In this document: one piece after another, positions 1-64,000 of the stretch
How positions within the stretch are numbered: the stretch's first letter is position 1
Layout of the letters: every line of letters starts with the position of its first letter
DNA from: Lophium mytilinum
Taxonomy: Eukaryota
Reading direction: 5' to 3'
Assembly: GCA_010093605.1 (NCBI GenBank)
Contig: MU004197.1
Location: 372,001 to 436,000 of the forward strand
Length of the DNA: 64,000 nucleotides
The notes under the pieces: generated by a model
What the model was told of the DNA's origin: nothing
Seen by the model: only the letters and a program-made list of their open reading frames with translations
Databases searched by the model: none
Translations under genes and position numbers: made by a program

Positions 1-358
1 GCCATCGTTCTCTTTGGCATCATTCGACCTCAACGCCAACCTTACTCGTCCACACCGAAACATGCTGGCACTGAATGGATAAGGTGAGAACCCTCCCGAC
101 ATGTTGGGCGTAGACTTGCAGCTGGTTGCAGCGTTTCCCATATGGTCCCTGTGGCTTCGGCTGCAGTAGTGGCGGAGCTACGGCAATGATGCTGCAAGGG
201 TTTCGCGAGGGGTTCGATTCCTTGAGGGGCCGCTGCATTGACACTAGGGGGGGTCGGGTTAGAGGTTCTTCGGATCCACCACACCGCATCTCCTCAGCTT
301 AGGCACACAGCTGACGAAGTGGAAAACGGGCATGAGCATGCTTCTAGGAATCGGTCGT

Positions 359-1414
359 TCAGTCTTGCTTCGAACTCCTCGGTCTTCGTACGGTACCATG
401 ACTTCTTGTCCTCGTCCCCATGCCAACCGTACATACGCGATGTACGGTTCCGGCCCGGCCTGTCGACGTTCTTTTCCGTTTACACCGGTGTCTTGGGCGG
501 ATCGGAGGATTGGCTGAGCCTGATAATACCTTGCTGGCTTTTTTGTTTGGTTGACGACTGGCTTTTGCTATTCTGTTGGAGCGTTTGCGGCGTTGGTGGA
601 TGACTTGGCTTGAAGGATTTGGCAGCTGAATTGGAGGTTCTGCAATCATTCCGCCTGGCGTTCCCTGATTAGTGTTAGATACTCGTGGTTTCACAAGTTT
701 GCTTCAACTTGTTCTTACTTGTTCTTCTGATTTTAGCTGAGCTTCTTGAAGTATAAATTGACGAAGCAATTCTTCCGAGCATGGTGTGATGGTGACGTGA
801 CGCAAAATGAGATCTGGTTGTTCTTTGGCCAGAATGAATGCTGCAGCTCGCCTAAAACGCTTTACAAGCTCGTCCACTCGTTCGTTTCCTTCGACAGAAG
901 AATGGGCGGGAACCCATCGAAGCTCAACAGTAATTCCGACATCGTAAAGCATATTTGCGTATGTCAACAAGCTCTTCATCCAATCTGGGTTGGATAGAAA
1001 GCTGAAGATCGATCTTGATTGTATGCCTTGAAGTAATGACTGACAGTCAGTAAGTATCAGTAGACGGTCGAAATCGTTCATTAGTTCGCAGGCCTTGCGG
1101 AATGCTTCGTGAATGGCTATCATCTCTGCTTCAAGGGCAAATCTACTACCGTATGGAAGGGTGTTGAACGTGACGAGCTCCACCCAGTCCTTGGATGAAA
1201 AGTCCAGATACCTAACTGCGGCCGCAGTAAGTCTTTTCGCCCCTTTGACGCGAGGAGATCTTTCTACAGATCCATCGACCCATAGAACAAGGCAGCGCTT
1301 AATCAAACCTTGCTCATATATTTGATGACCATATTGAATTGCTGATGACCTATCCTGGATAACGATGTTGTCGGGAAACGGATATAAGGACTCTACGTTG
1401 CTTGGGGCGTCCAT
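359..1414 (-). CDS. RNase H type-1 domain protein with basic C-terminal tail; 2 exons (1414-719, 664-359)
   Basis: Motifs LWVDGS, EAEMIAI, ILTDCQ and WVPAHSSVEGNERVD match the RNase HI D-E-D-D pattern. A phase-0 intron 718-665 (GTAAGA..CTAAC..CAG) joins ORF 704-1414 in frame to ORF 359-694. Confidence 0.75.
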
Positions 1415-1932
1415 GACGTATACCGGAGCTTTCTAACGGGATGCAAATTTGCGTTATTCGGGGCAGTTTGATGAGAAAAGTAGAAACGAGCTTGGGTCTA
1501 CATCTAGGCTACTGGTGTGAGGAATTGTGCAATGTGTTAACATTTGGGCCGCTGAGTAGTGGCCCAAATTTGAGACAGCTGGCGTCCATGGGTCCAGATT
1601 TGGGCCAAGACTTGGCTTGCTTAATAACTGCTCAGTCTTGAACCCTTTGCATGCTCAGGTTAAAAGAATGAACTTTGGCGAGGTCAGTTCTTCCCTAAGA
1701 GTATTCTTACTTAATGTCGAGACTACCTTTGTAGGACTGGAATCGATAGATGACGGTTTAGCTGTCCAGCTGTCCTGACAGGGATTCTGCGAGCCGAGTC
1801 TTGGCACAAAGGCGGTGAGTGAATTTTTCCAGCAGGTGGGTCCGGTCTTCGATTTTCGCGAAAGAAAGTTCGGAGCTTCACTCTACATCCAGATACCCTT
1901 TCTTCGACCGTAAACTCGACCCTACCGCGATC

Positions 1933-4284
1933 ATGGGTGTCGGCAATCGCATGAAGAAGCAGGGTCCGCCAGGCCCGCTAGACGAATCGCTCGTTACGCG
2001 GAAACGAAAAGATGCGCCTGCTGCGCCAGTTGAAGAGAAGAAGAGACGGAGGAAGGGAGGCTTGAACGCAAATAAGACTGTGCTCGGGAATGGGACTGGG
2101 AACGCAAAGCTTGACAAAAAGACTAAGGTCGCAGTTGTCAAAGAGAATGGCAGGAAGAAGGTCAAGAAGGTCGTTGAGCCGGAACCTGTGCTCGAAGACG
2201 ACGATTCGCTCGGCGACGAGGACGATGGGATTGATGATCCGGATGTTATGGAGGATGTACTCGAAGGTGTGGCGGATGGGAAGATGGATATACTGGGAAG
2301 CGACTCCGACGATAGCGAGCCTGAGCTGGACGACGATGAGTTCCTGGACTCGGATCCGGACGTCGCGGCGGGCATGTGGTCTGACGAAGAGGACTCGGAT
2401 GTCGCTGAGGAGAGGCTCACAGCGGCAAATATCGTGGGCTTGTCCGAGAAGAAGGACTGGCAGAAGGCGATCGAAGAGGCGGAGGCTCAGGCCGAGCTGG
2501 CAGAGTCTGCAATGACTACGAACGTCGCAGGCGACCGACCGAAGATCCTTGGGGACGACGAGGAAGTTGGCGCCAAAGCACCACTAGAACCGCCAAGTCT
2601 GCAGCTGTTGAGAACGCGGATCACTGATACCATACGTGTGCTGGATGACTTCTCGAACCTTTCTGAGGAAGGGCGGTCGCGAACCGAGTACACGAATCAG
2701 CTCATCAAAGATATCTGCGCATACTACGGATACTCAGAGTTCTTAGCTACCAAGCTATTCAATCTCTTCCCGCCTCGCGAAGCTTTTGCGTTCTTCGAAG
2801 CCAACGAAACCCCTCGTCCCGTCGTCATTCGCACCAATACCCTCCGAACCCATCGTCGCGAACTCGCACAAACGCTCATAAACCGTGGTGTACAGCTTGA
2901 GCCTGTTGGAAAGTGGTCAAAAGTCGGACTGCAGATTTTCGAATCGCAAGTTCCGCTCGGTGCTACGCCAGAGTATCTCGCTGGCCACTACATCCTCCAA
3001 GCCGCGTCCTCTTTCCTCCCTGTTATGGCTCTCGCGCCTCAAGAAAACGAGCGCGTCCTAGATATGGCCGCTGCCCCCGGCGGAAAAACAACACATATCG
3101 CCGCGCTGATGAAGAACACTGGCTGCATCTTCGCCAACGATTCCAACAAATCGCGTGCGAAGGGTCTTATCGGAAACATCCACCGCTTAGGCTGCAGAAA
3201 CACGATTGTGTGCAACTACTCAGCTCTCGAGTTTCCCAAGGTCATGGGTGGCTTTGATCGCGTGCTCCTGGATGCGCCATGCTCGGGCACTGGAGTCATC
3301 GCCAAGGATGCAAGCGTGAAGACGAATAAGACAGAGCAGGATTTCCTACGTCTACCGCATCTCCAGAAGCAGCTTATACTTGCTGCTATTGATTCGGTGG
3401 ATCATGCAAGCAAGACTGGCGGGTACATTGTCTACTCTACGTGCTCGGTCACGGTCGAAGAGAATGAGCAGGTCGTGCAATACGCACTGAACAAACGCCC
3501 GAATGTCAAGCTTGTGGAGACGGGCCTTTCATTTGGAAAGGAGGGCTTCACGAGTATTCAGGGCAAGATTTTCCATCCTTCGATGAAGCTAACGCGGAGG
3601 TACTATCCGCACGCGTATAACGTGGATGGCTTCTTTGTGGCCAAGTTCAAGAAGACAGGACTTACACCCGCGGATGCGGTTGGTGCAAAGAGCGATGGCG
3701 GCAAAGAGAAGATCAACCCTACCGAGGAAGAGTTTATTGACAAAACTCCAGTGACCGAGGATGGCACGACGGAAGATGATTTTGGTGGCTGGGACGAGAG
3801 CGAAGACGAGAAGTTCATTGAGCGCGCGAGGAAATCGCAGCTGCGGCGGAAAGGGAAGGATCCTAAATCGTATGGGAGGCCGAAGGTAGAGAAGAACGGA
3901 GGCGCTGCTGAAGCCAATAGCGCTGGTCCTGCAGAGGTAGCTGAAGAAGTAGCTGACCTAGAGGTCTCGAAACCCAAGGTGAAGAAAACCAAGCGCGAAG
4001 ACCCGAAGGCTGCGACGAAGGCTGTTGAATCCGAATCGAAGCCTGCTAAGGCAAAAGCGGTAGATTCGGAGGTCGCAAAGAAGGCCAATGGATCAGAATC
4101 AAAGCCTGCGAAGACGAAAATCACGGAGTTTAAAACCACCGTGGAGGTCAAAGAGTCGAAGTCGAAGCCTGCGAGAACAGTGACTGAAATTACTAAGACG
4201 GTCACGACAGTCAACGGAAAAGAGTCAAAGCCGGAAAAGACGAAGGTCAAGAAGAGCAGGAAGCAAGGAGGGGTTCCTATCTAA
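1933..4284 (+). CDS. NOP2: 25S rRNA (cytosine-C5)-methyltransferase Nop2
   Basis: MGVGNRMKKQG start; RsmB/NOP2 motifs VLDMAAAPGGKT, DRVLLDAPCSGTG and VYSTCS; acidic N-terminal and Lys-rich C-terminal regions. Confidence 0.96.
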   Translation: MGVGNRMKKQGPPGPLDESLVTRKRKDAPAAPVEEKKRRRKGGLNANKTVLGNGTGNAKLDKKTKVAVVKENGRKKVKKVVEPEPVLEDDDSLGDEDDGIDDPDVMEDVLEGVADGKMDILGSDSDDSEPELDDDEFLDSDPDVAAGMWSDEEDSDVAEERLTAANIVGLSEKKDWQKAIEEAEAQAELAESAMTTNVAGDRPKILGDDEEVGAKAPLEPPSLQLLRTRITDTIRVLDDFSNLSEEGRSRTEYTNQLIKDICAYYGYSEFLATKLFNLFPPREAFAFFEANETPRPVVIRTNTLRTHRRELAQTLINRGVQLEPVGKWSKVGLQIFESQVPLGATPEYLAGHYILQAASSFLPVMALAPQENERVLDMAAAPGGKTTHIAALMKNTGCIFANDSNKSRAKGLIGNIHRLGCRNTIVCNYSALEFPKVMGGFDRVLLDAPCSGTGVIAKDASVKTNKTEQDFLRLPHLQKQLILAAIDSVDHASKTGGYIVYSTCSVTVEENEQVVQYALNKRPNVKLVETGLSFGKEGFTSIQGKIFHPSMKLTRRYYPHAYNVDGFFVAKFKKTGLTPADAVGAKSDGGKEKINPTEEEFIDKTPVTEDGTTEDDFGGWDESEDEKFIERARKSQLRRKGKDPKSYGRPKVEKNGGAAEANSAGPAEVAEEVADLEVSKPKVKKTKREDPKAATKAVESESKPAKAKAVDSEVAKKANGSESKPAKTKITEFKTTVEVKESKSKPARTVTEITKTVTTVNGKESKPEKTKVKKSRKQGGVPI

Positions 4285-5522
4285 TCATGGGTATTTGCAA
4301 TTCGGGTGGTTACGATAATCAACGAATGAATACCTTGTACATTCATAAAAGGCGTCCGTCCATAGCAAACGATTGGCGCTTCCCGCCATCAAATCCTCTT
4401 TCAACTTACATTTCATCATACGATTTCCATACAGTGAGCAGTGCCACGGCGTCCGAACAAGGACCACGCTAGAGACTACCGGACCACATTGACCACGCCA
4501 GCGGAGTAGGCACCGAGGAAACGCCTAGACCCTGCATCCAAGATCACTCTACACTTGTGATATGCTAATAGCTTCTTCAGCCTTTTGTTGCCGTATTCGA
4601 GCTGCCCGGGTCACGATGACACAACGTCTACCAGCAGATCCAGACAGCTCTCTCATGCGGTGCGAGTCGCAATCCTGAATCCTGACCGTCATTTCAACCA
4701 TGATTCGACAGGAGAACGCATTGGCGATGCATGCAAAGCGATCCTAATGCACATGAGCACCAGGTGGTTTGTTGCTTGAAGTTTGACGATCATCGCCCTT
4801 TTAGAGCCCCGTCAAACCTCCCGCGAAACCTCCCGCTTCGCCAGCAAGCTTGCATCGCGGGATTATCGATCTCAAGCGGCATTTTCATTTCAACAATCTC
4901 ATATCTTGATCTCCTTCCCATTTCCTCTCAGATTTGCATCTCAACAACCCCCGTGCGCTCCTTATCCTCTCATCTTCCGCCATGACATCACTATTTGCAA
5001 CCCGAACAAGAAACACGACGCGAAGCGGCTTTGCGCCCAGCCCCGCCAACCCTGAACTGTCTCTCTTTGACTGAAGCGCCTCAGCGCCTCCTTTTAATTT
5101 CATTGGATGTATTCTCCGATCCTGACGGTGGATTGCTGCGAGAATCTGGGGATGCGCTCGGCAGTAAGCTTGGCGGCGCGGCATCCCCGCATCACCTGCG
5201 CGAATGAGAAGGCACTGCGTCATGAGGCGTGACATCGGACAAGAAACACAGTGCGGATTGGGTACGTGCAGAAGCTGAGGGCAGGCGGTGGGCTTGGGGG
5301 ATGGCGGTGATGGTGATGGGATGGCTTGGTGATGTGCGGGGGAAGTGTCTTGGGCGTTTTTAAAGAGAAGGGATTCCCGGGAATTGTTTCGGTTACAAAG
5401 ATCTGCAAGAGAGTTCTAAAGACCTTTGGATAAGCAAAATACCAAGACCAAGCGATCGTAGTAGCATTGAAGCAATTGCGTTTCACGATATCTGGATTCT
5501 GTGGTGAGGCTCAAACGACAAG

Positions 5523-7570
5523 ATGCCTGGGAAGTTCTCTTTGAAGAAACCTGAGGGTGAAGCGGGGAAAACATGGTGAGTATCAAGATTCTGGGGATTG
5601 ATTGTGTGCTGATTGAATTCAGGCCGGCGATTTGTATCGGTCTTTTCGTTGCCTTTGGTGGTGTGCTTTTCGGGTACGGTTTCTCACCACTCTTCTACCT
5701 ATCAACCTCCCTAAAATATCGATTGACATAGTATACTAATAAAGTCCATAGATATGACACCGGTACTATTTCCGGTATCATTGCCATGCCTTACTGGCTT
5801 CAGGAATTTACGTCCGACGGCGTCCTTAAGGCATCGGACAACTCTCTCATAGTGTCTATCCTTTCAGCTGGTACATTCTTCGGCGCGCTAGCGTCTGCGC
5901 CTCTGGCAGATACAGTGGGCCGACGGTTAGGTTTGATGTTAGCCACAGGTATAGTATTCAACCTGGGCGTCATCTTGCAGGTCGCGGCAACAGGACAGTC
6001 ACTGTTCATTGCGGGCCGCTTCTTTGCTGGTTTGGGTGTGGGTTTGGTGAGCGCGCAGAGTACGTTGGCCATCTCTCCCCTCTTCCTATCAAAGAATTAC
6101 ACAATGCTAGGACGGCGGAGAAGATAACTAACACCGACTAGTTCCAATGTACCAGTCCGAAACCTCCCCGAAATGGATCCGTGGTACCATTGTGGGCGCA
6201 TACCAGCTTGCTATCACGATTGGCTTGCTCCTGGCTGCCATTGTCAACAACTCGACACAAAACCGAAATGACACTGGCTCTTACCGCATCCCAATTGCTG
6301 TTCAGTTTCTGTGGTCGTTGATTCTGGTTATTGGGTGAGTCTGCTGCATACATCACGACTGTTCAATCTAGCAATATGCTAACATCATTCAGACTCTTCT
6401 TCCTTCCAGAAACCCCTCGCTACCTCATCAAGAGAGACAGGTTCGATAAGGTAAACTTCCTCGCTTCTGCTCTAGGAAAGACACTGACATCTAGAAGGCC
6501 GCAATCGCCTTAGGCAAACTCCGCCGTCTCCCACCCGACCACCCAGCTGTGCAGGAAGAGCTCCACGAAGTCGAAGCCAACCACCGCTACGAAATGAGCA
6601 TTGGAAAAGCCTCCTACATCGAATGCTTCAAAGGCACAGTCGGCAAGAGGACACTCACCGGGTGCGGCCTTCAAGCCCTGCAACAGCTCACCGGCGTAAA
6701 CTTCATCTGTACGTACCCACCATTTATCCCCACCAAGTCCAAATACAAACGCTAACGAGAATACGCCAGTCTACTACGGCACCCAATACTTCAAAAACGC
6801 CGGCTTCCAAAACCCCTTCATCATCCAAGTCATCACCAACACCATCAACGTCGTCTCGACCTTCCCGGGCCTCTACGCCGTCGAAAAGCTCGGCCGCCGC
6901 AACCTCCTCCTCATCGGCGCCATCGGCATGTGCGTCTGCCAGTACATCGTCGCCATCACCGGCACCGTCGCGGGGACCACGGAGATCGCGGCGCAGAGGG
7001 CCGCGATCGCGTTCGTGTGCATCTACATCTTCTTCTTCGCGAGCACGTGGGGGCCGGTTGCGTGGGTGGTTACCGGGGAGTTGTATCCGTTGAAGGTGCG
7101 CGCGAAGTGCTTGAGTATGACGACGGCGAGTAATTGGTTGTTGAATTGGGTAAGCCTACCATCCTTTCCCTCGCACCCCTCCCTTCCTCGCCTCCCACTA
7201 GCGCTCGCTCGAATATTGGCTGACACATCTGAAGGCCATCGCCTACTCCACCCCCTACATGGTCGATGCGAAATACGCTAACCTGCAATCCAAAGTCTTC
7301 TTCGTGTGGGGCAGCTTCTGCCTCGTGTGCATCGCCTTTGTGTGGCTGATGATCTACGAGACCAAAGGTCTCACGCTCGAGCAGGTTGACGAGTTGTACG
7401 GCTTGGTGGGCAAGGCATGGCAGAGTAAGAAGTTCCGACCGAGTGTGAGGTTTGGGGATGTGGATGAGAATATGAGGCGGATGAGCTTGAAGGAGATTAT
7501 GGTGGAGAAGGAGAGGAGGGCGAGTCATGTGGAGGGGGCGGATGGCGGTTTCGGGGGAGAGAAGGTGTAG
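5523..7570 (+). CDS. MFS sugar porter (RCO3/SNF3-like high-affinity glucose transporter), multi-exon
   Basis: Spliced pieces give FVAFGGVLFGYDTG, GRRLG, PMYQSETSPKWIRG, PETPR, QQLTGVNFI, WGPVAWVVTGE and YETKGLTLE. First intron is 5576-5622; several more GT..AG introns follow. Confidence 0.93.
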
Positions 7571-9360
7571 GGGGACAATGAATATGAAATGGGTAGGTGG
7601 AGCAGAAGAATGAGAAGAGCGATGATGGATGAAGAGTGGACGGATGGGAGTTCTGATACCAGACGCTCGCTATTATATACGCAGGCTGCAACCTGATAAT
7701 GATACCTTTTGAATTTAATCCTGTTCATTTCCTCAAGCTCCCTTTCTGTGTCTTTTCTCTGGCATCCCTTCGCTAGTCTTTTCCCGTGCGCACCCTCAAA
7801 CCTCCCTAGTCCACCAAGTGCCCGCCTCCTTCAGCACGTGAGCAACAAACCCTTCACGTGCCGCTGACTCATCCCCCAAATATCCTTCGCTGGGCGAGTA
7901 TATAAACTGCCCTCTACCCCAATTTTCAAAAACCATGGCCGACTCCGCAGACCGTTCAAAAGCGCATGAAGAAGATCCTTATGGGCACTGGTCTGCGGAG
8001 TCAAAACATCTGTACCGCGTTTCGATGGCTGTGAGAGTGGGTGGAGGATCGAAAATTAAAGGTTCCGACATGCTATGGAGTCGGTGTGGGCGGGTTGGAG
8101 GAACAAAACACACGCCTGCAAAGTTTGATGGAGTGGTGGAGTTGGGGTGGTGGTTCAAAAAGGAGTATGTGACTGCCTCGATGGTGGGGGGGTTAGGAAA
8201 GTTGGACTCGTCGACTGCGATGGAGTTTCTGAGGGCTGGGTGGAGGATCAAACATAATTTGAAGATGTCCCTGATGGAGTAGTGGGGTTGGGGTCGTGGA
8301 TGAAAAGTACCTCGACCGAGATGTTATGGTGGGGGAGTTGGTGGTCGGGGATCAAAAAGTCAGCCTGGAAGATTTAGGGAAGGGGCGCGGTCGGTGCTGG
8401 GAAAGAAGGCAAGGGGGAGACGGTGATGATGGAGAGCTTTGCCGCCCGCTGAGAACTGTGAGGAGTTTCGCAAGGTGGAAATGAGCATATGATGTTCAAA
8501 ATGATTCTTCTAGTATTAGACTTGACTGATAAAGCGAGCTGGAAAAAAAGAAAGGTGTTCAGCATCACCGCTGTACCGTGTGGGCGCCGCCTCCACCAGG
8601 TGCCAACCAACCAACGCCCATGATGAGCCAGGCGATCAATTTGCGAACCACCCAAGCCATGAGTTCATGACAATCGGGGTATTGAACTACCCTTGCCCCA
8701 GACACCCACCACACTGCAGACTCTAATATCTATTGGAGATGAGGTTTTATACCCCAAGAAGATAGATTTCGAGGTAGAATCAGTCATCTCGCACGTCACC
8801 TACTTCAGGGAAAGAGGTCATGTGCGTCGATCAAGCGTGGAGAGAATGCCAGTTCACCCGCCCCAAATCTGCCTTATGCATCTCCAGTCTTTCGTAGTCG
8901 TAAATACACGGATTACAGAGTCAAAGCAATCCTTCTAAAAGTCATTCACGCCATGGTCACGTTGTTCGCGGAGGGCCAAGACCAAGATGATTCCGACATA
9001 CGGTAGCGGCGTGAGCATGACTTTGCATCTTCCACCAAGAGCTTTGTCCTCCCAGGCGTTGGCCAGATGACTACCAAGACTCGATGTAGTACCCGCGACG
9101 CCATTTCCAGGGATAGCGGGAAAGTGATCAATCGGATGTGTGATGGTACAAGGCGTGATAGGTAGTTATGGCTTGCCTGAAACCAAAAGCGAGTCCTCAT
9201 TTCTCCTTGGCCCATGTCCGGCTTCGGCTTGGCGTGTTTGCGTATCTCCTAGCAGGTTCGCAGCATGGTCATGGTCGCAGAGTCGAGGCATGAAGAATGA
9301 CACTACGCTGAAAGGATGCCATCATATTCGTAAAGACGCTGGGTGCGCTCTTTAAAAAAG

Positions 9361-12134
9361 CTAGGTCCGGCCATTCCCACAAGGACCTGGATCCATCTCC
9401 ATTCCCTTGGCAGACTCAATCCAACTATACCAGTTCACCTCCCCATCCAAGTCCATATTCACATCGACGGGGTCAAACTCCAAGTTAGGAAACATATCAA
9501 CCGAAGGGTCAGCATCAGCCCACAGCCAAGCCCCGAGAGTAGGTCCCATGGTACGGCCATCTGAAGAGTCTGCCGGAACAGTAGAAAAGGTATTGTATGG
9601 TAGTCCAGGCTGTTCGAAGGCTAAGTCGATGGGAGCTTCTGTCGCAAGCTCGTGCTGTTGATTTCTGATGTTGGTACCCTCTGAAGGTCGGCCGGCCGGC
9701 TGTCCCCTCGTACCCAGATAGTTCGGCTCAGAGGTCATCTTTGAGCTTATATCACCTGGGCTATACGCAAAGGTAGACGTCGCCGTTGGCTGCGTTGTGT
9801 AGACTGTGGGCATTGATGAGTCGGTAGGTTCTTGAACGGCCACGAGTTTGCGCCAACGCTCGCGGAAGATGTCGGCGCTGGACCCGGTGGGGAACGGCCC
9901 AGAGCTTGACGGCAATGGGAAGTTTCGGTCCTCCATTTCCAACCTAGCGGCGGCCTCTGGATCGGCTCGCAGCCGGCTGAGCTCTGCTTCGCGATGCTTG
10001 CAGGCTTTAGCCATCAATTTTCGTAGTGAGAACCACACGCGGAGATTCTTCCCCATAGAGGTTTGGGTTGGAATCAGCCAGCTGCTGTGCAGTGCGACCC
10101 ATGCCCTCTCGACGATAGGTGACCAAGGGCGTCGGGAAGTATCGAGCAGGACGTACACAATGGCATGCCAGTGAGTATACGTTTGGTACACCCAGCGCCA
10201 TGGCCGAGATGCTGGTTCGGCGTTGAGCGTGTGGTTGTACTCTGCAACTTCGATTGCCGAGACCAGCAATTTGGTTCTTATCTCGTCCGAGAAGTGTTCG
10301 CTTGGGGAAGAGAAGAGTATAGGAAGAAAAACGATCAGCGTCATCTTGGCCATGACGAGCCGCGCGATGTTTGACCCGACCCAATAGCCAAGATCCCTAG
10401 CCTCTGTCGTGTGCTGAAAGTAACCTTCTTCGTATGTCTTGTATATCTCGTTTATGATGCGGTTTTGTTCTTCCGGGCTTACGGTACCATTCTTTGCGTT
10501 TGGGTTCAACAGCTGCCACATGATATCCCAAATCCCAAATTGAATGCGCGCGAAAGACATTTCAGTTACGCCTTCGCGCTCTGTGGGCATCTGTTTTGTC
10601 TCAGGATTGATGTCTGCAGCGTTGAGGTTCAGAGGTATTTTGGTGTCGAAGCTGCCGTTCGTTATGGTTAGTTCTGTCCCTTGGTCCTCTGATGATCTCA
10701 TATCCAGCATGCACAAGTTCCACCAGACCTTTCTTCGCGTCTCAATTTCAAAAGGAGTCAGATGTTCGAAATGGGACCCATCTCTCTGCAGGCCAAGGTA
10801 CTGACCCATTCTGATGACAAGGCCGGTCATCATCCACACGTATCTCGGGCTGTCATGCCGGCGAACGAGGAGGAGAAAGATTGCAAACGCCTGCACTAGA
10901 ACTATGTCGGGGGCATTGAGGAAATCGGCCTTTGCGAGGGCATGCTCGAGACCGAGACGATATCTGAGATTGAGGTCGGTTTTCGAGGAGCCAAAATTGG
11001 TCATGACCTGGGCACGATACGGATTAATACAGTCATTGGGCATGTCTATTGCACCATGCCATTACAAGCAAAGAGAACTCACATCATCTTCCTCCATAGA
11101 GGTGATGGCAGCGTAGTAAATTGAAAACATCAGGGCTTCATTAGATGGCGTGAGGCGCATTGTGTCACTGCCGCGCAAATCACGAACCATCTTGGTAACG
11201 GTCGGCATATGGACAATCTGCATGATGAAGTTCACGTTTTCAGAAAAGACGTCTAAGAGAAACGGAATTTGAGAGGGTAGTGGGTGGAACTCGCGGAGCC
11301 CGTGAGCCGAAGGACTCAAATTGTGTCGAAACAGGAAGGCATGGCGTTCTGAAGGCGTCCGCTCGAGTTCCTGGGTGGGCGGCGATTTGCTGGAAGATGC
11401 CTCATCCTCTGAGCTGTCGAAGTCATCTCCATCGAGGCCGCGGGTGTCCGCCTTTAGTCCTTCGAGCTACGGCAAACTTCAGCGAAACCATCCAGTCAAG
11501 ATACCGGCGTGGCTCCAAGAGGCCGACTTACCTCGTCGTTGACCCGAGTCCAGAAGCCGCTGCTCACATAGCGGCTATGGCTATCACCCTGTAGAACAAG
11601 TCTCCCAAATGGCACTTCAACACTGCTGGTACTCAAGGTAGGTGATGTGTGCCTCTGTTGCTCTGCACCACGGTGTTGGGTAGACGTGGAAAGAGAGTTG
11701 AGACTAGATTCACCACCACCTTGCGAACTAGTGGCTGCCTGTCCCTGTTCCAGCTGACCGGTTAGCTCCTTGACAAGGCCTTCAAGGCTCCGCAGCCTAT
11801 CCATGACCTTTGCAACGCCCGGGTCGTTGTCTTGCAGCGCCGGAGTGTTTGATGTCGCGGCATTGGCAGTTAGGCGCTCGAGACGACGAGCCCATTTCGG
11901 CGGGCGATCTTTCGAAGGAAGAACACATGGAATGTTTGCGCGGCGGCAATTAGAGCACGGTGACTGCTTATCACAGCGAACCTTGCGACGGCGGCATACG
12001 ACACAGCTCTGCGCCTTTGGTGCTGGCGCACTTGTTGATGATGGAGTACTAGCGGATGCGGGCGAGGTCGCGTTTTTTTCGGAGCCCGAGGCCGAGGCGG
12101 CCATCGATGCTGTCCCTGTCGGCACCTGCGACAT
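9361..12134 (-). CDS. Zn(II)2Cys6 transcription factor with fungal-specific TF domain; exons ~12134-11532, 11466-11083, 11007-9361
   Basis: CVVCRRRKVRCDKQSPCSNCRRANIPC zinc cluster; LGLQRDG..FEIETRRKVWW middle homology region; canonical splice sites. Confidence 0.93.
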
Positions 12135-12914
12135 ACTGCGCTCGGGGAAAATGGTCGAATAATAATGGCGGGTCCGATGACAGTGTCCTCGCTCTTGATG
12201 ACTGCTCTGTGTTGTGAGCGAGCCGACGCTGACGGTGGCAGGGTGCGCGGTCGTTGTCGTCTCTTCTCGCTGCCTCCCGCGCGAGCCTAACTAGAATAAG
12301 CGACTTTACCGTTCAGTAAACCCTGGGAAGTACATTCACATTGGTATAGTGACAGTGACTCAAGGTGATTCTAGTACAGGCTTTAGTAATGTTATCAAAT
12401 AATAAACTACGTTCAACAACATCCATCTAATTGGAGTGATCTTGGTCTGGTAAGGATGGTTCGTGGTACTACTAAAACTCCTTAGCATACGCCTTATATA
12501 CTGCCTAATGTTTGATACCGGACTAAACCCTTAACCAACAAGTGAGAAGCGCATTACTATAACGAGCGTCTCTTGCGAATGACCAAAGCCTGGGGGCTGC
12601 ATTACTTCAGCCCTGCACAGCAGCTTGTCAGCCCTAGCCGGGGTGGGCTCGTCCCGAATAGTGCGCGAGGGGACAGCGAGAGCGAGATAAGAGGCGGGCG
12701 AATGAGACAGGGCGAATGAGACAGGAGACGGGCTAACCTGTTCCTTGTCGACTACAGTATATGAAGAATGAACTTAGTCCTTATTCATAGCTCAACAAGC
12801 CTCATTCAGTTTTACACAACAAGTCCTCGTTGCTTTTAGATATATCTCCACACTCCGCTTCCATTAAGCAAAGACCAGCCTACTTCGCGCATTCCCAAAC
12901 TTCCAGAAACTACG

Positions 12915-13821
12915 ATGGAACCCTCCTGCGAATGCATCAAGGTATACCCCCCATCCGCCTCTCCCACCACCCTCTACTCAGCTACTCACCCTATTCCCTC
13001 AGGGCACCATCCACGCCGGCCTCCCCATCGGCACCGAAGAAACGCTCCACGGCCTCAACACCTACATCGTCGGCAACCGCACCAACCCGCGCGCCACCAT
13101 CGTCCTCTACTCCGACATCTTCGGCCTGCCCCTCCCCAACAACAAACTCATCGCCGACGCCTACGCCAAGAGCGGCGAGTACCTCGTCTACCTCCCCGAC
13201 TTCTTCAAAGGCGACCCCGTTCCGCTCAAGCTCGCCGACATCCTGATCCCGGTCGACGAGTCCAAGCAGTCGTCGCTCGGGAAATACTCCGGCCTCCTCG
13301 CGCGGGCCCCGGCGTTTCTGATGTGGATGGCGCGCCACAAGGAAGCGCCGACGAATAAAGTGTGCATGGATTTCCTGCAGGCGCTGCGCCGCGCGACGCC
13401 GAAGGGGCAGAAGATTGGGATGGTGGGGTTTTGTTGGGGTGGGAAGTATGCGATTCGCGCGGGGTTGAAGAGTAATATGATTCAGGTGGATGGGGCGAAG
13501 GTGCCGCTGGTGGATGCGGTGGTGGCGTTGCATCCGAGCCATGTGGCGGTTCCAGAGGATGTCGAGGGGTTGGTTGTGCCGGTGAGCTATGGATGGGGAC
13601 TCGAGGACACTGGCGTGAAGATCGAACAGAAGGGGAAGGTGGAGGAGATTCATGCGAAGGCGAGGAAGGCGGGTGGGACGGTGCCGGAGATGCAGCATAA
13701 GGTGTATAAGCCTGGACGCCATGGGTTTGCGGTCAGAGGGAATCCGGATGATCCCTTGGAGAGGGCTTGTTTGGAGGACTCGGTGACGCAAGCTTTGGAT
13801 TGGTTTGCGCGCTGGCTTTGA
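12915..13821 (+). CDS. Dienelactone hydrolase family (alpha/beta hydrolase); intron 12942-13002
   Basis: YSDIFG, YLPDFF, nucleophile motif GFCWGG and HGFAVRG. Confidence 0.92.
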
Positions 13822-14173
13822 GCTGGGCTCGCACTATCTTTGAAGTTCTGGAGGGAGCTGAGTTGGATGTGGTGATAGAGCTGATGGGGCCTTAGATTGT
13901 TGCTTTACTAATTAATGTTAGCGGGTACGTAGATTGTTTTGTTTCAGAAAGACATAATCTTACTCTGTATTGCTCCAAACTAATGACCCAAACGCCAGAA
14001 ATCGTGGTCATGATCTCTCACAGCAGATCGTCGCGGAGAGAAAGCGTTTGCGAGAGGAGTACAGCGGTTAATTGTTGTCGTCAACCTCCATATTAATAAA
14101 CACATACAGCTTCGATCTATAAGAGCCGCCATCAAGTCTACCTCGTGGCACATTCAATCAGACTTACACCATT

Positions 14174-16292
14174 TCAATCATACAACCTATCTTTTCGTAG
14201 TCGCTGCACCCCAGCTGTCACAGCGAATGCAATATGCCCTGTCTCACCTGCGACATTGACATCTCCAAGAGTAATACGCATCTCTCTCATTGCACTCGCC
14301 CTTTCCAACCCATCCAGATGCGAAGGCTGATTCAATTCCGCGAACGGGTTGTCCCTCGTGGACGAAGACACATAACCGAGGACATCCGGCGCAAGCGTCA
14401 TGCTCATAAGAACGAGTGATGCCACCCCTGCAAGGAGCAAAAGGCAGGATATAACAAGAAGAAAGGCTGCAAATGTCATGTTGCAAGCGTATTGTTCGCC
14501 GTTTGAGTCGGTGATTGTTGCTTGGGTGGTGTTGAAGTCGAAGACTGTCGCACCGGCTTGGGTGGCGCGTCTGCTAGGGGTTTGGGAACGCTTTGAGCCA
14601 GACCTGATAAAGATTTCGCCTGCTACCCATTCGTGTGAGATGTTGTCGTATAAAGTCATGTTCGTGCTAAGATTTCCAAAGAGATATTGAGCTCCATACG
14701 TAGACTGCCAGTACGTATTGAGCAGCATTTCGAAATTCCGGCTAAGAGTTGAAAGCGGGACCGTTGAGAGATTGGAAAAGGTCTTGAAATTTTCTACAAC
14801 GTAGCTGGAACTGGGATCTTGGAGCCACATCTCCGTCAATGAGCTGGCCAACCTGAAGCTTCCCTGAAGCAAGGAGCCGATTGTTGCAAACGGAAGGTAA
14901 ATGAAGCTGAGTTGAATGTCTGCGTAGTCGGTATGCCACCACGAGCTAAGATTAACTGTGAGGTTTCGGATGGCCGTGACTCGGCACGAACGATCGCTGC
15001 AGAATATCGAAGACTGCACGTCTTGAGGCGCCATCGTGCAATTGACAACGCTGACATCTTTCCCGTCTAGGTCGTTTGGAGAAATCATGCCGAATGACGC
15101 GATGGCGCCGTCATGATAGATTGGTGGCATGTCGCTATCTCCTTGAATTATAAAGTTACCTCCCCCGCTATATGTTGAGAAGCCGGCGCCCATTCCAGCA
15201 GAACTGTTCTGAAATGTTGTGCTATTCTCCACGTGTACGGCGCTGTCGCAATTGATGGCCAAATATCTGCTGACGATGTGGAAGGACAGGTTTCCCGTAG
15301 CGGGAATACCGACCACGGGGATACCTAGCAGTGACGAGTAGGGTATTTCCTGACTAGAATTGAGTGTTTTCCATGACTCATTTCCTATGGAAAGGAGCGG
15401 CGCCAATGAACCATAACTTGGTATCCTCACATTCCCGAACAGATCCTGACTAGAATTCTGCTGAATTCGGGAAGTTGTGAGAGCAGTCATATATATTGAT
15501 GCATACGAACCCCAGCCGGACGATGCACCGACAGCGCCATCCATCGCGGTCATAATTGATGCTGCAGCTATCGGTAGGTATCGAATAGTAGCGTTGGCAG
15601 ATTCGAATCTTGGGGAAACGTGGAGAAGACGAAGCGCAGACTGGCCTCCAAGTGGCGAAAGTGCCCAAAGCAATACCATAGAGATACCGAGAATATATTG
15701 TCCTCGCAAGACGAGTTGTCTCTCTATTGCAGCGAAAAGCGATTGAGATCCGATAAGGCGTTCTAGTGTCTGGTTATATCAGCAAAGGTTTGGAAGGTTG
15801 GAGCAACCTAATTCCGGAGCAAGAAAGTATACCCCTAATTTAATTCCACGTTCGGCCTGGAACAAGCCCAAGGCTCTGAAGAACTTTCCAATGATTGCAG
15901 CGAAGACTATTGGGAATATGGTAGGTGATAGGGCGATGGCCTCTTGCACAGCATGTCCAGTTTGAGAGGTTGGTTTCTTGTCTAAAGAGATTGCAGTCAG
16001 AGCAAGTGCTGCAGCAGGATCTAATGTCAGCGAGAAAATCATGATATATTCTTTTGGGGAACCAAATACCAATGAAAAGGACAGGAAATATGGCAAGTAA
16101 TATTTGAAGTGACATGGGAAGAAACTGGATACGGCTCAGTCTCCGGGGCCTTGGTTTTGACGGTCCTTCTGGACCATTCGATACGTTCCGCGTAGGAAGT
16201 GGAGAAGAACTGGCGCGTTCCCCGCCAACCTCTGCATGCTCGTATTCGCTAGATATTCTGACTAGCTCATGGTCTTGGCCGGTAGACGGCAT
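14174..16292 (-). CDS. Uncharacterised fungal multi-pass membrane glycoprotein (spliced; exon limits approximate)
   Basis: 511-aa ORF plus upstream exons (ORFs 15779-16096, 15840-16292); hydrophobic segments, LLWALSPLGGQS, many N-x-S/T sites, C-terminal APDVLGYVSSSTRDNP. Confidence 0.75.
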
Positions 16293-17399
16293 CTCTTCGA
16301 ACGTTGTGTAGACGACCTCGCGAACTTAGAAAGGCCTAGAGCGAATGCCTCACTAAACGTAGCGAAAGAAAATTTGGAGTAAAGGGGACCCTGCGCCGGC
16401 TTTCCTGGCCTTATCAATCTCCTGAGCCGGATTGAAAGGATGGGTGAGGCGGAGTAGGAAGGCTGGCTGTGTCTCATTAGTACCGCCTACGAAAGCCTGC
16501 GTCGAGTGCTCTATGCGGGCGTCTACTATCCTCTATGCGGCTAATACTGTCCCTATCGCAAAGGCTTCTGCTCCCCCGATAAATCTGTTTTGGGGCCAAT
16601 AAGCTAGACTTACTGCTATTACAAATCTTTTAGCTTAGAAAACGCGACCAGCATGCTGCATTGCATGCCAGACCGGTCAAACACAGCCCCGCGAAGCACA
16701 GCCCCCCATAATGCAGCCTATGCCGGCAGTCGAATCATCAGAGGAAGTCGGGCAGACAAAAGTGGCTTATAGTCGAGGTGGAGGAGCCGGATTTAAGGTT
16801 GCGAAGATGTATAGTGCGCGGTATGCTATGATGACAGTTAAGGTGTATGGAGGAGAGGCTTGAAGGAGGAGAGCAGCCTCGCCCTAAATAGTGAGAGAAA
16901 AACACGACGCAAGAAGGATAATAACGATTGAGATCCATTTCCCAATTACATTTACATGAAGTAAGAATATAGCGAATACCATGCTTTCTACCCCTACCGC
17001 TAGTAGATGGAAGCCCTATCATTCACTTTGAAGTCACATGATTTTCACGTGACTGGTTTTCATTTACCACTGCTTGAGCGGCCCCCATACTTCTCCAGTA
17101 TTTTGAATGCGATGTCAAGCTCTACACAGCATACATTAGACTGCTCTTTACCTGTCGGGCTACCTGCTCGTTGGGCTACTCCCGACAGTGCTAAACAGGA
17201 CTCGGAACCTCTTCTCCTCATTAAACGAAAGGAAGTGGAGCCTTTGGTAGATAATTCGTTTTAATTCAAGAGTAGATAAGTGCAGGTCTAATATCTATGC
17301 TCTATTGCGTATCTTTCACTCACCGCATCTTTTGGGCATTAGAAACGCAGACGGCTTCATATTGGACCACGAGTCTGTTACATCTAGGGTTCCCCCGTA

Positions 17400-20290
17400 G
17401 AAAGTAAAAGACCACCTCATACAGTGCTATTAGCATGGAAATTATACGTCTGAAGTTGAACGCGCGGTACATATGCGTGTTAGACTGCGCCTTTGTAGCT
17501 GTCGACCTGATTTGCGCTTTGGAACTTGACTTGCATGATAACTTTATTACACGAGCAGAGCCACCTCATACAGTGCTATTATTGCAGAAAATGCGAGTCT
17601 GGAAGAAAGTGCGAGCTAGATACTCATATTCATCCACACTCTTTCAACCCTCAGTCGATCTACAGCCCCGGAGCCTTTACATTCTCGATTTTGCTACTAT
17701 CCCTATCAAGCCTCCTCGTGCGGCGCTGAAAGTAGAGAAACAACGTGCCTGAGATGAAAATAGAAGCGAATGCATCCCAACATGCATGAATATCTGCTAA
17801 AGACATTGCCTGGGATAGATCTGAAGCCTGCGATAGCTTTCTACCCCATTTATACTTCGGGGACCCTACGACCAGTTCGATTGAGGTGAGGCCCATTGAG
17901 CCACCTCGCACATTACTACCCGCATGGTAACTACACTAGTGGTGAGGTGGGATATATAGCCAATCCTTCTTTACTTCAAGCTTTATGCGTTCAAGAAGCC
18001 ACTACCCTCTCTACGCCTCCGAAAATTTTACACCCAAGTCCGCTCGGATAGGGCCTATGGAGCCACCTCATACAGCGCTATTTTTTTGGCAACTGTATGA
18101 GTAGTTGAGATGGATACGTAGCGAGTCCTCTCGTGGGTCACTTCCCGGTGTTCCAACAGCCCCGGTCCAGTTCAGGCCTCCGGAGACGTTCCATTCAGCG
18201 CGAACTAGATGAAACACATAGAGCCACCTCAGACAACGCTATTCACACGCCAAATGAGCGAGTGATTAGGTTGAACATGCAGCGAGTTCTCTCGTAAGTC
18301 AATTATATGTGTGAAAGCAGCCCTAATCCATTTCACACTTCTAAAACCTCTACACTCACTCGAATCGGGGGAGACTTATGGAGCCACTTCACATCAGCGC
18401 TGCTCTCGTGACAACTGCACGAGTTTATAGGCAGGATGTAGGTGATCCTCCTGTGAGTCAATATTCATGTGTAGAAAGCACCGATCCAATTCACACCCTC
18501 AGAGCCTTTACACTCATTCCACTCTAGCTGGGCCTATGGAACCATCTCATGTGACACTATTCACAAAGGAAGTAAATGTGTAATTAGGCTAGGTCCGTAA
18601 CGAGCCCTCGTCTACGACATGTTTCGTGCATCTTAACGGCCTGTATTCAATTTAGAACTTCCGTCATCTTTGCATACGTTCAGCTTAGAGTGAGCCCATG
18701 GAGGCACCTTCAACGGCGTTATTTGCAAGGCAAGTGTATGCATCTTTAGGCAAATATGTAGCGATTCCCGATGTCGTCCAATTTAGTGGTTGTCAAAACC
18801 CCCTAGCCATTTCACACCTCCGCAATCTTTATATTCATTCGAAGTTGAATTGTGCCCGTAGAGCCAGCTCGTGCGGTGTTGTTACCATGGAAAATCAAAC
18901 AGTATTCGGGTAAGATATGTAGAAGACTTCTTGAACGTCTAATTTTAAACACCTAAAAACCTTGCATCTATTTCACGAACCAGAATCTTCACCTCCTGTT
19001 TGAGATTATAGAACCTCGCCGAGCCACCTCTTATAGCGCTATCCATAAGGCGGTTGTAAATATCTCTAGGTAGAATATAGCATAGGGTTTCCAAAACATA
19101 CCCTTCCATCACGTAAGAAGCTTTCATCTAGGTTATGACTAGGAATGTTTACATCCTGTTCAAAACGGGTCGAGCTCACGGAGCCACCTCGTACGACGCT
19201 ATTCGTAAGGTAAATCCACAATTCTATAGGTAGCTTATACTACGCGGCTTCCAATGCGTCCCGTTTTAGGCACGTAACAGGCTCGCATCTAATCTACGCC
19301 CTAAGAAGCTTTACATTATGTTCGAAACTTTTAGAGCTCGTGGAGCCACCTCTTACGATCTTATTAACATAGAATATACCTATATCTCGAGGTATAGTAT
19401 ATAGTAAGTTCCCCCTAGCTTCTATTTAGAGGATGTAAAAAGTAGACACCTAAATCACGCATTAGAGAATGTGATATCCTATTTACTATAGCGAATACTT
19501 AAGAAGCCACCTCTTACATTACTAATAGCACGGAAAATACAGGAATCTCGAGGTATAATATACCGCGAGCTGTCCTAAACACCAACCCTAAACATGTAAA
19601 AAGCTCCTACCTACTTCCCGCGTTCGAGAACGGAACATCCATTTCTGCTCTCGACGGATTTGCTAGGCCATCCCACGCAGTTGCATTAGACTGAAAAACG
19701 CATTCCTAAAATGAGATCTCTGGCAAGGATATTAAGGAACTTTGGAGATTTAGGTACGGTTATAAGCAAGCGCTTAAAAAATTATAATTCCTAATATATA
19801 AAAAGCCGCTATCCACTTTGCGCCTTTAAGAACGTGGCATCTACTTCTACTATTTATAACCCTTAAGAACCACCCCCTACAGCGGTATCGACCTAGAAAT
19901 CACGCTCGCTAAACGAACCCCCAGCAAAGATGTCGCAAAATACACGATTCTTAAGCATTATATACAGCAACCCCTCGTAAAATCCCAATTCCTAGGATGT
20001 ACAAAGCAGCTATCTACTTCACGCATCTAAGAACGTAACATCCACTTCTACTATCAATAAACCTTTAGAACCGCCCCCTACAGCGCCATCAAGCCAGAAA
20101 TCGCGCTCCTAGAATGAGCTCCCGAGTAGAGACATTGTAAAATACATGATTTCCAACCAATATATATAGCAAGCCTTCAAAAAAACTCTATTTTTAGTAT
20201 GTAAAAAGCGCCCATCTAATGTTCAGACTTGAGAACGTGACATCCATTTCTGCACTACCCGAACCTACGGAGCCACCTCCTGCAGCGGCA
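17400..20290 (+). repeat. Left degenerate tandem array, ~18 units, core GAGCCACCTC..(A/G)CGCTATT; period mostly 158-162 bp, also ~150, 190 and 201-202
   Basis: Cores at ~17412, 17561, 17711, 17901, 18063, 18224, 18384, 18542, 18704, 18864, 19024, 19184, 19346, 19507, 19668, 19870, 20071 and 20273. A second conserved block (TTTACA/GACATC) lies ~35 bp upstream of many cores. Confidence 0.9.
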
Positions 20291-20629
20291 TCACTCCCGC
20301 AAACACTCAGTCCCATCACCCTGAAACGAAGGCGAAATGGTTAGGTACTTAGTATCGTGTCGAATTATGATCTCAAAGCCACACAGTTTAGATCATATTA
20401 TGTCGTTCTCACGGTTTGCACACGCGCATGTCACATTGAAGCCACTCAGCACAGTGTTTGCATAAGCCAGCAGCAGCGCCAGCAGTTCCAATTCTCGTTG
20501 TCTGATTTATCTGATCTCAAACCACCCCCCAAATCTCAACCCCCCTCTCTCCCCTCTGCCACCCCGCCCCACCCCCCGACTGCCCGCAAGCCACCCGCGG
20601 CCCTCCCCAGCCGCCCACCCAACCCCTCC

Positions 20630-23191
20630 TCATTCCTCCTCCTCGGACTCCGTGTCTTCCTCCTCCTCCTCGTCCTCAACCTCAGCCACAGTGGCCGGGG
20701 CGGGAGCGGAGGCGGAGGGGACGCGGCGGCCCCTCGCGGGACCAGCCAGGAGCCCTCGGCGGGTCTGAGGCGGAGCGGGCGGGACGGCCAGGTTCGCCGC
20801 CAGGCGCTTGCGGCGCAACTTCCACAACGCCTGCTGCAGGCCGTTGCCCGTGCAGTACGAGTCGACGTGCTCGGCAATGTCCCCATAGGGGACGATGCCG
20901 TGCCGAGCACGCCACTCGTACTCAAACCCCAGGCAGCACTTCTCCCAAAAGTCCTGGTTCGGGCGCATCAACTTTCCACGCGGCGCGCGCATCTTCCGGT
21001 TCATCGGCAGCTTGCGTGGCCCCTTCGGGGACTTGTCGTCGTCTTCCTCCTTCTTCAGCGACGCGGCGGGGGCAGGCTTGCACGACTTCTTCTCCTTGTT
21101 CGAGGACGACTTGGCCGGCTTGGGCTTGGGAGGCTGTGCGGTCTTCTTCTGCTTCTTTGCTTTGGTTGGCGGGACGTACTCGTCGTCTGACTCTGGGTCC
21201 TTGTACACGTAGAAGTCGCTTCCACCGGCCTCTTCCTCCTCTGGTTCTCCCAAAGCTTCGCGGAACGTGCGGCGGCGACCAGGCGGAGCGGGCGCAAGAT
21301 CTTCCAAAGTGCGGCCTTGGCACTGCTCCATAGGGTGGGGAGCTTCCAGGTCCTGGTGCCACGCGGGCTCGGGAGCCTCCCGCTCATTGACGGTGAATGG
21401 GTCGAACGCGGAGCCTCGCGGGATGCCCGGGCCGTCTTGGAAGAAGTCTCGCTGGTCGTGGAACTGGCGAGAGTTGTCGAGGTTGTGCGAGGGTGCTTGG
21501 CCAGTCGAGGACGGTCGTGAGGCTGAGCTCGACGGTCTCTGGTTGGACTGGGTGGCAGTGCCTGCGCCAGCGGAGGGAAGGAGGTAGGCATTCCTCAGGT
21601 TGCCGGTGGAGGTGTACGGGTTGGTGGGAGGCTGAATAGAAAGACCTCGAGACGCAGGAGAGCGGCGGTAGGCAGACAAATCGGGCAGGCCGGTGGAGAG
21701 GGTGTATGGGCGGCGGGCCGAGTCTGAAGGAGGGAAGATGGGGTCGTATGGCCGTCCACCGAGTCCACGGGCATCTTGCCAGTTGGTATCAGGACCACGA
21801 GCAGCGTTGCGGCTAGGTTGAGCGGCAGTACGTGCGAAAATGCTGAAAGCAGAGGCATCGGATGCGGAGGGTCTCGTTCCTCCCAAGCCGAACCCAGAGG
21901 TAGTATTAGATGCCTGACGACCGGTATTGGTGTGATAGTCGTAGTTGGTCATGTCAAGGGAGGCTGTTTGATCGGACTGAGTACGACCTGTTGTGTTGGA
22001 GTCGGAGTGGGGCATAAGACCAGACGAGCCAAACCCAGTGTTGCCGTAATCTCCATAGCCGAACGACGAGGAGAGATCGGACAGACCCTGACCGAGGTTG
22101 TTACGGTTCGAACGATCAAAGCTATCGGTTCGGTCTCGACCAGTAGAGCTCGCGTTTCCGAAGACACCGAGCTCAGCCAAGAAGTCATCAGAGTCTTGAC
22201 CAGCCGTGTTGGGGGCAATCGAGTCCGCGAAGGCGAAGTCATTCAGGTTCAGATCGTTGCCGGTGCCGGTGACGTTGTCAAAGTCGAAGTCAGCCAAAAC
22301 GTCTGACGGATTCTGGTAGGTAGCGGTGGTGCTGTCGAAGCCCAGGGCAGTCATCAGGCCCGACGTGGCCACCTCGTTGGTGTCAATCTGTCTGAACTCG
22401 AAAGCAGAAGCGAAGTCCGACGAGCTTGGAGCGTCGTTTCCCGTTCTGTAAAAGTCGAGGCCGCTCGAGTCCTCGGCTGCTTCCTGACGACGAGAGCGGA
22501 GCATACTGGCAAGCTCTTCGGTGGTCGCGTCATTGCTCGCAGCCAGACGACGACGACGACGACTACTGGGCGGAGATTCGAAGGGAGGCAAGAGAGTAGG
22601 TGTTGCTCGCTGACCGTTGTTGCTGGAGTTCGAATTGGTAGGAGAATGATTGCCATCCTTGAAGATGTCCATTGGGTTGACAGTCAAGCCATCTCCAGAG
22701 GTGCCGTAGCCATACTCCGATTGCCGCAGACTGTCAACTGCCCACGTAGGTGCATTGCGGTACCGTGCAGCATTGCCAAACTGTGCAGCATTGCCATACT
22801 GTGCAGCATTGGCGTACTGTGCAGTCTGAGGATGCAGGAGGGGACGGTTGCCCTGGTCGTACGCAAATGTGACGTTGGGTCCGTGTCCGTAATTGGCTGT
22901 CATGACATAGGGAACCTCTCCTTCAGCACCAAAGGTAGGAGCCTGCGCGGCGTTCGGGACGGGGATATTCTGGTCATCCTCGCTGGTGACAAGGATGAAG
23001 GGAACCTCTTGGGCAGCGCCATTGTTGGGAGCCGGCTGAGTACCGTGCACGGTGGTCATGTCCTGGTCACCGGGGTTGGCAGATGACGGATGGTCACCAC
23101 GACTGGTAGAGGAGCGATGAGTATCGCCTGCTGCATCTTCTTCGTGTTCGACCTTAACGGAGGACGTGCGTGTGTACTTGGGAGGATCCAT
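20630..23191 (-). CDS. 853-aa low-complexity protein with a C-terminal Myb/SANT-like helical motif and acidic tail
   Basis: Single long ORF. C-terminal FWEKCCLGFEYEW..GIVPYGDIAEHVDSYCTGNGLQQALWKLRRKRLAANLAVPPAP resembles fungal Myb-like domains, preceded by a Lys-rich NLS-like stretch. Domain call is from pattern recognition only. Confidence 0.7.
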   Translation of the reverse strand: MDPPKYTRTSSVKVEHEEDAAGDTHRSSTSRGDHPSSANPGDQDMTTVHGTQPAPNNGAAQEVPFILVTSEDDQNIPVPNAAQAPTFGAEGEVPYVMTANYGHGPNVTFAYDQGNRPLLHPQTAQYANAAQYGNAAQFGNAARYRNAPTWAVDSLRQSEYGYGTSGDGLTVNPMDIFKDGNHSPTNSNSSNNGQRATPTLLPPFESPPSSRRRRRLAASNDATTEELASMLRSRRQEAAEDSSGLDFYRTGNDAPSSSDFASAFEFRQIDTNEVATSGLMTALGFDSTTATYQNPSDVLADFDFDNVTGTGNDLNLNDFAFADSIAPNTAGQDSDDFLAELGVFGNASSTGRDRTDSFDRSNRNNLGQGLSDLSSSFGYGDYGNTGFGSSGLMPHSDSNTTGRTQSDQTASLDMTNYDYHTNTGRQASNTTSGFGLGGTRPSASDASAFSIFARTAAQPSRNAARGPDTNWQDARGLGGRPYDPIFPPSDSARRPYTLSTGLPDLSAYRRSPASRGLSIQPPTNPYTSTGNLRNAYLLPSAGAGTATQSNQRPSSSASRPSSTGQAPSHNLDNSRQFHDQRDFFQDGPGIPRGSAFDPFTVNEREAPEPAWHQDLEAPHPMEQCQGRTLEDLAPAPPGRRRTFREALGEPEEEEAGGSDFYVYKDPESDDEYVPPTKAKKQKKTAQPPKPKPAKSSSNKEKKSCKPAPAASLKKEEDDDKSPKGPRKLPMNRKMRAPRGKLMRPNQDFWEKCCLGFEYEWRARHGIVPYGDIAEHVDSYCTGNGLQQALWKLRRKRLAANLAVPPAPPQTRRGLLAGPARGRRVPSASAPAPATVAEVEDEEEEEDTESEEEE

Positions 23192-26100
23192 GACGTTCGA
23201 CTGGAGACGAGTAGATGGACGGGTTGAGTGAATTGAAGAAGAGGAAGCTGCTCGTCAGACGTCTTCGGCTGTGACGCGAGGAGAGGACAAGGAGATCTTG
23301 CGAGATCTTGATGTGGGGTATGCAAAGAAAGAGGAAGCGTTGATCGTATGAGATGCTTGAGCGACAGCGCTGCGTTCAAGCTGTCGAGTGCGATGCTGTC
23401 GGAGAGTCTACACGCGAGGATTGGCTGACGAGCGCGCGGAGATCTGACAGATAGCGACGAAGAAGCGCTTTCAAGAGCTCAAAGACGGAGAGACAAGTCT
23501 GTTCAGAGGGTTAGCAGGTGTGATGCAAGCCGTGGATGTGATTGGATAGAACGCTTACCTGATGTGGACGCCGGCAGACCGCCACGACCAAGCAGACTTG
23601 GAGAGCTGGAGAGCGGACAGCGCGACGGCAACGTGAAGTGCTGTGCGAGCGAAAACCTAGCCCAAGGGAGAGATCGCTGGGAGGAGGTGCAGATGCAGGA
23701 CCCGCTGATCACAGAGAGGATGAAGCTGCAGACAGGATGTTGATGATCCGAGTGTGATGTAGGGTTGACGGAGGACGGAGGATCGTGAATTTAAAAAGGC
23801 GAGCTTCTGCACACGAGAGGAAGGCGCGTGATCGCGGCGGATTCGGAGCAGGCAGGCCGAAGGCGGTATGGCTGATAGAGGCAGGCAGACGAGGTTCAGC
23901 GCGGGCAGGCTCGCAGACTGTCTCTGGCGACCTGAGCAAGAAGCAGACCAGTGCAAGACGTCTTGACGCTGGCGCGGATTTTGCTGAAGCTGCAGGACCT
24001 GCAATTGGCGGTGTGGGCTGGCGATGTAGCCACAGACTGTGGAGGAAGTCGCTAGCGCAACGGGGCAGGCTTGCGGGCAAGTAGCGCTGTCAACTCGTGT
24101 CTCGAGGCGGACAACGTTTGGCAAGAAGTGCAGTGACTGAAGGAGCCTGTAGCAGGGCAAAGGAAGCTTTCTGACGATCTGGCTCGTGGAATGAGGGAGA
24201 TGTAGAAGGGATGGAGGAGGTGGTGGAGGAGTGAGAGGAGGGGGTTGATATCCGCGAAAGACGCCCTAAAGACGGCCAACTCGAACGTTTATCTGTACAC
24301 CGCACAGACTTCCACGCCGGCTGCCAGTATGATAAGAGCACAGCGGAAAGGGGCGGCTGTCCAAGATATCACGCTGGATACAGGGCTGCTGGAAGACGAG
24401 AGGACGCCCACCGCCTCCAAGGGTGAAGGTGGCCTTGATACGGAGCGGGCCGACAACAGCGCCAGCATCGCCGGCGTGGGCTCAACCGGAGTAAATCCTG
24501 TGATACAGCCTGCCTGAGGATAGGGCTTCCTCATCCAGCATCTACTACAATGGTTTGCAGAGATAGGTACGTCCAATAAGGAGCTGCGCTCGGCGCGTAC
24601 CCCGTCGTGGAAGTTGAGAGGAGGGGAACTGGCCCTAACAATTGACGCATTTCGGCCGACGCTGACAACAGCATAGGTCCAAGAGGATGTCCACGGGCGA
24701 TTGGGACACTCCCCACAAGAATCGCATACTCTCAAGGTCCAGCCAGCGTGGAGCATTTACTCGAGCCATCTTATGAGGACCCATAATTCCGACAGAGCTT
24801 CGGTACAACCCCATGGAAGGGGCCCATCAATGTCTTTCGCCTGACGCTCCAGCTCTGCAACGTAGAGCGGGAAGTTCTTGCACTCAATGAGCCAACGGAG
24901 CCATAGTAGTTGGGAGGGCGGCAAGCATTATGGAGGGGGCATCCAAGTCAACACCCATTGGCCTAAAGGGAAGCAGGTTAGATCCTATCTCGAAGCGTAT
25001 CTGGCATTTTGAAACGGTTGCATCCCATATTCCATGAGCTGATCTCGCGCGTGAATGATGCTTCGGTGTTGCTCTTGAATTGATATCGGACATGACCAAC
25101 GAAGAGGAAGCTTAGGAAGGAACTCTGAGCGATAAAGGCTAGCGTAGTTTATATACGCCTAAAGTCGTCTTCTACAAGCATTAGCATACACTTGTTGCTT
25201 TTGTGATGGTGGAATGGGGTCCCCGATACTCCCTGATCATGTGACCGTGACTACCATGTTCATATTTCGCCAAACGCGCGCCTCTTCCTCCTCTTTTACA
25301 GCAACAAACAGTGCACAGCACCGCACTACCTGCCACACAAATACACCTGTGAGTTTGCCCTGTGAATCCCTGGTACTGCCGCCATCCTCTTGAGGTCTTA
25401 CGTGCGATTGTCTTAGTTTATTCTTCAACCTTTGCGTCCACCTCCAGAAGTAGCATCTTATACGACTAACTCTTCCTTAACCACACATTCTAAAACATCA
25501 TTGCCGCTGCTGTCAGGCCTACACATCTTCAATCAACAACTTGGTAAGTTGGGTTTTGCGTTGCTAAACGTAACATTTGGCGTCCTCCGGCGTATCTTCC
25601 TGATCCTGGCTAATTACGAGGGGAGCAGCAATGGATTTCTGCCTGGTAGGAATCGACCTGGCAAATTCGCCTTCGATTTACTGATGGATGTATAGGTCTA
25701 CTTCGATGCTCAAGAATGGGAGCAAGCCAATGCTTCGGACGCTGGGTCGGATGGCTCTGGGATGCAGCCCCAAAGCGCCAAAGAGGCCGCCAGTGTGAAA
25801 AATGAAGATCTTCGATCTGGAACGGAGAAGGAGGATGGGAAGAAGGAAGGCGGAGACGACGGAGATGCTGGTGAGTCTTCCTATTCATTGTGTGGATCTG
25901 GTGAAGGAGAGATCGAATGTTTTGGGTGGATACCGCTGCTGGTGGTGCCTGAATGCTCGAGATCTGATTGCAGTTCGCTGGTGCTCATGGTCTCGAATTC
26001 CCTCCTGTATCTTTCTGACCGTCACAGATCCGCAATCGAAGTAATGCCGTGGACAATATGGAAGGGAGGATGATGCTGGAGGAGAGTTGAAGGGCATGGG

Positions 26101-28089
26101 CGGGTGTAAATGCAGTGAGAGAAGATGATGAGTTAAAACTTTGGCTCTTTTAGTTCTGTGGGGCAAGGACTCAGGGGTGAGGCGGCGTATTGAGTCGCTT
26201 AAGGGCGGAAAATAGTGAATCCTATCACTTGCTGGTTGTCTCACTTGTTGCTAATGTCAATATGTTGATGTAAAGTAGCCACGGAAGATATTATCTTCAA
26301 AAGGAAAGGAGGAGAGTCCAAAGGGAAGCAGGATCTTCCTTCCTGTAGTTTTGCCTGCCTTCTACGGAGTGGATAGCAGCTTCTGAGCCCCTGTACGGGC
26401 GGAAAGTGCCCTGGGGCCCTATACAAGTCATGGGAAGGATATACGAACCATAGAACATCTCCCTCATGCCCCTTGATAGTAAATAGAGACCGGCGGTTGA
26501 GAACAAACCCCCCTATGCCGTGTACATGATGTTGAAATAAGCGCTCTCGTCTGGGAACGCTTGGGACCGCCAGCGGTCAGGGGCATCCCACGCCAATTCT
26601 CCGCGGAAGGGGGCCCCCACCCTATTCCAACATCACCAAACCGCCTTGCACCAACCCTTCTTGCTCTCAAAGCCACCACGATGCCTTCGTCCTTCTCTTC
26701 CATGGCATGTTCGATGCCCTTGATGCATGGCTGGGCCCGGATAAGCGTCCTACAAGCCGGATGGGGGCTCTGCGTGGCTGCAGCCTCTCTGCCCGACGAC
26801 TCCCCGTCTGGACCTGCACAGCCCAGCAGACACCTCCGTTCTTGTATTAGCTTCTCTTCGAACCATCTTTGAGCCATGGGGTAGGGCCTACGTACCTCCT
26901 GTATGTGTTGCAGGCTGGCTGGGATGTCTTGGCGCCGGTCGGATGCTCGTGTTCGCCGCGGACGAGATCGTCGACACCCAACAAACTCCGTCACAGAGGC
27001 CCCGTACTAGACATCGACCACCTCGAGACTTCTTTGACAACCATTCAGAGACTCATGCGAGCCATTTGAAACCTCCTCTTTCCCGGGGGCGAACGCTTCG
27101 TGCACCCCTTCGGTCGGCGGCCCCAACCACAACCATTCCTCATCGAACGACAAAACCATCTCGAATAACATCCTCCCACACGGAAAGACGCATCGACGCC
27201 TTCAATTCTATACACTAGTTAGCAGGGCAGGGCAATGAGGGGGCTCATGGCTACCTTCCTATATATGACCCCCGGGCCTGCCTCGATGACACCCATCCGC
27301 CAAACACTCGAACCCTCACCCCAAAGGCTTCGTCGACGAAGGGAATAGGATCAGGAGATCCTGGGAGAATATCCCACGGATGTCTGGATTAGCTGTGGAT
27401 AAGTTCTCGGCCTATGGGGATCTGCCCTCTCCTAGGTCGATGCGGGACAGCAGCACCACAGACAACCGCCGAAGACTACAAGAGAGCCTCAGGAGACACG
27501 CCAGGGTGGGATCCGGAACAGCTAAGGTCAGTAAGAAGCAAACAAGAAGATGGGCGATGGTGCTTTGGGGGAATACTCGCTGCCTCAATCAAAATTCGGC
27601 ACCATTTGACACAAGCTACACCACAGCTACGATCAGCCGAAATAGCTGCCTCGATCACCTTCGTCCTTTCCCTCAATTCTTGAAATAATAGACGGGAGGT
27701 GCCATATTGTCGAGTCTTCGAGATGTCGGTCCTTCCGAACAGTAGTTGCTTCGTTCCCAATGACGCGTGGTTCATGGCCTACGATAAAACAATTTCGAGA
27801 GACTCAATGTTCTGATCGGCAGCGAAATACTGTCTACAGATATGCCATGGACCTAGTCCGAGGAACCTAGTCAGTACGCTTGGAATAGCATGTCGAGAGC
27901 GGGGATTTCGAACACGCTATTACCCGCCAAGGAATATCCAGAGATGCATCATGAGGACGTTGGCATCGAAGCTAAAATGGAGAGCAGCCGTCAGAACCAG
28001 AGAGCATCTTCGTTCTCTCTTCAAATGGCACGACTGTCGAGATACGGTCGGGCCTCTGGCTCAGGTTGATATGGCTACTTCTACTTGCC

Positions 28090-30435
28090 TAAGTGGGGTC
28101 CGGGTTTATCGAGGCATGATACTGATGCAGAGGATAACCGACACTTGCAAAGATTGATGTCAGATCATTTTCGCTTTCCGGTATTGTTCTTTCCAATCGT
28201 TTCCTTTCGGTGTTGAGAAATACGGTCTGCTGTCTTTTCAATTCCCAAAGAGATTCTTCGTCAATTCTCATTATTCCTAGCTCTTTCTGTTTCTTCGTGA
28301 TCTCGTGCAGGTTTTGGTATTCCTGCTTTCAGTCAGCCCTTTCATCTCAACGGACATTGAAACCTTATCATTTCTTTCAATCCGTGCTCCTGACCGGTGG
28401 ACTTGAGCCGCACGTGGAGCCTCTGTACCCTGGGATCTGGACCTGGATCTGGACTCTGGCCTTGCCGTGGAATGAAATCCGGACATGGAATGTATTGCAT
28501 GCCACTTGGAGTCATTGGGGTAACATGTGACTTCTGAACTGGCAGGAGACGTTGTGGGAGCTTGCATTGATCTGCCTGTGCTTCTTGTAAGTCAAAATTT
28601 GATACTCGGGATTGACTTTCCACTTACACTACTAGTCATCTTTTATCGAAGGATGCTCTTTGCGAGGTGTGGCCCAACCATACTTCTCGTCTACCTCGGG
28701 GGCATGAGGTCGTGATTGATGAATGGCAGCTTACCGTCCTTGAGCTACCGTCCATGGTCGTTCAAGACGTAAGCTCTCCATGCTTCTTTGTTCTCCCCGA
28801 GACTTTGTTCTCAACGGCCCTGCTCTTTCTGCAACCCTCCCATACGGATCTTTTTATCAACCATACTATGCTCGGCAAAGTTTGGTGCTCCATTCGACAG
28901 TCTTTCCGTCATCTGCGAATATGGCGCAAATTGACTAGAAGGATTCGCGATCGAGCGTGCGCTTTGGCGCGTATAGAGAGAAGGGGATTCAGCCGACTGG
29001 AAGTCATATTCGCCGTCCGGAAAGACTGAGAACATCTATCGTCAGCTCTATGATTAGGAATAGATTGAACCGCAACTTATCTCGCTACCGCTATTCGCCT
29101 CTGGTCCATGAAAGATTCGTTCTTTGTCGAAGCGGACGGTCGACTACTCTTTTGCGGGCGGACACATCGTCTTCATGCTCAGTTTCTGTTCTCCGGGGCC
29201 CGCTCACAGAAGTGTCAGCTCGATGATCTGTTTCTCAAAGCCTTGCCTAGAATTTCTCAGCTAAGAATCAGCTCTCGCTTCTGGGATTCCCGTCCACTGT
29301 TGGCGTTGGGTCATTGTCCCCTGAATATGGATGTCTGGCTTTGGTGTCTCGCCTCGTGGGTATTGCTCCTCCTGTTGGTGGTCGTCCGTCCCGCAAGGGG
29401 TAAGCAAGCCGCGCGCTCAAGGTGTCTTTCCCGCTTTCCCGCCGCTCAAGCCGATTTACTTCGTCGCTTGCCGTTGTCCGATGGTGTGAAGCTATCGTAA
29501 CGTGGAGACTGAAAATAGGAGATGTCGGAGCTCCGTGTCAAGCTGATTCCTTCGAAAAGCTGCGCGGCAGCATAGCGCTGGCTCATCGCTGCTGTTCCCT
29601 AATCTCCCTTGCAAAGCCTAGATATAGTGTTAGCAGCCAAGAATATGGTCTCCCCGCTATGGTCGCGATGAGATCGCTGCCCGATAGGCGAGGTATGGGA
29701 ATGAAGAGGGCCCACTAGCACGAAGTTGACCGCGCCTCCAAGGGAGCTCCTTGTCGGACATTATACAGCGCCGTGCTCTCCATGCCGCTCTTGGCTCCCC
29801 TCGCGGTCGGTTGTCGTCTGCGGTGGTGTCGGAACGTGTTCGACGGCAGAGGATGGCGGCGATAGGCGCGAAGCTGCGGGCTTGTTTCCATGCCTAGTAC
29901 GCAAATCTCGCCAGTCAGTCGGCTCTGAAGAGGAGCGCTCGTACATGCGCTTGCCTTCGTATGTATCCGTGAAGTCGTGGTGTTGCTGGCGGAGTGCCTG
30001 TCGGAGGTAGCTCTGGTGTTGTCTTCTTCTCCGGCCGCCCTGGCATCGCCCCAGCAAGGGGAGCGTTGGAAAATCATCTCCAGACGATTGCAGCACCTGT
30101 CCGAAACCCGGATCTATGCATCCGCAAGCCGTATCATTTTCGTTGTGGATGGTCGCCTTCGTGGTGTTGTGGATGAGGCCGCGAAGTCGCCGACCAGGGC
30201 TGATGGCGATCGACTCGACCGCGTCCGCCCGCGCACTCACGATGCCAAAAGAAGTCCCCAAGTTGAGCGACTTCAGGAGCAGCGAATAGCGCAAGCTAGA
30301 ATGCTCGTGAAACCCTCTCGCCGCTACGTCTTCCTCCGTTATGGGGTTATTCGGGCGTGGATAACGGCCCCTGAGCGCGCGGGGGAGCAGAAAGCAAACA
30401 CCATGGCATCGCTCCACCAGCTTCACTGCATGCAA
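28090..30435 (-). pseudogene. Possible decayed gene (fragmented minus-strand ORFs)
   Basis: Chain of short protein-like minus-strand ORFs (29761-30435, 28811-29035, 28277-28567, 28089-28271) broken by stops and frameshifts; no family recognised. Confidence 0.25.
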
Positions 30436-31446
30436 ACAAAGGAGACGCAGATGATGGCCTCGCCGCAGAGAATCAGCCCTCCCCTCTTTGAATCTGGGTA
30501 TGGCCTTGATGGAAATGCGGCGCCATATTTTGCCCCTTCATGAAACCCCTGAAGAGTTCATCATCACGGAATCTTCATGGACAATCTGAACTGCTTAACG
30601 TGTGCAACTATCTACTGGACTGAGCATGCATCTGCACCCTCCTGGGAGACATCAACTGTCCCCTTCAATTCCATATGCCCGGGAGGGGTTGGGACCGCGA
30701 GAGCACTACCAAAATGCCACCTCAAACCCCCTGATCTGGTCTCCATGCTGTCGACATCACGGCAGTGGCTGAATTGCACTGTCCGGCTTTAGCTCTATTG
30801 CAGGGGCTTGAAATCGTTGAGCAAAAGGCACCCCCTTGGCATAGTGTTCAGGCCAATAGGGGCCCCTCAACCCCTCGTCCCCTAGTCCAAACGACGGCAG
30901 CTACTCCCATCAAATCCGGTTTGTTGAGTCTGGACTCCACGATCCGGAGCGGAGTCTCCTGAGCCCGAGAATCGCATTCCGAAAGCGGTAATAGACCAAT
31001 GAAGAGGGGAGGCTATGGAGACTCCCCAGACGGCGGCATGCAGCAGCAGTAGCTTGAGCTCCTGCACTTCATTTAGACTGTATCCCATAGAAAGACACCG
31101 ATTTTCGTGCACTTTTAAAGCACCTGGGCTAGTCTTGCATTAGCGCATAGCCGGAGTCAGCGCTTGTAAGGGGCCCCCTACCAAACTGAGACCTCCGAAG
31201 TGCCGACGCCTAATGCACGATTGTGCACACCGCAACGATAAATCGTCGATATATTCCGTTTTTGAAGCTGTTGAGCGAGCTGTTGAGCTGCACGTTAAGC
31301 TACGTGTCGTGTAGGACGTCTGGAATTACGGTATATAGCCTCGGGGCTCGTAGGTAGCTGTGCATCATTAGAAAACTCCATACAGCCAATTTTACGTGCT
31401 GGTTCTTCATCTATTGTGCTTGTTAGCCGTAAATCTCTCTCTCATC

Positions 31447-34020
31447 ATGGCCAGAGTTCGAAAAGCACCTAAAAAGGCACCTAAAAAGGCACCTAAAAAG
31501 GCACCAAAAACACCAAAAAATGCACCAAAAGGAGGCCCTTCCTCTGCCGCGCCCGGTAGCTTTGTGTGGAGCTATGAGGCTACTCCGGCCGTACAATCTA
31601 CGCCTATTCCACTTACCTGGCAGCCGCCTATTGTTCCTGAGGATCACGTTTCCGCGCCGGATTTCCGTGTTGGAGGCCAGCCGCCGAGGCCCTCGGTGGC
31701 CGATGAGGAAGAGGAGGAAGAGGAGGAGGAGTATATGGCCCAGATGCATCGAGCCGACGAGTTTGCCTCTCTGCGTAGGCCTGATGAAGAGAAAGATGAT
31801 GCCGCCGAGCCGCGAGAGCCTCAACTCGTTGAGGACCTGCCTGCCGTGCCTACGAGCTGGATTCCTATGGCTCAAGTTGATGAAATTCCATCAAAAATCG
31901 TCACCAGCGCTCTGCCCGAGAGCCTCCTCACGGCTGCGCGCAAGGCCAAGGAAGTAGTATACTCTGAGGCCCGTTTGCCGCGCCATCCGAAGCAATTTGG
32001 GCCGCCCATGGCCCCGGAAGGATGGCGAGAGGATGAGGAAGCTCGTGGAGAGGGAGAAACGGCTGAGGATCTCAATGAGGTCAATTCTGGAGGTTGTAAA
32101 ACCGGATGGGACTTACCGTGGCGCATCTTTAGCCTGCTGTTTTCTCTTGAGCTCTTTGAGCATTGTACAAAGGCTACAAATGCGTACGCAGCGATGCAGC
32201 TACGTCAAAATCCGTTCAATTTGACTGGCCGATGGATAGGAAAGAGGAAAAAGGCCTGGAAAGAGGTCAGCGCCGCCGAGTTGATGATTTGGGTTGGAAT
32301 TATAGTCTATATTGGGGTTTTCCAGCCGCCGAGGATGGAGGATATATGGAATCTGAGCGATGAGCAGCCGGTGCATGCGATTGCTCGGTATATGAGCTGT
32401 AGTAGGTGGAAACAGATCAAAAGATATTTCCACATTCACTTGGTACGTTTTCGAAGGTGCAAGGCTCATGACGTCATCTCGCTAGGCAGCAGTGCCTAGG
32501 CGAGCTTCCTGTCGTTCTAACTGGCCGAGCTTAATTTAAGCTTATCTTCTGACCAATTGAAACCACAGGATCAATCTGCATCCGACGCCGCTAGCACCGC
32601 CGAGGAACAGCCGAGACGCGTGCATCTGTTCGAAAAGCTTCAATTCTTCGCATCAACGCTTCAAAACAACTTCCAACGCTATATTATACCCGGATCTATG
32701 GTCTCAATCGATGAGATGATGGTGCGCTTCACTGGCCGAAGCTCTCACACCATTAAGATACCCGGAAAACCCATTCCTGAGGGCTACAAGATCTTTTCTC
32801 TCTGTCAATATGGCTACTGCTACGCCTTCCAGTTCACCTCCGGATTTGACGGAGTATACGGCCTCTCTCAGCGCACTCAAGCCCTCAATTACACTCTCAA
32901 CGCCACCAGCGAGGCCGTGTTCGAGCTTTGTACATCACTGCCTATTCACCTGCGGCGCTTCATCCTCTACTGCGACAACTACTTCACCAATATCAATCTC
33001 TTCGGCGCCCTCAGGTCTATCGGAATCGCCGCCTGCGGCACCGCGAGGTCCAACTCCATGCACTATCCGGCTGAGCACAAGGCTGTAGATAAAGCAAAGT
33101 CACGGCTTCCTTTCAATCTATTCTCTGGAGTAGTTGTTCGAGCGCCCGGCGCTGAGGATGAGGTTCTATCAATCGTATGGCAAGACAAAAATCTCGTGAG
33201 ATTTCTAACTACTGCTCATAGCGCTCAATCATCCGACTACGACGAGGTTCTTCGCCGCCGCCCGCACGGTTATACGGCGCAATTGAAGAAGATAGTCGCC
33301 GAGATATGGGGTGATGATCCTATCAAATCTCTACGCCTTCCTCGGCTTTCAATTGACTACAACAATTGGATGGGGGGTGTTGATATTCACGATCAGCTGC
33401 GCAGCTATTACAACACCCAGATCACGAGCGCACGGATCTGGATGCCCCTATTCTTCTGGGCACTCGATGCAGCGATAATTAACGCCTATATTCTCTCCAA
33501 AATCATGTTCCAAACATCTAGGAGCACCTTTTTGACGGTGCACAGAAGATTCCGTATACGATTAGCATGGAATCTCGTTCGAATTGGCCACCAAATGATG
33601 CAGGAGGATGCACAGCGCCCAACAGGCCTCCAAACGATGTCCTCAAAAGTATACAAACCAGGTCAATTCCGGCCAAATCACGTGGGCCATAGCCGCATAG
33701 CCCTCCGGCCGTATATAACACGGAATACAGTCCTTCCAGATGCACGCCTGCACGGCCGTGGGCACGTGATCGGGAGGTTCCATGAGGACTCAAGCGTGCT
33801 GCCGGCCTGCCTATATTGTAGGTGGAAAGAGGCTACTACATCACCAGCCTCACGGAGGAGGACGCCGAGAACGCGATTCGGATGCAAGGCGTGCCTCGTT
33901 TCCCTCTGTAAGAAGTGCATGGAGCCCTACCACAAGCCTGTTGAGACGGAAAGGCTGCAGGAAATGGGAAGGCTGCAGCAGCCTGCCCATTTTGAGCCTA
34001 CTCCGGCCTCAACACCATGA
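31447..34020 (+). CDS. piggyBac-family (DDE_Tnp_1_7-type) transposase, ~815 aa; exons 31447-32442 and 32569-34020
   Basis: MSCSRWKQIKRYFH, VSIDEMMVRFTGR..KPIPEGYK, YCDNYFT, ACGTAR, YNNWMGGVDIHDQ, W.PLFFWALDAAIINAYIL and a C-terminal Cys-rich domain CLYC..CKAC..LCKKC..H. A phase-0 intron GTACGT..CTGAC..CAG (32443-32568) joins the two ORFs in frame. Confidence 0.93.
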
Positions 34021-34636
34021 AAAATGAGCTATATACGACTTTTTGAAGATTCTCAATGCATCGAGCATAACTTTGTGAGTAGCTATTGTTAGATTTGGTG
34101 GCAAACGCTAACAAACGAGAAATCCAGCCCCCTTGCACGGTGCTACGTCGCATCAGGCTTACGGCTTACGCGCACGAACCGACGCTAGCAGCTGTCTTTC
34201 TATGGGATGCTCCGTGGCGGTCTAAATTTGCACTCAAATCAGTCGGCGCTATTGGCTGCATTCTGGCCGTGCATACATTATCAGGGGCCCCTTGGCTCGT
34301 TCTGACGAGTCGATCTGCTTCGAGACTCGCAGATCGTGAACCAGACCGCCTAGCGGCATGCCAGAGGCTTATACTAAGATCTGCTGCTTGTCCAAGGGGT
34401 CATGTTATATGTTTGCTGTCTCCCTCTAAGGACATTCAGACACTGCCATCACGGAGCAATTGTAGTCACGCAGTGATAAGATCTCGATTGCAGCAAGAAA
34501 AGGACCTTTGTATTCCGCTCAGTCCGGGTATATTCGCCCACCCCTTTTACAACGCCAAAAGACCGCCGAAGCTCTTCCACCAGCAGTTGCTATGCCCGAA
34601 GGCCCACCCAACTCCCGCTGAATCTGCTCTCTCCTC

Positions 34637-35233
34637 CTAAAACTCCTCGTGTGTCTCCGAAAAGGCTGGCCAGGCCGTCTTCTCAGCCACACCGGGATCC
34701 TCCTCTGGGGCACTCTCCGCTACGGTATCAATTAGCCAAGAGTATTGAGAAGGAAGCGTGATTCACGTACCCTCTCGCCTCTCTCTCTTCTCTCGCTCCG
34801 GCCTCAGCAGCATCTCCTCCAGCTCCGCCGGGAACACCGATCTGAGGTGGTCGTGCGCGCGCTCTGCCACCACCTTAGGCACCTCCTTCCCCTCCCTGAC
34901 CAGGCGGCCCAGCTCCAGCAACGCCTCCCGCGGGGTGAGATTCCCACCCTCCTCCTCCTTCTCCGCGGCCGGGGGGTCGACTTCTCGCGGCAGCGAGCGG
35001 CCGATTGCCAGGGACGCGAAGAGCGCGCCGAAGCGCGACTCCTCCGTCTCCTGGTCTTGCACCCAGGTGGAGTGCAACAGCCAGCGCTTGATGGCAGGGT
35101 CTCTCTGCCGGCACCGACGCATTAGCAAAAGCAACAAATCGGGCTGATTTGGGTTGTTTACCTCCTGCCAGGCCTGGATGGCCGCGAGTCTCTCCTCGTC
35201 GGTCTTGGGGCGATCTAGGATCGCGCGCGACAT
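34637..35233 (-). CDS. Small orphan protein; predicted introns 35161-35105 and 34770-34720
   Basis: ATG at 35233 (MSRAILDRPK). Two introns with canonical signals (GTAAAC..GCTAAT..CAG; GTACGT..GCTAAT..TAG) keep the frame open. Confidence 0.55.
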
Positions 35234-37037
35234 GTTGTGGCTGTTGACGTTGTCTTTGTGTGTGTGAAGTGGATCTTGAGGATGTTTGTGGTTGTGCGGC
35301 TGTTGATTGTCAGGCTTAAGATTTGCGGGCGGCCGTTTGAGGCTTTGGAAAAGTCGGTCTTGGCACAGCTTCTCAGGCGGCAAGGCCGCAATCCACGCCG
35401 ATTCGCGCCCTTCACCCTGGAGGGCTGCGAGGGGTGTGAGAGTGTCAAGCCCAGTCTGACGGCGTCAAGCATGTATCCAGGAGGCTCACTCACCGTGCTA
35501 GAATGGGGTGTGGGCATGGAAACAGGCCGCGCGGGCATCATTTGAAGCTCAAGGGGAAAACGCGATGATATATGGCATGAGATTGAAGCTAGAGGCTCTG
35601 ATACTTGCTGCCACAACGAAGCTTGCGGAGGCACTCGAGGAGCTGAGCAGGGTGCCATACCTGATCTGATATTGGCTCAAAATTTCGTCCCATGGCGCTA
35701 AAGAGGCATTCTACCTGGATTTTGAGCCGGAATCTCGCCATGGCTGCATAATAGACCCAAGGTTACGCTATCTCGGTTGGGGCACTCTAATCAGACGCCA
35801 AAAGGTAGCATTTTGAGAGGCTGTTGGCGGTCTTGATCCGCCTCATGGCCTACCATTTTGAGATGTCATTTCCCAGCACCATGAAGTAGGACAAACTAAC
35901 ATATATTCTGATCATAGCAATAGCCAGTTTGAGGAACCCGGAATGAGAAGTCCAAGGGAAAAAGGTAATGACACAAGATAAGAGATCTTACCCTACCTCG
36001 CCCAGGAAGACTCTTTAGAAGAGTGTTGCCGATGATGAAAAGGAGCCTCGAACCGCATCTACCATTTGAAGTAACCTTGGAACGAGAAATTAGAGGCGAC
36101 AGGCTCCTTCCGAGGTCTTGCAATGCAGCTTCCTACAGCTCTGAAAATGCCCCTGAAAGATGTCGATGATGCAGAAGCTGCGCAAAAGGTAGGAAGGAGT
36201 GGCCTGACATCGACCCTTTCTTGTCCACGATCAAGCCACGCACAGTCTCGAATGTGATATTCAAGCGCATTCGGAATCCCGAAGATCTGTATAAACCTCC
36301 AGATTCAACTTTGCGGTGAATGGTGTCGAGCTTCAGGCGTTGTGTTGAGGTCAAGTAAGTCGAAGCATGGCGGGCGCCCCTGAAGATGCAGCAACATCAA
36401 ACTACCACCGCACACTTTCCAAAACTATGCTGCCGCTTTGCATTCAGCTCTGAAGACGAGTCTTGAGCTGCTTGGGGGCCAGCAGTCTGTTATTTCATGT
36501 AAAATTGGGGAGATATCAATCACTTCTCAACCTAAATCACTGCTCTCTATCAGGACATCCTTCACTCCTGCAGGTAGATACTTTCCGCTTTATTAGAAGA
36601 CTATGAGGAATATATTGACCGGGCCCTCAGGGGGGTGAATGTGAGATGCAAAAAGTCTCCTATCTTGAGTTGAGGACCCAATATCAACCCCTGGGCTCTT
36701 CAGAGCATCGTTTCCACCACCCTTTGCGTGCCACAACTGATCTACCCCGACTATGTAAAGTACCAAATTTTTGCTACTCGATGATAGGCTTCATCGCGCA
36801 CCGTGCCAAGCCTTTTCTGGTGTCAATTAGACTGTCCCATTTTCAGTGAGCCTTCTTCAACGTCACCTGCACTCGCTCACCACACCTTCAACCTCCACCC
36901 TTCATCACACCCTTCACACGCCCTTTGCATGACGCACTTCTCGCGCACCTCTCCATTGCCTTCGAGTCGATCCTGCTCTTCCGTCCTTCCTTCATCCTTT
37001 CTGCTTCTTTCTTCCGACTACTCAGCACCACGGCAGC

Positions 37038-40000
37038 ATGTTTGGGTACACGCTCAAGTATCCTCCCCGGGGCTTCGCTCCTCCGGAGGCAGGTTAGTAC
37101 AGCTATTCAGCAATGGCTTCAAGAGATCGATGCTAACCTCCTCGCAGAGTCTGTGAAGAAGCAGCCTCGTGAAGGTCGGCAGCCGTTGATGGGCATCTGT
37201 TGCGGTCTATGTGCACAAGCTAACAGCACAACAGAAACGGCCGAAGAACGTGCCATTCGCGCCGAAATTCGGTTCAATCTACAGGAGAGCAGGGCGCAGT
37301 TCCGTCATGTGCGCAATGTGCTGGACAACTGCTTTGGGGATGATGAGGCCGACCATATCACGCCTGACCCGCACGGCGATCGCGGGGACAGGGCGGAGGT
37401 TGAGGCTCTCGTCAACAAATTGCTGAGGATAAAACCCGGAGCTGCTCCTCCAGCGCCTTCAGTTCCTCTACCTCCTCCACCCTCACCTTCGACGCGACCA
37501 TCCGGCTCTGCATCAGCTCCATCGCTCCACGGCTTGGGCATCTCCCTCTCTGAGGTTGCAGACGACATGCCTGACTCTCCCTTCTTCCACGCCCAGCGTC
37601 CAGGCGACGGCTCAGGTCGTCTCCGCCGTCGAGCTTCGTCACCAGATCTCTCTGAGCTACGTCGAGAGGCATCGTCATCTCCAACTCCGACCATTGCATC
37701 GCGTCCATTTCCTCATCAGCAGACTCTATCTGAGCGTTCCGACATCGCCCCGCCGTACGAGCCCGCTGAGCCGTCCTTGTCGGCTTTCTCATCTTCGTCG
37801 TCGACTCTAGAGCTTGTAGCCTCTTCGTCATCGCCAGCTCCGATCATCGCACCGCGTGATCTTCCGCGTCGCCCGACACTCCCCGAAAAAGTAGCTTTTG
37901 CGTCACCGTATGAGCAGGCCGATTCGTCCTCGTCGGCGCTGTCTTCTTCGTCGTCGATCCTCGAGCTAGGAGCCTTCTCTTCGCCATTCCGCAACCCAAC
38001 CGTCCCACCCCGCCAGTTTTCACGGCGTCCAACATTAGCTGAGCGCGCAGCATCTAGCTCACCATATGAGTCTGCTGAGCCGTCGTTGTCGAAGTTTTCT
38101 TCCTCTTCCTCCTCGAATCTCGAGCAGGAAGCCTCGTCGCCATTCAGCACCCCGACCATCCCACCCCGCCCATTCCCACGGCGCCCGACCTTAGCGGAGC
38201 GTGCAGCCTCTTCCTCGCCCTATCAGGCAGTCGGACCATCGCTGTCGAAGTTCTCCTCATCTTCCTCCTCGACTCTTGAGCAGGAAGCCTCGTCGCCATT
38301 CAGCACCCCGACCGTCCCGCCCCGCCGATTGCCACGACGCCCGACCTTAGCGGAGCGTGCAGCATCCTCCTCGCGCTATCAGGCGGCCCAACCGTCGCTG
38401 TCGAAGTTTTCCGCGTCCTCCTCGACGCTTGAGCAGGAAACTTCGTCACCATTCCGCACGCCGACCAACGCTGCACACCAGCTCCCACCTCGTCCGACCC
38501 TAACTGATTGTGCTGCTTTCTCGTCGGCGCATGAGCTGGCACAGTCGTCGCTGTCGGTCTTCGAGCGTTCGTCGTCTTCCTCATCTTCGAACCTGGAGAA
38601 TGCAATCCCTTCATCATCACCGATGTCGACGTTTGGTGGACGTGAGTTCCCTCGCCGACCAACCCTTGGGGAGATGGCTGCCTCTGTATCCCCATTTGGA
38701 CCAGCGGCAACAGCGTCGCCGCTTGACCTAAATACCTCTCCTCCATTGTCTGTCTCGACTCTAGGAGCGCGTGAGTTTCGTCGCCGGCCGACTCTCGCAG
38801 AATCCACAGCGTCTTCCTCGCATGCTCCAGCTGTGACCGCGGGTCCCTTCCCTCGCCGTCCCACACTTGAAGAGCAAGATGAGTTCTCTTACTCCAGCTC
38901 AGCTATCGCTTCAGCCAATCACCCTCGCCGACCAGCCCTGCAAGAGCATGCATCTTCGTCAAACCCGTTTCACCGTCGCGCCTCATCGCCGACTCCGCCT
39001 TCGACCTTGCGTCAGGAGATCTGTCCGCCAAGCGTGACCTCCGAGAGCACCGTCAAGCCGCGCCACCGGCTTACGGAGGAAAGGATCAAGGCCCTCGAGC
39101 GCAGCCCGCCCAACATCAGAGATCATCCACTGTTCTCAGGCGTCATTCGCGAGGGTGAGGTTAGTAAGGAGTATAGTCACCGTCACGTACCCAGCTACCT
39201 CTACAACAATTCCTTCCGAGACCTAGAGAATCGTGGTCGGGAAAAAGGTCTCATCTACCCCGACTTTGAGAACCCATTCCCCGCCGGCAAGCTCCCTGCC
39301 CACTTTGATGATGAGAACACACGTGGACATGACAAGGTTCGCGCAATGCTCGTCGAACGCTGGGAGGCAGAGGTACCACGCCGTAAAGTGCCTTCGCCTG
39401 AGCTGATCGCCGCCTCTGAGTCGCTCAAAGAACAGATCCTCCACCGCAAGACCACCTACGAAGACGCATCCGAGCCCAAGGCAACGCGCCCGAGTCTGAA
39501 GAGCGCTTTCAGTTTCAACATGCTCCACAAGTCCCCGGAGGATGCCCGCAACGCTACCTTGAGTCGTGAAAACTCCAAACCGCTCTTCTCGTTCAAGTCT
39601 AAGGGCAAAGAAAAGGCCAAAGTCGCTGGTTTCTTCGACGCTTCCGCCGCTTCTACGGACGAGCTCCGGTGTGACAAGGCCCTACGCATCGCCAGGAAAG
39701 TGCTGATTGAGCTTAATTCTCACATAGGCATCAGTCAGTCCGGCACTTTCGAAGATGAGAACACTCTGAGCGCGCACATCAACCGCTTTCATGCCGGGGA
39801 AGCATTCGCTCGCACGTCCGAAAAGCTGGTAAATGCAGGCCAGTACCTCATCAGCCCCGTCCGAGGAAAGAAGGATGATGCAAAGAAGCGTAGTTCAAAC
39901 AAGGAGAACAAGGGAGAGGATAGTAGCCCATACAACGACGCGACGTCACGTGCGAACCAGATGGAGGACATCAACCGGCAGAAGATGGAGATCATGCAAG

Positions 40001-40746
40001 TCACTACGGGTGGCACCGAGGTCGGTTGGGCCGTGTGGTTCGTTGAGTGGGCGGAAGCGTGGGCCGCGGAGCACCACAAGATCCTCAAGAAGGAGAAGGA
40101 AGAGCTGAAATCCCCCCTCGCCGTCGCCATAGACGAAGAAGATCCGGAACTTTCGCCATACGTGCACTTTCCAGCAGCAGACCGGGCGTGGCTCGCGGCC
40201 ACGCCGCGTGAGCCCAGCACCGAATGGGCCCCCTTTTCGTCCAGCGGCACGCGACAAAAAGGCACCCCGGTGCACGAGAGAGTGGACGCTTGGCAAGCTT
40301 CTTTGGCCGAAACCAACCACCGCGAGCAGCAGCGCCAGACCTCCAAGCAGCGGAAAGTGTCGGAAGAAGAGGAACAAATGACGGAGTGGGCAGAAGAACT
40401 TCGCGAAATGGCGGAAGTAGCAGCAGCACGCGCGGCCACGCTCGCGGCCCTGGAAGAAGAAGAAGCCCCCGAAGCCCCCACGTCGCCCGCCTCTGCCCTC
40501 CCCTCCCCCTCCCGCGACCTGAGGACTTGGACGCCGCGTGCCCGCCCGCGCCCCGTCACCCGCATCTCCGCGCCCCGCGCCCTGATGCTTCCGGCCGTTG
40601 TTGCGGGGACTATGTCCCACGCGGAGGCCCTCGCCGCGGCCTCCTCGTCCCCCCCGCGTGCCGCTGCTGCCCCGTCCGCGTCCCCCTCGGCGTCCCCCTC
40701 GGCGTCCCGCATCCCCCGCTTCAAGGGCGGAAAGCGTGGTGACTAG
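37038..40746 (+). CDS. ~1200-aa Ser/Pro-rich protein with 52-aa internal tandem repeats; exon 1 37038-37092, intron 37093-37147
   Basis: 3.8-kb open frame. ATG at 37038 splices (GTTAGT..GCTAAC..CAG) in frame into it. Repeated RRPTL units and a charged helical C-terminal part; no family recognised. Confidence 0.75.
37700..38950 (+). repeat. Coding tandem repeat, 156-bp/52-aa unit, about 6 full and several shortened copies
   Basis: TTAGC anchors at 38035, 38191 and 38347 (156-bp spacing); unit RRPTLAERAASSSPY..EPSLSKFSSSSSS.LEQEASSPFSTPT.PPR. Confidence 0.9.
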
Positions 40747-40869
40747 AGTGACTTCTTTTGACCGGTGTGATTTGGCCCTGCTAGGTGTGGTGTTTTCCGG
40801 GTCGGTGGGTGGGTTGGAGCGCTTCGGCGCGGTTAGGTAGTCAATGGAACTCTGTGCCGTTGATATTGA

Positions 40870-43800
40870 AGCGTCTGAAGTGGTGATTTGCATGTGTGAT
40901 GGCGCTGTTTGGGGTGGCCCGTGACCTTGAGCACGATTTAGATGGGATGTAAAGGTTTCGAGGCTTCATATTGGGAGGGGTGGGAATGTAGGCTTTTGAC
41001 AGCTGTTTGATGGCGTTTGAGGTGGCTTATGGGGGCGTAAATGTTGGGCACATGATGTCAAAGTTTGAAGGCTTCATATCGGAGAGGGTGGAATTGCAGG
41101 GTTTTGACAGCTGTTTGGTACCGTCTGAGGTGGCTTGGGAGGGTGTAAATTTCGTACATACGATGTTAAATTCCTAAGACTTTATATCGAGAGGGGTGGA
41201 ATTAGGTGTTTTTGACAGGTGAATACCGGTGTCTGAGGTGGCTCGTCGAGGTGTGAATATTGGGATTGGATGTTAAGGTCTGAAGACTTCGTATTGAAAA
41301 GGGTGGAATTGGAGGGGTTTGACCGCCGTTTGGTACCGTTTGAGGTGGCTTGGGAGGGTGTGATTGTGAAGGGCATGATGTTGAAATTTGAAAGCTTCAT
41401 ATTGGAAGGAGTCTAAATAGGCTCTTTTGACGGTCGTTTGATACTGTTTGAGGTGGCTTAGAAGGGCGTGAATATTCTATATGCAATGTCAAATTCCTAA
41501 GGCTTTATATCACGAGGGGGGAAATTAGGGGCTTTTGATAGGTGTATACCGGCGTGTAAGGTGGCTTATCGAGGTGAGAACGTTGTACACACGATGTCAG
41601 AATTTTGGGCATTTATATTGGCATGGGGTTGATTGAGGGCATTTGACAGCCTTATAGCGGCGTTGGAGGTGGCCCAACGAGGTCAGAATGTGGTGCACGC
41701 GATGTCAAAGTTTTGATTTTTTAGATTGTAAGCAGCCTAATTCGGGGCTTTTGACAGCTAGTTGACGGTGTTTGGGGTGGCCCGTCGAGGGGAGAACATC
41801 GTACCCGCGATGTCAAAGTCTCGAGAGCTTATATTGGAAGGGGGCATTTGATACGTTAATAGTAGTGTTTGAGGTGGCCTGTTAAGGTAAGAATAAGGTG
41901 GCCGCGATATCAAAGTCTCAAGGCTTCAAATCCCAAACGGCCTGATTCGAGGCATTTGACAGCTGGTTGGTGGCGTTTGAGGTGGTTCCTCAAGGTGTGA
42001 ATGTTTTGCACGCGATGTCAAAGTCTTAGGGCCTCAAACCAGAAACGCTCTGATTCGGGGGCTTTGACAGTTAGTTGATGGCGTTTGAGCGGCTTCCTAG
42101 GGGCGTAAATACGGTGTACAAGAGGTTCTTGCCGGGTAGTTAGTAGCGTTTGAGGTGGCTCGTAAGGGGTTGGACGCTGGGCATGTAATGTCAAGGTTTC
42201 GAGCCTTCATATTGGAAGCGGTCTAGTTCGGGAGTCCTAACGACTGTCTGATGGCGTTTGAGTGGCTTCATGGGGCCGTAAATTTGGTGCGCGAAGGGCA
42301 TTTGACCGGTGCATAGCGACGTTAGAGTGGCTTCATCGAGGTGTAAATATGGAGCCCGCATGGGATTTGGCAGGTAGTTAGCATTGTTTGAAGCGGCTTG
42401 TGGGGGTGTAGATTTAGTGGGTATAGGGGTTTGACCAATGTATAGCGACGTTGGAGTGGCTTTGAAGGGGTGTAGATGTAGAGCACACACAGGGTCTTGA
42501 CGACCTTTTGATGGCGTTTGAAGCGGCTTATCGAGGTGTGGAATTAATGTACATAGAGGCTTTGACCGTTGTATAGCGACGTGGGAGTGGCTGTAGAGGG
42601 GTGTAGGTGTTATACATACAGGGGCTTTGGCCGCTGTTCAACGGCGTCTGAAGTGGCTTCTGGAGGTGAGGATGTTGTGCACATTGAGATTTGGACAGGT
42701 GGTTGGCGGCGTTCGAGGTGGCTAGCTGGGTTGTGAATGTGATGTATGTAGGGACTTTGACAGACGATTGGCGCCGTCTGAGGTAGCCTACGAGGGTGCA
42801 AACATAGTGCACATAGAAGTTTTGACTGTTGTTTGACGGCGTTTGGAGTGGCTCATGGAGGTGTGGATGTGGCGCATGCAAGCGATCTGATACGTGGTTG
42901 GCGGCGTTTGAGGTGGCTCGTGAGGATGTGGATAGCTTGCACACCATCGGTTTGATAGTTGTTTGGCGGCGTTCGAGGTGTCTCACATGGTTTCGTGAGC
43001 TCTATCCGTCATGCCAAGGCCGCAAGAGCTTGAATTGAAAGGGAACTGATTTTGCAAATATGAAGATATGAAATTGCGTTGTGTTCCATTTTGAGCTATC
43101 TGGGTGTGAGATTTGCGCGTGTGTTGCCGATGTTGGCAAGGCTTCACGGGGGTGTGAATATTGTGTACGTGATGTCAAGAATCCGAGCGTGGGAATTAGA
43201 TAGGGCGAAGATAGGGCGGGTTTACAGCTGTTTGCCGGTGTTTGAGTGGCTTCGTCAGGTTTTCATTCCCGCGCACATGATGTCAAAGACCGGACAGTGG
43301 ATATTTCAGGTGGTATAGATTTATAGATAGAGAGCTATGAAAAGCGTCCGCTCTCGATTTCAAGCCGTGTACGTACGCGGTTTGCACGTGTCCTGACGGC
43401 GTTTAGGGTGGTTCGTGAGGTTTGAAAAGCCGTGCACGCGATGTTGAGGATGAAAGAGTTTGAATTAGATGGGGTGTAATCGCGGACTTTTGACAGATGA
43501 ATAGCAGTGTTCGAGTGGCTTTATCAAGGTGGACATGTGGCACGCGTGATTTTAAGGATGTTGAGCTTGAATTTGAACGTGCTTACATATTTGGTTAATG
43601 AGCTATGGGAATGCAGTGTTCTCGATTTCGTACCGTGTTACTCGGTGAGTTGCACGCGTGCTGCCGCCGTTTGAGGGGCCTTGCGGGCTCCAGTGCAATT
43701 TGGGCATGATGTAAAAGACCATATCCCGTATATGGGGAGGTGTGTAAAAGTAAGCTTTTGACAGGTGGATGACGGCGTTTGAGTGGCTTCGTGAAGGCCG

Positions 43801-46800
43801 GAAAGTGATACACATGATATTATAGATCTGAAAGCGTGAATTGCAGGGCAATCAACGCTCTACATATGGAGCTATGGAAATGTAAGGCTCCCTAACTTGG
43901 GTCCGGTAAGTGTGTGGTTCGCACGTGTGTTGACGCCGTTTGAGGCGCCTTACCAGGCCTAGCGCAATTTGACACGATGTAAAGGATTGTAGGCTGTAAA
44001 TTCAAACCGGCGTAAATGGAGCAGTCTAACCGATGTACGGCAGCGTCTGTAGTGCCTCGTGGGTATCTAAATGGTCTACATCCAAAGTTCAGGCTCCGAG
44101 GCCGCGAAGGAGAGAGGAGTAAAAGGATAGATTTGTTGCTGCGAAATTTCGCAACATTCCAGTCCAAGGGTTGTTCTTGATCTATTTGTGCGTGTGTTGA
44201 CGTCGCATGAGGCGTCTCGCGAGGTCTAGTGTACCCGGAATGCGATGTAAAGAACCGTGGACCGCGGATCAAAGGGGACTTAAATGTAGGGGTTTGACAA
44301 GTGATTGACGGCGTTTGGGTGGCTCCGTGAGGGCTTGAATGTGGTACTTGTGATGTCAAGATTTTGAGACCATAGAGGAGAGGGAATGTGAATGCATAGG
44401 TATTGTGCTACGAAATCTCCTGGCATTTCAACCCAAGGGGTGTGTTCACTCCATTTGCACGCGTGTGAACAGCATATGAGGTATCTTATGAGGTCGAGCC
44501 CAATTCGAGCGTGATGTTACAGTTCTGAGCCCCTAATTGGATGCGGCGTACACAGAGGGATTTGAGAAGTGGTTGATGGCGTTTGAGAGGCCTCGTAAGA
44601 TCCCAAAAGCTCTGCGCGTCATCCCAGTGACATGGGAGTGGGAATTGGCGGGGCTTCATTGCAGGCGATCAATAGTTGTTTGAAGGCGTTTGAGGGGGCT
44701 TGGGTGATCGAGCCTGATCCGAAAACGATGTCAAATCCTCAAGGCCTTGAATGGGAAGGGGTGTAAACAGTAGGGTTTGACAGGTGGTGCACGGCGTCCG
44801 AGGCGGCTTGTGAGGTTTATCCTTCTTCGGACATGATGTAAAGGACCGTAGGCCGTATATCGACGGGGTCGTAGACGGACTTTCTTGCAAGGCGGTGAAC
44901 AGCGTTAGAGGCGCCTGCTAAGGTTGATCTTAATTTGATATAATATAAAGGGCCGTAGTTTGCATATCAAAAGGCACGTCAATGGCGGGTTTTGGAAGGT
45001 GTAGAGCGGCGTTTGTGATGTCTCGCGAGGATGAGCCTAATTTTGACGCGATGTACAGCCCCGTAGGCCAGGGATTGGAAAGGCTGTGAACAAAGGGGTT
45101 TCGCAGCTAGATAGCAGCGTTTGAGGCGTCCCGTGAGGCCTAACCTGAGTTCAACGTGATGTAGAGGATCGGTAGCCGTTAATCAAACGAGACATAAATG
45201 GAGGGCGTTGACAGCTCGCTGCCGTTGTTTGAGGCACCTGGCGAGGTCGAGCCCGATTCGAACGGATATCAAGATCTTGAGGCCGTGAACTGGAAATCAT
45301 GTGATCAAAGGGTGTTGACGGGTGTTTGACGGCCTTTGAGGTTTCTCGTGAGGTTGAGCGCGGTTTGAACACAACGTCATGGTTTCCAGGCCGCAGATGA
45401 GATGAGCTGCAGCTGGACTGCTTGCTAGCTACTACAAATGCGCTACCCTCCAGTTTCGGCGGTGTAAGTGTGTGACTTGCACGTCTCTTAACAGCGTTAG
45501 AGGTACCCTGTGACCTTAAGCGCGATTTGAGCAGGATGTAAAGGATCCGAGTTCTTAAAATGGAAATGGTGTAATTCGAGGGTTTTGATAGGTAGTTGAT
45601 GATGTTCGGAGGACCCCGTAAGTTCGAGCCCGATTCGAACATAATATCAAGGTTTTGAGGCCGTAGACTAGGTGGTTTGCATTCTAAATGGTCCCTAGCT
45701 ACTATTAGCGCTATGATGCTCATTTTGAGACGTCTTAGCGTATAATGTGGATGTAGCTTGACGGTGTTTGCGGTATCTTGTAAGGTCAAGCCTGTTTGGA
45801 ACCGATGTGAAATTCTCGGGGCTGTAAATAGAAGGATCTGCAGTCGGATTGCTTCCTAGCTGCTGGAATGTCTCTGATCGAGATCTAAAGCCATATGAGT
45901 GTATGGTTTGAACACGTCTTGGCAGCGTTCGAGGTTTCTCGTAAGGTCCAACGCAATTCAAAGACGATGTCAAAGTTTCAAGGCCGTAGATCGGAGAGGT
46001 TGCAATTACACTACTTCCTAGCAATGAAACCGCACTACTCTCTGTCTCGATACGAGTGAGTACGGGATATGCAGCTCCAGCGGCGTTTGAGGAGCCTCGT
46101 GAGGTCGACCGCAATTTAACACGATGTTAAGAGCTCGAGGCCAGAGATTTGGGGAGGTTCAAAGGCAACTAAGCCTAAGACACCTACAACGCTCCGCTCT
46201 ACATCCTAAGACGTGTGGGTAACCGAATTACACGTATCCTACCGGCGTATGAAGTGTCTCGTAAGGTTACCCCCGATCTGAGCGCGATGTCAAGAGTTGG
46301 ACGCCAAAGATCAGTAAAATGCACTCGGATTGACTCTTAGGTACCGATAATGCTCCATTCTTCGTTCCGAGACTTTTGGGTAAGTGTCTTGCACGGGTCC
46401 TGGCGCCGTTTGAGGTGCCTTGTGAGGCCTGGTCCAATTCGGGCACGATGTCAAGACCTCGAGGGTATAGATTTGGGGAGGCGCCATCGGAATGCTCTCT
46501 CCTGACGGAAGTAGTCCGCCATTCATCCTAGGGTGTACGGACGCGCGTTATGTACATGCAATAGCGGCGGTTGTGGTGTCTCGTAATGTTGAGCTCGATC
46601 TCTACACGATGTAAAGAACTGGAGACCTAGGATTAGGCGGGTATAATTGGAAGGCTTTCCCAGGGAATGAAACGCTTCAACACCTATCTAGAGACGTATT
46701 TGTGAGCGTTTTGCGCGGGTTTTGATGCCGTTTGTGGTACCCCATGACCTAAAACACGAACTAGGCATACTATTGAGGATTTAAGGTTGTAATTTGAAAA

Positions 46801-47870
46801 AGGGGTTGATTTCGCTTCCGGTTGCTGCTAGGAGCTTTTTCGTCTTCATCCGAGGAGCAGCAAAAGTGTATCTTGCATTCACGATAGCGGCGTTTGACAT
46901 GCCCCGTGACCTCGCATCCATCTCAAACAAGATTTGAAGGCTTCGGGGTCGTGGACTAGAAGGAAGGTAGTTTTGCTACCTATCGCGAGCGAAATGTCTC
47001 GATTCTTCAATTGAAGGTACTCTTTCTAGCGATTTGAAAACACGATGATGGCATCTGAGTGGCCCTGTGGTCCTAATCACGAATCAAACACGATGTCAAG
47101 AATGCGAGGTCGTGAATCGGAAGGAGTGTGATTTATCTCCCTGCCAGTATTGAAATAACTCGACTCTTCGCCTCCCGGTGTGGATTCGAGTGACTTGGTC
47201 GTTCAATAGCGGCGTCTGAGTGGTTCTGTAGGGTCGAGGAAGAGTAATACGTGATGAAAGGTTTCGGGACTGTAAAATGGATGGGGCTACATTGGAAAGT
47301 TTCGCTCAGTGACTGGTAGTGTTTGAGTGACACCGTGAGATAAAAATGGACTATCTATGATGTAAGAGGCTAGAGGTCGTAGATCAGAGCATGTAGAATC
47401 TCAGTACTTCCAGCTACCACAAATATTTCACCGGCAATTTCGAGCCGTGGGTATGAGCGATCTGACAGTGTGATAGCGGCGCTGAAGCATTCTGGATAGG
47501 GATGGACTACTACATTTGATCCAAAGGTTTCCGAATCTCGAATCAAAAGGAGATGAGTGGAGTGCTTCAACAGGTGGACCGTGGCGTCTGACCGGCTCCG
47601 TGGGGCTGCGAGGGATCTTGCTATAATACATAAGACTCGAGGTTGTAGACTTGCTAAAGCAGAATTGCGATGCTTCTGGCCATTCGAAATGATTAACTAT
47701 ACATCTTGGACCGTGCATGAATGCGATTTGACGGCGTGCTAGTGGCGTCTGAAGCGTTCCACAGGAGTGAGGGAGAAGTCCCCGAGGTGTAAACAATCCG
47801 ACATCTTGAATTGGTGGGAGCGTAATCGGCGGGGTTGTGTGGTTGGAAGTTGATATCAGGTGATCTGGGC
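40870..47870 (-). repeat. Right degenerate tandem array, ~60 units, core GGCGTTTGAGGTGGCT..GATGT(C/A)AAG..TTTGACAG; reverse complement of the left array family
   Basis: Cores at 40913, 41021, 41129, 41237, 41344, 41452, 41560, 41668, 41776 (108-bp period); 42262-42977 (65-bp period); 43139-44587 (alternating 108/161); 44587-45340 (108); 45611-47220 (161). Confidence 0.93.
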
Positions 47871-48095
47871 ACCGCCACCCAGCCACAGTCCAGCCCCACT
47901 TTAGCGAGCTGCTGCTGCCTTGCGGGTACAAACCCTGGAAGGATCACAACACCTGCCAAGCTTGACTCAACCTCACCTCTAGCATATGTGAGTCGAAGGC
48001 GCCCTCTATTCTTTCCTCCACCTCACTCCATATGCCGAAGGCCTTTTGACAGCTGCATCCATCTTCGCAACGGAGGCGGCGTTTCATCTCCAACC

Positions 48096-49556
48096 ATGGC
48101 TACCACAGTATTGTCACTCCCGGAGGAGCTCATCGATAACGTGTGCCAGTCGTTGGGAAGGCGCGATGTGGTCAGCCTGCGCGCCACCTGTAAAGAGCTC
48201 AAGGAGAAGACGTACCATCAATTTGTGGTGAAGCACTTCGGCGAATGCAAAGTCATGGTCACGACCGATAGCCTGCGGTCGCTCATCGACTTCGCAACTA
48301 GCAAGACTTTCGGTGCGAATAAGAAGCTATACGGCTCCTGTATACGTCATCTATGCGTCAGTGCTGCGAGCTTCCCCTCTGACACCATGGAGAAGGTCGA
48401 CGGGTTGCCATTGGATGTAGAGAAAGACGAGAAGTACCGATTCTGGAAAGACGAGGACGCCGAGAAGGACATGCAGAGAGTCAGAAAGAATCGCCGAAAG
48501 GCGCATGCCCGGTACATGCACGAGCAGCGCTCGCTACGGAAGCAGGGAGGAGACGCGAAGCTGCTGGCAGAGGCCCTCTCCGCCCTCCCAGCGGTCGACA
48601 AGATCTCGATTGTACCAGCGGGGTCAGTCTACACCGACGCAGATTACGATTCAATCAACAACAAGCTACCTATGGGCATGGAGCGCGTTTGTCAAGAGAT
48701 AGGATTCTATCCGGAATCTGGAGTCAAGAACCCTCCATATTGGTCCGGGGAAGCCAGCGGTCTAGAGAAAACCTACCAGGAGAATGCTACTTGGATCGTT
48801 TGTGCTACGCTATCAGCTATCGAACGCAGTGGTATCAAAAGGCTGAAGACTCTTGATATCCTTATGCCATTCTCCTTGGATCGCAACATTCCGAAGAGTC
48901 AAGCAGTGAGAAGCAAGACGCTGATTCCGTCCCGAACCCTCTCCGAAGCCCTCTTCGAATCGCTTCAACACAACCTCAGCACGCTCAAAAATCTCACCAT
49001 TTCGGTCGAGGAGCGCCACAACAACCGCCAGCAAAATGTCAAATCCCTCAAGTGGGTTCACCGCTTCACCAAGATCTGCCCCAACGTGGAGAAATTCTCC
49101 TTCTACGCCAACAACAACAACGCGACTAGCGTGTATAGTGACATCGTGAAAGACACCGCTTTCCCTCGTCTCCGAAGCCTCACTCTAATTCACGGGTCCA
49201 TCACGTATGAAGACTTGGGGCAGATTCTCACGACTTATTCATCAACGCTCGAACATGTTTCACTCGAGAAGGTGACGCTGCGTACCGGAGATTGGCTGCT
49301 GGTGCTGCATATGCTGAAGGCGCTACCCCACTTGAAGCTACTTGAGCTGATCACAGTGAGGTACATCGCCCAGAGGGACGGCGTGATGTATTACTGGAAC
49401 ACGAAGAGCCCCTCTGCCACCAGACAGAGAAATCCGTTGTGGTACGATCCAGGTCCTCAGCCGGGAACAACGGACAGGCTCGTGGTCGCCCACGAAGCTG
49501 GTCCGGAGATGGTGGCGAGCCTAGACAAGCATATCTGGCTCCAAACCCCAGCCTGA
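48096..49556 (+). CDS. F-box domain protein with LRR-like C-terminal region
   Basis: N-terminal LSLPEELIDNVCQSL..DVVSLRATCKEL F-box motif; LxxL repeats (LRSLTL, LEHVSL, LKLLEL). Confidence 0.85.
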   Translation: MATTVLSLPEELIDNVCQSLGRRDVVSLRATCKELKEKTYHQFVVKHFGECKVMVTTDSLRSLIDFATSKTFGANKKLYGSCIRHLCVSAASFPSDTMEKVDGLPLDVEKDEKYRFWKDEDAEKDMQRVRKNRRKAHARYMHEQRSLRKQGGDAKLLAEALSALPAVDKISIVPAGSVYTDADYDSINNKLPMGMERVCQEIGFYPESGVKNPPYWSGEASGLEKTYQENATWIVCATLSAIERSGIKRLKTLDILMPFSLDRNIPKSQAVRSKTLIPSRTLSEALFESLQHNLSTLKNLTISVEERHNNRQQNVKSLKWVHRFTKICPNVEKFSFYANNNNATSVYSDIVKDTAFPRLRSLTLIHGSITYEDLGQILTTYSSTLEHVSLEKVTLRTGDWLLVLHMLKALPHLKLLELITVRYIAQRDGVMYYWNTKSPSATRQRNPLWYDPGPQPGTTDRLVVAHEAGPEMVASLDKHIWLQTPA

Positions 49557-51045
49557 CGTTTAGGTCCGGCGAAAAGCAGATGGCGCATCGACAAGACCAA
49601 GTTTCTCGCCGGGTTGTCTTCCCATTTACTGCTCATTGCCCAGCCTAAAAGTGGGGTGCCCTAACCACTAGGATTTCGCTTGGATCACAGGCACAACTGC
49701 GAGTAGTTTCATGGATACAACGTCAAAAGAAAGCCTCAGATATTGAACGGTGTACTCAGGACTTTTTCTTCTCCTGTAACTCATACTTTCACATCCAACA
49801 GCGTCACACTGGCACACACAGATAGTCAATTTCCCGGTTTCAAAATAATGAAATTGTGATTCTCGTTCATTCTCGTTGTGCCGTGCTCAAATGCGTCGTC
49901 TGAAATCGGACTAATACTAGGAACATTGCTTCGTTGCACCTTTTCCCACCACATGAAGTCCTCCAGCACCCCAAACCAGAAGCCGTGCAATATATATTCC
50001 ATACTCAGCCATACAATCTAAACCAAGCTTCCCTTGCACTAAGGCATTCGTCTGTTCCCATGAAGTTCGCGGCCCTCTTGAAATTCCTACACGATGTCCA
50101 AGACCCCACGACTCAGCCCAATCGAGCTCCTACGCCCTGTGACCAAGCCCACTCGGCCTGCCAAGCCACTTCAGCTATCCCTTTCTGTCTTCCGTCGATC
50201 TCGTCTTACGAAGCAGTCGATCTCGATTATTTCTCTGCCGCCTTTCCTTTCTGCCCAGCCTCCGCAATTCCCCGCACATCCTTCTTCATCTTGCTCCAGT
50301 ACTCATTATCCGCGTTCTTCTTCTCTATCAAAGCGTCTTCGCGCTCTTTGCATTCGACGAAGTATTCAAGTAGAGCCGGGGGATAGAGACGCGGCGTCAT
50401 GCGGGGAGATGTTGAGTTGGTGTTTTGGGCGGTTGATGTTGTCTTGGCTGAGCCGGAGGAGCTGGTGAAGCTGGGAGACATGCTGAATTGCTGGATGAGT
50501 GGAGAGATGGGGAGTTGACTCTGCGATCAAGATGGTGGATTTATATTAGCTTTGGTGGTGCTAGGGATAGCGACAACGCACAATGATCAAAGGGGGGTTT
50601 ATTTAACAATACATCTTCTGAGCATGCATCGACACAGCTATTCAGAGAACGTGGATATGCTACGTTTGCTGCTGCGTGAAGGTGCTTGTGGTCGTCTAGC
50701 AGCCTTCACAGCCATGAAAGCGGTCGACTAGTTTGCTCCCACGCAGGACCTCCGGAACGGCTTTGATGGATATGCTTGCTACTCTCTATCCGTCTTTCAG
50801 CTTTGAAATACTGTTGATTGGCATAACAACACCGCATTTCACAATGTCCAAAGGACCGGTTTGACGTATGCGATAGTTTACCAGCATGATAATGATGATA
50901 AGAAACGCGGCTTCCAACTCACACATCCGCATCCTCTCAATCTGTCACCGTCTAACCCCTCACCGAGCCGTTCCTACTATCTCCGAAAAATCTCGGACCA
51001 GTTCCAGCGGATCAAAACTGCCTCAAATACCTATCAACCGTCGCG

Positions 51046-51721
51046 ATGCCAACAGACAAGCAACTCGTCTCCCTCTGCTACTCCATCCTCAAGCAGCTGG
51101 AGCTTAAACACGTATGCCTTCTTTCTCCCCTACACCTCTCCCTTCTTTCTCCCCTACACCTCTTCCTTCTTTCTCCCTCACCCCTTCCCCTCTATTCCCA
51201 CTGACAAATCTCAGATTGACTGGAAACTCGTCGCCGCCGACAACGCCATCCAAAACCCCCACGCCGCCCGCATGCGCTACTCGCGCTTCAAGACGCAGAT
51301 GGAGCGCGCCAGCCTCGCTACCTCCCAGAAACAAGCCGAAAAGCGGAAACGAGAGGCAGAGAAAGGAGGGAAGGAGAAGAATGGGGCGGAGAAGGGGTGT
51401 GGGAGTGCGGAAAATGTGGAGAGTGTGTCAGATGGTGAGGAGATGATTGCGGTGGCGGGTAAAAGGGTAAAGGGAGAAGGGATTGTGAAGAGGGAAGATG
51501 CCAAGGTTGTAGAAGGGCGTGTGAAAGTGGAGGAAGTAAAGAGAGAGGGGCGTCTGAAGGCTGAGGTCGAGGAAATTGATGAGGATGTGAAGATGGGGCC
51601 GATGGATGTGATTAAGATGGAGGAGATGGGGGATGAGGGGAGGATTTGGGGAGGGTTGAAGTATGAGGTTGATGATGATTGCTTTGTTGAGGGTGTGAGG
51701 AGCGTGAGAGCTGTATTTTGA
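51046..51721 (+). CDS. Small fungal Myb-like DNA-binding domain protein; intron 51112-51214
   Basis: Spliced MPTDKQLVSLCYSILKQLELKH|IDWKLVAADNAIQNPHAARMRYSRFKTQME followed by a charged VKxE-rich tail. Confidence 0.8.
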
Positions 51722-51835
51722 GTGGGAGATGATCGAGATGACGGAAGGAGGACAAATATGGTCAGATTTTCGGAGTCTTGCGGAGATGATTGTGGTATTT
51801 CGGAAGATGTTTTCGAGCTGATCTGCTCAGGTATG

Positions 51836-52285
51836 CTAGAATTTCGCTGATAAAAACCTAGATAGGCCTACCGCAAGGGCAGCGGAGGTCTCGTCGACGA
51901 CAGGGGAGTCGGCCAGGGCAGAAACATAGGCATACTCAGCGCTTTGCATCTTATCCACATACACTAAGATCTCTTGCTCCAGTATAGCTCTTCTGACTTT
52001 CCGTCTAAGGTTTCCGAGTTCCCACTGCGAACGGCGATGGACGTCGAACAATGAGTCTGAGGCCTCCTGAGTCGTGCGAATAGAGCCGAACTTACTGATG
52101 ATAGTCTCGTATGCGCCTTCGACTTGGGCAACGGCGCCCTGGATATCTGTGTTTTGAGAGATCCGAAGTTCACCGGCGGGCGACACACGCGTTGGGATCC
52201 CGGCGACCAGCCCTAATCCCATGCTGCCAACGAGGTCTGAATCCACAGGCACCGTTCCACGAAACAGCGAGATGTCGGAGGGCAT
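51836..52285 (-). CDS. Hypothetical protein (~149 aa)
   Basis: Open frame from MPSDISLFRG with protein-like helical composition; no family recognised. Confidence 0.45.
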   Translation of the reverse strand: MPSDISLFRGTVPVDSDLVGSMGLGLVAGIPTRVSPAGELRISQNTDIQGAVAQVEGAYETIISKFGSIRTTQEASDSLFDVHRRSQWELGNLRRKVRRAILEQEILVYVDKMQSAEYAYVSALADSPVVDETSAALAVGLSRFLSAKF

Positions 52286-52605
52286 GCGGGGGGCTTTGAA
52301 GAATGCTTTCAAGTGTGCTGAGAATAAAAGAATTTGATATGGTCGATAGAGCGGCGATAGTGTGTGCAGGCAGTCTGGCGCTTTGAATGCCACTACAAAA
52401 AGGGCTATCTCAGGTAATACAGCACGAAATACATATTAATCGAACGTGACATCTGGCTTTATGGCGTGATGAGATTGAGACCTGTCTGACTATACGAGAT
52501 AAAATGGATCTTAAACGCTAGCGAAGAAACGCGCTCTATGAAAAAAGAACGTGCGGAGCTTTAAGAAATGGGAATGGATGAATAGTAAAATGAGGTTTCT
52601 GACCG

Positions 52606-54922
52606 CTAGATGAGCTGGAACGTCTGCAACGGAACACCGCGTGCCTTCAATGCTTCTGGCAACATTCTGGGATCTGAGTCCATCTCTTCGCCGGTGATCT
52701 TGTTCCGGTACATCTCAAAGACCCCAGGGTCGCCACGCACTCTGTCTCTTTCTATTGCTTCCCATCCATTCTCGAGTGGGCCCAGCCGGGGGTCTTCTGA
52801 CATGGTAACGTGCTTGTTGGTCGAAGAATTGTATAGCGAGTAGTTGTTCTCACCAAACTCAGCATCGGTGACCTGCACTCTCCAATGCTTCGGCAACGGG
52901 CCAAGAAGCACACTCGCGTCGCTCAGGCCATGAACGTAGCCGGTTCCCACCACCAGAAATTGCCCATGTGAGCTAGGCCGCAAGAAGATTGGGTTATCGC
53001 AACCGAGCAAAACACAAATGACATCACCTGTTCAACGGTAAGAATCTCAACTCACGAAAACTCATCAATGTCTTACCCGATTTCGCCAACCTAGGGCCTA
53101 GGCCCATGTATCCTCTCTCTGCTGTTACAAAAGTATGGCCCCCAACACTATCGACTGCTTCGGTCATGTGTGACTCATCCTTTTCGTCGAATTTTGTGCG
53201 CTCTCCAGAGGCAAGATCGTGGCCTTTTGCGCTCTTTTCAGGGGAAACGAAACGTCTCTTGCACAAACTTTTCCACTCTTGGGCCGTTGGCCAGTCATCA
53301 TATTCTGGCCAGCGCTCGTACATCTCGTTTTGCCGAATTGTCAACGCAAAAGTATCTTCTAAGCTCTCTCCAGTGACATATGAAGATCCTGGCTTGATTA
53401 TGTCTGCTGCCCAGTTCCGAATTTCTTCCAACGCCTCTTCTCTTTCATCTGCCAATGGCCCACGAACAGCCTCCACAGTTGCGCAATGAACACCAACCAG
53501 CTCTAGAACACCCGGGTGTGTGTATGTGAAGTGCGCACGGGAGACTCCGCTACAAAGGCTACCCCAATTTACTGAGGTCCAGCTATCTGCTGACCAATTT
53601 GGAACCCAAGATGGAGTGTCGGGCAGTGCAGTCTTCAAATCACAGTATGGAAGGAGCTCTAGTCGCTGAACATGATTGCAATGCGCTAAGAACGCGTCTC
53701 TATACACAACACCAACAGGGTCCGAGTAGCGCGGTTCGATCTTCGCCAGATCTGAGCCTAGAAGACCGAGCAATCCATATACTTTGTCTCTTGGGTCAGA
53801 ACACATCTGGCCCCTCATATTACTTAGTATTAACCTAAGCGGTAGGTCCGGGAGAAAACCAGTCAGATGTCGCAAGTGGCGAAGTTCTGAACGAAGCTGA
53901 GCGGAAGGTTGATCTGCTTTAGCGGCTATGCAGTTCACAGCTCGCCGGAAGCGGTACCACGGAATTGAATCACGTCCGCATTGCATGACAGCATGGCTGT
54001 TCGCGAGGTGAACTTCCTGCCACACCCACAATCGTTTGAACCATTGACGTTTCATAAGTTTTTCAACGTCTCTCCACAGGTTACTACCGTAGGGCAGAGC
54101 ATCATCATCGAACCAATCTAGTTCCATTGCAGTGGGAGACGGAACGAGGATATTATCCTTGGTGTATTCCAATTGAGCGCCGATGTAATCTAGTGTTTTC
54201 ATTGCGAGCCTGCTCCTGTCTGCTTGTGGCCCAAGCCAAACAACAACGCGCTCTGCTAATCGGTAGATACTAGCCATGCTTTTGACTTGCTCGTTGCGCT
54301 CGTCTTCGTCCTCCTGATTGATGCACACAGCATCGATCCACAATGCTCGTGTTTTCCGGGGATACCGCAGGTGTCTCATCGCGGAGGCGAGGTCTCGCCG
54401 AATCTGCAGCCTTGCGGAAAAAGTGCATTCGCTACCTGATGATAGATATGTGGACGAATAGTGGACATAAGCGTCTTTTGGATCATCCGCTGAGCCCCAA
54501 GCGTAGGAGAGCGCTTCGTATCTTGGCCGAAAGTCGAGGCCTGGCACTTCTGGTAGTTGGGCATAGCGAGAAGGATGAAGATCTGAGTCTGGATGTACCC
54601 AAGAGGAAGAGTCCGTGTCTGCACTCCAGAAGATGTACTCGTTATCAACGGTTTCAAAGGCCTTGTATCCCGGCGGTAGCGTGTTCCTCAACTCTTTCAA
54701 AGACATCCTATCCGTGGGACGCTCCTCTGGGATCCGCAACGGAACATGAAATAGCTCAAATCGAATTGGCTCCTTGCCCTTTCCAGGCAACAGCCTGATG
54801 AGTCTGATTTCCTCGGTTTCGGGGTCCAGCCTCACATATCGATAGGGTTCCTTTCCGGATGCAGTTGAAGATTTGGACCCAAAATGGGCCTTGACTTTTC
54901 GCTTCCAAAAAACCTCGGTCAT
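52606..54922 (-). CDS. Heterokaryon incompatibility (HET-6-like) domain protein; intron 53076-53028
   Basis: EIRLIRL, YEALSYAWG, LWIDAVCINQ, QVKSMASIYRLAERVVVWLG, WFKRLWVWQE, DPRDKVYGLLG and C-terminal GD(V)ICVLLGC..FLVVGTGYVHG. Confidence 0.93.
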
Positions 54923-55347
54923 GTTGAGAGTATGGTGCAGAATGAATGACTGAACGTGCAGCAGAGGTCATCGTCGCCAGCAGGTAGACACCGCTACGAG
55001 GCTGAGCAAAAGGCAAGTCAGCTGAGTGCGACATGCATATCAGCCTTCTTGGCGAGGCAATCCATAGCCATTCATTTTCAGCCAAAGCAGCATCCTGCAG
55101 TAGCGGCACAGCAGGGTCACCGATCAACAGCCTATGGGCGGCTATGAGCGTCTCAGCCTTGCGGTTGTGAGACCCATCGATGACGGAGCGGGCGATTTGT
55201 TCAGACTGCCATAACAAGAATTATCTTGAATGGAAATATGGATCACCGACTTGAAGAGTATGATGGGGTGGCTGTGTAGATTGAACCCAGATGATGATGA
55301 ACATTATTCCAAGGTGTCGTTGGAGGCCGGATTGTTAGAATTCTTGA

Positions 55348-55842
55348 ATTTGTCGGGTGCAAAACAGCACGGAATCCTTGGCACAACTCTCTGCCACACC
55401 AAAATAATTCTTAGGAATACCAACTATAAGATTTATTAATAGAATTAACTCTAAAAACTAATAGAATATAGGCATAAGCTACTAGAGTATATTATATAGG
55501 CTTTCCCTTCTATTAATTATTTTTAAGGGCGTAATTCTAGTTATAGTAAGAAGATATAACAGGTGCCGCCCGCGGAAGATACCGCCCCCTGCTGCCCTAT
55601 GCTACACCCCTGCTATACCCCTGCCGCCCGCCTTTTCTATACCTTTCTTTACCTAGAAATAACTTCTCTTCCTATAAATATTTAGAGCTTATATTTTTAA
55701 GATAAAGTAGGTAGTATATAAAGCAGCTTCTAGAGAAGTTTAAAGGTAATAACTCTATATTTATACCTTTTAGTTGTTAGAAAACGTGTGGTGTGGCAGA
55801 GAGTTTTGCCAAGGATTCCGTGCTGTTTTGCACCCGACAAAT
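55348..55842. mobile_element. Non-autonomous TIR element (MITE-like), 495 bp, 54-bp inverted repeats
   Basis: 55348-55401 and 55789-55842 are reverse complements at 53/54 positions (ATTTGTCGGGTGCAAAACAGCACGGAATCCTTGGCA(C/A)AACTCTCTGCCACACCA); the interior is AT/TpA-rich and non-coding. Confidence 0.88.
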
Positions 55843-56201
55843 ACCCGGGCGCTCTAAACTTGGCATCCCAGCAAAATAAAGCACCACCTCTTTTCATACC
55901 CTTTACGGCACTCGACACCAACCACAATAACCTTCCTCGCTAGGGGTATAATGGGATGCTAGAAATTCCTCTTCTTAGCATGATCTGCTTCTAGATTGAA
56001 CTTCGTCTGAATGGTGTTATGTTCTTCTGTAGCACTACCTTTGCAGCACTCACACCAGCCCATCTAATTTCGCATTCCACTTCAATTCGGTTCAATTCAA
56101 ATATATAAGCAACTCATCTTCATGCTCTCTATCTCTATATGACCAATGCGGCTTTTAGTCCCCAGAAGATGCAAAAAGAACACCACCCATGCATCGCTAT
56201 C

Positions 56202-57989
56202 CTACTCCAAAAAAGTAAACAGATTAGTATGCAAAACATTCAACGCTCGATCGGCCTCGCGCTCTTCAATCACGCACGAAATGTTGATTTCGCTAGCTCC
56301 TGTTTCTGAGTTAGCTTGTGCGCTCCGAACCGCTCCTCAAACCTCAACAGCCGAGAAGGGAATCTATGGGGATGGCGCCTACCTTGACTGATCATCTCAA
56401 TATTAATATTATTATCCCCTAACACACTAAAGAACTTGCCCGCAATGCCGACCATGTTCTTCAGCTGCCTACCCACCAGACTCACGATCGCCATATCCGG
56501 CACCAGATCCACAATCCCATACTCGCTGAGATCTGCCACCGCGCCCCTCAGATCCTCGTTGTCGATCTTGTACTCATCATCTCCGCCACCAGAGATCATG
56601 GCGCTCTCGCTATGCAGCGCCATAGACACGTGCACCTCGGATGAGGCGATGAGGTCGACAGAGAGGTGCCACTTCAGCAGCAAGCGAAAGATGTTCATGA
56701 GAAAGCCTTCCGAGCGGGTGCGCTCGTTGGAGTGCACGTTCAGAACCATGATCTTGTGCTTGATCGTGACAGCCGTAGGGCGTTTGGGACCCGCAACCAG
56801 CGAGGTCGCATCGCTGACCGAGCGCGTGCGGAAGAGGCGGGCATCGTGCAGCGGCGCACGCGGGTTGATGTTCTCGATCGCGTCTGGGAAGATGATCGTA
56901 CCAGGGCCGCGGGGGTTCATGACGTTCTTAATGCGGATGGGGATGCGAGCGCGGATGACCTGCTTCATGGTGGCTGGATGGATGACTTCAGAGCCGTAGA
57001 AGGTCAGCTCGGCAGCCTCCGCGGGGGTCACGCTGGGGAGGAGGCGGGCGGTGGGGACTTTGCGAGGGTCGGCCGTGAAGATGCCATCGACTTCTTTCCA
57101 CACCTGGAGCTCGCGCGCACGCAAGCCGACCGCGACGAGAGCGGCGCAAAGATCAGTATAACCGCGTCCGATGAGGTTCAGGAGACCGCCTGGAATGGCG
57201 CCAAAGTAGCCTGTAATCACAGGGACTTTGTTGCCGCAGGCGTAGACCTCCTCGGCCAGGGCGGCAGCAATGTCGGTGTAGAACTGCTCATTCAGAACCT
57301 GTCCGTTGATCTTATGGGTCTTGACGATGCTAGAAGCGTCAACGAATTGCGCAGGGACGCCGCGGTCTTCGAGCAGAGCTGCCATGTACCGGCAGCTCAA
57401 CTTCTCGCCTTTGCTAACGATCATGTCTTCAGCACGGGTTGTGACCTCCTCCATAACTTGCGCAGATTCGAGGAGCTTAGAGAGATTGTCACATTCTTCG
57501 CCGACATCTCCGGTAAAGGTTTGGAGTATTTTCGGGGACTTGATCGTGTTTTTCGCGGCTTGGACGTGGTCGGCGCGAATAGCTTCAACGATCTCGTCGT
57601 AATGCCTTCCCGGCTTCTCTGCAGCTCGAGCAGCGCGAAGGAGTCTGTGCATAGCCGTCAGTAATCACGCCTATTTCAATCTCTCCGAGTTCATGCCCAC
57701 CTATTCGTAGTGCCCTCCAACTTGGTATTATTACTCCTAGCCGAACACACCACCGCGGTTCTCCCAACCTTCGTTCCCGCCCTAGAAAACCGTCAGCACT
57801 CTTCCAATACACCCTCCCTCCTCCTCCCACCTTCTCAGAGTGTATAACATACCCCACAACCCCCACAATCCCCTCCGCAAACTTTCCCACACTCGTCCCC
57901 CCAAACTTCAGCACTACCCACCCGCCCGGCAACTCCTTCTCTTCCGTATGCGCTATCCGAACCGTCCCATTTGTGTATGAATCCACCAT
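56202..57989 (-). CDS. HOM3: Aspartokinase, multi-exon
   Basis: VLKFGGTSVGKF, SKGEKLSC, GRGYTDL, KEVDGIFTADPRKVP, AELTFYGSEVIHP and ACT domains ending EMISQG|ASEINISCVI. Confidence 0.95.
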
Positions 57990-59157
57990 CTTGCCCGCTA
58001 TCGTATCGGTCGAATCACAATACCGCAGGGTGAATCTCTCGTGTTGAGACTTCAAGTTTTGGCCGAAAACCGGAGGTATGGGCGTATTCTCAAAGAATAA
58101 CCGCGTATTTAATGCCTGCGACATTGCGGTGTGTTGTCAGCCCAGCTCACACTCAATTGCATTCGCTGGCGGGTTGCAAGGGAGATAGCACTTACGGTAT
58201 ATACGTGGAGAGGGGTGGGTGGTCGCTGGGAGGTGCGAGGTTGGTCTGACTGTAATGTACTGTGCAGAGCCGTGAGAGGGAGCGGCCAGTCATAGCGGGG
58301 CAAAATTCTTGAATAGAGAGGTTGAGGGGCCGTGCTTCGGCCTTCGGCGTGGGTGATGTAACTTTCTTGTTATGAATTCTGCGGTGTCAAAGGCTATGGG
58401 AGCGAATTCGACATGAGGATAGCATCTGATCCTTTCAGCTCGGAACTGAGATCTAAGGTCACTTTACAACCTCGTCTTCACAGAATCTACTTTTCAATAT
58501 CAGCGCATCGAGGTTGGCGGTGTGGTTCTATTCCAAACCTGCCACTTAAAGACATCCTCAAATTTTTCGAATAAATACACGGATAATAAAGCATGGAAAA
58601 CAAGCGCATAGGGCGCCTCAATAACCTCTCTAAACCCTGGCGCTCTCGCCCTGGCCGTTCGTCAGGCCACGGAGGCGCTTTGCCGCAATCGGTGGCTTTT
58701 GCACGTCAACCCCAGTTTGTCGGCTGTTGGATAGAGGACAAAAGCTACAAGCTTTTGCTTTTCTTTACAATAGAAGACCAGGATATAGGTGGGGAGACTG
58801 TCTGGAGAGTGCGTGGTGGAGGGAGCAGACATCCGAGGTCACGTGATGATCTACTGGCGACTCTTTTCCGGATATCGGCAGATGTTGGAGGATGTATGTC
58901 CTTAGGAAAGGAGCTAGACGGGTAGTGACTTGCTGCACTTCGAACAGACCAAAGGCCAGCTTGGACTCTTGTCTACTCCCTTCAATAACATCTAATACAT
59001 AAAGTACTATGACACAAGTCTGGACACATGAACCCGTTTCTGCTTGGCTTCAATTTGCTCACTCGACACAACTGTTGGGGGCAGCCTGGTTGCTGAACAG
59101 CTAGATGGTCTGTCATTGTAGCATACCACCCACCATTACCCCCTCCGCTCGTAGCCC

Positions 59158-60366
59158 TTACTCCGCTGGCTTCTCAAACAAATAATGTGCCACCCCCCAC
59201 GTATCTCCACCCTCATATGCAAACAACTCCGCACACGCCAAATAGAACACCTGCCACCGATTCCACCACCTCAACGTCCCCTCCTTCCCATACGTCTCCT
59301 CCAAACACGGCCAAACCGCCTTCTTGTTCTTCAACATATTCGCCAACCAATCCTCACACGTCCGCGCATAATGCCGCCCGTTCACCCACCACTGCTCCTT
59401 CACCCTCAAATCCCTCTGGAAATACAGCAGCAGATCCGCACTCGGCATTGTGCCACCCGTGAAGAAGTTCTCAGTCATCCACCCCTGCTCGAAGTCGTAG
59501 GGCGTCGTTTTGTGCGCGAAGATGTGCACGAAGAGTTTCCCGCCGGGTACGAGCCAGCGTGCGACTTTGGCCATGAGGGCTTCGTAGTTTTTCATGTGTT
59601 CGAAGAGCTCGATGGAGATGACGCGGTCGAAAGAAGAGGGGGTGAATTCGTAGTCGACGACGTCGCCAGTTGTGACGGTGAGGTTTGTGAGGCCTTTGGA
59701 GGCCGCGACGGAGTCGATGTATTGCTTTTGCGTTCGCGAGTTGGAGAAAGCGGTGATTTGGGAGGTTGGGAATTTCTCGGCGATGTAGAGGGCACCAGAA
59801 CCCCAGCCGCAGCTGTGTTTAGAAGAGAATTAGCATTCCTTCTGATAAAGTGTAGTAAATCAATGCACGTTTGAAGCCGGCGTGAAACGTACCCGAGATC
59901 CAATATCCTCATCCCCTCTCCCAATCCGGCTCTTTTCACGTAGAGATCCAGCATTGCGTCTTCCGCCTCTGCTAGACTGACGTTGCCCTTCTTGAGTTCC
60001 TCGTCCTGGTACCAACAACAACTATACTTCATTTGTGGCCCTAGACACCCCTTCAACACCCCCGTGCCGACTTCATAGTGCTGCGTGTTGGCAGTTGCGG
60101 TCTCAATTGCAATTGGTCGCTGGCGTAACGCTTGGACATATTTCATCTTCGTAGCATAGGCTTTGGACAGGTTCGTAGTAGAGATATCGGCAATACGCCC
60201 GCGGAGCTGGGAACGAATACCCCGGCGGATGATGGGATGCGGAAGGTAGCCATTATCGAGCAAGGTGTCGAGGTAGGGTGTTGTGAGGTTTTGGAGAGCG
60301 TCTGGGGTTTATTAGAAGAAGGAAGCTGAGAGGAATGTGGGTGATGGAACCTGTTATTGAGTTCAT
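59158..60366 (-). CDS. SAM-dependent methyltransferase, cyclopropane-fatty-acyl synthase / coclaurine N-methyltransferase-like; spliced
   Basis: ANTQHYEV, LGPQMKYSCC, RILDLG|CGWG, FEHMKNY, FFTGGTMPS and ACAELF. Confidence 0.92.
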
Positions 60367-62190
60367 GTTTGCGGGGTGAGAGATGAAGAGAGAGAAGTAG
60401 AAAGTTGAGGTAGAGAGTAGAGGCTAGAGGCTAGAGAACACCAAGTTGAAATTAAGCTTGAGAGACTACGAAGGTAGATACATGGCGGGGTCAAGCTTCG
60501 GTTGAGCTTTCGAAAATAGTTTCGAGAGAGCTCCCTTCGGGTCTAGTGTATGATAGTGACGTAATTGACCTCATTCTTTAGGAATTTAGCTACCGAAGAA
60601 CGAGAAAACAAAGTTAAGGAATGCTTGATTGATGTGGCGATGATGGGATAGGGGTTTGATAGAGGATGTGTGAGTGGGACACCAACGTGCGACTAATATG
60701 CTGCCACTGCGGCCAATCAAGACCCGTCGGAGGAGAGATCTGCGCTACCTTTCTCAGCTGAAATATATCTCGGGAGTAGTATTTGCACCTTGTTCTTGCC
60801 GTTTTACGAGAATGACGAGACAACATGGCCTTCTGCTTGTCGTAGCTTTGAGGTGCGATCAAGAGAGAGAATCTGAAATATATTCGTCACGTGACTTGAA
60901 ACAACTGAGCAGGCGTCTCAAATAGTGGTGCTGAGATGGCGCCTGACGTATTATCCTCAAGGACGACTATAAAACAAGACAAAATCGAATCAGAACTGCA
61001 AAGATGCCAGGGAACAGCCTCGCCCACCGGATGTTTCCTGTGTTTGAGTTTAAAGGACCATGATGATGAAAGCTACCGTTACAGGCGCGGTCAAACTTCC
61101 CAATCTAAACTCTGCCCGGGATACGGCTGAGACCTTCGGACTAGACCCGTTCCTCCTTCTTGACATTTGGCACAGCTCGGGTAATTTGATATTGCTTGTA
61201 GGAGAGGCGAAGTAGCACGTACGGTGCAGACAGATCGTATTGGAAACGGGTGGGTGCAGTATTCTGAATCTCAGCTGGTTCCACTCATTCCGTATGCCTC
61301 CGTATAGGCTGTAAAGAGTAGTCATGGGTAAGAGCGGATGTACGGCTTTTCGGAGAGATGTATTGGGAAATCGTTGTTACAATTGTCAGCTCTTAAAGCT
61401 CCTCTCCTAATATGTACAGTGCCATTGCTGCCTTTGCATTCCATCCAGTCCCCGATATCTCCTCGATCGACCCATCGTTCAATGATCCCAAGGGTGTTTC
61501 CAGCCGAGCATATGGGGCAGGTCTTGCTTCGCTCGGTACATCAACTGCGGCTGCGCATCAGTGTCTAACCTCCACAGTTTTGGATGTAGTACATACGAAG
61601 AACCACATGCTTGCGCCTAAGCCAGTGGCGGCGAATCTGTAGAGCGGGCGGACCGGGTGGATGTGGATGGGATGGGGGATTTTGCCGGGGCCAGCCATGG
61701 TGAAGCAGTCGAGCTCTGGGCATAGTCAGTATGGTTTTGCCTTATCTACCAACATAGCATCTACTCACTTGCTCTGGACTTGGGCAATGGCTCTATTGTG
61801 GGTTGCGGTGGGAGGATTGACGATGCGTATCCGCAATGTTGCTGAGGTCGTCCACCAAGCCCGCTAAGTCCAGATGGGGATGGCGCCAAATCGGCGGCGG
61901 CATCCCTGCGCGCAGCGGAAAGTGAGGTCGTTCGTTGTCGCGACGGGGTGAACATCGTTGCTATTGTCCCCGCCGTGAATAGCCTGCGAGTCCTATTGTG
62001 ACGCATGGCCTCCCAGCCCCCTCAATACCTCCGCGCTGAAAACTCTTCCTCTCGCCCTCCCGTCCTCATGTCCTACAACCTCCTCCTCCTCAACAAACCT
62101 TCGAACCCATCAACCTCATCACCGTAAATCGCGGGCGCTTTACGACCTGTACTCCCCCTCAATCCTCGAATCGCGATTCTATCCTCCATC

Positions 62191-64000
62191 ATGGCTCAGT
62201 CTCCGGAGACTACGCCCCTCAAACCCATCGCGCGCCGCTTCCATGGCTGCTCCAAGATCGACGAGTACGATATCATGAGCAAGCTTGGCGAAGGCACCTT
62301 TGGCGAAGTCCACAAGGCTCGACAAGTCCGCACCGGTGCCATTGTCGCCATGAAGAAGATTCTCATGCATAACGAGAAAGACGGCTTTCCGATCACCGCC
62401 TTGCGAGAGATCAAGCTACTCAAGATGCTGTGTCACGACAACGTCCTGAAGCTGGAAGAGATGGCCGTTGAACGCAAGAAGGCAGCGGGCAGGCAGCGTG
62501 CTATTCTCTACATGGTTACTCCGTATATGGATCACGACCTTTCTGGCTTGCTCGACAACCCCGAAGTCCACTTTACAGAGCCCCAGATCAAGTGCTACAT
62601 GCTGCAGCTCTTCAAGGGTCTGCAGTACCTACATGACAACCATATTCTCCACCGAGACATGAAGGCTGCGAACCTGCTCATCAACAATAAGGGACGCCTC
62701 CAGATTGCCGACTTTGGACTTGCTCGCCACTACGAAGAGCCTGTGCCACGCAAGGGAATGGGCAACGGAAGCGCGAAGCGGGATTACACCCAGCTAGTTG
62801 TTACGAGATGGTACCGCCCACCGGAGCTTCTCCTATCACTCCGTCGATATACGCCGGCCATCGACATGTGGGGAGCTGGTTGTGTTTTTGGAGAAATGTT
62901 CAAGCGCAAACCTATCCTGGCCGGTACGAGCGATCTCAATCAAGCACACATCATCTTCGACCTTGTGGGAGCTCCAAACGACGAATCCATGCCTGGATGG
63001 CGAGACCTGAACGGTTGCGAGGGTGTCAAGCAGTTCCCTCCAAATCCGAACCCCAAGCTCGCTCATGTCTTCCGGGAACTGGGACCCTATGCCATTTCCC
63101 TTCTCAAAGCCCTTCTGACACTCGATTGGCGCAAGCGAATCAATGCCATCGACGCCATCGACCATCCGTACTTCAAGATGGATCCGAAGCCGATGCGCGA
63201 GGAGGATATCCCCACATTCGCCGATTCACACGAACTTGACCGTCGCAACACTCGCGGACAGCGACCGCTCCCTCCAGCACCAGCTGGCGGCGCTGTGGGC
63301 ATGCCTGATTGGAACGGTAATGGCCCGCCACCGACCAACGGCCCCTGGATGAACGGCGACCGTCGCGGCGGTGGACCTCAGGACCGCGGACCCCCAGGCG
63401 TTGGACCACCCCCAGGAGGCTTCAATCGGGGAGGAGGACCTTATGACAACCGTCGGGGCGCGTACGACCAGCGAGGCCCTCCACCTCCACCACCACGTCA
63501 CCAGCACCAGCCATATCGACCGGACAATCGCAATCAGGGCCTTCCGTATGACGACGCTCCCCCTCGTCACGGCAACCTCCCTCCACCACCGGATGGCAGA
63601 CACCCACTCCCGCACCCTCCTCCTCATAACTACGCTGGACCTGGCAATCGTGGTCCACCTCGACATGGCGACAACGGCGACAGATACGTCCCGCGCTACG
63701 ACGGCTCGCGCGATGATCGAGACCGCCACGACCGCCGCTCTCGCGAGTCTGACGATGTGCGCTCTCGGGATGATCGACGTGGTTCTCGAGACTCAGGCAA
63801 TTCGAGGGATGCGCAGAGCATGGAGCGTGGCAGACCACCAAGCCGGGATGATAGGGGAGGGTACAGGCCACCGAGTCGTGACGATCGGGCGCAGGGAGGA
63901 TATAGACCACCGCGCGACTACGGACGAGACATCAAGAGAAGCAGGACCCGGAGTCCAGACAGAGAGCGCGAGAATCAGAGAGAACGCGAGAGGGTCAGGG
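62191..64000 (+). CDS. BUR1: Cyclin-dependent CTD kinase Bur1/Sgv1 (CDK9-like); runs off the window end
   Basis: [48 protein letters not shown], then a Pro/Arg/Asp-rich tail with no stop before 64000. Confidence 0.93.

Follow-up and report, generated by a model that had tools for sequence, protein, structure and literature searches.

Two homologous tandem arrays of 2.9 and 6.9 kb, composed of different unit classes and inverted to each other around about 20.6 kb of DNA, occur in the window (the whole stretch of 64,000 nucleotides of Lophium mytilinum DNA that was analysed). They are tentatively read, with a probability of roughly 0.4, as satellite-like arrays of binding sites that represent two inverted copies of one old non-coding family, in which short boxes and the length of the unit would be maintained by selection. 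The constancy of unit length and of two boxes is surprising and, as far as can be judged from the nucleotide sequence, suggests protein binding. The arrays are not the ends of the piggyBac-like element that lies between them. That all spacings between cores amount to whole helical turns is possible, unproven and weakly supported.

Architecture of the arrays and their surroundings

A total of 74 cores were placed, 18 in the left and 56 in the right array, which gives 72 spacings (Table 1). A core model searched with nhmmer at E<=20 matches the right-array anchors in 54 of 56 cases and those of the left array in 10 of 18; the additional right anchors are 42585 and, from repeat family D3, 43136, and those of the left array were obtained from a motif scan with up to one mismatch (17709, 18382, 18862 and 20271) or placed by reading (18540, 19667, 19868 and 20069). 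Two weak copies of the right array, at 47325 (E=20; spacing 107) and 47751 (E=0.16; spacing 426), were excluded from every statistic.

Table 1. Position, strand and composition of the arrays, their sub-blocks and the neighbouring features, numbered from the first letter of the window.
Feature	Position	Strand	Description
Left tandem array	17400..20300	-	18 cores, 17410-20271; consensus on array strand ATAGCGCTGTATGAGGTGGCTC
Right tandem array	40880..47770	+	56 cores used, 40911-47218; consensus GGCGGCGTTTGAGGTG[C/G]CTCGTGAGG
Right array, inner sub-block of 108-bp units	40911..42260	+	11 units of 107-108 bp
Right array, sub-block of 64-66-bp units	42260..42975	+	11 units
Right array, alternating 161/108-bp units	42975..44585	+	six pairs; 269-bp higher-order period
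Right array, sub-block of 107-108-bp units	44585..45338	+	seven units
Right array, outer sub-block	45338..47218	+	11 units of 158-162 bp and one of 108 bp
Compact piggyBac-like transposon	31082..34208	+	3.1 kb; perfect 16-nt inverted ends 31082-31097 / 34193-34208
874-aa open frame, host gene	20633..23254	-	about 340 bp between its 3' end and the innermost left core
1298-aa open frame	36850..40746	+	156-bp coding repeats; about 130-165 bp between its 3' end and the first right core

The preliminary description had claimed discrete spacing classes in both arrays, and the 72 measured spacings fall exactly into them: 64-66 bp (12 spacings: 64 once, 65 ten times, 66 once), 97 bp (one), 107-108 bp (25: 107 six times, 108 nineteen times), 149-150 bp (one of each length), 158-162 bp (28: 158 twice, 160 five times, 161 fourteen times, 162 seven times), 190 bp (one) and 201-202 bp (three: 201 twice, 202 once). 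From its outer to its inner end the left array runs through spacings of 149, 150 and 190 bp, eleven of 158-162 bp and finally 201, 201 and 202 bp. The inner 108-bp sub-block of the right array also includes the 97-bp unit (41774-41871) and the first 65-bp unit (42087-42152), and each 64-66-bp unit corresponds to a 108-bp unit minus a 43-bp segment bearing the GATGTCAAAG box. A higher-order repeat of about 323 bp gave no clear signal across lags.

The variants had further been described as differing by 11, about 41-43 or about 53 bp, which is partly right. In the 97-bp unit, 11 bp are cleanly deleted. Alignment of the 149/150-bp units needs an 8-nt gap together with small gaps, and the 190-bp unit is a 161-bp unit with about 30 nt inserted at a site other than that of the 40-nt insert of the 201-bp units, on which ground its derivation from a 201-bp unit by loss of 11 bp was rejected.

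An independent contig assembly, possibly built on the same reads, matches positions 41006-48999 with 0 differences. Extra contigs at least 80% alike stack on 41006-42339, where depth is 256-287 versus about 160; because these contigs run with loose ends into other sequence, similar units are placed elsewhere in the genome. The GC content of the arrays is 0.44-0.52 (left 0.44), that is, they are not AT-rich. Lengths of 65, 97 and 161 bp are not multiples of 3, as units of a coding repeat would be; no long plus-strand frame crosses 40.9-47.9 kb, and the arrays contain no Rfam match and no tRNA. In spliced-contig RNA data from one run, which are not evidence on expression, cover of the right array is 0-2.8 per bin versus 9-335 in the flanks. 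Literature searches that were not aimed at the motif returned no description of these arrays, and the motif is not claimed to be absent from print.

Each array lies just 3' of an outward-facing gene. The product of the 874-aa frame is 100% identical to an annotated L. mytilinum hypothetical protein, and an Atlas search gave weak matches only (0.76-0.85), among them one cluster named Myb-like, which is no more than a lead. A Pfam family was detected neither in this frame nor in the 1298-aa one; for the latter, which is partly covered by spliced contigs, no homologue was found. Both genes that flank the right array have RNA-contig cover. Neither the two inner genes nor the two outer genes share homology with each other, as they would after a segmental inverted duplication.

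Conserved boxes and constancy of unit length

The core (GTTTGAGGTGGCTC-like) is found in every unit, and a second box, GATGT[C/A]AAG, follows 35 bp downstream of it in all classes except the 65-bp one; in the consensus of the classes that have the second box, this offset is equal in both arrays. The left 161-bp units and the outer 161-bp units of the right array are homologous, with 38% identity against 26% for shuffles, and core and second box survive between them. The right-array consensus keeps TTTGAC at a distance of 21 bp from TTTGAG. TTTGA is the most enriched word of that array (73 occurrences), and the left one has 4, without enrichment; because the word is enriched in the right array alone, the motif set is shared in part only.

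Within a class, units have an identity of 0.50-0.64 and K2P distances of 0.51-0.88, which corresponds to about 0.5-0.9 substitutions per site. Transition/transversion ratios range from 1.04 to 1.51, transversions occupy 14-24% of compared sites, and the composite index of repeat-induced point mutation (RIP) is -0.29 in the right array and +0.05 in the left. RIP produces transitions only and transversions are plentiful, so that RIP cannot explain the divergence; as its sole cause it was rejected by the ratios of 1.0-1.5 and the RIP indices. Part of the divergence, chiefly in the left array with its GC of 0.44 and positive composite index, may be due to RIP, which leaves substitutions without indels.

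The standard deviation of unit length is 0.44 bp in the 108-bp class (n=25), 0.43 bp in the 65-bp class (n=12), and 0.97 bp (right, n=17) and 1.19 bp (left, n=11) in the 161-bp class; units were binned by length, so that variants of 11 bp or more stand outside these values. In a neutral simulation, which assumes an indel:substitution ratio and a star-like history, deviations as small as these had P<=0.0009 in each of the four classes when 0.05 indel events per substitution were assumed, and P of 0.0002, 0.071, 0.003 and 0.049 over the four classes at 0.02. In a piggyBac copy of this genome that has diverged, 19 gap letters occur per 97 mismatches.

In the one genome from which the evidence on conservation comes, columns with a major base at 0.9 or above number 38/108, 15/65, 13/108, 23/162 and 24/161, against equal-rate expectations of 21.2, 7.1, 4.4, 9.7 and 9.6 (P<=0.0035), and 22/161 against 16.0 in the R161mid class (n=6; P=0.093). 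The conserved columns concentrate in boxes. Nothing points to recent homogenisation: two units share an identity of 0.79 at most, and mean identity stays flat over lags 1-7.

According to the proposed reading, core and second box would be candidate targets of one or two proteins that recognise specific sequences, and selection would retain the boxes and their spacing, the remainder of the unit drifting to near randomness at fixed length. A small number of block indels (11, 43, 53, about 30 and about 40 bp) and subsequent local amplification would have produced the length classes. The cooperative protein-binding scaffold put forward in the preliminary description is upheld in so far as the arrays look constrained, with boxes conserved and length tighter than under neutral indels; the part that concerns the face of the helix is not supported. 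If length and boxes are truly selected, the arrays would constitute a compact, sequence-resolved functional satellite in gene-rich fungal DNA. The natural spacing variants (65, 97, 108, 150, 161, 190 and 201 bp) would then make the determinant of satellite monomer length directly testable.

Core spacing and the helical repeat

A strict helical constraint, under which neighbouring cores would face one side of the DNA for cooperative binding and changes of whole turns only would be tolerated, is considered unlikely. B-DNA has a repeat of about 10.4-10.6 bp, and the core spacings are not integer multiples of it: for the seven classes and for all 72 spacings, respectively, the mean cos is 0.14 and -0.09 at 10.5 bp, and -0.53 and -0.59 at 10.4 bp. 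Every one of the seven classes is off by 0.10-0.33 turn at 10.5 bp, and at 10.75 bp the 190 class is off by 0.33 turn and the 201.5 class by 0.26. The integers assigned earlier imply 10.83, 10.78, 10.80, 10.68, 10.73, 10.56 and 10.61 bp per turn for the seven classes, and because these values range from 10.56 to 10.83, no single one suits every class. The near-integer numbers of turns that had been claimed hold only with a fitted repeat, at best 10.66 bp, and are lost at 10.5 bp.

This fitted repeat is the best single period for the seven classes (mean cos 0.765), and the constraint draws part of its support from it: when the spacing phase was checked against random indel simulations as had been proposed, the fit had P=0.012 under an indel-tree null. 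Against seven random lengths P was 0.016 with periods of 10-11 bp, 0.029 with 9.5-11.5, 0.11 with 8-20 and 0.22 with 5-40, and a meaningless period of 13.50 bp fits equally well (mean cos 0.767). For the three abundant classes alone (65/108/161), 10.76 bp gives a mean cos of 0.97 (P=0.034). A spacing departs from its class mode either by no more than 3 bp or by 11 bp or more, with 0 of the 72 spacings off by 4-10 bp, and both this gap and the clean 11-bp deletion agree with the rule, as does the 21-bp distance between TTTGAC and TTTGAG in the right array; against it, the inserts of about 30 nt (190-bp unit) and about 40 nt (201-bp units) make 2.7 and 3.8 turns, and the 35 bp from core to second box make 3.3. 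The pattern was moreover spotted post hoc at a single locus.

The further claim, that the cores stay on a single helix face for kilobases, is not supported by their positions. Coherence peaks at 10.804 bp in the right array (R=0.62) and at 10.684 bp in the left (R=0.75), with peaks about 0.05-0.1 bp wide and R<=0.15 at 10.4-10.5 bp, so the arrays need different periods; against random class lengths the right-array coherence has P=0.056. Within units, a harmonic of 10.8 bp is strongest in the 65-bp block only, is outranked by 9.8 in the inner 108-bp block and by 10.05 in the outer 161-bp block, and near 10.7 falls outside the top five periods in the middle 108-bp and left 161-bp blocks; an intrinsic sub-repeat of about 10.7 bp was rejected as inconsistent across blocks.

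As an independent phasing test, 80 metagenome loci with relatives of the transposase were tried. Many of their arrays have periods of 102, 105 and 109 bp, the consensus units of which we take to be ankyrin repeats, i.e., coding DNA of neighbour genes, and they gave 0 nhmmer matches to the arrays of the window at E<=0.01. The loci were dropped as evidence either way because their arrays are non-homologous coding repeats. The class lengths fall close to multiples of about 10.7 bp, a regularity that is weak and that helical phasing may or may not explain.

Possible mobile-element or neutral origins, and known systems

The transposase reading frame of the piggyBac-like element (DDE_Tnp_1_7, 31372-34020) has a cysteine-rich C-terminus and a 126-nt GT..AG intron (32442-32567) that encloses two in-frame stops. 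Other genomic copies, as well as short deletion derivatives, terminate at the same 16-nt ends. A TTAA target duplication is not seen, the bases outside the ends being GACTGT and GCTCCG. With up to one mismatch allowed, the core word has a single occurrence in the element, at 31921 in its coding part, and near neither end; array repeats do not sit inside the element beside its inverted repeats, since the left array stops at about 20300 and the right one starts at about 40880, which is 10.8 kb (left) and 6.7 kb (right) away. The element is separate from the arrays because it has perfect ends of its own at which genomic copies also end, and on the same evidence the suggested synapsis of array ends by its transposase was discarded. 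Annotating 17.4-47.9 kb as a giant transposon would be an error, because the real mobile element is 3.1 kb long.

A minor chance is left to the view that the arrays are a relic of mobile DNA, either the decayed, repetitive long inverted ends of a giant transposon of the foldback type or one ancestral array split by a 20-30-kb inversion, their boxes being former transposase sites without function at present. Two homologous inverted blocks of tandem repeats are indeed found around the 20.6-kb interior, similar units occur elsewhere in the genome as the extra contigs indicate, and Galileo (PMC3688188) and Tetris (PMC4079207) provide precedents. The arrays are nonetheless unequal and built of different unit classes, and the extra-contig copies extend over no more than about 1.3 kb of the right one. 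Matching termini and a target duplication are absent from the outer ends, the arrays having no definable ends: the best inverted match between outer ends scores 21 (shuffle mean 21.2, maximum 35), and none between the ends of either array alone rises above shuffles. The single transposase encoded between the arrays belongs to an element with ends of its own; a Pfam search at E<=0.1 of 44 of the 74 listed interior frames (at least 90 aa) gave sub-threshold noise only, with no further transposase domain. The interior 874-aa gene has a relative in another genus, at 69% identity in Mytilinidion resinicola. Dead sequence would also lose its unit length at the divergence observed.

A purely neutral satellite, in which the classes and their near-common divisor are accidents of a few amplification events and constant length reflects locally rare indels or homogenisation that escaped detection, is quite unlikely. 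It would accommodate a phasing statistic that is marginal and disappears with a wider period range, the small number of independent classes for which a meaningless period does equally well, and a 161-bp length within the range of nucleosomal monomers (PMC8122249). The length deviations, however, demand fewer than 0.02 indel events per substitution, column conservation is strongly uneven, boxes and 161-bp length are retained in arrays just 38% identical, and no sign of recent homogenisation is seen, the highest identity being 0.79. The chance is slim that a selected lattice of protein sites obeys a whole-turn rule at about 10.7 bp per turn in chromatin, with the arrays organising the 20-kb gene segment, e.g., as paired boundary or loop anchors, which would give a phased satellite in a filamentous ascomycete a role that is neither centromeric nor that of a transposon.

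Compared with known systems, the satellite-like binding-site arrays proposed here have partial counterparts. PMC3688188 and PMC4079207 describe Galileo and Tetris as elements of the foldback type whose long inverted ends contain tandem repeats and hold multiple transposase sites, and according to the latter such end repeats can seed satellite arrays. The two inverted blocks and their repeated short motifs, as possible multiple binding sites, resemble these elements; the arrays differ in lacking terminal inverted sequence, target duplication and a cognate transposase, in having a host gene inside, and in being 10-50 times more diverged than active foldback ends would be. The ends of piggyBac, as presented in PMC5861402, comprise terminal repeats of 13 bp and internal ones of 19 bp, all no more than about 200 bp from the ends, and these repeats are bound by the cysteine-rich domain at the C-terminus. 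Between the arrays, likewise, a transposase of the piggyBac family with a cysteine-rich C-terminus is encoded, whereas the arrays themselves lie kilobases outside the 16-nt ends of its element. Iterons of plasmid and viral origins are directly repeated sites with units of about 20 bp. The direct repeats of the arrays look like such binding sites (TTTGAC/TTTGAG of the right array), but their units measure 65-201 bp, number tens over kilobases and reside in a eukaryotic chromosome with no initiator gene nearby.

Centromeric satellites are bound by centromeric histone and form one large array on each chromosome, in contrast to arrays of a few kilobases that are intergenic, are not AT-rich, combine classes of 65, 108, 161 and 201 bp side by side and show no evidence of a centromere. 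With the satellites that carry a CENP-B-box-like motif, as described in PMC8122249, the arrays share non-coding tandem units, a short box in diverged monomers and a conserved monomer length; satellite monomers are commonly of nucleosomal length according to the same source, and the 161-bp class lies within that range.

Two inverted arrays of related units

Two mutually inverted blocks of tandem repeats occur in the window, a stretch of eukaryotic DNA (see table), and the conserved core of each unit was placed by combining an iterated nhmmer model, a motif scan and reading of the sequence. The nhmmer matches account for 54 of the 56 anchors on the right and 10 of the 18 on the left, the remaining anchors being placed from other evidence; weak outer right-array matches at 47325 and 47751 were excluded. 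The core consensus is GGCGGCGTTTGAGGTG[C/G]CTCGTGAGG in the right array and, read on the array strand, ATAGCGCTGTATGAGGTGGCTC in the left. In the consensus lines of the 108, 161 and 201 classes (named by core-to-core spacing in bp) of both arrays a second box, GATGT[C/A]AAG, begins 35 bp past the core; the 65-bp units are devoid of it. The 72 measured spacings, 64-66 (12), 97 (1), 107-108 (25), 149-150 (2), 158-162 (28), 190 (1) and 201-202 bp (3), bear out the classes listed in the preliminary description. We tentatively read the arrays, with a probability of about 0.4, as a satellite-like family of putative binding-site arrays in which boxes and monomer length are conserved.

Features of the window and their positions
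Feature	Position	Strand	Remarks
Left array	about 17400-20300	minus (cores)	18 cores; from inside to outside three 201-bp units, eleven of ~161 bp, one of 190, two of ~150
Repeat left of the transposon	30730-31002		contig depth 293 vs 161
piggyBac-like element	31082-34208
16-nt inverted ends, ATCCCATAGAAAGACA	31082-31097, 34193-34208		perfect
Two in-frame transposase ORFs	31372-34020		DDE_Tnp_1_7 (piggyBac family; Pfam)
Intron	32442-32567		126 nt, GT..AG, with both in-frame stops
156-bp tandem repeats	37795-38556		five copies with 61-89% identity to the reference one, within a 1298-aa frame
Right array	about 40880-47770	plus (cores)	56 cores; from inside to outside 108-bp units including the sole 97, 65-bp units, six 161+108 pairs, seven 108-bp units, 161-bp units

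An independent contig assembly, possibly built from the same reads, matches 41006-48999 with 0 differences. Right-array units of the middle and outer sub-blocks (44209-46412) have cores that tend towards the palindrome GAGG-NN-CCTC (e.g., GAGGCGCCTC in the consensus of R108mid, a sub-block class), the form expected of a dimeric binding site. Strand asymmetry is strong at 40900-47300 (plus-strand GC skew up to +0.35, T>A) and mirrored at 17400-20300. The 7-nt word GAGGTGG, common to the array core and the human minisatellite core, is probably a chance match.

Possible helical phasing of the spacings

It had been proposed that all spacings are close to whole numbers of helical turns. The integers assigned imply, for the seven classes in ascending order, 10.83, 10.78, 10.80, 10.68, 10.73, 10.56 and 10.61 bp per turn, so the fit slides with the class. 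At 10.5 bp every class is 0.10-0.33 turn off and the mean cosine, the fit of class lengths to a period, is 0.14; it reaches 0.765 at the best single period, 10.66 bp, and 0.97 (P=0.034) at 10.76 bp for the 65, 108 and 161 classes only. The proposal holds only for a fitted period, no single value suits all classes, and a physically meaningless period of 13.50 bp fits equally well (0.767). With the period within 10-11 bp, the seven-class fit gave P=0.016 against seven uniform lengths and P=0.012 against an indel-tree null mimicking derivation of class from class, whereas P was 0.029 within 9.5-11.5, 0.11 within 8-20 and 0.22 within 5-40 bp.

The further claim of cores kept on one helix face over kilobases was examined by the resultant length (R) of core positions and is not sustained, since coherence peaks at 10.804 bp in the right array (R=0.62; P=0.056 against random class lengths) and at 10.684 bp in the left (R=0.75), with half-height widths of about 0.05-0.1 bp; at 10.4-10.5 bp R is <=0.15. 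Unit alignments give a divided answer on whether variants differ by whole turns: the 97 unit is one clean 11-bp deletion, but the ~30 nt added to 161 in the 190 unit and the 40 nt inserted, at a different site, in the 201 units amount to 2.7 and 3.8 turns; the 149/150 units have a common 8-nt gap plus small gaps. An ancestral 11-bp sub-repeat is no explanation of the spacing pattern either, because a near-10.7-bp harmonic is not consistently top-ranked inside units. Helical phasing is thus suggestive only, and binding-site arrays with a strictly helical spacing rule are unlikely, even if none of the 72 spacings lies 4-10 bp off its class mode, a point in favour of phasing.

The transposon between the arrays and the inverted layout

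The transposase, whose C-terminus is cysteine-rich, had been linked to the arrays as scaffolds for end synapsis. This link is not supported: the Pfam domain, the perfect 16-nt ends and the copies in same-organism contigs make the gene part of a compact 3.1-kb transposon with ends of its own, which is separated from the arrays by 10.8 and 6.7 kb. These ends are the only zero-mismatch matches within the window. Other copies share the AT following GGG and diverge from the window directly past 34208, and short derivatives join 31146 to 34141/34143, keeping only about 65 nt per end. Differences between copies are mainly C>T (57 places in X1, a same-organism contig set) and G>A (71 places), vs 8-14 per transversion kind, and the intron is removed in a spliced contig. 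The element is apparently intact, transcribed and multi-copy; the bases flanking it, GACTGT and GCTCCG, show no TTAA duplication. In the model piggyBac element, transposase sites are confined to the outermost 200 bp or so at either end (PMC5861402), whereas the motif scan placed no array core near the ends of the present element.

The sequence CCCGTAGAAAGTAAAAG (17394-17410), where the left array meets its outer flank, agrees with the transposon end at 11/14 bases; it was rejected as chance-level likeness, 3-mismatch matches numbering 8 in the window vs 5.0 expected. Other copies of the repeat directly left of the transposon vary at transitions, and loose contig ends occur at both its limits. 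A spliced contig of 4829 nt (X3 record 19; 32117-37088) runs from within the transposase gene across 34208 and shows two GT..AG introns (32442-32567; 34075-34127) as well as a joint at 37088. Transcription may continue past the end of the transposon here, or the assembly may have fused two separate transcripts. The 156-bp repeat encodes a 52-residue Ser/Pro-rich protein repeat.

In 80 metagenome loci encoding transposase relatives, the neighbouring genes often carry long ankyrin-repeat-like arrays with a period of 102-109 bp (L002, L004, L008, L010, L011, L019, L029, L037, L064, L066, L068, L071, L072, L075, L079, L080). Their 102/105/109-bp consensus units, presumably ankyrin repeats, were dropped as evidence on phasing. 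Locus L068 contains a compact element whose inverted ends, 50 nt each, occupy 9177-9226 and 11504-11553.

The inverted arrays could be what is left of a decayed foldback-type element; alternatively, one inversion that split a single ancestral array may have produced the layout. Against a foldback-type element, no inverted terminal match was found at the outer ends of the pair, nor at the ends of either single array. The 44 interior frames scanned hold no further transposase domain, and no homology was found between the two inner or the two outer genes. The 874-aa frame adjoining the left array, 100% identical to an annotated protein of the dothideomycete Lophium mytilinum, is a host gene, given that Mytilinidion resinicola has a relative with 69% identity. 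Additional contigs with a likeness of at least 80% are limited to 41006-42339, indicating similar units elsewhere in the genome, and no second full copy of the arrays was seen among the contigs. Either mode of origin is judged improbable.

Apparent constraint on unit length and boxes

Units of a class are 50-64% identical (K2P 0.51-0.88; Ts/Tv 1.04-1.51; transversions at 14-24% of compared sites), and identity is level across lags (maximum 0.79), so the units are old and without ongoing homogenisation. The RIP composite rises only mildly in the arrays (right -0.29, left +0.05, flanks about -0.6). Despite the divergence, the SD of unit length is 0.43-1.19 bp across the 108, 65, right 161 and left 161 classes. 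In neutral simulations, which assume mostly 1-bp indels and star-like histories for classes themselves defined by length, an SD this low has P<=0.0009 for each of the four at 0.05 indel events per substitution, and P=0.0002, 0.071, 0.003 and 0.049, respectively, at 0.02, equivalent to 0.05 with just 40% of substitutions counted. The ratio is an assumed one, set from general background and a single diverged copy of the transposon, which shows 19 gap letters per 97 mismatches. Five of the six classes have two to three times as many highly conserved columns as equal rates would give (P<=0.0035); for the remaining class P=0.093. Between the two arrays the 161-bp units show 38% identity, against 26% for shuffles, yet share length and boxes. 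A neutral satellite is quite doubtful.

For putative binding-site arrays of conserved boxes and monomer length, the closest systems described are satellites that combine a protein box with a fixed monomer length (PMC8122249), and foldback-like inverted ends that carry multiple transposase sites (PMC3688188, PMC4079207).
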